64,000 nt of DNA from Ascidiella aspersa (taxonomy: Eukaryota), in contig OZ004613.1 of the NCBI GenBank assembly GCA_963924565.1, positions 13,764,001 to 13,828,000 on the forward strand, written 5' to 3'. The notes below the pieces were generated by a model, which saw only the letters and a program-made list of their open reading frames with translations, was not told where the DNA came from and searched no databases. Both the position numbers and the translations under genes were made by a program. Of the stretch, positions 1 to 64,000 are shown in pieces (position 1 is the stretch's first letter; each line of letters opens with the position of its first letter).

Positions 1-772
1 TGCACATGTTATGCTAACGGCCTCAAAATGGAGACGAAGTTGTTTCGGGGGCAATTTGCTGCTAATAGGCCTATTAGGGTTACCACCCACGCCGCCCAGA
101 TTGGCGGAGAATATAGCTGACATTCTTTTTTTTTCGATATCATTGGCGAAAACCTAGTAACTCTACTTGAGTATGTTTGGCTTCTCTAATTGCTTCCGGA
201 TCGGTTTTATTGGGCTTCTTTTGCGAATTTTTTTACTGCTGAAAAACGACACATAGAGTGGTGTTAAAAAACAACAGCGGCTCGCTTTTCGAGCAGCGGC
301 ATAACCTGGCGGAAGTCTGTAAACGTGCACAAAAACATGCGGTTTGAAACGAGAGTGCTGTTGTAGCTCCAAAGAAGTCGTAAAACCTTCTCGGTAATTC
401 CGCCGTTATAGTTTGCCAGAAAATATCGTGGGGTAATTTGCGTTGCAATTTGTGTGACCACTGACAGCAAGATTTTCATTTTTCAGAAATTCAACACTAT
501 AACTCAATAAATTCAACCATGTTCCTTTTACTATCCCACCTGTATAGGCCTACTGTATCCTTTAAATAAGGGCTCAGTAACATCATGTCTTGGAGCGGCT
601 AGTCTTTTATACTGAACATTTTCTGCGACTGAAAGCTGTTGCGAATTAGTATGTGCGATAACCTTATGTAGCGATCACCAAGTGAAGTCGGGATTGGCCT
701 TGCAAGCGAAATTACTGTTATATTTGCACGAAAAGGCGTTGAACAAAACTCGTTTACATTTCCTATTTCTAG

Positions 773-3700
773 GACACTTGCAAGCTCCGGTAAGGATCTA
801 AGAAGCACGTTTTTGCGCGCTCTCGCCCAGCGCGAGGAGGGAAACAGGAGCGGCAAAATGACGGTAAGCGGCGCTTGTTTACTTTTGAAATCTCCTCGAT
901 TGATTGTTACGTCACCGCGCGGTGGCGCAGCCCTACTGCCCGACAGTCGTACCTTGATTGGTCCGAGGGTCATCTTTGCAAGAATGCGTGTTTTTGTTTT
1001 TTTTAATTGGACCATGTGCTTTTATGTGAAGAAACGTAAAGGGCACTAAAGGACGATCTTATGTTTTTAAAATGGTCTCAGGATCTTTATTATTTTGTTT
1101 TTTTAATTTAACTTTACACAATGCTGTACTGTAGAAGTTAGGAGTTACAATACAAAGCGATGCTACTTTTGATTGGCGTTACTATAGACAGGATCGTTGC
1201 CCTACGAACTTAGTAAACGTACAAAAACTATTTCCAATTCAGAAAAGAATACACCTGCTTTACGTAGGTGCTTGAATAAACCCGCAAACCTTGAAAGTAG
1301 CATAAACTAAATTGAATATGTTCTGTTGTTGCACTCCTAATATACGTAAAACAAATTTTCGCCTTAACGCACCTGTACCGTTCATTCCGCTTGGCTGTGC
1401 AGCGTGCAACCGAAATTTTGTTGAGCCAATAAACGCAACCCGCACGCTTGCCCGACTAACAAGTTCAAGGTGTTTGCAGCTGGAACACTGTTCACATTGG
1501 AACCATCGGTTGAACCGCTTCGTTTGAGTGGTCAATTCAATCAGATTAATGGTCGAACCGTCAGACACTTATAGCGCTATACTATAACGTGGCTCTACAG
1601 GTGGTGGAATGTTTACTATAGTGCGTCCGCGGCAATCAAATTATACACGAAACGAAGTGCCGGCTTTACAGCGCGTATCTGACCAGGTACCTAACACAAC
1701 ATCTCGTTTCAATCAGAATATAGGCTGCGTGGCGCCGGCGAAAAGCCCCTTCTTGAACGTGTGGAAATCTTTTAATATGCGTTTAACAAACGTGTGTCAC
1801 TCAAGCCTAAAGCAAGGTTGTATACGTAAAATCATCATTAGTGATAGAGAAGTGTACCACGTAACTTCTGGTTATTTAAAAAAATTATAATCTTTTTGTT
1901 TCACAAATAGGCATGCAAGCAAGTATGCGAGACTTGAATGCAAACTATAGCTAAAAAAACTGTTAACATTATGGCATTTACCTATTTACTTGTCGCGTAT
2001 TAAGGGCGATTGTAATGTTATACAATTTTGGTTTTGTAGAAAGTGTGTCCTGTAAATAGTGTTTGTTTTTACTGTTCTGCAAAGCTAAATATGTTCGAAA
2101 ATCCTTGATTATAGTGATAACCCTAGAGAAAAAAGAAAACAAAACGAAATGAAGTTAGAGATGAGGTGCAGCCAAGCAAATAAAAGTACAACTTGAAACG
2201 GTTGCGAACTAAAGAAAACTTGCCCAGCAAAACAACACGCTCGGACTTCCAAGGGCTCACGTATGCTCGTTAAGCCCGTGTCCGGTCCGGCATATTGGAA
2301 TTACTTGGAGCGATGCGGGTCGCTAATTGCGCGCGCCGCAAAGCTTTCGTCCGCGCACGTACGTAACGGAATTTCGGCGTTTTTTTTCGGTCAAGTTTTA
2401 ATATGAAATATCTGCTCGGTAATTTGTCAACTTCTCTTCGCGACCCTGCCCCGACTTTGACAGCCTAAAGTGATTTGTCAAAAAATGCAATTACAAAAGG
2501 GAGTGGTTTTGCGAAAAACGTCCTAAAAAGGGGCGTATTTTAAAAAATGCACCGATATAGATAAACTGCAACCAGAAAACGAAAATGTTTCATAAAATTC
2601 CAATTTAAAAAGAAGCCATTAAATGAAAATTTAAATCTGTAAAACAAAATCATTTTAAATATGAAATCTGAAAAATACCACCTGGGAAAAGCTGTTTACA
2701 AAACAAGGGTTCGTTAAATGGCATTTGTCTCTGATCCGCCCACTTTGTATCATTTTAAGTCGGGTTAAAATCTTCGTTTCTTTCGGCAGTAGATGTCCGC
2801 TCATTTACTTTAGTAAATGACGGTATATGACTTGATGCTTCCACTTGTTAGATTGGGTTGCCTAATAAGGTAATTTGCCAGCCATTTACAGAATTGCGAT
2901 CTTCAAAGTTCCAACACCAGTAAAAATGCCATAACTTGCAAACGTAACTAGAAAGTAACGCACGTATACACAGTGATTTATTTTATTTTATACACCGCAT
3001 TTTGGACGCTCCTCAATAAACCTAATCTAAATCAGTAAAATATTTTTTTTTTCACTCGGGTGGATTTTTTACCTATAGTGTTCATAGAACTTTTAAGCAT
3101 AACATATATTGTTTTAATAATAATAATATTAATAATAATAAATTAAATTACTCGGAGCTCTGCATTTTATTTATGATTTGCGTTTTTAGCCATAAATGGG
3201 GTGGGTAACCATTCTATAACCGCAGGCCAGTAAACCAGTGCAGTTCCGTTTCGGTCCCCCTCTGAAGGGTCCCAAGGCCAAGTGTCCCCTTCCTGTTTGT
3301 TGTCGCGCACGCGCGCCGCCCCATTGTGACGTCACGCGAGGGGCGAGTAACCCGACCTGGTGCTTGTGTTGTAACGGGCGCCTGTGCAAACCCCAGTGTC
3401 GGACGCAGGGGATCGGGTTACCGTTGGGTGGCGCACCGCCCGCTGCTCTCTCTTGTGTAGGTTTTTGTGGACAGCTGCTGGAACGGGGCAGTGCTTTTGA
3501 CCTTGCCACCGCCAATTGCCTTTTGCCAGCACCAAAAATAACTTCCGGATTTGGATCGGGGTCGCGCGCCGCCTGTTTCCACTTGTTGACTATTTAGTTC
3601 GGGGACTGGTAGAATTTGGTCTTGGTGTCTATTATTTCTACAGCACGGTTGATTTTTTTTAGGCAATTTCGAAGCTGTGATAATAGGAAAAGGTTGCCCG

Positions 3701-6700
3701 ACCCTTTGTTTGAATTATCATAGCTTTTCATACATACCTTATTTTACTGGTCATTTCTTACGCTGTACACCTTATTTTGGTTAAATTTCTGTAGGGGACA
3801 TTTTGCGAGGATTAAACTATGCCTATAGATAATGCGATGAAAAAAACGGCTTGCTGTCCAAACGCGAACTATTCAAAATATACGAAGCTGTACAAGGTCT
3901 CGCCCTTTTACCGTTTCAATAGATCACCGTCGAAACTTCCGGGCAATCGTTTTCGATTCACGACCCGCAACAGATGTCCGTGAATCCTAAAAGTTGACGA
4001 GAGCATATGGTCGCCCTCTTGCAAATCGACTTGCCGACTGATCATTAGGACGATCAAATGCGACCGCCCTTTGGATCGCAAAACGACGCCTCGCCGCAGG
4101 AAACGCTGAGCGTGAGAACTGCGATTTAAACCACGTATCGAATAAGTTAAAGTTTGGTCGATGCTTTCCATTGACAACGCTTAAAATTGGTCGCTTAAAG
4201 TTGGTACTTGCACTCGGTTTTGTTTATAGTTGCGAACTAACGACTTTGAATTTCTCGAGCGCACTAGTGTACCGCGGCACATAGTTTGAGAATCACTTTA
4301 ATTACATTTGTTACATACAAACATCACCAAGAAAAGGAAGTTGAAATATGCACTTTATATATCCAATACGGCTAAAGAAATGCAACGTCAAAGGCAATAC
4401 TGCAGATGTGCACTGTTTAAACAGGCAACGCAAGCCATTTATTAATACTTTAAAAATATCGCGTCTAATTTAAGAATACAAATATTTTTTTCAATGGCAA
4501 CAAAATATTTTCGATAGGAATGATAGACTATGTCAAATATTATTATTATTTAAGTTTAATTGCATCTGTAAAGTTTTTGAGTGACACACCAGCACATATC
4601 GACAAGTACAGTTTAAATCAATCTATGGTCAAAAGTACCTGCTGTTAATTAGGAACAAGTAACTCGTTGCGAACTTTCGTTTCGCACAGCTGTTAGTTTG
4701 ACAGATGTGTGTCACAAGGCGTAAATTATAACATTAAAACGTGCTAAATTTGCGCCTGAGCATAGCACTCGCGAATTACGTAAAAAATGTGTAAAATTCC
4801 TGCCTGTCAATCTGAAATAGCAAAGTCTGCAGAACGCAAAGTACAATTACTTTTCAACTACCAGTGTTAAGAGCTATAATTCCCACCTTATTATCCTACT
4901 ATTTATTACACTGCGTTTTTACGCGCTATACGGGCAAACGACCGTTTTAGTTGAAAACAATATGCAATTTACATCTGAGTATATGCAAGTTTGTATAGTT
5001 CTACAAAATAAATGGGGGGGCCGCACCCAGAGCCGAGTCTAAACCAACAAATCAAAATAGAGTTTATGTAGAAATAAAAAGTCTTGCCAAACAATATTGT
5101 CTTTAGGGCCGTAATCTATTTTATGTTTTCATTGTCCCAGTTAGAACATTCCTTCCAATATGCTCAATTTTGTCAGTCAGATTTGTACCGGGACGTTTTA
5201 AATTTTGCAGTTTCGTGCTGCAATCAGAGCGTATCTAGCACCTATTTGCCAGCACGTGCCAAAGTACATCTCGTCTGATAGACCAATTTAGCCTGCTTTT
5301 TGAGGGCCACTTTGGGTTTACGAGATTGGCCGGGATCGGTGAGTGAAGGCCAAGCGACCTTTCAAATGGCCAATTTTGTGTCAAGTTTACATTGTTGCCT
5401 GTCGCGTTAATTAGCCGGCAGCTTGAGTGTCCCAGCGCCGGGCCTCTATTCCGCGACTTCCCGATTTCTAGAACACTTCACGTTAATCGAATTACGTTTG
5501 TAAGCACAAGCGCACTTTGGACGGGGTCGTGCGTTTTATTGCCCCTCGCCAAATCGAACGTTCAACACATCGTGTAGTTTATTGTTGAACTGTAGGAGAT
5601 ACACGTGTTTCGCAAATTCGCTGCCAAGCCGTCGATCAGAATAGCGCTTTTTGTCTCGTTTTGCCGTTTAAACGAAAAACTTGGTCAACCGCATGATAGA
5701 TCCAAATTGAAATGGCACAAATCGGTAAAATGAAAAATCCCATGGACCCTAAATAAAGCAAAATATAACAAAGCCCATATGGAAGTAGATAACACTTTAA
5801 ACTTTTCGAATATATCTTTATTCATATTTTAATCATGACTGAAATTCACTTCTGTATACTCTAATCCACTACTGTATATAGTTACAGAAGTATAGGCTAT
5901 ATTTTGGGAGACCTTTGAGAAAATTGGAGAAATAGTATTAGAACCTTTAAAACTCCTTAACAAATACTGCACGTGTGTATATATTAATATATTAGAGCCC
6001 TTCCGAAAAGTATTATACTGACAAAAGATTGAGACACACATATAAGTATAGTACTATTAGTCAATATTAATTTTAACTAAAAGGTCAGGTAAAATGCCAA
6101 AGTCTTCAAACATGTAAAGGCTATAAAATTGACCAAGACTTGTTAGAGCGCAATTCATTTACCGAAATCGCATTTCAGTCGATTATCTTCATTCGCGACA
6201 AAAACTCCCGCAACCAAGAGATCTCGGGATACATCGACTTCGCTCATCGCCTAAAGACGGAGGACTTTGAGTCGTACTTCTCCGGGAAGAAGCGCCTTCT
6301 TCCGCGACTATCCGATCTCAGGTTAGCAGAGTCAGCTATTTAGAGATGTCCATTGTCCATGCAGTGATAAGAGAAAAGATTTTTAAGTACCGCTGGTCGT
6401 TTGGTAAAAAAGTTGAAATAGAGCGCTTATGATAAGTCTGTAGTCACTTACACTAATTGCCTATACAAACTGTTGCTGCCAGGTATAATATTAACAATTA
6501 ATTCCTCTGGTAATTGGAATTGTTAACCAACGTCTCGGCAACCTATTCAAATCGCCCCCTTCAGGTTGAATGGGTTAACAATTACCATTACCAGACGAAC
6601 TGTTTTTTAATTATTATCAATTGCCTATAGTGGTAAAACATTCGTTAAACCACCTTCTTTACATGTTGGGAGTATTACCCTTTGGGAGTATTTTACAATG

Positions 6701-8042
6701 TTGTTATATGGGCCTTAATATTTTGTTTTAATTGACTTGACTTATTATCATAAGTTATTTTGAAGAATAATCTGTCTTGGACTTCAGTTATTTAACTAAA
6801 CTGAAATGTTTTAATTGAATAACTTTTTTAAATAAGTGTTTAATTTTCCCCAAAATGTTATACGTAGTATTGTTTCCTTGCTCGATGTATGTTTTGTGTG
6901 TTCGTGAAAAAACTGTTACTCAAGATTAAAATGATTACAAACTTTTACTTTTAAATCATGCAAATGGTTTGAAACTAAGGATGACTCGTTTAGAGTTCGT
7001 AGCTCTGTTGTTGGGCGCCAATTTTAATGGTCGCTTTTACCCTAAAGCCTTAAACCCATCTGTATCCAGCTTCTACAATTGGGAGACACAGACTTCGACT
7101 TCGAACCCGACTCCCAACTACCAGGTGATTGCTGAGAACGCGTCCGGTCTGCTCTTCAAGAATAAGCGCGACCGGAAGATACTCAACGTCGACCCAAAGG
7201 TATTGTGTTTTTGAACTACTTGAATACGCCAGGCTTAATTTCGACATGGTTCTTTTTTGTGTTAGGATGTCATTTGTCCCATTTATTGCCGATGACTTAT
7301 GTGTGTTTGCTGTCCACTCTGTTTTACGCGCCATTGGGAGAAAATGCGAGGCTATAAAAAAGGGATGTTTTATCTGTAGAAAAGGTTTAAACTTGCATGA
7401 AAAACACTTGGCTTGGTGGATAAAAAATAATATTTTCTCGAAGGCTTGTTTTGCCATTTTTGCATCACAGTGAAATTACAAAAAATACTCATACAATGGT
7501 TTTGCAATGAGTTTACGACACTTATATCGTTCACACAAACGTCACAAACATTGTTTTTAGGCTTTGGTTTTACTTCTATTCTAAAGATATTTGAACTAGT
7601 TAAGGAGTGGTTTAGCTGTCGTTTATACAATGAGACTTCTTTTGGACATATTTCATTACAATTAAACCTAATAAAATTAAAGCTAATAACTTTTAACATT
7701 ACACGAATAAGCTAATCGTGCTATTGTTTAAAAATACCTTTAACTCAGACGCAGTAAATGACGTACGTATATACAAGGACTATAGTATTTTGGTAAGAAC
7801 TACAAAGATTAACCCCTGTTGTTCTGATTGTACTCGCACGAAATCGAGGTCGAAGTAAAGCAATAAACTTTAACTGAAATAAAGTCAAACCGGACCCCGG
7901 GTCAGATTCTTATCTGTCATGTATTTGACCCCCCTGATTTCAGGCGACGACCCCCGGGGATAATTCAACCCGCACCCCAATCGACACCGACCAGTACGTC
8001 CAGGTGGTGGTCTACGATCACATTACAAGAAGAAAGACCTAA
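773..8042 (+). CDS. CFAP299: Cilia- and flagella-associated protein 299 (C4orf22 orthologue), 5'-partial; coding exons 773-863, 6179-6321, 7070-7199, 7944-8042
   Basis: All junctions are GT-AG with matching phases (91/143/130/99 nt). Spliced peptide [153 protein letters not shown] matches the CFAP299 C-terminal two-thirds as I recall it. Upstream exons lie left of the window. Confidence 0.93.
3196..3708. mobile_element. Degenerate hAT-like MITE in CFAP299 intron
   Basis: Left GGGGTGGGTAACC and right AGGTTGCCCGACCC resemble CAGGGGTGGGCAACC-type TIRs. GC-rich interior, no TSD. Confidence 0.45.
6506..6595. repeat. Inverted repeat / small foldback element in CFAP299 intron
   Basis: TCTGGTAATTGGAATTGTTAACC (6506-6528) pairs with GGTTAACAATTACCATTACCAGA (6573-6595) at 21/23. 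Confidence 0.75.
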
Positions 8043-11000
8043 TTGCATTTTGCCTTTTGTCACGTCGAACTTCGTCTAACTCCGCTCGTATAACTGTGTT
8101 CTGTGTTGTATCTGTCACTGACCGCAATTTAAGCACATTGTTTCATTTCGTGTTGTGTGTTATTCCTGTATAACAATATACTTAACGTGCAAATTCAACG
8201 CTGAACTTTGGCCACGTAACCAGCTGCAAGGGCTTTGGCCCACAATAATTTCTTATTAGAAAATAGATGGCAGATTTTTTTTTTGTAAGAAAGAGTGAAC
8301 TATGTCAAACTAAACGCTAGAAAGCACTGACCTTTATGATATCAAATTGCGTTTGTCCATTTTTTTAAAGCACAGTTGTTTGTACTAAAAAAAGTTTTTT
8401 AGAAATTAAATATTCTGACTCGTTTTAGTTTTGGCCTTTTGCACAATCAGCAATAATGGAGGGAGCATTGAGAAAAATTTCACGACACACAAAACATACG
8501 TCTGGCAACAAAGTTATATATTTGCTTTATACTGGAGCTTTAAATGGCATCAAGGGAGATATACTTTAAAAGGAAATTCACCGAACTGTCGTCAGTATGA
8601 ACCAAAAGCAGCCGCCCAACCCTGCCTTTCATCACGTTTCGCAACTTTTAGAACGCATTCAAACACAACGACGCAGAAATAGATACAGAGGCATTGGCAC
8701 AACATTTGTGCAAAGCCATCAAACGAATATTTTCCACCGTTTCAGCGGCTGAAAATAGCCCTTTATGGCTCGTTTGGCCTTGTCGATAACACAACACGAT
8801 ACGAAGGCGTATAGCGGTGTCCGCGAAGAAGTAACGATTTGCTTCATTTGCACTGCAGGAAAATATCATCGATTCAGTAGCGACTCGAATCTTGTTTTAA
8901 AGATAATGTCACTCGTTCTCTTGTGAGTGCCGGGTTGTTAAAAGGGCGGGCCTGCTGAAACAAAGTAAGTTCCCCCGCTCAACTGATGCAATTGAATGAG
9001 GCGAGAAGGCAACGACGACAGGTACGCTTCGGACCGGTTGAGCCTGTCGCGAATAAAACCCAACCTACGATGGGAAACGGACAGTAATTCCGCGGAGGCA
9101 GGCGAGCGCAAAGTCAACTCCAAATCGAACAACACCCGGATTAGGGCGCGCTAAAACTGCGGCTCTTTCCTGGCGCTAACTGATCGGCGGGTTGGAATGA
9201 ACGCTAAAGAAAAAGAAAACAGTGATTTTTTCCTGTGTTTCTTTTGGCCTCGGCATCGGGACCCTGTCCGTGTCCAGCAGGCGAGGCCCTAAGTGACTTC
9301 CGTTCTAAAGGGCGATATTGGTTTCAGGCCTTGTTCGTTGTTGACGGACAAGGTTATTTCAGCCGCGCAGGTCTGCTTGGCCGCGATACGGTTGAAAGCG
9401 CCTTTTTCGCGACCAAAAGCTGTGTAGTAGTGGCTTCCAGCCTTTTTTGACTGCGTATAATGTACTGACTTTTTCCGCGTGCCCTTCGTTTTGCAGTGAA
9501 CTATTTTTCTGAAATTTTAGCCTGATGATTAAAACCTTTCAAAAACTTGATAAAAAACTAATTTTCGGCATACCTGCGGGTTAAGGATCACAGAATTTGA
9601 TGTGGCAAAGAGAAAATATAACTTCCGCAATATTATACACTTATCCGCAATAATATACACGTGCGACCCCTTTAACTTTCGGAGAAACGTGATTTCTGCA
9701 ACAAGCAGCATTTGATTCCTTGGACTTAATATGTTGAAAATTACGAAAAAAAGGTAATATAGAGGCCTGTTTGGCTTTCTATGTGGTCTTGTTAAAAATG
9801 TTACATTCGAAATTATTCACAGTATCCATATTTACAAGAACAGATAGGGCCATTTAATCGTATTGGTAATTAATTCACACAAAGCTACTTTTAGATTTCC
9901 TTTTTCATGAAACATGAAAGTTACTCGTTATAGAATCACGATTCCTAATACACAAGCTAGGCTATCAAACGTTGGTTGTAGACCAAAAAACGAATTGTCG
10001 AACATCCTGGGAACCCAATCGACAGGCCAAGCTATAGGCAGCCCCAGATCAGTTAATATCATTTCACACATAAGAGATGCAGAAAAACGGCTAAATTAAG
10101 CCATTTCTAAATGTCTTACAGGTTTCCTTTCTAGAGCACATCCGGTGGTCCGATGCATCAATATGCCGTCATGTTACCAATGGGCTGCATTGAGTGACGC
10201 GAGCAAACACGTTGGGTTCTCGATACCATAGCAACACCACACAGAACCAGCAACGAGCGACAGCATAGGCACAAACCCTGGCGAATGGAACTCATGCGAG
10301 ATAGTCTACTGCGCAAATCACTCTTGTTTTGACACCCGATCGCGTTGACCAAACACGCGGGGGATTTGGGGCGCGCGCAGGGGCAAGGATTAGGCCTCCA
10401 AGAGGCACAAAAACGGGGCTCGATCCCGATCGACAAAGATCGAGGCCCACTTGACACCCAAAGGGTGAACGCAAGTCAAAATCGCATGCTGACTCTCATG
10501 CTATCGGTGTGGTAGCAGTTGGCGTATACGTCAGCATTTTTACTCGCCAAACTTTAATCGTTGTTGTCCGTTTCGTAATAGCCTTAGGGGCTATGACCCC
10601 GATCGAACCGAATGGCATTTAAAATGCGCAACTCGTTTTGCTCCCTTGCCACAAGACGACCGTACGCGACGAAATAAGGTCGATTTGCTTTAAGTTAACG
10701 ACTGGCAACTGACGTGCTTTAGAGGCGCTGACCCCGACAAGAAACCAGATACCACGCATTGCGCGTCTTCAAATTTGATGGCAGCCCTTGACAAAACAGT
10801 CAACAAATGCATTGTTGCTGCAGGCAAACATGGCCTCGTAAAGGCAACAAACTGGAAACTAGGGATTTGCACCTCGGTAATCGCACACCGTTTTGCACTG
10901 GCCCGTCCAATTAAAGCTCTTGGGGAAACCGGTTTGCGTTGCATTGCTCTGTCAGCACGGACTCGAACTTGGTTGAGGAAGCGAAAAAAAACCCAGAAAA

Positions 11001-12620
11001 TATTGCAACCGAACACTTGTTATGACTAACAAAAATACGGTACGACTGTAGAAAAAAAATGAAAAAATGGGTTGAATATTTAAATTTGTTGGGGTGCTCA
11101 TTTATATAAGTTTGAGTTTTGAGTTTAATCATTATTGAGTTTAATGATTGTTAAAGTAAGTTCCCTAATTATTCTCGATTTCAGCAACTCTCAACAACGT
11201 TGCAAGCAGTTCTATTTGCCCACGCCCTTATTTGCAAGGCAAGATAAGGTTTGAAGTATCTATGTTATGTTCGTTTTTTAAGGTATAATGTCAGTAAAGG
11301 AGGTCGTACAAAATAGTAAGAAATACGCGGGCTATTTAGTGTACGTAAGCCTTAAGCACGAATTATTTTTTTCAAATGTAAGGTATAAATTCCCTTATCC
11401 CTCTCGATATCCCACAGATACCATATATTATTGTAGTGCAATCATGTAAAAACAAATGATTTAGAAACTTTGTAAGGTAGTGTGTTCATTTTTTTGTTTT
11501 GGAACAAAAAATTAAGCCTTTAAAACACAACGGAAAGGATAAATGTTCCATGGACAAAATCTTTATATCGACAAATCGTTGTACAAGACACCAGCTCAAG
11601 GGTTACAGGTGTACTGCCGCAAAATTAAAAATTAAGAGACTCTCGTTCAGTGATAATGCGAGGTGCTCGCGATGCGAACCATCCGTGGCGCGACTTTTGC
11701 GTAAACATTGGAAAATCAGCTCAACAGAAGTGTGGGGTCCGCAGTCAGCCGCGAGCGCAGATATTTAGACTGGAAAACCTCGGCTGGCAGCCGGCGTGGC
11801 CGAAGAAGCAGCTGTGTGCACAGCGAAGCTCGCTGACGGATGTCGGGATCCTATCTTCCGCGCGTGTATAAGGGGTACGATTGTTTTGCCTATAAGTCAC
11901 CTCGCGACAGCCCGTGTTTGCGTCAGAGCCAATTCACCGCGTCCAGTGAAGCCTGTACTCGAGTGCATCCGCTTCGTCACAGCAATTTTTTTTCTTCAGT
12001 GATGTGGTAAACGTTTTGGGCGGCAACGAACCCAAGCCTGAGATTGCTTGTGTGTGTGTGAGCGTTTGGGGAACGCAAGGGTGGGCGAACTTTTTTCAAT
12101 CCGCAAGCTTTCACTTTAAATTTGAACGCACCACACAAATCTTCCACCCAATTTTAGGCCCTTAAATTATGACCATTTATGCATATTATAGCAGTGATAT
12201 GCGTAGTTTATTAATGTTAAAAATATTTATATAATTGAATACGGACAAAAAACAGTTGTAAAGGAAGGGATTTTACAGCATAAAAAAACAAAAATTCCAT
12301 ACTTTGTTGACATTTTTGAATATAAGGATAGATTTAACTGGTTATTTATAAGTGGAATATTAAAATCTAGGAATACTGTTAGTAGTTGAAAAAAAAACAT
12401 AAAGAGAAAATAAACATAAGTAGGCTACCTTTAATTCTTTTCTTTTTCAGACATGTTTTTTCTTGTGTTATATCTGGGGTGTATAGTGCACCACTTGAAA
12501 TCTTGCGTTGTGCCTTTTTATATAAAGATCATGGAGGCTTCCTCTCACTTCATTATTTCATCTAGCGATGTGACAATGTTGTCGTTTGCGCCTTGGTTTG
12601 GCCAACTCGTTGTAGGTGCT

Positions 12621-12663
12621 CATACGTATGCGTGCACGTATGCGCACGTGCGTGTGTGTGTGC
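12621..12663. repeat. 43-nt perfect alternating pyrimidine-purine tract
   Basis: CATACGTATGCGTGCACGTATGCGCACGTGCGTGTGTGTGTGC. Confidence 0.85.
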
Positions 12664-15600
12664 TTGCAGTTGAGCGGTCACAGCTGTCGTGCCCAGGTGC
12701 GCTATACGCGACGCTTTCTCCCGGCACAATGGGATTCACTTCTCGTCGGATCGCTGCGATCGCTTTCTCTTGTGTTCCGTCGTGCTTGTTTTGCCGCGCT
12801 ACTCGCTTCGTCGAGAAAAAACAAGAAATCACACAGCGAGTGTTGTAAGCGTACTGCGCGGGAGAAGGTTTGTTTTAACGTTTGCAATTTTGCCGCACGA
12901 TTTTTGTGGAATATACACTACTGTTTAAAAGTAGGTTGATTTTGACGTCACTTAATATAGATTATAATTAAAGCTTACGGGCAGTCCCAAATTTGAAATT
13001 TTCACCATATACTCAGTCTAAAAAAACTTAAAACAAGTACTAAACAACAATTATTTTTTTGAAAATAAAAGACAAAAAAAGTACCTGTTACTGTAAAAAC
13101 ATTTCAAATTTGTTCATACAAACTTTATAGTTCAACTTTCCGTCAATTTGTAACATCCTTCGTACGAATACTAAAAGGTTAAAAACTATTTTCATGCAAT
13201 AAAATTCAGCCTATTGTTTCGATTAAGCAACTGCGTGTACCGGTAATTCGAGAATTGCAAACATATTAGTTTCGTGATGAATGGAGGCCCCAGTCAAGCA
13301 TAAAAGTGATGCAAATATTCTCTTATGTTTATCGTCACTTAGCCAAAAATACACAGCGTTCTCTATTTTTGCCCTACGAATTTCACAAATAGCAATTTCA
13401 CAGCACTAATCTCACCTCGAATTTGTCAATGTAAGGCTCGAAAAAGGGCCGTGGAATCCAATCGCGGTGGCGAATCCAATCATCACTTAAGCGGCGCAAG
13501 AGCGGATCAACTCTGGGATGCCGAGTCCCGCCACAATGACTCGATTCATTGTTCGTACGACGATTGAGCGCTCGTGTGAAGCTGGAATTATTCGTGATAA
13601 AATACCGCGGAATCTTTCGCTTGCTTTCGCTTGACTGCCAACAGCGAATCAAAGGGACTTTATTATGATCTACGCCACGCACAGCTGTTCGCAATGGCTG
13701 GTAAAATGGGCCCCAACATCAATGATTTCCCCCATATAACCTTATCTTGTTCAAATCAACGGTGTGCATGCAATTACGTTAAAAGACTGAAATCGTTGTT
13801 CAGTGATTTCACTTAATTTTACCGAAAAAGTACAAAATTCGTGGAAATCCCTTCTCGTTTTTAGAGAGCAATAATAATCTTTGTAACACGAGTGTTGTTT
13901 GCAAATGTATGCCGCAGTTACACAATTAATAAGACCTAGAATGCTTAAAAAAGTAGCGTCATCAAGATGACGTTTTCCCAAACATGGTGTCACCTTACTT
14001 AAATTAGGTCATAAAATAATGTAGTATCGTTCAACACATCTCTAAAAAAAAACAGCACGTTTTTCGTTTTTCCATATAAGTATAAAAGGTAAAAAGCAAT
14101 GCATTTTTATCAGGTTTCTTTTTGTCTAACTTACCAGGAGGTAGGCGCTTCACTTACATATTGCTTTTTTTACACTCGCCTTTAACTGAAAGCAATGTCG
14201 AACCCCAACAACTTCATGCAAATGTCAAGAAAAAGGGTGTCGACTTGGGCAATTTTAGCGCCATTTTTTAATTTTTATTTTGTTCTATTTAAAATATAAT
14301 ATGTCGGAATTAGAACGTTTTCTTATTTAAGTGGGAAGGGCAGTGGTGGGCCGGACCCAGCCCGCGAACCGTATAGTATTTAGGGGAGAAAATAAAGACT
14401 TTTGAAGCTTAATTTAAAAACCATGAAGTTAACTACTACCGAAGAATATAAAATTAAGTTAAGTTCCGGCCAGCAGTGTCTATTTCACAAATTGCTGCAA
14501 TTTGGATTCACACTCTCATCTCGTAAAGCCTTTAGCTCACATCATTTAGAAAATAATGTTACTTGACTACTTGCAGCCATTTTTACGTATTGATAAAGGA
14601 TGAAACACGGTAAATATTGCATGCAAAACATGTCTTTTAGTCAAGTTTACAAGAAAAGAACATAAAAAAGAATCATTTGTAGACGTATTCTCACGACGAC
14701 GGTAGCGTAACGAACGATATTGTAAACCAAAAACAGGTGGGAGATTTGTCGCCGTTTGTCGCGGCATGCCACTCTTATTTCGCACAAGCGACGACAAGGA
14801 AATTACCGAAGAATCGGTCAACAACACCAGGCGCGTAAGTGAGCCTCGATAAAATAACAGCAAGTATGCGTGTTATTTGATATCGAACAGGTGGCGCACC
14901 GCTTCCACTTGCAGTTTTGGCCGCAAATTTGTCGTGCATCATCCAACGTTGGGAAATCGAACGTGCTGCGAAACAAATCTAAACGGTCAGGTTTCGGACA
15001 GATGTTCGCTTTTGCCAAAGAAAGTTGGACCACCCACAGCAGAAAAGGGCATCGTCGGCTAAGTGTTGGTTCACCTGCGCCACTGTGCTATGGCGCGTTT
15101 TCGTGTTTTTTTATAAGACAAATCAGCCTCTCAGCTTTAGAACACGGTAAGTGCAGCAAAAGCCCACCTAAGTGGCGGGCCACGTGTAACAACATACACA
15201 TAAATACACCAAAAAACATTTCGAGTGAATAAAGCGAAGGCTTAATAAGGCCGCAAGGACTTTTCCCATAGATGGCTGACTTGATAACGACTCTCGCGTG
15301 TAGGACCACATACGAACTTCGTTATTGGGACGTCGTTAATTTGTTAACAACAGCATGGGCGGGGCTTGGCAGTCAAGCGCCTCAACATTTAATGTTTCGT
15401 GTTATTTGTTTGGGGTTGCAGTTCGGCGGGAAGCGTTAATGCCACATCTTCGCAGATGTGTTTTTTAGGTGCGATGAAATCTAAATATTATTTGACTTGC
15501 GCGTTTGGGTGGGCTGATATGACTTGAGACAAAGTGCGACTGATCCATTTTGTCTATGTGGAACAAAACTTTACCGTTAACTATTTTGTTAAACGTGACT

Positions 15601-18600
15601 GATCATCGTGAGTTTTCAACAACAAGGGTTTAGACGGCAAAACATAACTATAGCAATTTTATAAAATTACTAAATTCTCTGATCAGGTTTTACTCGCTGG
15701 AGGCCAATGATTTGACTTCGAATTGCTTGCTCATAAGCTGATTTGACTTACATGGCACTGGCCAATATAATTTTCCTGACTGAAACTTGAGTTGTTTTGC
15801 AAGTAACCTAATTGAGAACTTTGTTGTAAATAGGATGGCTTTAAATTAGTGTTAGGTTAACTTAAACAGTATTTAATCAAGCCTGAAAAGGGCGTTTATT
15901 CCGTAAAATTTAGCAACTATTAAAAAAATCAAATTATCACATTTGATTCATTGTCAACTGGTAAACTTCTTTATAACGTCGGTAATTTCGGTGACCACAA
16001 GGCAAAATCCACGTTGCCGCTTTTATGCGTTGAGAATGTTAAACGCTTATAGGTAAAACAAAACAACAAAACAACCTCCAACCCCGTTCGGACGCATTGG
16101 GTCCAATCAGGTCCACAAAGATCCGCCAAGCGTCTTTGCGCGTCTTACCGCAACAAGCTATGCCGAAGCGCGCGGCTTCGAACGAACCACATTCCGGTCG
16201 CACAGCTGGCGTGCCGGCGCATAGGGGTAGATCTCCACTCGAGATTAGACGCCCAGGTTTTGCGTTACGGTCTCTTCAGTCGCCGGCATCAGAGGCCGCT
16301 AAACGCTTTCTGGTGTTTTTCGACTGTTGTTTTTTCAAATTTAAGTGTCGCCATCAGTGCTGGCGTGTCCGCGCACCCGTCAGGTTTAAGCTGGCGTTTG
16401 ATCGCGCACAGTTGCTGTTCAGGTCTAAGAAATGTTTAATTATAACTCACTTTATAGAAATATTTTGTTCAACAAAAACACTTAACCAGGCTAAAATGAG
16501 TCTCAACGCCTTAGATCAAGTCATGGTGAAGTAAATTGATTGTTTAATGTATTACATTACAGTATTACACATGTTCAAGGAGCTTGTTTATCCGGCGGGA
16601 AATCTCGCAAAGCTTTCTAAAAATTAAAACGAAAGAGGAAAAGGGTTTCAAGAAAAACAATCACCCTTCTCGAAGGGTTTCGTCAACAGTCCCCCGGAAG
16701 GTGAGGGGGATTAGGTAGCGAGAGCGCGCGCGACAAAAATAGGAGGTTAGTCCCTCTTCGTCGATCAGGTGCGGGCAGCCTCGCGTTATGACAGCTGGCC
16801 AGCAGGCCGCGGCTCACGCGTAATTGCGGCCTATCGTTTTACGCGCAGCGCCTTTACGCGAAAGAAAGGGAGACGAAGATGGAAGGGGCGAAATAACGCC
16901 GTCGTCGGGGTATTACTTTTACGTCGGAAAGCCGGATAAACGGCGGCTTTGTCGTTTTTCCACCGTGAACTGTTGCAGCCGGCCCGCTGCATGAACGCCT
17001 TGTAACACATCTTCGCGGGAAACTCGTTCAAAGTTTAAGCGCGTGGGTATATGCATGTTTTGAGGTAAATTTTAATGTAAACTTTGTTACGCGTTTGGCA
17101 AGCCGCGGCAACACTCGTCTCGAAGGTGACCGCTGCGAAACACGGTACTGAAACGTTTTGACGTTTGTGAACAATAGTTTTTTGTTAAAAAAACGTTTGT
17201 TGTTTTCTTACAAAATGATAATCCTGGAAAAAGGCACGGCGCAGTTGCTTTACCACTAAAAACAAGCAGAAGTCTCCAAAGCCATCATCAAGATTCCTTT
17301 TTTCATGCAACGCCAGGTGTACGATGCTACTATTCCTTGTACGTTTTCCCTACTTACTCATCCTTAACCAGCTGACCATTCTATAAACAAGGAGTCAAAA
17401 CTTCGGAGATAGATCATGGCGAGGAGCTGACAGTATTGTGAAAACTCACTACGCACCGAAGAGTGCAACTACGCGTGCTGATCCATCGTCGAATTAAAAA
17501 GTATACAGCGATATATCTGGCTAAATAGCAAAGGGCCTCTTTTATGACTAAAGGTCAACATCGTTGTGTGTTTAAACGAGTAAGCCCAAGAAATTCACAG
17601 TATCGCTGTAACATATCACACCGAAAAATGCGTCGTCCTTGAGTGCTACAATCTCCTTTGCACACCATTGCGTCCTCGCGAAGAACGTTTTTTGACACTA
17701 CAGGACAACCAAGGCTCCTGGAGGCACCACATAAGATGCCGCTCAACGAAAACTTTAAGTGCTGCTAGGCCTCAACAGCGCGCTTGTTATTTGTTTGGTT
17801 TCTCTGTATTTGCTGGGTTGACCCACATTTTTAGCTGACAATTTCATGTTACTATTGTTCATAAATAAAGATAACTTAAAATTACGAGCGAAAAATATTT
17901 AAGGTAGAATCCTAAAACCAGATTATTTTTTTTTAACCCGAACCAAATACAAAATCCTAGACAATATGTGTACAAGACATGTCCAAAATGTATTCATATT
18001 TCAAAAGGACGTTTAGAGCAATCGCATGTTTTGCTCTGTATTTAAGTGAATACCAATCACCTTACATGAGCTTACGATATTTGTTGCACTTGAAAGCAGG
18101 TGTGTCGTACGAGACCCCTAAAGTTTATTAAGTCTGTACCTGTTCCTAGAACAAGTTTGATAAGCCCCACAGGTCTAAGTGACTCATTTTTGTTGGGAGA
18201 TGGGAAGCACCTGTTGCCCGCGACAAAAACAGTCAGCTTGTCATCCCGGGTACTGCTGTTTACGTTTCTCAAGTATTGCAGGACGACTGGACGTGCGACG
18301 ATGTCTTGAAGGCGGTTACAGAATTCCAGATCGCATATTTCGTGAGCATATGCACGTAGCCTTATTTCACCGGCCTATGTGTTATTAATGTTGAGTTGCC
18401 GGCGCTTTTTCTGGCCAGCTGAACACACACGGCCCCGCAACAGTGGAGAGATTTATTAGTGAATCGTTTTTGAATCGGCAATTCCTGCTGTTTGTCGGCG
18501 TAGAAGTCTTGCCACCAAATTGGATGAGTTCTGCAGACTTAACGTGCTAGATTTTTCGTAGGGGAATATCAATACTATAAGATACATATCGCAAGGATCC

Positions 18601-19321
18601 AAATATTTTTGACATTTTTTATTTCAATACTCAATAAGCAAGTACTTTAAAATTCAGTGAGGTTATAGTTGTTTTGTGCGGTTAACTATATCACCCTAAG
18701 TAGAAACAAAAAAAAAACAACGGTCATTTTTTGTGATATTTATTTATTTTTGATGTTTATAGTTGTTCGTCAACTTTTTCACATTTTTAGCTTTTCAGCT
18801 ATCCTTTTAAAAGTATTTTGTATTTATAGCAACCAATTCTAAAGTGGAGACAGAGCGTCATTGATTTTCTTTCGGGATACTAATAGACTATGAATTTCTT
18901 CGTAATTATACTGTCAACCTGGTTACTAAAGTAAAGAGAAACTTAGGCCTACTCAAATATTTTAAACGCATTTTTAAAATGTCGCACCTATAATTTATCA
19001 ACGACACTTGACAGGAAGACAGTTTATGAATGTTTGCACCTATTGCAAATAAATAGCCACAAAGGTTAGCAGGTGCCATTATAGGGTTATTCCATCACTC
19101 CGATATCTGGTTATCAAATCCATTAGCGCTTTCGCTGTTACAGTAAACGGTGCCTAAAAGCATTTTTAGACAAGTCATGTTGGACATAACCAGCAGGTGC
19201 AGATTTCCTCTCTGCCAGTAAAACGTCAACGAAATGACAAATAGGTTTCTCGTTGGCAACGTTTACGATTTCCGCATATATTGTACAGTGCTTACGTCAA
19301 AATGCGCCATACAGTCTATGG

Positions 19322-19576
19322 CAGTGGTTGCTAAACTTTTTCCTTGCTGTACAATTTTTAAATCACCAACAAGTTTTCGCACCCCTTTCAAATCACCAAC
19401 CAATTCTCGCACCCCCTTCTAAAATTGCTTAAATAACAAAAATATTGTATTTTATTTTTATACAAGTAACTGTTAACACAATAAAACAATACCAAAATGT
19501 GAGTTAGTTTACATTTAACTGAGCAAAGAAATAAACTACAGTTTGGGGTGCGAGCACCCCTGGTTAAGAAACCCTG
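19322..19576. mobile_element. Non-autonomous hAT MITE, 255 bp
   Basis: Ends CAGTGGTTGCTAAAC / GGTTAAGAAACCCTG. TSD GTCTATGG / GTCTATAG (7/8). Internal tandem duplication of AAATCACCAAC..TCGCACCCC. Confidence 0.85.
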
Positions 19577-21894
19577 GTCTATAGTGATGGGAAATCTTCT
19601 GGCCACAGAATTTCTTGGTGATGTTGTCGAAAGTCGCACTTATAGCCGAGTTCACACGCGCCTTTGGGACAAACACGATTCGTTCGTCCAGCGTTTTATG
19701 TGTTCGTCAAGCAGGTCGTAAACCAGTCATTTTGGCAATGACTCTAGTCCAAATATAAGGCAAGTCGTTAAATTAACAAGCTAAGTTACCGCCATCACCA
19801 ATAAAGCAAACTTTAAGAAATAAATACGTTATATGAGTCCTGGCATGTGTTCACAAAATACAGTACAACCCAATTACCAATATGCCGTTCTTTAAAAAAC
19901 TTTTAAAACCCAATAAGGTTAATTGATCTAAGACTGTTTATAAAAACAAATAAAACATAAAAATTTTTTTTTAATTTACAGAATTATATATTTCGCCTAT
20001 AAGGTTGATTGGTCTTTGTTTAGGCAAGTCATCCTGAACGGTTATCATATATTTAATCACAATGTGAAAAATGTCGGTTAAGTCATGTCAACAACGACTT
20101 GGTATAGGTTGCAACAAAGTGTCGATACCGCGGCCTTTCCGTAAGAGACATAAGTAAACGATATCCTAGAGGCAAAACGCTTGTTAAATCACAGCTATAA
20201 ATTCGAAGCCTCGTCGATTAATTATCCGCGAGGCAAGAAAACGCGACAATCTCGAAAAGTCTACATGGAGTTACAAAAAATTCAGGACAAATTGCTTGCT
20301 TACAAATCAAGGCCTGGAGGTCCGAATTTTTTGTGCAAGGGAGGGCACGGAAAGAACGTGTGCTACTCGGGCACCCGGTCGCAGCCGCTGCTGGCTGGCC
20401 TGTGTTTATTCAGCTGGCGATTCGCGAAAACAAACATGACATCACAGGTGACGCAAACACGACGCGGGGCAACGAGCGTCGTTTCGGGGCTCGAGCGAAA
20501 TCGGCGCGTTACTTATTTTAGCAGAAATAATAAACACGCATTATTATTATTTCAGGTATATAAATACTAAAAAAAATAGTAATGCGGCCCTTTTTAGCAT
20601 TGCTCTGGTGTTCGCCATTACAGTAAATCGATGTTTCCTTTTTATTACTCGAAAAAATGTACTTAGGCGGGACATGGCACGCGCGCCAGTCAAGACCCAG
20701 CTGGTGTAGATAAGAAAATGCGTGTAATAATTTGGGGAGAGGGTTATAGCTTTGACATCCTTGGCGATTTCTATTTGTTTTCGTTTTATGATTAAACGGG
20801 AGTCGGAACTACTATACGAAGATCGACTCTTTGGGTCGGTGAGGACTGTTTGCACAGCTTGCCTTGGGACAGATTTCATAAAATCCTTCAATTGGAGTTG
20901 CCCTACACATTGGAGCTAAACTGGAAGATCTACAACTGCTGCATGCAACCCGTACCCGATCTGAATACTTTGGATGGCACAAAGCCGGGTTTAAACCTCA
21001 CTTTGTCGTCGTTCACGACCAGCAGTGGATAGATGACCACCTACTGGTAGAAGGTAGTATATCGCTTGAGGAAGACATGCAAATATATCGCTTATTACTT
21101 GAACAATCAAGGAAATTTTGCGTATTTATGGGTGGAAATGCGAATCTTGACTTTCGATGCCCAATAAAATTAACTTTACGCAAGTAACACAAACAGTTAT
21201 TTGGTTTTTAATATACTTTTTGAAACACCACAAAAGGGGCACGTTTGGGGTTGGGTGAGTGCATGTGTTCGGGCAATGTCAGGGTTAGTTTTATTAAATT
21301 AAAAAACACTATTTACCTATTGTTTATGATTTATGCTCTTATCTGGAAATCTGCGGCGTATTTAATCTATAAGTGCAAGAAAGTACATCGAAGCTATTTA
21401 CACTGCTCGGCTTGAGGGCCGAATAAGTTAGATCACTCTTTGGTTGATTTGTCTTAATTGTGCAAAATTTTCATTGAAACATCCCATTGCAATTTCATCG
21501 GATCGGCCATAAGGCGAAGTACGTGGCCGCTATTAACGATATATGTATCCTGGATTATGACATTAAGGTGTCTCCTTTTAGAATCCATTCTACCTGTCAA
21601 CCCGTCGTGGTTGATAAGTGAACATAAACAGGATTGAAAATGATTAACAATTGATTTACGCAGAAGATCTTAGTCTTAAGTATTATATTTCGCTAAAGCC
21701 AGATTATATTTCCTGAACAAACATTTTTTAAACGGATAATGATAAATTCCGGGTAACCGTACAATGCTAAAAGTCTGATCATATACTGTTTCTTATGAAG
21801 ATAAGTTTTTCGTTCTTCGTTTACGAAATCCTTAAAATACATACTTTAAAGGAGTGGACAAGATATGGTCGTATCCTTCGGTTTCAGGCGATAT

Positions 21895-22242
21895 TAAGGA
21901 TGTCCAATAATGTCGGATCAGAGGCAATATCCGATGCCAGATGGCAGTATCGGTACTCGTCCTATGCTAGGTTGGTATCTGTGCTGATCCGATACCGAAT
22001 TGACATAACAATGTCAGCCATGATCCACGCACCAACTAAAATCAAATATATTTAACAGAGGTAAAAAAAAACTTGTTAATGCTAAAGCAAATGTTGGCCT
22101 GACAACAAAAAAGGCTTTTTAAACGATTCAAGATTGCATATTTTGCTTGTTTGAGCTTATTATTGGTGTTATTTGGTATCGGATTGCGATAATACTAGGT
22201 ATCAATATCGGAATGGGAATAAAATACTTTTGGACATTCCTA
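21895..22242. mobile_element. Degenerate hAT (Ac-type, TAGGGATG-like ends) MITE
   Basis: Ends TAAGGATGTCCAA / TTGGACATTCCTA (11/13 complementary), with many ATCGG/CCGAT subterminal motifs. TSD not preserved. Confidence 0.55.
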
Positions 22243-25200
22243 TTGGTGGTATCACAAATTTTTTCACAAATCCATTTTTTAAGTTTGTAATATTTTCATG
22301 ATTAACCACCAGTCCCTTATCCAAGTAACTATAGCTAAGAATTCTTTAAGGGTACATGAACTTATGCCGTTTATTTTAAATTGGTATATTCACAAAACAA
22401 TAAAATATCATGTTTTATTCAGATTACGAAGTCCGACAGCTTTGTGGATTTAAGAAGAATTAAGGTCAACGCGTTTGTGCGTAGAAGGGAAAAAACTACC
22501 ATTATAAATGCAGAACACACGAACCCTTGTTAATAGCACATCACGGTTTGCCTATAGTCGTATGGCGCGCTCTGTTTAAGCCAGCGAATTTTGCTGCATT
22601 GGTCCGCAAAGAAGCGCCTTTATCGGTCAATGTGAAGCCATTATGCCGGCGGTTTTGTGCATACACGGCAGCGGCGGGCCGTCCATTGAATGGAGTTATT
22701 GCGCGGCAAACAAGGCGGTCCACCACCAGCTGGCCCCGGCAGCTCAACTGCTGCACACTTTTTGACCGCGCACTAATGATTAATGACTTAAGCGACCTAG
22801 ATGTGCTTTTTGGGTATTTGGCTTCAAAGCGGCTTTCCCTGTGATATCTCATGGCAACAAATAGTTCGAAACTGCCTTATTGCGTCCGTATTATTGTTAT
22901 CGCCCATAAAATATGTTAGTGTGGCAAATGGGAGGCTTGTCCGTAGCCGTCGTTTTAAAAGGGCGCATTAATCTGGCAGCCGCGAACTTACAGGGCCGGC
23001 CCGGGATCAAAGGATCCGACGGCAGCGCGAAAATTCGCGAAGACGTGCGCCGGCTTGGGAAAAGGGACTCCCTTTGCGCTGTGGAAATATTTAATCGCTG
23101 CTGCAGCTTTGATTGTCGCTCGCACACAAACACCCATGCCATGCCACCGCTCGCCTGTTATTGGATGCCAACGCGAAGAGGCAGGAATCCAGCGAACAGG
23201 TGTGCGGGCAAGACTTATGAAAGTCCCCGCCAGATGTGGACTGGGTGATTGGCATTTTTTATTGTCTGCAAATTGGTTAATTCGTAAATTAATTTATATG
23301 AGAAGCAATAAAATGGCATTTTTATACACTGTAGTTGAATTTCTCCCTAGTCGGCTTACAAAACAACGAAATTATCAATCCACAGCTGGTTATGTGGCGT
23401 TTTAGTAATATACACAATGTACAAACAGCATTAATTAGATACTGAACTTTAAGGTTGGATGAAGTTGGATTCCGGTAAATAAGACAACATCTGGGAATAT
23501 AAAGAATACCGAGTGTTTGCTTAAAACATTTCCTTCTCCAATTGGAAAATTGAATAAAGCCCGGCTGTAAATCAAATTCCCTGCGTGGAGAACAATCGCG
23601 TTTCCAGCTGATCTATCGTATACCGCACCACCCCTGAAGTAAAATATGCAGAAACAGTATCCCATGTTGTCAATGTAAAGTCAAATATAAACCAACAAGT
23701 TGGTCATTTTTAATTCAACTACTAATATTGCGTTCAAAATCGCTCAGTAATATTTAAGAATCGCTGCATTATCTCCCAAAAACAACAGTAGCCGTTTCCA
23801 GAGTAATGGGTCGTGAATAACGCCAGGCATCATTCGCTAATCTCTTAAAACTAATCCCAAAGGATTTGATAAATTCTTAAGAGTGCGCAAAAGTGCCCAA
23901 ATCAGAAGAAGCAGCCAGGTGTACGATCGGGAGAGATACACGTACAAAAACACAACCAGCTGTTTTTTTCGGTCCGGTCGGTCAGGTAGAAAACTTGTTT
24001 TGCGATCAAATCGAGACAGCTGTATTGATTGTTACAAGCAGGAAGCTAAGGCGCCCGCATAAACTTTTACGGGTGAGGAGGGGGTTTTAATTTACTCGCA
24101 AGCAAACAATAGAAATCTTTGTTTACTCCGTGATAACTTTGAAAAGTTTATGAAGCTCTTGAAAGATCTCACACCCTGTCGATTTTACTGATGCCTTAAA
24201 GTGATGTCAACAAACGTATTAACTAATTTGATATTAGTTTTATTTGATTAATGTTACCAGAAAAACGTTTCAAAACAGATGCATAAAAATTCCATCGGAA
24301 ACAAAGTTTTACTCGACCTGCATCTGAGCCAAGCTCGACATAAACATTATTTTATCCTTTAATTTATCACAGGGGCCAAGAACTCCCCTAGTACCCTTAC
24401 CTTCCCTTGCTAACAAACTGCGGGTAATTTGTCGCTGCGATGTTGGTCGGCGGAAAAAGCCCAGATGCAATCTATTAGCTTGTTTGCTGAGAAAACCAAT
24501 TAGCCGACCGCGGCGATTGCGCTGGCAATTAAATCGCTCCGGCGCCGCTGCGCGGAATGGCAATTGTTGCACTTCAAAGTTTTTAACTGACTGCTTGTGT
24601 TTATCCGGCGCGGGCACTTAGCACCGACAGGGTGCCATGTAATGCCTGTTCGATGAGTTTGCTTTGCAATTTCGCAGGAAACGACCGTTTCGCGTGTGAG
24701 CGAACGAGCGAGAAACAAGAGAGAGGAATAAGAGACAAAACGAGGAGCACAAAACGATGTCAACGGCCCCGTTAGGTTGGTTTAAACAAAACACGCTTAA
24801 GAATCACTTTCAAACCACAATTCGTTGTTCTTTACATCCCTGAAGTTACATGTCTTCCTAAAAATGTTCACTGTGTTTACGATTTGAATTCCCTCGGCAT
24901 TGCAAATGGCAGAAGATTGCTGGTGTTTATGTTTTAATACATTTTAGGTGGCGACGTAACTAGCCTAATGGCTTTTCCGGTCAGCGACGCTATATTTAAC
25001 ACAAAGGTAAAAAGTGTGGGAAAGCAAGCGAGCTTATGTGTCCAGGAGTGTCCGAACTGGCGACTGCAAGACTGGTGTAAAGTTCTTTACACGAAAACTG
25101 TTTTAAAAGCTTGAGAATAAAATGTTAGTCAATACGTCTTGACTGACCCCTAGACAGGAATATTATACCTTGGTCGACATGAAGTATATTAAACAAACAG

Positions 25201-26911
25201 CGCTGTATATTGTGGATGGCCAGGTGGAATCGTAATCACTGGTTGACATATAAATTGGAAAGCTTGCATTCGTTTTCTTCGGGCAAATTTAGGCGTTTAG
25301 GCGTAGGGAGAATGGAGGTGCTGTGGTCTCTATCTGGTTCTTAAAAATTTACCACGACCGCCTGAATAATTATTAATTTTTTTAGAGTCACTGCAACAGC
25401 TCTCTAAACAGCCACAGTCAACAGCGGTTTATTTGTCGCCGCGCCGCGCCCCTCAATTAGCGGCACAAAGGCTTCCCCAATTGCCAATATTATTCGGTTG
25501 CAATCTCGAATTTTCCGTCATAATCCGTCCGGGAAGAAATGATCGATCCGCGAAGCGGTTCCCTTATCGACTGGCGCGCGTCGCTCGTATCGCCGAAAGC
25601 CAACAGATAAGGCCCGAGTCAAATCGCGTTTTTACGAGCATCAATGGCGGTCGGCGGGTTTACACAGGCGCGAGGCACAACAGGTGCGCTTTGTCGCGCC
25701 CAGGCCAGGGTTAGGGTTCAGGTGCTTGGCCGCGGAATGCGCGCACGCTCACGTGTGTATCGAGATCACAAGGCGCTAAAGCTAAAGATAAGCTCGTCGC
25801 TTTAAGCCTGGAACGGCGGAAGCGGGCCTTCCAAGCCGCCGCTGAGTAAGCATCGTTGGACATCAATTAGCCCTAAGTGTGAAAATCTCCGCTTTTTCAA
25901 GGCCCTTCACTCTTGTCGGCGGACGCCCGGTTGTGGTGGCGCTTGCTGACAACTCGAGTCGAAGGCAAACAGAGCATTGGCCGAGTCTCATTCAAGTACG
26001 TTCCTTGATTGATGACTTGGGTTGCTTTAGGGGCGAACTCCTTTGCGCTCGAGGCACAACGAACAGGAAGAGACGCTTAAGACTTGGGGCCGATTGTTGA
26101 AAAACAAACTTTGTCCGCAGTACACAAGGCTGTCTCGCGTATAGGGCGCACAATCTTGTGTTCACTGTTCGATCGATTCTGGTAAAAAATCATGTTTTGA
26201 ACAACCTCTTTACTTGGGCCGCCAGTTCGGTTAAGTATTTAAAACAAATTGAGTTTCTCAGCCAATCAAAGTAAACATAAAGACTTAACTTAGAACTAGG
26301 CGTTTTCTAAATAGCTATTTGGAAAGTGGTTTATTTAAAACTCAACTTAAAACGTAAAAAAGGTTTGATACGTCATTGTGCAGTTTCGCTTTTATGCATT
26401 TGGAGTAGAAGTCATTAATCTAACATGGGCTTGACTTGCTATTTATTGGCTTCCAGTGCAACTTGACTTTCAATGATGTCTGGATCTGTGGAGCCTTGGC
26501 TTGTTAACTTAACTGGGACTGAAGTCGTTTGTTTACGTCCCATTTTGAAACTTTGGCTAAAGACAAAGTGGTTTGCTGTTATTAAGGCATATCCTACTGA
26601 ATGCAACGCACGTATTTTGACGATAAACCTAATTTAGAACACACACACTCACACTTTTATGCAAGGCAGCACTTTTAGCTTTACATTCTATATTCGGCCA
26701 AACCGTTGATAAAACCTGATTTCGGGTGAGCCACCATTTGAGCCTATTTTATGGATACAAGGGCCAGACGACCGGCAACAGAATGTTTTGATGAACTTGG
26801 AATAAAGTCGCAAGTTTGTCCCATTAAACAATTTCTTCCCAAACCTCTCTGCGCTGACAAATAAACTCTGGTACTGCGTTCTGAATCGTTAGAGGTAGCT
26901 ATACCATAGAC

Positions 26912-27199
26912 CAGTCAACCGCGGCACCCTGGGGTGCCATTTCTAATGCTCAAGGGTGCCGAGAGATATTTGATAATCTTTAAGAATCTGATTTTTGCTC
27001 ATCTCTTACAAATCTTTGTGTAAGATTATAGATCAATGAATCCAATTGTAACTTCCTATGCGATGTGTAGAGTTGATGTGTGTTGTTCCAGTTCCATTTA
27101 TAGTGACATTTCAGCAAAATACTGAAGGAAAATTCCGGTTGGGGTGCCGAAAATCTACTTATTATTTTTGAGGGGTGCCGTAAGCCATAAAAGGTTGAG
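26912..27199. mobile_element. Eroded hAT-like MITE
   Basis: Left TCAACCGCGGCACCCTGGGGTGCC, repeated GGGTGCCG motifs and right AAAAGGTTGAGA. Termini truncated. Confidence 0.45.
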
Positions 27200-30046
27200 A
27201 CGAATATTGCTTTATGATGATTCAGCAAAGCGTTCGCTGAAGCCACCTTTACCAGTTAGCTCGTCAGCCACACGTTCGTTAATGCATTGTTTGAGAAATG
27301 GCCGTGTTTATGGGCGCGGCTGTGGGAATTCAACAATACATGATCGCGTTTGGCCCAAAATCGTCACACGTCATTCAGGCAAGCCGTAAATTAACTGTTG
27401 CCTGACGTGGGCAAGTGGCACTCTTTAGCCGAAAACCCTTTCGCTTTCACAAGGCGCTTCACGAAAATTCGGCGCCAACGCAAGTCCGAATCACGACTTT
27501 GAAAGCGTCTGCACTGCGCCATTTTGATATCGCCGTGAATTGGCGTCGGCAGACAAGCCTAATTGCCGGGTAATCCAAGTTGCCTGCTCGGCTATGGTCA
27601 CACAGTGGGACTTGGCTCGATAGCATTTGTAATGGTATTGAGCTCGCCGGGACCCACCCCGCCGGAATCGACGGATAAGGCTTAAAAATAAAGTTATTTA
27701 CGTCATCAGAGAAGTGCTTTTGATCGAGGGTGTTCCGTTCTGAAATATTTACCGGTGTGTCGGGGTATACCGAAATGTAGATCTTAGTGAAAAAATGATG
27801 CGGTAACTAGAAAGCCTACACTGTAACTAACAAAACCACCAAAAAGGTGCTGATTGTTATCGTTAAAACTTGTAGATATTCTTTTATCGATATCTACCAA
27901 TGCACAAACGGAATAGCCAAAAACTCTACGACACTTGTCGATGACGTCAATCAATGCTATTCCATGCCGTCATCGTATAGATATAGACTATACGAGATCA
28001 AAAAAGGGGCAAACAAAGCAAGAATTTGTCGTCAGACGAAGATGTATGGTAACATTATACCGTTCAGGCTGCATCTACAAAGCACGCGATTTAGCTGACC
28101 CAGCGTTTTTTTGTATATTTCGTTTCACGGCGCCCTATTAACCCCCCAACGTACACAATACACGCATACCGACGAAAATGCTGCATTAACAGATCACAAA
28201 CTTCGCAGTAGTAGCCCAGATATTCCGCATGTTGTTTTGGCAACGTATAAAAACGGGCCCTTCGGAAAGCGACAGCGGGGTCCAAGGCTCCTTTTGACGA
28301 GCGCCATTCTGTCCAATTTAGAGGGAAAAAAGAGAAGTCTCTAAACGCGATTAGCCACCGGCCGAACGGTGGGCCACCTGTGCGCCGTATCTCGTTTTGT
28401 ACAGGAGAGCGGGTCGCCCGAATTGGCTTTCGACGAAGAAGTCGCCCTGTGGTTATATGTGCACCGGCGCCACTTCGTGCGATCTCATTCGACGTCTTGT
28501 CCGCAACGCGGTCGTTTTGTGCGCTGAGAATATTAGAGAATCCGAGAATACCGCGGCCGGAAAACCGGCGTCGTTTTCCCGCCGATTGGTCGTCGTACAA
28601 ACGTGCCTAGATACGACCGGCAGGAAATATTTTAGGCGTTTCGAGATCAGTGTCGATGTTGCGTGGAAAAACATTTCCGCGAGAGTTCCACGCTGGAAAT
28701 TAAACAGAAAATATACTGTGGAATAATGACAAATAGGTTTTAATTTTTTCCTGATTTTTGTTGTAAAATATATTAAGACATTTTTGCAACTGACTTTTTG
28801 CCAGCATTTAGGCTCAGACAATTCAATTATAAACACCAGAACAACAAAACGCATTTTACCTTATGCCGAATACATAAGTTTAAAATAAAAACTGTAACGA
28901 ACTTTAAAGTAGCGTGCGGTGTATGGCGTTGAAGTGATCGAATCATTGCAAATCGCTTTCCATTTTTCAAGAGAAAAATCACAGGGTTGTTAGGTGGAAA
29001 TTGCAAAATTGTGATTGACGCCGTTCAAGCGACGAGCGCGTTAGCCAAAAAAGCTAGACAGATGTTGTTCATTGGCGGTTACCCCGGCCTTGGAGCACGT
29101 TGGCTGCTGCGGGCGCGAGCGTTAAAAGCTTTGTGTTGGTTTGACCCTCGAACCCGGGCTGGCAGCGAATGAAAGGGCATTTTGCGCAACAGCACAGCTG
29201 GTGAAACTTCGCCGCTCCTCCAAAGGTTTATTGCGACTGTGCGACGGAACGGGCGCGGTCCGGGGTAAATCGCGTTCGCCGATTTTTGCTGAAAGGCGAA
29301 ATCGCGTGTTTTTCCGCCAATAAATGCATTGATTTAAGGCCGCGCGGATTTGCTGAGCTTATTATCAAGAAAAATGTAAGGTAGTAACAGATAGCATTTT
29401 AAATACAAGTCATATGTTAATGAGGTTTTATGCTGCTTATTAGATATTTGAAGAGTAACATTTTTTTACTATGCCGTGTGGGATATTAGTTTGCTTCTAA
29501 TTTGGGTTATTAGGGTTTCCAAATTTACCAGATAACGTTTGTTGAAATCCGCGTCGGTCTTCAAATCGTGAGGAATTTCAGGATACATTCAGATAAAAAG
29601 CAAAGTATTAAAATGTAAATGTACATATTTGTATAGCTGGGTTTTGAGATTACTGGTTTTGGTAGAATTTTCTGTTATCCAACAGTATTTTTTGGTACCA
29701 TTTGTTGTTATCCTACATTTTATACTAAACAGTTAAATATAGCTTTCAACTTCACAGTTATTGACTTTTAAGGAAGAACGTAAAGTGGAAAGTATTGTCA
29801 GCGTAAGTCTGAAGTTAATTTCCGAGTGATATGACAAGTAATGCAGGTTAAAGACAGCGAGGTTTTTAATTCCTATACCCTGATATTACCTCGACATTGT
29901 GTGGGACCAGTTAAATATGTGCATCGCTTTTTTATACTGTTTTATTTTTTATCTAGATATACGTAAAATTTTAAATACGACGAAACACAAACCTTGGTCG
30001 TTTCAGCGATTTTAGCGCAAAAAAACATTTTTAAATACGCAAAGAA

Positions 30047-33000
30047 ATGCTGTTTTTCCGTCGACACGCCCTCATCGTTTCCATCTGCCTGCTGCTGGCG
30101 CTGCTAGTGGCTTGCGGAACCGCTCGGCGAAATCGAAGCGGCGGCAAGCGTCGGCGGCAAAACCTCGCCAAACCGAAGCCGCAAGCTGGCGAGGCAGCGG
30201 TCGGGACTTCCGCGGGAAATCGGACCTCAGATCCCGCCGAATCGAATGCGAGCCTACTCTCCGCCCTGTTGAAGACGGACGCCGCGGCGACGGAGCCGAA
30301 CGCCGACCAACCTCCCGTAGTGAAGCCGAAAAAGTCCCGCCGAAAGCGGAAAAGAGGCAAAAAAGGCGTAAAGGGAAAGCGCAAGGGAAAGAAGCGCGGC
30401 GGCAAACGGAAGAGGAAGAACAAAAAGTCCGGAGGAGCCGGGAGCGCCGGAAAGTTGCGCGCCACCATGAAGAAAATCTTCGGTTTCGATCACATGATGT
30501 CGCCGCGTCCGATTTGGAGCAAGAGGAGCAGACTGGATGCGGAGGTGGAAGAGGAAGGTGAAGAGAAGGAGGACCTAGCTCTTCATCCTCCTGAGTTCAT
30601 GCTGGAGCTCTACCGAATCCTGTCACAGGACCGCAGCATGATGAACTACCATTTTGAGTCCCAAGGAAACACAGTGCGGAGCTTCTTCTCGGTTGCAGGT
30701 AAGATTATAAATCAGATTTGCTTTCGTCGCCGATTCTGTTTTCGTAGGTTTTTTTGCAGTACACCGCTTTTTCAAGCATATAGAACTCAGCATTTAAAGC
30801 GGGTGTTGGGTACATACTTAACCGGAATACGGGTCAGTTATCCCCTATGTCTATTGCCGCACAATACTTTTCAATATATAACAAATACACGCACCTGTTC
30901 ATAGAAAAGGTCATATTAGCATCACACGTGTTAATCGGACTAAATAGGGAGCATTTTATTGGAATTGTTAAACAACTATCTTGTTCGATTTGAACCCTTG
31001 TCGACAAAAAAAATTAGGCAACGTTGAGTAACGTTTTTAAAGTAAAGTATCTTAAATTAATAACTAAGTTGTCTTTAACTTTTGCCCAAACGTGCTTAGT
31101 CATTTCTGGAAATAGCTTTTCTGCCTTAAAAATGCAAAATATAGGTTGCCAAAATACAAAGCCAGCATTTTAATCAGTGTTTTGACATAAAATTTGCGTA
31201 TGAGTATGGCTTAATAAGTGCAACCCTGCAAATAAAGCTAAGCATATGTTATTTTGCTTTGTTTTCTGTTTTCACGTTCTCATCGGTGATAGACACTGGA
31301 CCACAAGCGGATAGATGATTTACGTTACGAAAACGGCACGCACTCCAAAGGGCATGTTGACCTGTTTTATCGAATGCCATTTGTTGTTGTGCTGAGCTAT
31401 AGGAATTTGTTGATTAAATAGCGAGGACCCATTTTGCCTTGACCAGATGGTAAATCGACGTTTTGTTGTTTTATAACACACGTCGAAAAATTGTAAGTTG
31501 TTGGGATAGGGCTTCTTGGAGAGTTCGCAAAACATAAGAAAATCTATTTTGAAAAAATTTTAAATTGATTAAACATGGTCCTTCACGTAAAACACGTAAG
31601 AGTGCTTAACTTCAGATTATCGCAAAAAAATTAACCGATCTTCCCTAAACAAAAAGGCAAATTTAAGACCCCGTACGAACGGCCATTGACGACGTACGGT
31701 CATACCATTTAAACGCCTTCTCCAGTTGAATGCCGACGCAAACCAATTACAGTGAAAAAAAACGCAAAAATGCGGTGGTTTGCGAAAATCTGCCCACTCT
31801 ATGGATGCACATAGACCAAATACAGTCGGCGGTGCGTGCAGCGACGGAGCGTATATAAACGCACGGTTGAAAATCGATGCAAAACAACCATGTTTTCGGG
31901 CCAACGCGCCCCAACCTCATTTGGGTTCAAGTCATTGCATTGCTTAACGCCAAACGATAGGTATGGCGAAGATTGTGAATTGCGCAGGTGAAACCGCGAC
32001 GTTTGGCGGAGCGCGGAAGGCGACCAGGCGCGGCGAACCGCGACCGCTTTACGCACGTCGTTGTCGAAGTTTTCGCAGCAGCTCCTTTCATGTCGAAGTC
32101 AGCGATGTCCGATGCTTTGAATTTTATTCCAACACCCATATCCGACAATTTAAGAAAACCGATCTAATAAAATATAACGTTACTGTCGTCTCTAATAGGG
32201 TAACGCTTTTCGCGTTGTTAAGCCAACAGGTTACTAAATTGCTTGGAATTTTATAAAAACATCTATTGTGACAAATTATCCAAAAAAATAGAAATCTTCA
32301 AAACAAGGCAATCAATGGATGATATGCTTAAATTATTTGGTATTCGATCTTGCAGATACTACTTTTCTATCGGGCTAATCGATGCTACCACTGGCACAAA
32401 ACATCGCCTGTATGATGTGGTGTTTATGTACATCTCTAGCCAAAACCGTGCCCTGGCTTCGATTGAACAATCACAAAGATGCAAGGCGTAAGGGCCGGAA
32501 GCTATATTTTGCCCGCTGCTGTTTGTCGTACAGCAGCAGTCGAAACCTCAGCGCAGCTGTCGATCGTGTAGTTGAGCGACAGGTGTGCGACAAATTACCG
32601 CGTCAAATCTCGCCCGTCTTGGTTGTGACCTCTCTTGCCCAACCAGTTGACACTTTATACATCGAGAAGGGTTCGAAACTCTAGTGATCCCGGCTCGTGG
32701 CTGCATGGGTGACGTTAGGGGTGTACCACGTAGTAATTTTCGCCAAATAGGACCTTTTAAAGGAAACGGCCTCAAACTAAAATTCTCTTAAAAAGCCCCG
32801 ACGAATATCGTTAAAAGGGCACGCGCAGTTTATTTATCTCTAAATCAATAGAACTATGCTTTCGTATGGTTAACTGTACAATTAAAATTGGCTTCTTTAC
32901 AACACTAAACAGACTGTTCGTTTTCCAAACAACGACGATTAAACCTAATTTTTGTAATTAAAAAAAACGATGCTGTCGGTTTGTCTGGACAGATATATTT

Positions 33001-36000
33001 CAAGTAGCTTATGGTTGAACTTAAATGGTACCTTGTTCGTGCAATCATTTGTACATTACATTACGGCAGGAGATATTGCAAAAATGACGCCGAAGCTTGA
33101 TCACACAGGCGCTACCACAAGCCCAGCCAACCTTTGCACAGCCAAAGTCGTCCCCATTTGGAAGCAAACTTTGCGTTATTTCCTAACGCCGGTAAATGTT
33201 TGTTTGCCGAGGCCAATCGACCGCAGTTCGCACTATACGGACAGAAAGGGCGCACGGCCCATTTGCCCAGGCGCGACGCTAGGAGCTCTGGAAGTAATAA
33301 ACAGGCGCTTTTACGTCGCCCGGAAGCTTGTAAACCCCGTCGCGGCGGCATTACAAGGAGCAAACGGGAACGCGTGGCCCTGGAATTCGCCCGAGGTCCG
33401 TGCGGCCGCGATAACATCGGCACCTGAGCTAACAGCAGAAAGCGTGCCGTCCTGTTGTCCCCACGAAACGCCCCATTGCCCCGCTAGGCCAGGGGTGCTG
33501 AAACTCAACACGGGAGCACCGACGCTAGTTTCATTAATCTTTTCAACGCTCGATTCGCGTGTTGCGATCAGGTCCCTTTTCGAATGCCGTCTGTTTCATC
33601 CAGCTACGATTAATTGATTTGCGTGTTGAATGCATTCTGTCGTATAGGCGTTGGCCATTCGCGTTTGGTTAGAAGGGGAAATTAAAAGGATTTGCCAAAA
33701 AATCGCACGTTCAAGTTCACTTAAGTATATACTTACGCACTTCTTGGCATTGATCTATGTAGGAAGCTTACGCAAAAATTTTGTACGTTAATCCTATACG
33801 TGACCAATTTTTAATTGTGATTTTGTCCTCATTTAAAAGTCAAGTATATATTTTACACAGAAAATTTAGCTCAGCCTGGGTTGTTTCATCCGAAATTGCA
33901 CAATAAACGTCTGACACGTTAAAGCTCCAGAAAACCACGACCGGCGGTGACGAGAAACTCGCAAATTAACCGTGTCAGAAAGCAAAGGGCTAGGGTGGGC
34001 AAAAACAGCTTGGAAATTAGCGACGTTGCAGTTGGCTAAATGCGCGCTCCGATTCTATAAATAGCGGAAAAGGGCCGGCAAATTGGCATTGAACTTTCGC
34101 CTGGTCTTGCTAGCCGTCCGCTGCGGCTTTGGAATGCCGCTTATCCCGGCGATGGCAGGATGATGGCTTCGAATTAAATCCAGATTTCCGTTGCCATTAG
34201 CGCACTTAACATTTTGCCGAATCGGCGTCTGATGCCCGAGAGTCGCTTTTTCTGTCCAAAGCGAAACCGCAGCGATCGGAAATGGCGGACGGCTTTTCTT
34301 GCGATTTCCCGTGGCTGCGGTGCTGCCAAGTTTTTGCCCATGATTGCCAAGCGACTGATCTTGATTTGGTAGCAACTGTAATTGCCGTCGATTTACGCCA
34401 AAAGACCACGGGCAACGGCACGACATTTTTTCGCCTTTGACCAATTGGGTAGCAAAAAATCGGCCCCTGGTGCCACGAAATCTGGCATAGCTAATTCGCA
34501 AAGAGTTAACAGTACACGTAAATGTAAAGCCCGTTCCCAAAACAGCTCTCAAAATTTAGGCTGTAGTGTATATAGTCGCACTTCTACTATTATTTCAAGA
34601 TTATTAATGTGTTTGCCACAGGAAGCAATTTACATTTGCAACAAAACCTTAACCACGACACGTTTAACCGATCAACTAACAACTGCACAATAAGTTCAAT
34701 CTGGCACAGCACAAAGTGTACAGCCGAGTTCAGGTCGATTCACGGTGCAAAAACAGCTCTTCTTATTTCTAAACCGCGTAAACTATGCGGCGGAACGCGG
34801 GTAGGCGCAATACAGAAAGGCATCGCGCGCATATACACACCTCAGCTACTGAACAGCGGCCTTTGATCAGCCAGCGGCAGCAGCAGCTCCTAGATATCGC
34901 TCGACGGGCAAATTGCGCCCTTTCAGGCGACGACGTGCAACGCGCGTTTGATTTCCAGCGGTCGGCCGCGCGTTGAGTGACAGGCGACTGTCGACTTGCA
35001 AATCGCAGCCCATGCACCTGTGGTCCGGGCGTTCAGGCCGTCCGTCAGTCCGTCCACGCTGGCAGACGGGCGCGTGCTTTGCAGGCTTTTCTCTTTCGAA
35101 AGGCGCGAGATCTCGGGATTAGCCGGGCGCTTTTGTGTGTCGGAACCGCTATAGTTGCCGCAAAAGTGGAGTTGAAGTACCGAACGCGTATGACGTCATC
35201 GTATCAGAAATACTTTTCTGGGCAACAGTCGGTGTTGCCTGAGTTGTAAGGCGTCACTGATACAGCTGATTCTACATCAATATAAATAAATTTTATTTTA
35301 CTTAGGCCCCTGTTAACCATCGATATTTCCTCGCGCTTGTTTTGAGGATTTGGTGAAACTTTATGGCTTAAAAAAGGCTTGAAGCACCATTTAAGCAGCC
35401 ACCAACGTATTTTGGTCGATGCTTTAGTGGTAAAACACAAACCGCATCTGGAAGCCGCTTGTTTTTTACTGTAAGGCGTAGGAATCAACGAAAATCGGCG
35501 ATTTCCGATCGATAAGACCCCACAGATGAACAAACGGAGTGACTTGACACTCCAAGCGCGAAAACACTAATCCTTAATTCCCACTTAGTCGCCTCGCGAA
35601 AGCGCCAATTTGCCGCGCGCCCGCCTGTTGACACAGCCCGCTAATCTGCCAGTAGAATAGGCCAGGACTCGAAAAGCCTCGAAAACCGCACATTTCGCAG
35701 CTCGGACAGATTAGGCGGCTTTTTGCGAGCGTGCGCGCGAAAACGTCTTTACCACACAGCGGCGTTGGAGTCACCGCGAAGACTATACGACCCTTCACTG
35801 GCAAATTGCGGGCTTGGTGAGCCTCGAAACTAATCTGAGCTGCTCCATGTCAGCGTACACAGCACACTCCGTCGCGCACCTGTCCATTCTGCGCTAAGAA
35901 CCCTGATATTCGTTGTGCCAAAATGAATCCGTTACTCAGAAGCGAAGTGTTACAATTACAAAACGCGGTTGGGAGAATTAGCAATGTCAAGACATAAAAT

Positions 36001-39000
36001 CTGCTATTTTTTGTTTAAAATTTCGAGGATTAAACGCTTCCGAATGAAAGACCCGTACCAAACGTTCGTGATCTCTTGGCTTCGTGGTATTATTTGCGGC
36101 ACACGGTTAATTGAGTTGACATGCGGTGTAATAAAGGGCACATGTCGCACCGTAAGCCGCCCTTTGAAAGGTTTATCCGACATCAGTTTGTTGAAGTATA
36201 GGTCAGAAATCCCAGCGTGTTTATCGTATAAATTCGCCTGGTGTAACATAATTCACTCTCATCAATTTTAGCAACAAAACTTTCTCAGCCCACTTAAAAA
36301 AAATGTTTGTGATGGAGATGCATCTGGTTTTTGATTCATATATTCGTACACTCTTATATACAATCAATAATATTTCAGTCAGTTTTGCTATAGTTGCGCC
36401 TGAAATGCCGAGTTTTTTTGGTTCGTGATTAATACCATATAGTTTATATAGACTATAACCATAGTAACTACGATTACACTTTTAGCACAATGTTTTCAAA
36501 GACCTGTGTCTGCAATTGTGAGACAGCATAACCTGTAATTTGCAGCTGACCCATCCTAAATCGTCTAGTCATATTCATTTTAGCTATACTTTTAAATGAT
36601 GATTATATGACCTTTGTGCAAATCTTTTAAACGCCAACGACAACCATATAACCTAATTTGGCAGCAATGGCGTCAGAAATCGTACGCTTTCCTATTATTC
36701 TTTATGCACATTTAAGAAGTCTTACCTTACACGTCGCATTCAATCGCAGTAAACCGCCCCGACGGCCGACGGAAAGGCATGGGAAGACCAATCACGATCA
36801 TCTCGACCGACGCGCCTCCGTCCTCCGAACTTGATCCTTCCTCTCTCGGAGGAGCATCCACCAGCTACCGGAGTCAAGCGATGAAGGTTTTTGCTTTCAA
36901 CGTCACAACAATACCGAAAGACGAAGCGGTTCTGTCTGCCGAGCTGAGGCTGGATAGCGACGCGCAAGGCAGCGGTACCAGGCGAGCGGGCAACGCTTCT
37001 GATTGGACGGTTTTCGTGGGCGTGTACCGACTAACGGAAGGCGAAGGACCAGGATCACCCAAGGTGAGAGTCGATTTGGACTAAAATGCATGGCCCAAAG
37101 AGAAACGATACGGTTGACAACATTGAACGAAAAAAACATATTACCGTTTACAGTCTTTTTTATAATTCGTTTTCGATCATTAACATACCATAATTATCGA
37201 AACGTATGATAGCCAATGATACGTTGTTACGGGAACACGCTAGAATGGCATTTTATCGTGGTAAATCCACATTGATTTTACTCGCGATCGAGAATCAAAA
37301 GCTGACATTTTGACAAGCCCAACAGCCCAAGCACGCGCCACAAAAGATAACCATAGCATCCTGTTCATTTTAAGGTTCACAGACGCGTTGGGCAGTCGGT
37401 TAAACTTATCCCCGGGTCCTCGTCCTTCTGGACCAACCCGGGCCTGGGCGAGGCGGTGGCGGCCAGCACCCAGCCGGGCCACATCCTGATCGCTCGGTTC
37501 CACGACCGCCCGGACCTATCGCGAACTGCCCGCGACTTGGCCGCGTCCCAAAATCCCCAGACGGTGTTCGGCGGTGTCCCAACCCTGCCGGAATCCTTTA
37601 CAGTGGCCGACTCGGAACGGCCTAAAAGGAACAGTGGTGGCCGGCCTACACCGAGTTCTAACAGGCCCGACGCTGACTTCGATTTGCCGCCGCGTATTCC
37701 CTTCCTCATCGTCTATTGCAACGACTCCAAGTCCGTTCCGCGTCCCACTCCGGCCGCTCGTCTCGCCTACCAAAGCCTGCTTACCGACTCCAGAAAACGT
37801 CGCTCGCATCGACGGGTAAGTCTTTTGGGTTTAGCATCGTTTGGATTAACTTTGTTTGGAAAATGATTTCATGCGATTCGAGAACAGAAATATGGCTATC
37901 AAAAAACTTAAACATCGATTATTGCTTTATTTCCTTGCTTCAAGATTTCTAACCTGAAAATGATTACCATTTGTGAAGCTTCTATAGATTTAGTTTCCAC
38001 AACCTATATATAGGGCTTTCTTTGTTCAACTTTGGAACATGCCTTACCGAAATAAAATTACTTATACATTACCTCAACCGTTTTCAAAATAAATGCGATA
38101 ATCCCCGCACCTTTAATAAACAATAGTTGGCAGCAATTGGCCAGAAGACTTCATTTAAGGCTAAACCAGTGGTATTCCTGTACGTTCAAGATTGACCAGT
38201 ATCGCGAAATAATAGTCCTTAAACTCGCAGGTGCGCCGATCAGTGAAGCAAAGAGCTTCAGAAAACGAAGGCGAAAATGACACGACGGCAGAAAACGAAT
38301 TTCCTGAACACGCAGGCAGCAGTCAGCAAACTGTGCAAGGTGCGGACGCTAGTGAATCCAGCAGCCTCAGCAATCGGCGAACGGAGCCGCCGGCCAGCAG
38401 CGTGATGGCCACCCTTAAGCCGCGCAAGGCTTCGAAGCGGCGGGGCAGGAAGTCGAAATCTAAGTCCAAGTCGCGCCGTTGCAAGCGACGAGGCAAAAAG
38501 GGAAAGAAGCGGTGCAAGCCGAAAAAGTCGACGACGCCCGAAACGGAGCCGAACGCGTCGTCAGGCGCTTGTGGGCGCAAGGAAATGCTGGTCGATTTCC
38601 AGGAGCTCGGCTGGGAGCACTGGATTGTAGCCCCGCACACCATGCAGCTCTACTACTGCACAGGAGGCTGTGAGCACGGCTCCATGCAGGTCGGTGCACT
38701 TGCGTTGTGTGCGCTTGTATTGTTTGGTGTTTAATTTTGCCAATCGACTGCGTTGGCCGAACGTGCCGCATCGACGGTTCCAAGGTTGGCCGGCGAACCG
38801 CCTATAGTTGCAACTGTATAGGCTGACGAGGGGTGACGGTCGCGTGCAAATGAGAATGTGGGCGCCGTGGCGAAATTGCTCTTGATTGCGCCAGTTCCTC
38901 GAATCACTGCGCAAACCATAGCCAGGGAGTTCTGTTTAGGGCACTGAGGGCGTTTACACACCACGGGAGAACTTTGCGGGGCAGAAAGCTAGACAAGTTT

Positions 39001-40286
39001 CATGGTAGCGCTTTAAAAGTCCACGTTAAGCTCAACTAAAAACCACGACATAATAGTATACGAGGTTACTTAGCAAGTATAGAACTTAATTTGTCGACAC
39101 AACTGTTAGATAGAAAAGAGCGTGCGGGGTGTTCATTGTATCTCGTGAATATTTTAGCAAAAAATGACGTGGCGTATTATTGTTAGTATATAAATTAAGA
39201 TCCGCTCAAACTGTAATTTCACAGGTTTCTAATTCTATGATCATTTTTAAAAGGTAAAGTGCGGTTATTTTTTTTTCGATCGCAGCAGTACAACCCTTTT
39301 TCCCTAAATGTCACGAAATTCCCACAGGCTCGCCAAAGCACAAAATCGCGGCGCTATAGTTTACGGTGTAAGCCTATTTCCAGCAAAATACATCACCATG
39401 TCAAATAAACAACCTTGAAAAAAAACACGTCGACTGAAAGTAAATCGACTCCCAAAGAACGCGACGCAAAACCTCGGCGATCCCATTGCTATTTCCATTA
39501 GCCGACGCACCAACCCGCACCTGTGGGTATTCCAAAGCGCAGGCCCCAATTTGTTTACATGTCGCCACGTTACGCAACTAAAACGGGCGCGGCCGATCTG
39601 TTAACGTTCCAGCAGTCCGTTCGAGTCACGGCGAAACGTCCTCTCAGCGCAAAATTTGAGCAGAAAAGAAGGCGGGATTTCAAAGTCAAGGATTTCTGAA
39701 TGTCAACAAGGCGGGAGTGGCGGACGTGACATTAGAAGAAGCGCCTTTCGACTGTCAGTTTAAAACCACCCGCGAATTATTTGTAAAGGGGTGAATCTAA
39801 AATAAGGTTTATCAGTTGGGATGCAGTTTGGTTGCTTTATAGGCTATCTCATATGATTAAACATGCGTTTAGATTTTAGCAAATATATTGGTGAAAACGG
39901 GGGGTAGTTAGGGAAGGCCGCAATGCCACCACACTCGCCCTATCGACTTAAACGAAAAATGTGTTGCATAAATTAGGATTTAGTCTAAAAAGAGTTTTAT
40001 CAAGGAAGAGTAAACCTTAACGACGAGTGACCATCTTTAAATAAAGATAACAACTCAACAAGTAAGTTACAAGTGTTCTACCCTGATTTTCAAATTACAG
40101 GATCCGACTAATCACGCCATCATCCAGTCGCTAATCAAGTCGCTGGGCTTCAACACTGAAGTGTCCAACCCGTGCTGCGTTCCCAGCAAGCTGTCGCCGG
40201 TCAGCATGCTCTACTTCGACGAGAGCGAACTCTTGGTGCTCAAGTCCTATCCGGACATGGAGGTCAACTCGTGCGCCTGCCGCTGA
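30047..40286 (+). CDS. BMP3: BMP3/GDF10-family TGF-beta ligand precursor, 683 aa; exons 30047-30698, 36750-37063, 37375-37815, 38231-38689, 40101-40286
   Basis: Signal peptide (LIVSICLLLALLVACGTA). Prodomain motifs HPPEFMLELY, GNTVRSF, FAFNVTTIPKDEAVLSAELRL and PFLIVY. Furin site RVRR/S across exons 3/4. Seven-Cys knot CGRKEMLVDFQELGWEHWIVAP..YYCTGGC..TNHAIIQSLIKSLG..PCCVPSKLSPVSMLYFDE..VLKSYPDMEVNSCACR*. The LKxYPxMxVxSCACR end, an intron inside the mature domain and the CFAP299 neighbour favour BMP3/GDF10 over BMP2/4 or ADMP. Phases 1,0,0,0 are consistent. Confidence 0.88.
35568..35835. promoter_or_regulatory. Candidate enhancer: cluster of K50-homeodomain (Otx/Pitx-type) TAATC/GATTA sites in BMP3 intron 1
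   Basis: TAATC at 35568, 35642 and 35831, GATTA at 35709, all in CTAATC(C/T) context inside a CpG-rich block. Confidence 0.4.
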
Positions 40287-42169
40287 CGTCGCGCCTCGAA
40301 CACGCGACCCTCGGAAGTTTAAAGGCGACGCGCCGGCGGCCTGACGCTCAAGAGAGGAGAAGTGCATCGAAATATGGAAGCGGCTGCGGCCGGAACCATT
40401 CCTAACGCTTGTGAAAACCGCCCGAGCGCACTTCGTAACCAGGTTGTTACAACAACGGCATATACTCCCGTTCCCTGGAAAATTTGCATTAAAATTCGAA
40501 GCTTGACCGACATCAATTGTGTTACGTTTCTGATGCTAATTTAGATGCTAATTTAAGCTTTATCAGAAACTTGCGAATGGCATGTGTACGTTGTGACATC
40601 GACCTGTTCAATATTTTTGAAAACACAAAACAAGATTAGCATAACCAAGTACCACGTGCCTTTGACCTGTTTAGGTGGCAAAATAATATATGAATTAATT
40701 AATATTTACAACTTGTTTTGCATTTACCGTATTTTAGTATCAAATTCGACCCCGAAAAGCTTTATCGGGACCTAATTGTTTAGCACGGTAGGTTGTCGCT
40801 CCTGTAACAGCCACAACCCCAAGATAGGCGCCCCCTTACGCCTGACAACGTTTTCACGTTTTAGCGCCAAATTCCTCCTGTTTACAAGCACCAGCTGCTC
40901 GGAACTGCCCAAAGCCCTGATACCCATTCACCGTCGCACGCAAAGCACGCTTAGTAACCCGGCTCAAATGTAAAAGCGATGTCGGGGATTTATCGCCGAG
41001 GCCCGGCGAAAGATGCCATCTGGGATTAGCGGCTTACCTAGCGAGGGGCCAGGTGGCCAGAGCACTCAGGCCAACGTGCCATAACACCTTATCACGGTCG
41101 CCGGGGCTGTATTGGTCGTTAGGTTACAGATGCCATCTGCGGGGATAGCATAACATGTTGCCGTTTGTTTTTTCGCCTATGTTGGTCCAAATTAACTAAT
41201 ATGCGGCTTTTGCCCTGTAAAGTGTGTGTTTCGAGCTACATAGTTGAAGCTTTAGTTTTGACGTAATCATTTTAATAATGCCCGTATAAAACAAATGTCG
41301 TTTTGTGACACTTTTGTTAACCTATTTTTATTCATGTTTAAGTTGGAATTAAAAGCAAAGACGCTCAATAAGTATAGTTCCGAGATAAACATATTTGTTT
41401 AGCAAAAATCCCCAAAATATTCGCATGTTTATAAATCGGTATTTGGGAGGAGCAACACCACACTCTAAACAGCTGAGTTTAGGATTTCTTTTATCGGATC
41501 TTCATCTCAGCGCAAAAATGTACACCACGGTAAAAGTGTGCGCAACAAAATTCCACCGCACTTTATCTTATCCATTGCGCCCTTCTTATCTTGACTAACC
41601 GACGTTTAAACACCTGCCCTGGCTATTGTGCCACAAGCCAAACGTAGAATTCGCGTTTGACGGCTCTTTACGGATCGACGAGCCGACTAGTCGACGATAA
41701 ATCGTTTCGAACAACGCCAGGAGAGAATTCTGAAAACGAGGGGCAACGTTTGGTTTTATTTTAGCGCTTATGGGTCGCTAATACGTTTTTTGCTTGTTTG
41801 CAATTGCATTAACCTTTAGGCGTGTTGATTTACTTTAACGGCACCTTGTCCACAAATCTGGAAGACTTTAGAGACGATTAATTTATTAATTGTTTATTTG
41901 TATCCCTTTTTTGCGTTATGGTTTTTCACTCGTAAATTGTTTTTTGTGTGTAAAGTGTTGCGTTGTTGGTTCTGTTTTGTAAGTTTATTTTCTTGACATT
42001 TATTTGTTATTTTTGTTCATCGCATTTGTTATTGTTTTTTTTTCGCATTGACTTCGTGCTAGTATCGAAGGTTGTGTTTACTTCGATTTTTGCGCGCGTC
42101 TATTTTTCTTTCTCCAGCTTTTGTTTGTCGTTTTTTGTATCTTTTTTGTTTCTGTTGTTTTACGATTAA

Positions 42170-42175
42170 AATAAA
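42170..42175 (+). other. Candidate BMP3 polyadenylation signal (implies a ~1.9 kb 3' UTR)
   Basis: AATAAA directly after a long T-rich stretch (41880-42160). Confidence 0.45.
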
Positions 42176-42894
42176 GTTCCGTCTAATAAGAACAGGTCGA
42201 TTTTAAGCAGCCAATACTTACTAAACTAAACGCTATGGTTCGACATGAGCCTAAAATATATTGTATTGTTAGGAAGATATTCGAACGTTTGATTCGAAAT
42301 TGACACTTGAACGCCAAGAGACCATTTGCCAGACATTCAGTTGGTGTGTGCGGTGAATTTACCATTACTTAACATGTATTTTGGCAGACCAGACTGCTGA
42401 ATATTTAGAGGTGTAAACGGCAATAAAGAAATAAAAAACGCAGCGTTCAAATTGTAGTTAAACACATTAACCTAGGTCCTACGAAATGGCTTATTATTGC
42501 AATCGCCGATACGACAAAATATATTTTCGGGATAAAGCAATCCGGCATGTATATTGAAGCAGACTGGGTGTTCCAATCAGTGGCGGGCACAGGATTTTTG
42601 TTTAGGAATCAAATGGGGACAAACAATTTTTCAAGGACGAAGTTGGAAATTTGCGTTATAACTATGAAAATCGTGGTCTCCATCATGCTACCGAGAGCGC
42701 ATAAATGTTTTCTCATAAGTTAGAATATCGTGTGTAAAAAACACCAATAAGACTCAACATGTTCAGCGTCTTTGCTGCAATAGAAATGTTCCACCATAGA
42801 GTACAGCAAAATGGTGCAAATATTTTAACTGCCACAATAAATTGCAGCTTGCAAATAACCGAAGAACACCAAAAAGCACAATTTGTTTTTGTTT

Positions 42895-42900
42895 TTTATT
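42895..42900 (-). other. Candidate SPT6 polyadenylation signal
   Basis: TTTATT on + (AATAAA on -) about 550 nt after the SPT6 stop codon. Confidence 0.35.
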
Positions 42901-43445
42901 ACGCCACTTCGTTACGGACGAAAAGAAAGCAAGCGTGACAGTCGTTGCCGGTTTAAACACGATCAGCTTCAGTCACATTTGCTTGGCTGTGTCGCACATA
43001 TCAAATATTCGCAGTCGGACGTTTCGCAAACACTCAGTTTCACCTCAGGCAGTTGAACAGTTTGGCTTCTTTAAACCTCGTTATAGAATATAAGTTAAAT
43101 TAAATTACAGATGGGGTAGGAAAACTGGAGATTTTTTGGGCGCCTGACAACTCTTTGGACAAATATTTTCGCACCCCTTGAAATAAAAATAAAATAAAAT
43201 TGGTTGTGTTTTCTTCCAAAACAGCCCGATGTGTGAACAGAATAAAAGTCGAGGCACGTAAAAACAAGTAAAGAATTTAGATTTGCATCGCCGCTTTTTC
43301 GATGGGAGTGGAATGGTCCTAGATATTGTGGACAGCAAAGGGGAGAGAACGCTTGCTAGAAGTCAAACAAGTACACCCTAACAAACAGCTGAAAACGAAA
43401 ACCACGCACAAGTGTACATCTGTATTTCCATCACAGTCGGTCGCG

Positions 43446-46400
43446 TCAACGACCGGGGGTCCTCTGTCCGCGTGGGGTGCGCATCTGGGGCGTACGTGGG
43501 GTGCCCTTGTAGCTGCCGGCGGGCGTCCGTGGTCCCCGCGGCGTATTGTTGGGGGTCATACGGGGGCTGGGACCCGGCTGGGCCTTGTTGGCCCATTCCT
43601 GGGCGGCGCGGCCCCAATCGGCGACGTTCCTGCACAGAAGACAAAGTAGGGGCGGTCAGTAAATATCGGTGCTTTAAAAGTGAAAGTTGGTGTTTGGAGA
43701 AGAAAATTTAAATTGTAGGAAAACTATATTAAATACCATGTAATAGTGTTTATCACACAAAACTCGTAGTAGTGTGCAAAGTCGTCCGACAGCAGACTAT
43801 GTCATTGCTAGTCAAATTGACCATAAAGCAAGTTGGGCCAGGGTATTGTTTGGCAATTAAACCGTTTTTTCTACGAGTAAAACTATATTTTTATTAACAA
43901 AAAGGATTAACAACTGAATGCAGCTGTAGTTAATTCATTATCGCTAAAGATCACATTGTAAAATTGCGTTTAGATGCTATAAAGTCAGCTATTTTGATAA
44001 TTTTATCTAATTAACAAATAGCTGTAGCTATGGAAAATAATGCGATTGTACTTTTTGCCGAAATTATATGAAATCGGCGGTGAAACGACGTTCGACAAAT
44101 TTTCAATTTAACATACAGAAAACTTCCACACTAATATAAATAAAACGCAAACCTTGCGATTTTTAAATTCACTATTGCACACAAAAGCTCAAAAAAGATG
44201 CCGTAAACCTTGTGCTTCACCGATAAAAGCGAAACTAGCCTTCAACTTTTCAGCAAAAATTAAAAAAAAATAGTTACACATTAAGCAAAAAAAATTAACA
44301 ACAAAAAAAATCAAAGTTACTTCTGCCGCGGCGTCCTTCGCGGGGCTTCCCCCATCGGCTGGGCCCATTTGGCCGGCGGCGGCACACCTTGACTCGGGGG
44401 GTACATGCCCCCGCCGGGGGACACCTGAGGCCGGCCGTAGCCCCCTCCAGGGGTGGCGGCGTAGGGGGTGTTCGGCGTATAGGGGTAACCGGCGCCGGGT
44501 CTGGCCTGGGGCGTCTGTCGAGGAGTACCCTGAAAAAGGATAAATAGTGTGTTCATATCAAACGGTAGAAAAAGGTTAAATAGTGTGTTCATATCATACG
44601 GTAGATCGTAGATGACGAGCTGCTTATTTTGAAGATTGCTGGCATAAAGAAATTTCAGTAAAATTCAGTCGCGGTTAAAGGATATTTATTACAATGTATT
44701 AATTATCTAATGTGCGAATGCTAGGTTAGCAAGAGAGATATACAAAATCGTATTTTAGCTAAAAAAAAACTTAAAATTAACGTCCGCTAACAACCCGAAT
44801 TCTGCAAAGGTTTACTTGTTTTGTTACTACTGGAGAAGAATTACATTAAACTCATGTAAAAGGAACTCTAGACTTAGCTCTATAGCTTGATCTATAAATT
44901 GTTGCGTTTTGGTTGTTCATGGAATCCAGAAATGGAAAACCGAATTAAATTAGTCACGGCGTGCTGAGATTCCAAACCCAGAGGCAGACGTATAACGGCG
45001 CTACTTAGCTGGAATGAGGATATATATTTATAGTAGTCCAGATTTTATTGAAGGTGTCGGTTACGATTAAAATGCAACTCACCTTGGGTGTTCTTGGGGT
45101 GTGACGTGATGTGGGGGTCTTCGATTTGGGGGTGTTAGGGGTGATGGACATGTTGGACGACGTTCCACCGGCAGGAGTTCGTGACATCAGGTGGCCTTTG
45201 ATAAAGGTCGGTTAGCGTGCCGTAGAAAATCGGTATTTACCAATTTCCAATATATATTTATATGTTTTTAAAACACTTCAAAATCTAAAAGTTCAGTTGT
45301 GGAACATTTAAAAACATGCTGTCTAAGTTTTAGTATAAAAATACAATTGACCCCTTCAAGTATCAAGAAGTAACTGAAATAGGCGTTTTTATCCCAATAT
45401 CTATACAAAAATACAATATACAATTTACACTGGTTATGTCTTAAAATATAAGGAAAAAACTAATAGCAGGGCATTTTGCGAACTGCAGTTTAACCAAACC
45501 AAATATATTGAAGAATCAATTAAAAAAAAACTTTAAATTTACTCTTTTTTGGTTAAGTTGGCCGTAAAACTTACTCGGAATCGGGTCTCGGAAGTGTTCC
45601 TTGAACCACTTGAAGAGGTGATTGAGAGTGCTGAACATCTGGCCGCGGTACCGGAAGCCGTCAGGCGTGACGGTGACGTATTCGTGCTTGGAACGGGCGC
45701 GCGGCATGTAGGATAGCAGAAACTTGGCTGCATTAGGGAAATAAGTCGTTGTACTCAGAGTCGGTGGAAAAGTCAACATTTTACATTATACTGTAGGGTC
45801 GAGAAATTGTACAAACAATGCCAGAGTGTCAAAAGCCCATTGTTGCGGTCTTGCAACATCTTTAGCCGTTAGTAATTATACTTAAGGGATTCTAAATTAA
45901 CACACTCAGTACCCCGATGGGTTTTAAACATTCGTGCATTTCATAGGCGCCGGTTACCACGCTATTCACCTCGCGATTATGTGCATGATTATAGCATGTG
46001 AGATCAAGCGATTATGGTATATTGAGGCGAAATGGTTTGATTATGTTTTGTTATTGTAATGGAATGGTAAATGTATTGTTAGAAAATGTTATAGTTTGTT
46101 AGCATATTGTCGCTAGGTATTGATGCAGTTTTGGAGCTTTATTTTATGATTAAGGAAATTACGTTTCTTGGTATTTTTGAGAATCAGACAGACAGTCTTA
46201 CTGAGGCAGAACATTAGCGCTAATATTAAATATACCAGAACTCACGCTAATTTGTTATTTACGATAAATATAAGGTCGTAAAACCCATGATTAGTGTTGC
46301 ATGTACTGTTAATCAAATGATTTTTGTCTATTTATCAACAAATTCAGTTTTATGGCGAATTGAGCATTAATCACCCTAATTGCATGAGAAAAAAACAAAA

Positions 46401-49400
46401 AAACATTACATGTAGTTCTTATTTAATTTGGAAGCGGATTTGATCTAATTGAGGTCTAAACAATCAATTTCGACTTGATTAATTTTTAATCGAACTTAAA
46501 TTGAATTAAATGTTATACAATATTTTGGATTTTAGTTTAATTTATATCTATTTTTACCTGTAGGTATAAAAATTAAAAACACTAGTGTAATATAAAACAA
46601 TCTAGTTGTAAATGACTCTTAGCAATCATTTGCAAATTAAGGTAAATGAATCGAATTTGATTAAATTTAACGCGATTTTACTTGGCGTTTTGATCAATTA
46701 AACATTTTTTTATGAATTCGACATTACAATCTTAATTTGGAACCTTTTAATCTCGACCTAATTAAAACAATGAAAAACGCAATAGTTGTCCGCGCAGGCA
46801 AATCGCATCCTACAAACCGGGCAGAGTCCTGGATGCCGTCATCAGGTAAGGGATGCGCGAAGGCGTGCCCTTCTTCTGCTGTTTGAGCATGTCCTCCATC
46901 AGCTCCTTCTTGCCTCCCACCTCGCGGTAGTTCTTGTGTCCGATCAGGTCGCGAGCGTTGGCAGCCATCGGCTGGATGAAGCGAGCGATGATCTCGTCCA
47001 GGTCCTCGAACTCCTGGAGGAAGAGAAGAAGAAGATGAGGGAGTGAGGAGGAACAAAAGTAAACAAAAACGCGAGTTCTTTATTGGATTTTGGCAATCGA
47101 TAAATCTATGTTTAGTTGAATTTAAAATGAGCCGTAACATGATCTTAGATCGTAAAATGGATTTAGCCTTATTTGAATACCATAAGGAAATTATTTATTG
47201 ACTAGACATGAATATTTTGTTGAGGTCTTCAAACTTCTGGAGAAAGAGAAGAAGAAGAAGATGATGGAGTGAGGAGGAGCAAAAGTAAAAAACGCAATTT
47301 CTTTATTGGATTTTGGCAATCGATAATCCTATTATTAGTTGTATTTAAAATGAGCCGTGACATAATCAATGATCATAGATCGTAAAATGGATTTACACTT
47401 ATTTAAATAACATTAAGAAATTATCTATTAACAAGACATGTATATTTTGTAAAGATCCTCGAACTGCTGGAGGAAGAGAAGAAGATGAAGGAGTCAGGAT
47501 GAGCAACAGTAAACAAAAAATTGCGATTTCTTTAATGGATTTTGTCAATAGCCAATTATTAGTTGTATTTAAAATGAGCCGTGACATGATCTTAGATCGT
47601 AAAATGGATTTAGACTTACTTAAATAACATTAGGAAATTATTTATTGACTAGACATGGACATTTTGTAAAGATCCTCGAACTCCTGGAGAGCAGAAGATG
47701 AGTGTTAAGTTATCTTAAATTGTTTAAGTGTTCTATGTTATCCTTTTTCTCATGTGGTTTAACTCATGTGTTAGGCTTATGTGATTTTGGTCTCGATTTG
47801 TCTTTCACTTTGTGTTTGTGCTTTAAGCAGTAAGGAGCTCCAGACTTTGCAGTATAGATGGTTAGTCTTTTAGTTGCAGTTGCTTACAGTGCTAATATGT
47901 TTATAAATATTGTTCTTATATTACTAAGGTATCAGTTTATGTAATTAAAACAGATAAAGACTTTTGTTTGTTTACGATTAAACTGGATTAACAATAAGGA
48001 AGTCAGAAGTAAAAAACGCGATTTCTTTATGGATTTTGGCAATCGTTAAAATTGTCTAGAAACTGAGCCGTTAAATGAGCTTAGATCGAAAAATAAATGG
48101 AGAACAGAAGTAGGAGGTAGGTATAGAGAAGAATGATAGGTACAACGAGAGAAAATGCGGAATTGTGGACGTCGGATAATTTACTTTTTAAACCGCTCTC
48201 AAACTTGGGGGCTGCAAACATACGGCTTGTTTTTATTGCGGAAATCAACTTTTTATAGGACCAAGTCGATTATTTTGTTCATATTTCTCGAACTCCTAGG
48301 AAAAGAGTTTAGGCGTGAAAGGAAATAATAAAATTATTAGTCAAGAGAATATTTCTGTTTCACTGGAGGCAAAAGTATTACTGCCACACAGTAACAATTG
48401 GGCTAGCATATAAATAAACAAACGTTCACAAAAATGGTCAGGTGTCGAGAGGTGCATGATATGGAAGTTATTTTTAATAGCGATTTTTAGAACAGATACC
48501 ACAGACATTTTCTTATGTGTAAAGAATCATTTTAAGGAGAAGTCATTTCCAAATTACTTTTTGAATCTAACGGACGCATATAATGTTCCGAAATCATAGC
48601 AGGTTAACTCAAACTAAAGGTGAACGTTGTAGCAATTGCGCGATACTCGCTTCTTGAACTAGTCGGGTATCTAACGACAAAATACACATTAAACATCCTA
48701 AGGTTTACCTCGTTGCCGATCCAGAGCGATTTGCCGAGACTGAAAGCATTTTCCTTCTTCTCTTCGCGGATGTCGATGTGGGAACAAACTCCCTCGGCCA
48801 CCTTCCATGTGGCTGTTAGGTGATCCGAGCCTGGGAAGAACAATGAGTTATGAGATGATTTAAAAGAAGCGACAAAATATAGACAAACGAATCAGCTTTA
48901 GTTTGGAACAGGGGTTCTCAACCATTATGGCTTATTGGTGTATGTAATAAATAGAAAAATACAAACCGAGATAAACTGAAAATACAAAACTCCGCGTTTT
49001 AGACTTGTAAGACATGACTTTAGTCTATCTGCAATAGAATTATAAAAAACATACGGTAAAATATATTTTCAGTCGATTAGTGCGTGTAATATTTTCCCAA
49101 AGGGTTAGATCATTAATTATTCGAAAGATTAACATAAAAGTAAACCTGTATTTGAATAGGGTTTGGCAATTCTTCAACACCCAAGTGTTTGGAGCTTTTA
49201 GTACTTCTATGGCTTTGATAATGTCGGGGCAAAAAACAGCAATAAACCAAAGAGTCCTACTTCATAAACTCATTCTTTTTAAGAGTGTAAGTCACTTAAG
49301 GCAAAAACAAATGCATTTTTACCGAAGATTTGTATTCGTCTGTCGCGTCATGATTTATGTTTCGAAAAAAATAGAAAAAAGTAGTAAAAGCGCTATCCAT

Positions 49401-52400
49401 CTTCGTAGTATTGATAATAGGTTTCCAGTGATATTTTTTGTAAACAATAACATTAATTTAAAAATCAAGTATTATATCGTTGTGCTAAATAGCCAATGTT
49501 TCTAGGGGTAAAAGCGATAAGGCCTGCCACTACGAAATTATATAGTTTGGCCAACAGAAAAAAATCCTATTAAAAAAAAGTCTTCGTCATGAATGCTAAG
49601 TTTTTATCATTACAGATTTGGCTGACAAACGTAAAAAGCTACCTTTGCTGCTCGGTCGTATAATAGTGTCTCCCTGGTCTAGTTCCTGCATCATCTTTTC
49701 GGCAGCTTTGAAATCTATGTTGTGAAAGGAAGGGTGGGCGATCACACGCTTGATGTAAGCTGCGAGGAAAACACATCGTCAGCGTTTTTGGAAACTTTAG
49801 CTAGTGGTGCCAGGTCGCTAAAGTTGACATTTAAAGCAAGTTTTGCGACTTTTGTTGCGGAATTGGGATGACTTTCTGTTAACCAAACATTCTTGCCTGT
49901 GACCCAAGTTCAGTCTTTGCGCAATTACCGCCGCCCTACAAAAAGGTGAGACAATTGTACATTTCTTCTTCCGGCAAAGTTTTATTAAATTGCCAACGAC
50001 CACCTATTCGGAAAATCTTCTTCAGGGCAACATAATTGCAATTAAAGGTGAAAACATATACATATATATATTATATATATACCAGACAAACAATAAAAAT
50101 AAAATTTTGCTGGAAGAACAAGTGTACAATTGAAACCATGCCTGGCAGCAACAGCATTTAAAAAAGTGAGTGTTTGACGTTTTTTGTATTACGTAAACGT
50201 CATTCACGCAATGAACGAGAAAGGTTAAATTTGTCTAAAAGGGTTCGGTCGTACACTGTTGTAAAAACCTATGATAATTTTCAATACATTCAATTTCTAA
50301 GGCTAATTGGAAATAGGCTTAAAACTGCGCCGTCTTAAAGTGACACCGCCTGTTGAATAAATCCAAACGATAAAAGTACGACTACGTTCCTTTGTCAATG
50401 ACCTGATTCGGAGTTCTTAAATCTTTATCAGACAGCCTGTTCGTAACATTGGTATGCCCACTAAATAACCAACAAATGCGAATGCGATTACTCGCGGGTA
50501 AAACAAAACGTCTAAGATCAATCTATGGCAGGGGTTCTTGAACTGGGGTCCCAGGACCCCTTGGGGCTACGTTGCCTTATGTTAGGGGGTTCATGAAGGG
50601 CTAAATAAAAACAATTTTAATTAAAAAAACGCTTTGTCGCCTTCTTCTTAAATGTTTTTAAAATTCATGTCAGTTTTACAGTTGTTGAACTGAAAACTGC
50701 AGGTTTCCTAGGCCTACTCGTTTTATGACGTCATGTCTAAAAATTCCACGCTGACCCTGGTCCAACAAGAAGCAAAAACATTTTCAGGGGGTCCGGGTTA
50801 AAAAAAAGTTTAAAAACCACTGATCTATGGCAGCACGAGCATTGAAAAACTCACTAGTTCTGTTTGAGTTCTTGTCCTTGTCCTGAAGCTTCTGCTTCTC
50901 CAAAGTTTCTTGCTCGAAGTCGTAGTACGTGTCCTGATCCTGCTTCCACCTTCCCTCCTCGTCGCGTAGGTCCGAGCCTCGGCAGGTGAGATCCACCTGA
51001 AAGCGCTCGATGTCCATCTTGCTGATGCGGCAGTGGATCATCATGCCCACCTGAAGCGGAAGAGAGGGTGCGTGCGTATATACTTGTTGGTATTGCTGTA
51101 CTTCAGCTAAAGTATTTAACAAAATGCGTTAAAAGGTCAATTGATACATACAGGGTTGCACACTTGTTGCTATTGCTACACTTCAACTAATTCAGTGTAA
51201 AGAGTTTTCATTTTTAGATATTTAATCCAAGGCGTTCAAAGGTCAATTGGTCCATGCAGGGTTGTCACACAATTTTATGAAAACAAGTTCAAAGTCTTTC
51301 TAAAGACGATTTGTAGGAAAATTGGATTGCTTGATGTTTTCTGTATACATTTCGAAAATAAAACAGTACACATGTCATGGTCACCGCACACAAAAATGTG
51401 TTTTTAATTGTTTTTTTAAGAGAACTTTCTTAATTAAAAAATATTTGGCCGCACCCTTCAGCATAAGAAATGACACCCCAGGGTACCAGGGTTAGAACCA
51501 CTGTCTCAAAGCATTAGCGCTTACGTATCGCGCTATCGCGCTGAAACTGATTCTGCAAGTTAGCTGCACAACGTTGCGCAGCCGCATTTGGAAAAATAAA
51601 ATTAACATTTTAAAAAGCTGCCAGTGGCCCAATTACTCAGCCAGCTATCGATGCCAAATTACTTTGAAGATCTTTTACTTAGTTTGGAAGAAAGTCCACA
51701 GTCAGTAAACAGACATTTCTGCAGGTTAAATTTTAAAAACAGGGTTTCTAGAAATGGTGTTTATTGGTGATGTTGAAATCACTATCAGAGTTCGAAAGAA
51801 AGCGAAGCCAAAGTAGGTTTGATCAACAAATAACCTGGAGTAGACACAACCAGTAAGCATTTTAAAATAGGTCACGGCTTTAACTACCGATAGCAAACAA
51901 GTCAATTGGGAGCTTCATGGGCTAAATAGTGTCAGGCCGAATAGGCCTTGTCCAGTTTAATAGCCAGAGGGGTCTTTTTGGTGAATATCGGTAAAAATAT
52001 CCCTTGAAAATTTAAGTTTTTCGTAAGTGTGCTAAGTATATAATGGCCTGGTTTGGCAAAAAAAGCGAACTATAAAAATTGCCGTCCCAATTCTTAGTTC
52101 TGTTCAAGAAAACGCCTTGATTGTAAAAACCCTTTGGTTGTCGTTTCTGCAACTGCGCGGAATATCACATTGACGCAAGATACCTTGACTGAATAAATTT
52201 CCTTAATCAATTTTCACTTAACCAAGCTTTCGTTAAATTGTTCGGTTGACTTAATACGATTTATACAATGGTGTTGGTTATGTTTCCCTTTGTATGTGCG
52301 TTGTTTACCTCAGTGTGTGATGGAGCAAACGAAAGATGCGCCAAAAGTCAGTTCCAATGTAGCAGGACATTTAGGGATCCATGTAAAATGTGCATCAGCA

Positions 52401-55400
52401 AGTTTTTACTACATTGTCGAAAATAAAAAATATATATTCAATATTTTTAATACGTTTTCCGCGACGCACTTGGAAGCCTTCCACGGCACAATGGTAAAGA
52501 ATCGCTGATCTAGTTCAAACGACAGCATCAAAACGTAAACAAACTAGAAGTAGAAAGATGATTCGCGTGAGGCGCTAAAATTTTTTGCACTTACGTAGTT
52601 AAAGAAGTCACAAAGTATGTAAAATAGACTCGTGTCTATTTTGTCAAAGAGGCGGCGGGCCGGATGAATCTCATCGGCGGGAAATGAAGTGTGGGTTTTT
52701 GATAGAGGACGCACACAGGTTTGTCACGATGCAGTAATGGTAATCTCATTTCTACTAATGAATATTGCGGCAACCACACGCATTGCAATGATGATGAATC
52801 CAGAACCGGGATGGGATTTAAATGCTCGGGAACATGCAGAAGAGGAATTCGTGTTTTACCGCAGATAAACATACGACGACGAACCTCAATGCTCAGACAA
52901 GTCAGATATTTGCTTTGTTGATGGAGAATTTGTTTGCTTCTTGTGTTTGGATGTACGACTGGTTATTTCTCAACAGCAAATATGCAACGGGTGGCAGACT
53001 GTTACGCTCTTTGCAATGAATGTTTGTGCGACCACCAAACAGTTTGCGAGGCAATATTGTGCGACTCTAGGGACACTTGCCCTCCTAATCAAGTGCACTG
53101 CCACAGTACAAAGAACTGCGTGGATATGGATAAAGTACTGCGCAACCCAAAATTCAGTTGTGTGGGGGATTTAAACACGCTAAATAGCGATGACAGTGGA
53201 AGAGATTACATGTATTGTCGACCTTCATGGTTTTTACCTCCCGCACGCGCCAGCAATGGCAGACCTGAATGTACTGTTGGGGTATTGAAGATGAATGCGA
53301 AGGCTGTGAGTCTCGACCCAAGTTCTGCGATGTGGATTGCATGAATAATAAAGCCAGGGACGGAGAAGCGTGTAAGGGCGTTGAGGGGTCATCATGCGAC
53401 GTACGTACATTATGCCCCAAGCATCATGATTGCGCCAGTGGAATGCTCACCAGCATCGATGTCGACAACCTTTGTGACGGAACAATAGACTGTGACGACG
53501 GATCCGACGAGGATAAGACGCGATGCAACAAATCGAGATTTTACTGTTTCAATGGAAAGCCCCTGTCGGTCGACATCAACTTGGTTAAAGATGGATTTCC
53601 TCAATGTTCGGACGGAAGTGATGAATTGGTCGCTGTCATCGAAAGTTAGCGGATTTCGTCTTTACAGTATAGGATGTTGTGAATAGAAATGTCAAAAACT
53701 TTATGAACAGCACCAGCACACTTTAATTAGTTGGCTTTTGCTGATTTTCTAACAGGGATTCACCTTACTGCAATGAGCATAAAGGGTTTACAATTTTCTT
53801 GGTATTATCGCACTTTGGCGTACCAGCATCACTAGTTCCATTCTTGGGGTGTTGTGTGTTGAAGCAACCATAACCTCTTCGGGTAGTATGGCTGTCATGG
53901 CTTGTAACAGTAATCAAAAAAACATGGCGTTCTAAACCAATCCGACAAATTTATCATGTGTAATTCTGTTAGCATTTCTGTAGTGCTATTAACAACAATA
54001 AACCGCAAAACAGTACATCTTGAGACCTAATTAACGAAGCAAATTAGTTAAAAACTAAGCGACATGTCTGTTAGAAACAAACCCTTGGTTTTAAGCTAAA
54101 CATTAATGATAGTACAACTATTGTAAAAGAAAACATCACTAACGTGTATCAGTCATAGTCAGTCATATTTTTCTATTAAGGTACCGGATACGGAGTATTC
54201 AAATTTGTTACCTAAGGATATTGTTATCCACAATCGGTATAGAAGTACTGAACAAAACATACTTTATTACATGATTTACTAAAAACGTTTTCTCCTTCTA
54301 AAGCAGTGATTCTCAACCGCGGCTCTCAGAGCCGCATGCGGCTCTCAACTGTACATTTTGCGGCTCTCACTAACGGAGTGAAAAATTAGTTAGCAGTAGC
54401 AGAATTGCAATAAAGGAAGTAAAAGAAAATAAAAGTGAATGAATTTGATCAGCAAGGATCCCGAGTACGAAGTACTAATTGTTCCCGGGAAGTACTAGTG
54501 TTCCCCGGTACTTCCGTCCGGCTCTTTAAAATAATTTTGTGGTTTGTGACGTCATAATATATTTAGTCTTGATCGACAAGCTATGACAATAAGAAATAGC
54601 TGTTTCAACAGTGTTAATTAGTTAGCCTAGGCTAGATTAATGTATTTTTGTTGTTTTCTGATTTCGTTCTTAATGTTTTTTAATTATATGCCTACTGTTG
54701 TTTTTTATGCGGCTCCTTGCAAACTTTATAGGTTTGAAATGCGGCTCTGGCTCTAAAAAAAGGTTGAGAACCACTGTTCTAAAGTAATAGTACAAAAACC
54801 AAAACTACAGGACTGTTTAAAATATTGTCTCATAAACTAGTCTCACTTTAGTATTGTATTTATATCGATTTATTTACGTTGAGAAAGTCTTTTATGCTTT
54901 TTTTACCAAAAAAACTATATTTATTGTAATTAAAAATTGAAACCAATACATTTTAAACAACTTGAAGCTTAAATTGATTGCTTAGAAACGTTTTACGATA
55001 ATAAAGTGCGAAAAAGCCGAAAAATAATTATTAAATACAACGGGATATAAGTCATGGAATGAACATGGGTATTGGGTATATTCTGTGAACAACCCTATAC
55101 TAAAGCAGCATTGACCAACAACATGGCAGAGGGCTCGAGTTAAACCTCTCCACAAGATAGTAGTTTTATTCTAGCCTGACCTTGCTTACACTACAATCCA
55201 ACTAATTTCGGTAATAGCCTTTCCGAAGGCACAACGTTTAAATGCTTTTGATAACCGAAGTAAACGATACGAACCAGCGAATGCTCATCTGATTTAAGAA
55301 CATATTTCTGCAAAACAGTACATTTCCTGCATTTTTTGCTTATCGCAAACAAGCATTTTTACATTTGTGTGAAAGACAGCCAGTCTTTGGCAGGTATTGC

Positions 55401-58400
55401 AAGGTATTTTACGAAACGCTTAAAGCCATAGCACCAAAAACTGCGATACGATCTACTGCTGTCCATCATCCACCCCTGCAGTAAGCTAGCGTGTTAAAGT
55501 CAACATAGATTTGATTGAGAAAGTTGCACAGATAAAGAAGCCAAAATAAGGCATCCCCTCGCCCACAAATTCTTCGCATAACCACTAACCCGGCATTCGA
55601 GTCAGTTGGTCTAACACCAAGCTAAATAATTTGACGCAGCAATTATTTTTTAGTCAGTACAGACACTCACCTTGACCCGGTCAGCCGGGTTGTCCACCCT
55701 CTGGTCACTCAGCTTGTCGGTTGGGATAAAACCGGACACCCCGTTTTCGAACCTGACCCTAACCCCGACGGCGCGACCCAGGCATTCGCCGTTGTCCAAA
55801 TGGGACCAAACCTGGGTAGAATAAAACAGGGGTGAATTGAAATCCTGGAGTTTGGAATGGATTTCACAAGCGGCAAACAAGTAAAGGAGTCGTCCCACAC
55901 TTACTCTAATGGTACTATCGATTAGATCTATAGATTCACATTAAATAAAATGAAAAACGTCTGCTATTTGAAACGCGTTATAACAAAACGACCGAAATCG
56001 AAGAACACACAACAAATCAAAATACAATTTTTTTCGTATGGATCACATTTATTATTATCGATAAAGGGCTTGGACGTTCCAGAGCTTACCGTTTCAACAT
56101 TTTTTATTTTTTCAACATATTTTTATCTGAACGTTAACGCAATTAAAATTCAAGTTTTTGTCCGTTTTTTACTTATACCAGCTTTGTCGATCTGGTTGTT
56201 TTAGGAATTATTTGGGCTACGTTTTCTAGGTCATTTCGTTCTTTTGTTAAGCACTTGCTATTAGTGAGATTTTTTTTCATGACGCTTTAACAAATAATCT
56301 TATTTTTAGTTGAAGTAAAGTTGACCGAATTGTCGATCCGGTCATCTTATCAACTAGTCGTTTTTCTATTTTCGTTATGTTTTTCGGCAATCAAGGACTT
56401 CAAAAAAAATAATTTGATCGTTCAGCGATTAAACGTTTAATTTTTACCGATTCTACGTTTGAAACATTTTCACAGCCTTTCTAGCAAAATAGTTGAAATT
56501 TTTTGTACTCTTAGTAGGATTTTTATACAAGGCTGTACCAAATAATTTTATTTTTGGAGTGTAAATTTGACCAAATTTGTCGATTATGGTCGAAAACTAA
56601 AATGTTTTTATACGTTCAGCGATTAAGCTTTTAAATTTTGCCGATTCTACATTTGAACCATTTTTTCAGCCTTTTTATTTTTCGTGAAATAGTTGAAAAT
56701 TGGACGTTTTCCTACTATTTTTTGTCAGTGTTACGCGGACCAATTTGTCGATTATGGTCGTCTTTATTTTAGTTATGATTATCGGCAATCAAACACTTAC
56801 AAAATTGTTTTTAAACGTTCAGCGATGAAAAGTTAAAAAAATTTCGCGAAACAGTTGAAAAGGGGGTGTTCTCGGCAGAAATTTTACCGTACCTCACTAA
56901 GTTCGGCAAACCCGCCTGTCTTGCAGAAGGAGCAGCTCCACAGGCCTGTGTCCTCGTCCTTGTGTGGTTCGGCCTGATCCAGCTGCTCCGACTTTGGGCG
57001 TCTGTGAGCTATGCCCACCACGCGGCAAGTCACAATTTTACCTGCGACATACCAAAGTAGATGTTTTGTTTTATATGTGGCGTGATTCATGGAAAATACA
57101 CTAAAATGGAAAAAATTCAGTTTGAACGAATACTTTTTTTGTTAGAGAAACCCATCTTTTCCAGACTGCAGACATGTTTTATGCGACTCTATACAAACCA
57201 AATCACATCAGATATTTAAAGATAGTTCTATACGGGACGCGCAGACAAAATGAGTTATAATTTTATCCGTCTAACTGCTTTTTCGTAATAAAACTAAGTT
57301 GTCATCAGTATTTTTCACTTCTAAATTAAAAATAACCACGTTTGGTATCTAATAGGCGCGGACACCACCCATGCTTGGACGAGCACCAATATATTTAGGA
57401 CATCCGTAAACGACAGTACAAACCTTCCTTGAAGGTGGCGAGCGACTCCTTGGTGACGAGCTCGAACTTCTCCTCGGCGGTTGCGGACCTGTAAGGTGTG
57501 CGGAAGTCCTTGTAGCGACTGTTCAGCTCGTTGCGGATGTCGTACAGCGTGATGCCCTTGTTGCCGTAGCCCTGTCAATATAAGCGGCATTTTGTTGTTG
57601 TTCTGATTTTTTATGACAGACTTTTAAACGTGAAAAAAAGTAGGCGGTAAGATTAGTTTAGGGGCCGGCGTCCTTTTCCTAGTGGCGGCCAGAGCCAAAT
57701 CAGAAAGGTTTCGGCGGGTCGCAATAAATTTAACTTCGTAATTTTAAGTCTGTCTTTTTAAACATTTCTTAGAGGTTGACATAAATTTTTTTGGCAATTG
57801 AAACAAGTTCTAATTACATTAAAAGTACATTGGTAAAAATGCGCTCGTTTTAAAGTTTGCGTCCACCCAAGATCACTATTACATGAAAATAAAAACACTT
57901 TATGACCAATGAAAGATGCAGAGTACACAATTACACATACGTGTACAACAACCGTGACTTAATGCTTCTGATGTCGTTTTTCGATCAACGATAACGGCTT
58001 ACGTATATAGCACACCGGAGGTTTAGTTTATTGTGCAATTTAAATTAGGCCGTTAAACTCTTGATGTTGTGTTTATAACAGACGCACTGTATACTTGTGA
58101 AACGCACTAAAATGCTAGCCGATTTATTACGTGGTTGCATTAAAATGTTAAGTATGTATGACTGAGATCGCGCGAAAAATTTCTCTTTTTACGTATACAT
58201 AAAATAGATAAAATAAATAGAAAATCGCCTCGTTCTCAATTTGAAAAAGATGTGGCGGGCCGGATGGTTTTCATTGTTAGGTTGCCGACCCCTGCTATAA
58301 TGAAAACGACCAACATCAATAAATGCCGTATAAGGGCAATTTTTACCAAGGTTTCCGACAGCCCGACTCTATTCAAATTCCACCTAAACTTGGCGTGGAG

Positions 58401-61400
58401 CAATATCTTACCTGTCGTTCAAGTTCTTCGGCAAAGGCGTCCAGATCGAGGTCCTTGAGCCTTTCTGGCGACTCGAGTATCTCGGTGAGTGCACTCGACG
58501 GGTTCGCGTCGACCGCTGACTCGTCGTACTCGAGCGCGTCGACCGCCATCTTACGCGCCCACTCGTACGTTTCCGGATGGACTCGCAGCCCGTCCAGGAT
58601 CTCGATGTACGCGTCCGTGCTGTGCGAGTAGAAGAAAGAACAACGAGTTGGATTTGGAGTTTGTGTATAGGACTGACTCCAACGTGAGATAACGAATTAG
58701 GTAAAGATAAGTTTAGCCCAAGGAAACTGAGAAGACATTTTAAAAGAGTTTGTGTTAACAATAAACTTAAAAACCTAAACGAAAATAATTTAGGGGGTAA
58801 ATATCTAGTATCATCCACTAAGCAGATTATTTGAAAGGATTAAGTACAGATAACTTTGGCAGATTTCACAACATCTTTACATAATTCAAGTAAAATAGAA
58901 CTAAAAAAGAATCAATCTACAAGATGCTACATGTCGAAGTATTTTGGAAAAATCAAGCATTTAGTTAAATATAAAGTACATAGTCATGTCAACCGTTCTT
59001 TAAGTGATGCTTTTTCATAAAAAATCTAACAAAATACCAAAAAGGCAATATCTTGAAGGCAATATAAAAGGCAATATACCTATCTTCCATGATCGACTTG
59101 GTGTCGATTTTAATGAAGCCGGCGCAGTTGATGAAGATCTTCGGTCCCATTTTACACACCGTCACTAAATTGGAGCGATTCTCAAGTCGACCGTTCTTTT
59201 GTTTTAGGACCTAGAAATATAAAATAAAAATGGATCAAATATGTTGCCAGTGATGTATTTCCGTCTTAGTGACCAAAGGTGTTTGTGTTCTTTGTAATAT
59301 ACGTAAGATTAAATCAACAAAAAACAAGTTAACAAACGTTGGTTGCATTAAAAAAAACGTGCTCGTATCAAAATAGTGCGATGTTGTAGATGCTGAACGA
59401 TTTCACATAGCGTCATATAGAGGGACTAAACACAAATAGTTTTTAAAGACAAATACCAGTTTAAGTAACTGAAATAAAATTGCAATATAGCTATTCGTCC
59501 TAAAAACGATTTTGGCCCTTGGCTAAGTTAAGGGTGGGCAACATTTTTCTAGTCCCGAGCGAAAACCAAACTCAGAGGTGTCTATGGACCATCAAATTTC
59601 AACTGTATAGAGACTCTACGCATCTTATAACAACTGCAAGGCCTGATAAATAGGGATAAAACTGAAGTATTTTGCGATATACACAAGATTTGCTGAAAGC
59701 GCAAAAAAATGCTTTTAGGTAGTTGAAATAGCAAAAAAAAATATGCGGAATGGCCTCGTGTAGAGTTTGTAAAATAGGTCGCGCGTCGCATGTTAAAAAG
59801 TATGGAAGACACAAAGTTTACACTGACCTTAAGTAGATGCGCCGCTTTCCTGGGCCCGAGGCCGCACACGAACTGCACGACGTTTGCTGTGTGCGGGTGG
59901 GTGATGGCTCGGTTTACGTCCACCCCCACTTCGTTACAGCGAAACACGAACTCCTCGACCAGCGTCTCCAGCAGCTCGTCTTTGCCCAGCTGGTCCTGAA
60001 CAAAATACATCGGTAACACCAGAGTTTGCTTCACCAGGCAACAATTATACACATATATAGATAGAGATCGCTCTTCTGGTAGAAATTAAGTTTTAAACCG
60101 ACAACTCGGAAGCCGATACCAGCTGACCTCATCAGGGTTAAATTGATTAAACCGAGAATGCGTCGAGAATGCGGCGGCAAGCTTATATACTAAAAAAGTA
60201 TAAAAATAAAACAATTTGTCCGGTTTTAATTATCGGGTGCCTATCTTGTTTTTCGCGCTTGGTGGTTTAGACTTAAGAACGTGGTCTATTGATGCTTTTC
60301 TTTTATTGCTTGCCAAGTATTTTATGTATATAATTTTTTCGCCAATAGTTGCAATTATAATGCCCGAGAAAAAAATTACCTGAATGGGCATTTGAAACGT
60401 TGGCGCTTAAAAAGAAATTTGCCGGGAGAACAATTTTACAATTAAAACATTTAACAATAAGAATAGACGTCGCTGAAGCATGCGACACTGTGGCTTCACG
60501 GGGTCATCTGGTGCAAAACTGCATCATTGAACAACGCGGCGTTTATAAACCATGGAATTAGCTACAGCGACAAGTAAATAGCCGAAAAGCATATTCAAAT
60601 CATATTTGTTTCATGGTATTGTGGCTTTGGTTGAAATTCCCAACCGGGCGCCACATTACTGGTGTCCCGCAATAACAGCAAAAATACTTAATGAATAAAT
60701 TTACTGGGGTTGTTAAAGCTACAGGACAGTCGAGCAGTCCAACACTTACTTTTTATAAGTAGGATTTGTGATACGTAGAAAGCAATTACATGCAATAACT
60801 TTTCGTAAAAAACTGTTTAATTAGTCTGCAATCGCAACAAAGCATTAGCGCTGTACCATCAACCCGGTTTGTGAAAGCATTCAACTTGCGAACCGCAAGG
60901 TTCGAAAAATTCGGCGTTAGCGCATTTCGAGCCTTGATCGATATGACTAAGTCAAACAACCGATAGAAAACTTGAGACATAAAATCGTGTTTTAAGGTTG
61001 TGAAAACAGTTCGGTTTACCTGCAAGGGGTGGAGCTTCAAGCAGGAGAGGTCTTGTTCTGTGGTACAAAGCTGGGAGAACTCAAGCAGGGGATCTTGCAT
61101 GCGACGGGCGAGGGAAATCGCCTGGCGTAATTCCACCGGGAAATCGCGGAAATCCGACTAAAAGTGAGGTTCAAAAAAATTAAAAAAACTTAAAAATATG
61201 GTTGGGAAGTGACATGTCGCAATCCTTAAGAGTAATTGACAACTCTAACTGTTTAATATCCGACATGGAAAAATGTTAATCTTACATATTTTAACACTGA
61301 CTTTAGATTTTGGCGAATTGTAAAAGTTCGACTCAAGTGGAGAAACAGTCTGTCAATAGGTAACATATAGTAGGTAACTTGTAAGAAAAATTTTGAATTT

Positions 61401-63933
61401 GGAAATTGAAATTCTTTAAGCTCAAACATCACCCTGACGAAATAATTTTGTTGCCAAATTTCTACCAAGCCTGCAATTTAAAAATGGGTCTTCACCAAGC
61501 CTGCAATTTTAAAATGGGTCTAAGTCTCGAATCAAAAAGGGAGGTAAATTAATGTATGGAAGTGCTAAGAGATATAAAGGGCTCATTTTCAAAAAAAAAA
61601 TATTCCCTAAGCAGGATGGCGTTTAATCTGGCCTAACCTAATTCAAAACTTGGTTGTATTTGAAAGTTACTAATTGAATTAAGATAAACCACAATGCTAT
61701 TAATTAGTAAAGGTTGTTGGTCGAATGGTAAAAAAAATCACTCTATTAAAGTATTTTAAATGTATGTTTGGCCTCTCAGAAATAGTAACAAACTAATGTT
61801 TAAAAAATAATAATAATAACGCTCGGAACGAGAGTTCTTTCCAGCAGCATATATGAATGAGACGAAACTGGGCATCAAGGGGTTACGCTAGGGTTGTTCA
61901 AAACAACCCTTTTTTGTCAAATTCCAGTGGGGCTTCCCCTGGAATTGTTAGGTTGCGTCTAAAAACCCCACAAACCAAATCTAAACACTTTTGGTTCAGT
62001 ATTGACCGTGCTACGTCAATTCAAAAATTTACATTAACGCTAAAATTTTGGAAAAAAATAATTTCTCCTCCCACAGAAAAATTTTTTCTACTGTTGTGCA
62101 TTGCTTTGCAATTGAATAGCTATGAATCAAACTGTTTTTTTGAACAACAGGTTTTTTTTTAACAAGCCCCATGTTACGCTCTAGGTACAACTATAGGCAC
62201 TTTAGACGATCTAAAAGCAAACGCTTTACTACATGTGTAAGTATTGGGATTGCAGAGCCAAGAAAAGGCAATTGTTACCTGAGCCCTGGCGGTTGCGGCG
62301 TACACAGATGCCAGCTCGTTGTCCATCAGCTCGACCGCTACGTTGGCGACCGATCCCTCCTGTTCGACGTCGGTCACGCACTGACGCAAATCCTCCTGGA
62401 GGGAAGTCGCAAACCTGAACAAAAGCGCGTGTTTTTGTTGCTGTTTTCTTAATAAACCGCTGGGAGTGGCCAAAGGGTATTTCCACATGATCTTTGTTTT
62501 CACTGTAGAACTTTATTAATCAATTCAAGTAGAAGAAGATATAGTATGGTTTGACCCTGAAAAAATGCACTCCAACTCGAAAAAACGCAAAATTTGTTAC
62601 TTCAGTTTTCTTAAGTAAAATCATGAAATTCTCCTCGATTTTGTGAACTTAACATTATTTGGAAAAATAAGCTGGTTTGGTGGTTTTAGGCGATACTTAA
62701 TTATTATTATCCCCTTTTTTCATACAACACAAATAGCAGAAATGTTACAAATAAAAAACAAATAAAAACACGTAACACATTTCACAGACATAAAGCCAAT
62801 TTAAAACATAATTGTTCGGACCGCGCACGTCACACGCCATGACGTCATCGCCATTGCCATTGCCACTCACCTGTCCTCGACGCCGATGACTATGACGTGC
62901 GGCTTGCGTTTGGCGATGAACTTCTTGAGTCCTTCCATTTCGGCGGCCTTCTGCTCGGCTTCAGATTCGTTGGGCGAGTTCCGCCGGTAGCGCATGTATG
63001 GAAGGCGCAAGTAATCCACCACCTCGCCGTAGCCCGACACCACAGCGGCGAACGTGGCCGTGTTCCTGCGCCGACACGGATTAATTGGGGTTGGGATTGG
63101 AGCTCTCTCGCTATCGTTTACCAGTATTTTTAACCGTTTTTTACTGTTGGGCGCACCTATAGCGCTTTAAAAACTCAAGCGCGAATTTGTTTTTTGATAA
63201 AACCTGAATTTCTCCTAAATTGCAATTATTTATTACATAGGCTTCACATTTGCATATCTTGAAAGGGGAACTAGACGCATACCTAAGGCGCAACCAATCT
63301 CCAAAACGCGCTTTAGGCGGCTGAGTGTTGATTGGAAGATGCGTAGGTTGGATTTTATTGTAATGGATATTTTTTTAATTCAGGTAAAACGGTTTTAAAT
63401 TGCAGAAGTTTAAGAATATAAAAACACAATAGTTGACAAAATTAAATTAGTTGAAGAGTAGAAATGATTTATTCTTTGGACCAAAGGCATCGCGATCTGA
63501 TCAGATACCAAATGACATCATTAGTCATTACCCAGCTGAGCTCTAACAAGCAAATAGATAAAATTGTACCATTTTAAGGTAATTTAGATTAAGACGACAA
63601 AATTAGCTTTAGTGTCAGGAGATATAGTGACTTCAAGTTGTTAACCTAATCTTTTTTATTTTTTCACATCAGTTCTTCAACGAAACTATCATTTTGCACG
63701 TGATTCTACAATGAAAAACGGCATTTTTCGCTTGCAGGTTTCAAGGCCTTAGTTTATGGATTTAAATGAAAGCCGAAGCCCGAAATTAAATTCGTAACCG
63801 ACCTGTCTTCAGAGTACGATATCCCCATGACGACGGTTCCCAATCTCTCGCCCATCTCGGCATCTTCAAACTCCCTCTCCTCGACAAGGTAGGGAGCCAC
63901 CGACAGGTAGCTCCGCATCTTCAGGCCGCATTG
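43446..63933 (-). CDS. SUPT6H: Transcription elongation factor / histone chaperone SPT6, 5'-partial (944 aa in window); exons 63933-63803, 63065-62871, 62414-62279, 61157-61020, 59995-59828, 59210-59080, 58619-58412, 57571-57424, 57041-56893, 55811-55671, 51050-50855, 49759-49643, 48830-48709, 47013-46818, 45727-45575, 45195-45083, 44529-44321, 43629-43446
   Basis: 18 exons with GT-AG junctions join into one open frame. Motifs: YqgF ([15 protein letters not shown]), HhH ([38 protein letters not shown]), DLD ([21 protein letters not shown]), S1 ([18 protein letters not shown]), tandem SH2 ([56 protein letters not shown]) and C-terminal DWGRAAQEW. Stop TGA at 43448-43446. Confidence 0.97.
44532..44605. 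repeat. 36-bp tandem duplication covering an SPT6 polypyrimidine tract
   Basis: GAAAAAGGATAAATAGTGTGTTCATATCAAACGGTA followed by GAAAAAGGTTAAATAGTGTGTTCATATCATACGGTA. Confidence 0.9.
47000..47702 (-). repeat. Tandem repeat (unit 217-230 bp, three full copies plus a partial one) that includes the SPT6 3' splice site and the first ~13 exon nucleotides
   Basis: Units are registered by acceptor-adjacent bases at 47013, 47236, 47466 and 47683. Shared blocks TTTAAAATGAGCCGT and TAGATCGTAAAATGGATTTA. Older fragments at ~47998-48090 and 48287-48308. Confidence 0.92.
50529..50822. mobile_element. Non-autonomous hAT (Charlie-type) MITE, 294 bp
   Basis: TIRs CAGGGGTTCTTGAACT / AGTTTAAAAACCACTG. Perfect 8-bp TSD ATCTATGG at 50521-50528 and 50823-50830. 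Lies 32 nt from an SPT6 donor site. Confidence 0.9.
51081..51270. repeat. Two-copy degenerate duplication next to an SPT6 acceptor
   Basis: ACTTGTTG.TATTGCT..ACTTCA.CTAA and GCGTT.AAAGGTCAATTG...CAT.CAGGGTTG each occur twice in the same order. Confidence 0.7.
52640..53910 (+). pseudogene. Frameshifted fragment of an LDLa-repeat class A GPCR (GRL101/RXFP-like), nested antisense in SPT6 intron 51051-55670
   Basis: Cys-rich LDLa-like modules are spread over several frames: [65 protein letters not shown]. They are followed by TM2-like [12 protein letters not shown] (from 53731) and ECL1/TM3-like [23 protein letters not shown] (from 53816). Frameshifts near 52720, 52870, 52991, 53272 and 53815; stop at 53647-53649. 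Confidence 0.8.
54304..54776. mobile_element. Non-autonomous hAT (Charlie-type) MITE, 473 bp
   Basis: TIRs CAGTGATTCTCAACC / GGTTGAGAACCACTG (14/15). Perfect 8-bp TSD TTCTAAAG at 54296-54303 and 54777-54784. Repeated GCGGCTC subterminal motifs. Confidence 0.93.
56321..56860. repeat. Degenerate tandem repeat, about 3 copies of ~200 bp, in SPT6 intron
   Basis: CGTTCAGCGAT at 56419, 56613 and 56816. TTGTCGAT..GGTC, CCGATTCTAC, TCGGCAATCAA and AGTTGAAA recur in the same order. Confidence 0.8.
57659..58294. mobile_element. Degenerate hAT MITE in SPT6 intron
   Basis: Right end AGGTTGCCGACCCCTG, eroded left end TAGGGGCCGGCGTCC, and subterminal GGCGGGYCG motifs. No intact TSD. Confidence 0.55.
61464..61521. 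repeat. 30-bp tandem duplication
   Basis: ACCAAGCCTGCAATTT(A/T)AAAATGGGTCT at 61464 and 61494. Confidence 0.9.
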
Positions 63934-64000
63934 CTGCAACACAAAACAAAGAGCCTTGCGATCTTTCGGGGCATAGAACCGTTTTCAAAATCACACAAAA

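What the first reader, a model, noticed from the sequence alone, without database searches (positions are those of the whole stretch)
773..40286. CFAP299-BMP3 tandem pair: vertebrate microsynteny kept in a probable tunicate genome
Seen: CFAP299 lies directly upstream of a BMP3-type gene on the same strand, with no gene I can find between them. Established: human 4q21 has FGF5-CFAP299(C4orf22)-BMP3 in this order and orientation. Inference: tunicate gene order is usually heavily rearranged, so retention suggests a genomic regulatory block in which BMP3 (or FGF) enhancers sit in CFAP299 introns. The longest CFAP299 intron here (864-6178) has CpG-rich non-coding blocks (e.g. ~2230-2460, ~5290-5560) like those near BMP3.
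Basis: partly seen in the sequence, partly recalled or inferred. Interest (0 to 1): 0.72.

Follow-up and report, generated by a model that had tools for sequence, protein, structure and literature searches.

The report
Ancient CFAP299–Bmp3 gene pair in tunicates
In this tunicate (sea squirt) genome the cilia gene CFAP299 lies directly upstream of the growth-factor gene Bmp3, as it does in Ciona and vertebrates and probably also close to it in an annelid worm, likely because DNA switches for Bmp3 sit inside the cilia gene's long introns.

Summary
The pair is real. CFAP299 (233 aa, six exons, two left of the window) lies 22 kb upstream of a five-exon, 694-aa Bmp3 orthologue on the same strand, with no gene found between. 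The genome is a tunicate (cellulose synthase with GH6 domain). Ciona robusta has the same adjacent, same-strand pair (KY21.Chr12.898/897). Scaffold lengths put both genes on one scaffold in 5 of 5 invertebrates that could be checked, including a 116-kb scaffold of the annelid Lamellibrachia, so the pair is probably bilaterian rather than vertebrate. FGF is not linked here; CFAP96 sits head-to-head with CFAP299 instead. Corrections: the longest intron is intron 2 (13.9 kb), not 864-6178, and the CpG-rich blocks are not diagnostic, because CpG is abundant across the locus. A CpG-rich domain does begin sharply inside intron 2 and runs through Bmp3. A genomic regulatory block is the best explanation (about 0.6): two of its four published predictions are met, and conserved elements and enhancer activity could not be tested. 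The tunicate match belongs to a longer collinear block, which weakens the argument from tunicates. This is a new member of a known kind; it may already stand in published pair lists that I could not read.

The parts
1..772 (+). 3' end of CFAP299 intron 2 (13,949 bp in all; exon 1, 108 coding nt, and exon 2, 131 nt, lie 14.2 and 13.3 kb left of the window)
773..863 (+). CFAP299 exon 3 (91 nt)
   Evidence: boundaries match vertebrate isoform breakpoints
864..6178 (+). CFAP299 intron 3 (5,315 bp), second-longest intron; candidate Bmp3 enhancer territory (untested); 2150-3650 is single-copy apart from one 58-bp match
6179..6321 (+). CFAP299 exon 4 (143 nt)
   Evidence: Pfam DUF4464 E 9.5e-19; 94% identical to Ciona CFAP299
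7070..7199 (+). CFAP299 exon 5 (130 nt)
   Evidence: 29 RNA reads at position 7145
7944..8042 (+). CFAP299 exon 6, coding part with stop; some transcript ends near 8125
   Evidence: 31 RNA reads at position 7961 and molecule ends at 8125
8043..30046 (.). 22-kb stretch without a detected gene, upstream of Bmp3; Fox-type TRTTTRY (83 vs 48 expected) and CAGCTG (16 vs 3) enriched; repeats at about 19380-19540 and 26920-27200
30047..30698 (+). Bmp3 exon 1 (signal peptide, basic tract, start of prodomain); predicted
30699..36716 (+). Bmp3 intron 1 (6.0 kb), densest in CpG-rich blocks
36717..37063 (+). Bmp3 exon 2 (prodomain); predicted
   Evidence: Pfam TGFb_propeptide E 2.3e-5
37375..37815 (+). Bmp3 exon 3 (prodomain); predicted
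   Evidence: aligns with Phallusia and Ciona Bmp3
38231..38689 (+). Bmp3 exon 4 (basic tract, first half of the cystine knot); predicted
   Evidence: Pfam TGF_beta E 2.7e-11
40101..40286 (+). Bmp3 exon 5 (second half of the cystine knot, stop)
   Evidence: best PDB match BMP3 2qcq 68.9 bits, BMP2 63.6
44300..64000 (-). 3' part of SPT6, the downstream neighbour; not part of the conserved pair (2 Mb from Bmp3 in Ciona); left end approximate
   Evidence: Pfam HHH_7, SH2_2, HHH_9

Best explanation
CFAP299 lies directly upstream of a true Bmp3 orthologue here, in Ciona and in vertebrates, the link probably dates from the bilaterian ancestor, and it is likely kept because Bmp3 enhancers sit in CFAP299 introns 2 and 3 (a genomic regulatory block). 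Shown: gene identities, order and strand here; adjacency in Ciona and in turtle, human and zebrafish (published tables and text); two long introns among three short ones; a CpG-rich domain that starts 1.2 kb inside intron 2 and runs through Bmp3; CFAP299 transcribed without Bmp3 in one RNA sample. Inferred: same scaffold in two annelids, a hemichordate and amphioxus (from equal scaffold lengths); CFAP299 driven separately from an RFX-type promoter shared with CFAP96; intronic elements looping to the Bmp3 promoter 24-42 kb away, so that a break between the genes would cut Bmp3 from them. FGF5 is not part of the tunicate unit.
For: Orthology: prodomain matches Phallusia BMP3 (E 1.5e-83) and the Ciona protein Q4H3U5 (E 1e-60), next family member E 2e-5; tree places it with BMP3/GDF10 at 87/89; AU tests reject ADMP (p 0.019) and BMP2/4 (p 0.021). 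Ciona: KY21.Chr12.898 CFAP299 and .897 Bmp3, both minus strand, 4.2 kb apart. Vertebrates: Bmp3-Cfap299-Fgf5-Prdm8b-Antxr2 in turtle, human, zebrafish. Equal longest-scaffold lengths for CFAP299 and a BMP3-clade protein in 5 of 5 species present in both lists: Lamellibrachia 115,805; Owenia 38,876,441; Glandiceps 18,482,504; B. belcheri 24,254,466; Ciona 9,879,317; the GDF10 paralogue of Galeopterus differs, as expected. Introns 2 and 3 are 13.9 and 5.3 kb, the other three 0.74-0.78 kb; Ciona CFAP299 has the highest span/transcript ratio (7.3) of 27 table rows seen (my arithmetic); yak intronic SNPs span 351 kb. CpG o/e 0.38-0.66 over 6 kb up to the start of intron 2, then about 1.2 (0.92-1.49) through Bmp3. 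Tested intron blocks are single-copy. RNA covers CFAP299 exons, none on Bmp3.
Against: No conserved non-coding element or enhancer was shown; no related genome was available. Fox motifs, the known Ciona Bmp3 inputs (Foxa.a and Foxd), are enriched in the intergenic stretch (z 5.3) but not in intron 2 (z 1.2) or intron 3 (z 0.8). The 6-mer likeness of the introns to the intergenic stretch (r 0.078 per 5 kb) is only slightly above SPT6 introns (0.06) and below one control region (0.113). A second individual differs more in intron 3 (50 changes in 3,990 bp) than in intergenic pieces (46 in 8,230) and lacks 77 bp of a GC-rich block. About five upstream genes are collinear with Ciona too, so the tunicate match is not pair-specific. 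Three of the five scaffold matches are whole chromosomes and show linkage only. The turtle paper found only Rasgef1b shared next to chicken Bmp3. The CpG domain has no sharp right edge (SPT6 3' part o/e 1.12). The tree support is unstarred, and amphioxus BMP3 scores this gene (71.7 + 46.1 bits) level with the ADMP locus (117.7).
Confidence: 0.6

Rival explanations
1. The adjacency is ancestral but kept without constraint: no breakpoint has yet fallen between the two genes, and the long introns reflect local sequence gain.
For: TMEFF-like, trypsin, orphan membrane gene, CFAP299 and Bmp3 run in the same order here and in Ciona. No sign of reduced variation in intron 3. No motif signal specific to the introns.
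Against: All other neighbours differ between tunicates and vertebrates; Ciona keeps only 54 of 595 ancient pairs and human-to-other-lineage microsynteny is about 1-5%; the pair also shares a 116-kb annelid scaffold; a break lies right after Bmp3 between this genome and Ciona, and in newt the locus broke on the Fgf5 side (Bmp3 is not named in that text).
Confidence: 0.22
2. The link is functional but not through intronic enhancers: Bmp3 control lies in the 22-kb intergenic stretch and its own first intron, and CFAP299 is held because the 3' end of its unit bounds that domain or shares elements with it.
For: Fox and CAGCTG enrichment is strongest in the intergenic stretch; CpG-rich blocks are densest in Bmp3 intron 1; mouse Bmp3 has a sufficient 0.8-kb promoter in cell lines.
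Against: The CpG-rich domain begins inside intron 2, not after exon 6; only introns 2 and 3 are long; tandem orientation, 22-kb distance and unequal RNA levels do not fit co-regulation.
Confidence: 0.15
3. The ligand is not Bmp3 but a divergent ADMP or BMP2/4-type gene, so the match with vertebrates is accidental.
For: Tree support 87/89 is unstarred and the branch is long; the amphioxus BMP3 search ties with the ADMP locus.
Against: AU tests; whole-length match to Phallusia BMP3 and to the Ciona protein that nests with vertebrate BMP3/GDF10; ADMP and BMP2/4 are other loci in this genome; Ciona names the gene beside CFAP299 Bmp3.
Confidence: 0.03

Closest known systems
Ancient genomic regulatory blocks among conserved ancestral microsyntenic pairs, e.g. 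Isl-Scaper, Otx-Ehbp1, Fgf20-Efha2 (Irimia et al. 2012, PMC3514665; outline and parts 2-4 of 7 read, supplements not readable)
   Same: A developmental gene beside an unrelated gene with long introns, kept across distant phyla; over half of the pairs kept by tunicates are of this type.
   Different: Those cases have tested enhancers; this one has none. This pair is not named in the main text (0 hits for Bmp or C4orf); it may stand in the unseen supplementary lists.
Vertebrate ANTXR2-PRDM8-FGF5-CFAP299-BMP3 block (PMC9928969, passages; PMC11872487, passages)
   Same: CFAP299 next to BMP3; CFAP299 intron positions agree.
   Different: No FGF is linked here; CFAP96 stands upstream and SPT6 downstream. 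Same-strand orientation in human is recalled, not from a call.
Pinhead-Admp pair (PMC6989304, passages)
   Same: A BMP-family ligand gene with a fixed upstream neighbour, kept from arthropods to vertebrates including Ciona.
   Different: Both partners there are signalling genes with mutually exclusive expression and a tested cis mechanism; here the partner is a ciliary gene and the mechanism is untested.
Ciona robusta Bmp3 locus (KY21.Chr12.897/898; PMC10962819 supplementary file 2, rows; PMC8189585, passages)
   Same: Same pair, order and strand; similar upstream genes.
   Different: About five times more compact (gap 4.2 kb, CFAP299 span 6 kb); MRPS24 and LIN9 follow Bmp3 instead of SPT6.

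Membership tests
BMP3/GDF10 ligands | Secreted precursor with TGF-beta prodomain and seven-cysteine knot | tested here: met
   (splicing predicted, not read from RNA)
BMP3/GDF10 ligands | Mature domain groups with BMP3/GDF10, not ADMP or BMP2/4 | tested here: met
   87/89, unstarred (36 rows); AU p 0.019 and 0.021; the first 116-row tree left it unresolved; profile scores 139.7 vs 124.3 and 123.6
BMP3/GDF10 ligands | Orthology to named tunicate Bmp3 over the prodomain | tested here: met
   Phallusia E 1.5e-83, Ciona E 1e-60
BMP3/GDF10 ligands | Reciprocal best hit from amphioxus BMP3 in this genome | tested here: inconclusive
   two exons sum to 117.8 bits, ADMP locus 117.7
CFAP299 (C4orf22) | DUF4464, about 233 aa, single copy, shared intron positions | tested here: met
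   vertebrate isoforms and fragments break at residues 80, 110/111, 157/158, 201/202 (indirect, no vertebrate genome was read)
Tunicate genome | Cellulose synthase with a GH6 domain | tested here: met
   PF03552 and PF01341 matches 3 kb apart on one strand of C5
Genomic regulatory block (Irimia 2012 predictions) | One developmental gene plus an unrelated bystander | tested here: met
Genomic regulatory block (Irimia 2012 predictions) | [quoted passage not shown] | tested here: met
   13.9 and 5.3 kb vs 0.74-0.78 kb; Ciona ratio highest of 27 rows seen, rows not random
Genomic regulatory block (Irimia 2012 predictions) | Conserved non-coding elements in bystander introns | not testable with these tools
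   no related genome; run X3 proved near-identical; within-species differences show no constraint but are few
Genomic regulatory block (Irimia 2012 predictions) | Bystander introns hold enhancers that act on the target | not testable with these tools
   motif and 6-mer tests inconclusive
Conserved ancestral microsyntenic pair | [quoted passage not shown] | tested here: inconclusive
   adjacent in vertebrates and tunicates; within 116 kb in one annelid; same chromosome only in Owenia, Glandiceps, amphioxus
Vertebrate FGF5-CFAP299-BMP3 triple | FGF gene upstream of CFAP299 | tested here: not met
   0 of 12 FGF matches on C7; none credible in 244 kb, best E 0.006; CFAP96 upstream
Co-regulated head-to-head pair | 5'-5' orientation, short gap, co-expression | tested here: not met
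   tandem, 22 kb, only CFAP299 seen in RNA run X7; the orientation and gap fit CFAP96-CFAP299 instead

The most novel reading that the evidence does not exclude
CFAP299-Bmp3 is a regulatory block inherited from the last common ancestor of bilaterians and kept in annelids, hemichordates, amphioxus, tunicates and vertebrates. CFAP299 is a split-duty gene: its 5' end belongs to an RFX-driven ciliary unit shared with CFAP96, while from intron 2 onward it is Bmp3's enhancer field, visible as a sharp CpG boundary. FGF5 joined or left the block separately. Ciona compresses the whole field into about 10 kb, where it can be dissected completely, and the result would point to BMP3 rather than FGF5 as the old target of elements inside the large vertebrate CFAP299 introns.
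Probability: 0.3. Interest if true: 0.62.

Novelty: new member of a known kind. Interest (0 to 1): 0.42.

Why it matters
Few gene pairs survive in tunicates, and those that do are enriched for regulatory blocks. This pair names a concrete, small target (two introns of a 6-kb Ciona gene) for finding long-range Bmp3 enhancers, which are poorly known in any animal. It also bears on reading trait signals in the vertebrate FGF5-CFAP299-BMP3 region, usually credited to FGF5: the older link appears to be with BMP3. The class of phenomenon is well known, so a specialist would find it useful rather than startling.

Tried and rejected
Word-indexed protein search with Bmp3 exon 5 found nothing. No RNA holder was listed for the Bmp3 stretch; raw RNA run X7 (about 6% read) had no Bmp3 reads, so its splicing is not shown, and at 80% likeness repeats crowded the CFAP299 joints out of the table. 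Run X3 (organism B) is near-identical low-depth DNA, useless for conserved elements. Metagenome scan: 79 loci, 17 scored best as BMP3-type, none held CFAP299, but most are under 10 kb, so this is no evidence. FGF subtypes could not be assigned from 4 PDB searches. The 116-row tree was unresolved; 50 rows without a full mature domain were dropped, then 36 rows were picked. CpG-island logic was rejected because CpG o/e is near or above 1 across the window. A read-through or operon reading was rejected (22-kb gap, no reads between). Literature: searches found no paper on this pair outside vertebrates; supplements of PMC3514665 could not be read; PMC6952182 (12 of 14 files), PMC4729200 and PMC13588380 held nothing on it; PMC8851819 file 4 (cut) lists starfish BMP3 in a 'Bilateria novel' block whose partners I could not see. 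Ciona gene KY21.Chr12.899 was not in the stored parts of the tables searched, so whether CFAP96 is there is open.
Full report
1. Observation. The window is C7:13,764,001-13,828,000 of a 308.6-Mb genome. A cellulose-synthase match and a GH6 match lie 3 kb apart on one strand of C5, the tunicate CesA arrangement (family knowledge recalled). CFAP299 has six exons of 108, 131, 91, 143, 130 and 99 coding bases, giving 233 aa; exons 1-2 lie left of the window. It is single-copy and 94% identical to the named Ciona, Styela and Clavelina proteins. Vertebrate isoforms and fragments break at the same residues as four of its introns, which supports the 91/143/130 match indirectly. RNA run X7 covers exons 5 and 6 on the + strand. 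Downstream, five GT-AG exons (30047-40286) give an open 694-aa TGF-beta precursor; its splicing is predicted, since X7 had no reads there.

2. The ligand is Bmp3. Exon 5 matches BMP3 best in PDB (68.9 bits; BMP2 63.6). Of 150 representatives, 30 were looked up by name. The prodomain matches Phallusia BMP3 at E 1.5e-83 and Ciona Q4H3U5 at E 1e-60; the next family member scores E 2e-5. A 116-row tree left it unresolved. A 36-row tree puts it with BMP3/GDF10 at 87/89, unstarred, and nests the Ciona protein among chordate BMP3/GDF10. AU tests reject placing it with ADMP (p 0.019) or BMP2/4 (p 0.021) and do not reject a clade of the three tunicate proteins (p 0.10). ADMP-, BMP2/4-, BMP5-8-, GDF1- and Nodal-like genes lie elsewhere in the genome (the labels ADMP, BMP2/4, BMP5-8 and Nodal are recalled from sequence type). 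Against: amphioxus BMP3 scores this gene level with the ADMP locus.

3. Synteny. In Ciona robusta, KY21.Chr12.898 (CFAP299, 6,470,776-6,476,815) and .897 (Bmp3, 6,461,746-6,466,531) are consecutive, both on the minus strand, CFAP299 upstream, 4.2 kb apart (PMC10962819 supplementary file 2, rows seen). In turtle, human and zebrafish the block Bmp3-Cfap299-Fgf5-Prdm8b-Antxr2 is reported; in chicken only Rasgef1b was shared (PMC9928969, passages). Newt lost Fgf5 with a 58-Mb gap between Prdm8 and Cfap299 (PMC11872487, passages). The protein tools print the length of the scaffold that holds each protein. Six species appear in both the CFAP299 list (120 of 301 hits shown) and the named ligand lists. 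In 5 of 5 with a BMP3-clade protein the lengths are equal: Lamellibrachia satsuma 115,805; Owenia 38,876,441; Glandiceps 18,482,504; Branchiostoma belcheri 24,254,466; Ciona 9,879,317. The sixth, Galeopterus, has the GDF10 paralogue and differs. All five ligands score best on a BMP3 profile. Equal length is indirect evidence of one scaffold; only the annelid case bounds the distance (116 kb), and order and strand are unknown. The pair is thus probably older than chordates.

4. What is not shared. No FGF match lies on C7 (12 matches at 7 loci), and the genome's own FGF exons find nothing credible in 244 kb around the pair; a very divergent FGF could be missed. Upstream stands CFAP96, head-to-head, ATGs about 2.06 kb apart. 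Downstream stands SPT6, which in Ciona is 2 Mb away; there MRPS24 and LIN9 follow Bmp3. Upstream, however, this genome has a Kazal/EGF membrane gene (my reading of the exons; no Pfam hit), a trypsin gene and an orphan membrane gene, and Ciona has a TMEFF-like gene (.903), an HGFAC-like protease (.901) and .900, whose 1,243-nt transcript equals the record length of the orphan's homologue P0162. These orthologies are inferred. The tunicate-to-tunicate match is therefore part of a longer collinear block and is not separate proof of constraint on the pair. The informative contrasts are tunicate-vertebrate and chordate-annelid, where only this pair is seen to be shared.

5. Mechanism. Irimia et al. 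(PMC3514665; parts 2-4 of 7 read) give four predictions for a regulatory block. Developmental gene plus bystander: met. Long bystander introns: met; introns 2 and 3 are 13,949 and 5,315 bp, the others 744-776 bp; Ciona CFAP299 has the highest span/transcript ratio among 27 rows seen (my arithmetic, non-random rows); yak intronic SNPs span 351 kb (PMC13608417, passages). Conserved elements and enhancer activity: not testable here. Indirect signs are mixed. For: CpG o/e is 0.38-0.66 with TpG/CpA excess over the CFAP96 5' half, the shared promoter and CFAP299 exons 1-2, then steps to about 1.2 some 1.2 kb into intron 2 and stays there through Bmp3; I read this as a methylated ciliary unit giving way to an unmethylated developmental domain (inference from recalled tunicate mosaic methylation). 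Tested GC-rich intron blocks are single-copy. CAGCTG is enriched in introns 2-3 and the intergenic stretch but not in controls (5/2.0, 3/0.4, 16/3.0 against 4/2.3 and 4/3.9; one of 8 motifs tried). CFAP299 is transcribed without Bmp3 in one sample. Against: Fox sites, the known inputs of Ciona Bmp3 (PMC8189585, passages), are enriched only in the intergenic stretch; the unbiased 6-mer test does not single out the introns; a second individual shows no reduced variation in intron 3 and lacks 77 bp of one GC-rich block; the domain's right edge is not sharp. In mouse, known Fgf5 enhancers lie 29-58 kb downstream of its start and act on Fgf5 only, and one Hi-C set puts Fgf5, Cfap299 and Bmp3 in one domain (10.1101/2020.05.06.080564, section 5 read); the mouse Bmp3 promoter study does not mention enhancers or synteny (PMC3579780, passages). 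I put the regulatory block at 0.6, unconstrained retention at 0.22, a link without intronic enhancers at 0.15 and wrong orthology at 0.03.

6. Known or new. It works like Isl-Scaper or Otx-Ehbp1 and resembles Pinhead-Admp (PMC6989304, passages) in tying a BMP ligand to a fixed neighbour. Membership among regulatory blocks is unproven, with two of four features untested. Seven searches found no account of the pair outside vertebrates, but the pair lists of PMC3514665 could not be read, and a cut table of PMC8851819 places starfish BMP3 in a 'Bilateria novel' block with unseen partners; either may already hold it. PMC7331169 (passages) added only the camelid ANTXR2-PRDM8-FGF5-C4orf22 block. Earlier scan notes held nothing on the pair.

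7. Verdict. New member of a known kind; interest 0.42.

Noticed in passing
L002:3750-5810 (about 16.2 to 14.2 kb left of the window): CFAP96 (Pfam PF15239) lies head-to-head with CFAP299, start codons about 2.06 kb apart, with four X-box-like sites between them (up to 2 mismatches; 3 by a looser pattern against 1.4 expected, not significant). Two ciliary genes may share an RFX-type promoter; whether Ciona KY21.Chr12.899 is CFAP96 is open.
   Followed up: partly
L002:8000 (about 12 kb left of the window): Sharp step in CpG o/e from 0.4-0.7 to about 1.2 inside CFAP299 intron 2, a candidate methylation boundary.
   Followed up: partly
window 52922-53649 (+): LDL-receptor class A repeats (Pfam E 4e-8) inside an SPT6 intron on the opposite strand, spread over two reading frames; a 653-aa intronless LDLa frame lies at L016:1334-3292. 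Possibly a nested gene or decayed copy.
   Followed up: partly
L033 and L035 (G000:C1:31.22 and 31.25 Mb): A BMP2/4-like gene and a GDF1/univin-like gene lie 30 kb apart on the same strand, recalling the known BMP2/4-univin tandem (recalled).
   Followed up: no
L002:7551-7625 (-): Single tRNA-like Rfam match (45 bits) inside CFAP299 intron 2, in a stretch that is repeated nearby; may be a tRNA-derived repeat.
   Followed up: no
L004:3559-4926 (+): Orphan membrane-protein gene without a Pfam family; 3 homologues, all from unnamed records; probably the counterpart of Ciona KY21.Chr12.900.
   Followed up: partly
window 3331-3407: A second individual (run X2) has 3 bases in place of these 77 bases in the most GC-rich block of intron 3.
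   Followed up: no
window 30047-30470 and 38420-38530: The Bmp3 precursor has two long Lys/Arg tracts, shared with Phallusia and Ciona Bmp3; the N-terminal one is absent from the amphioxus and vertebrate rows aligned. They may bind matrix and limit spread (inference).
   Followed up: no
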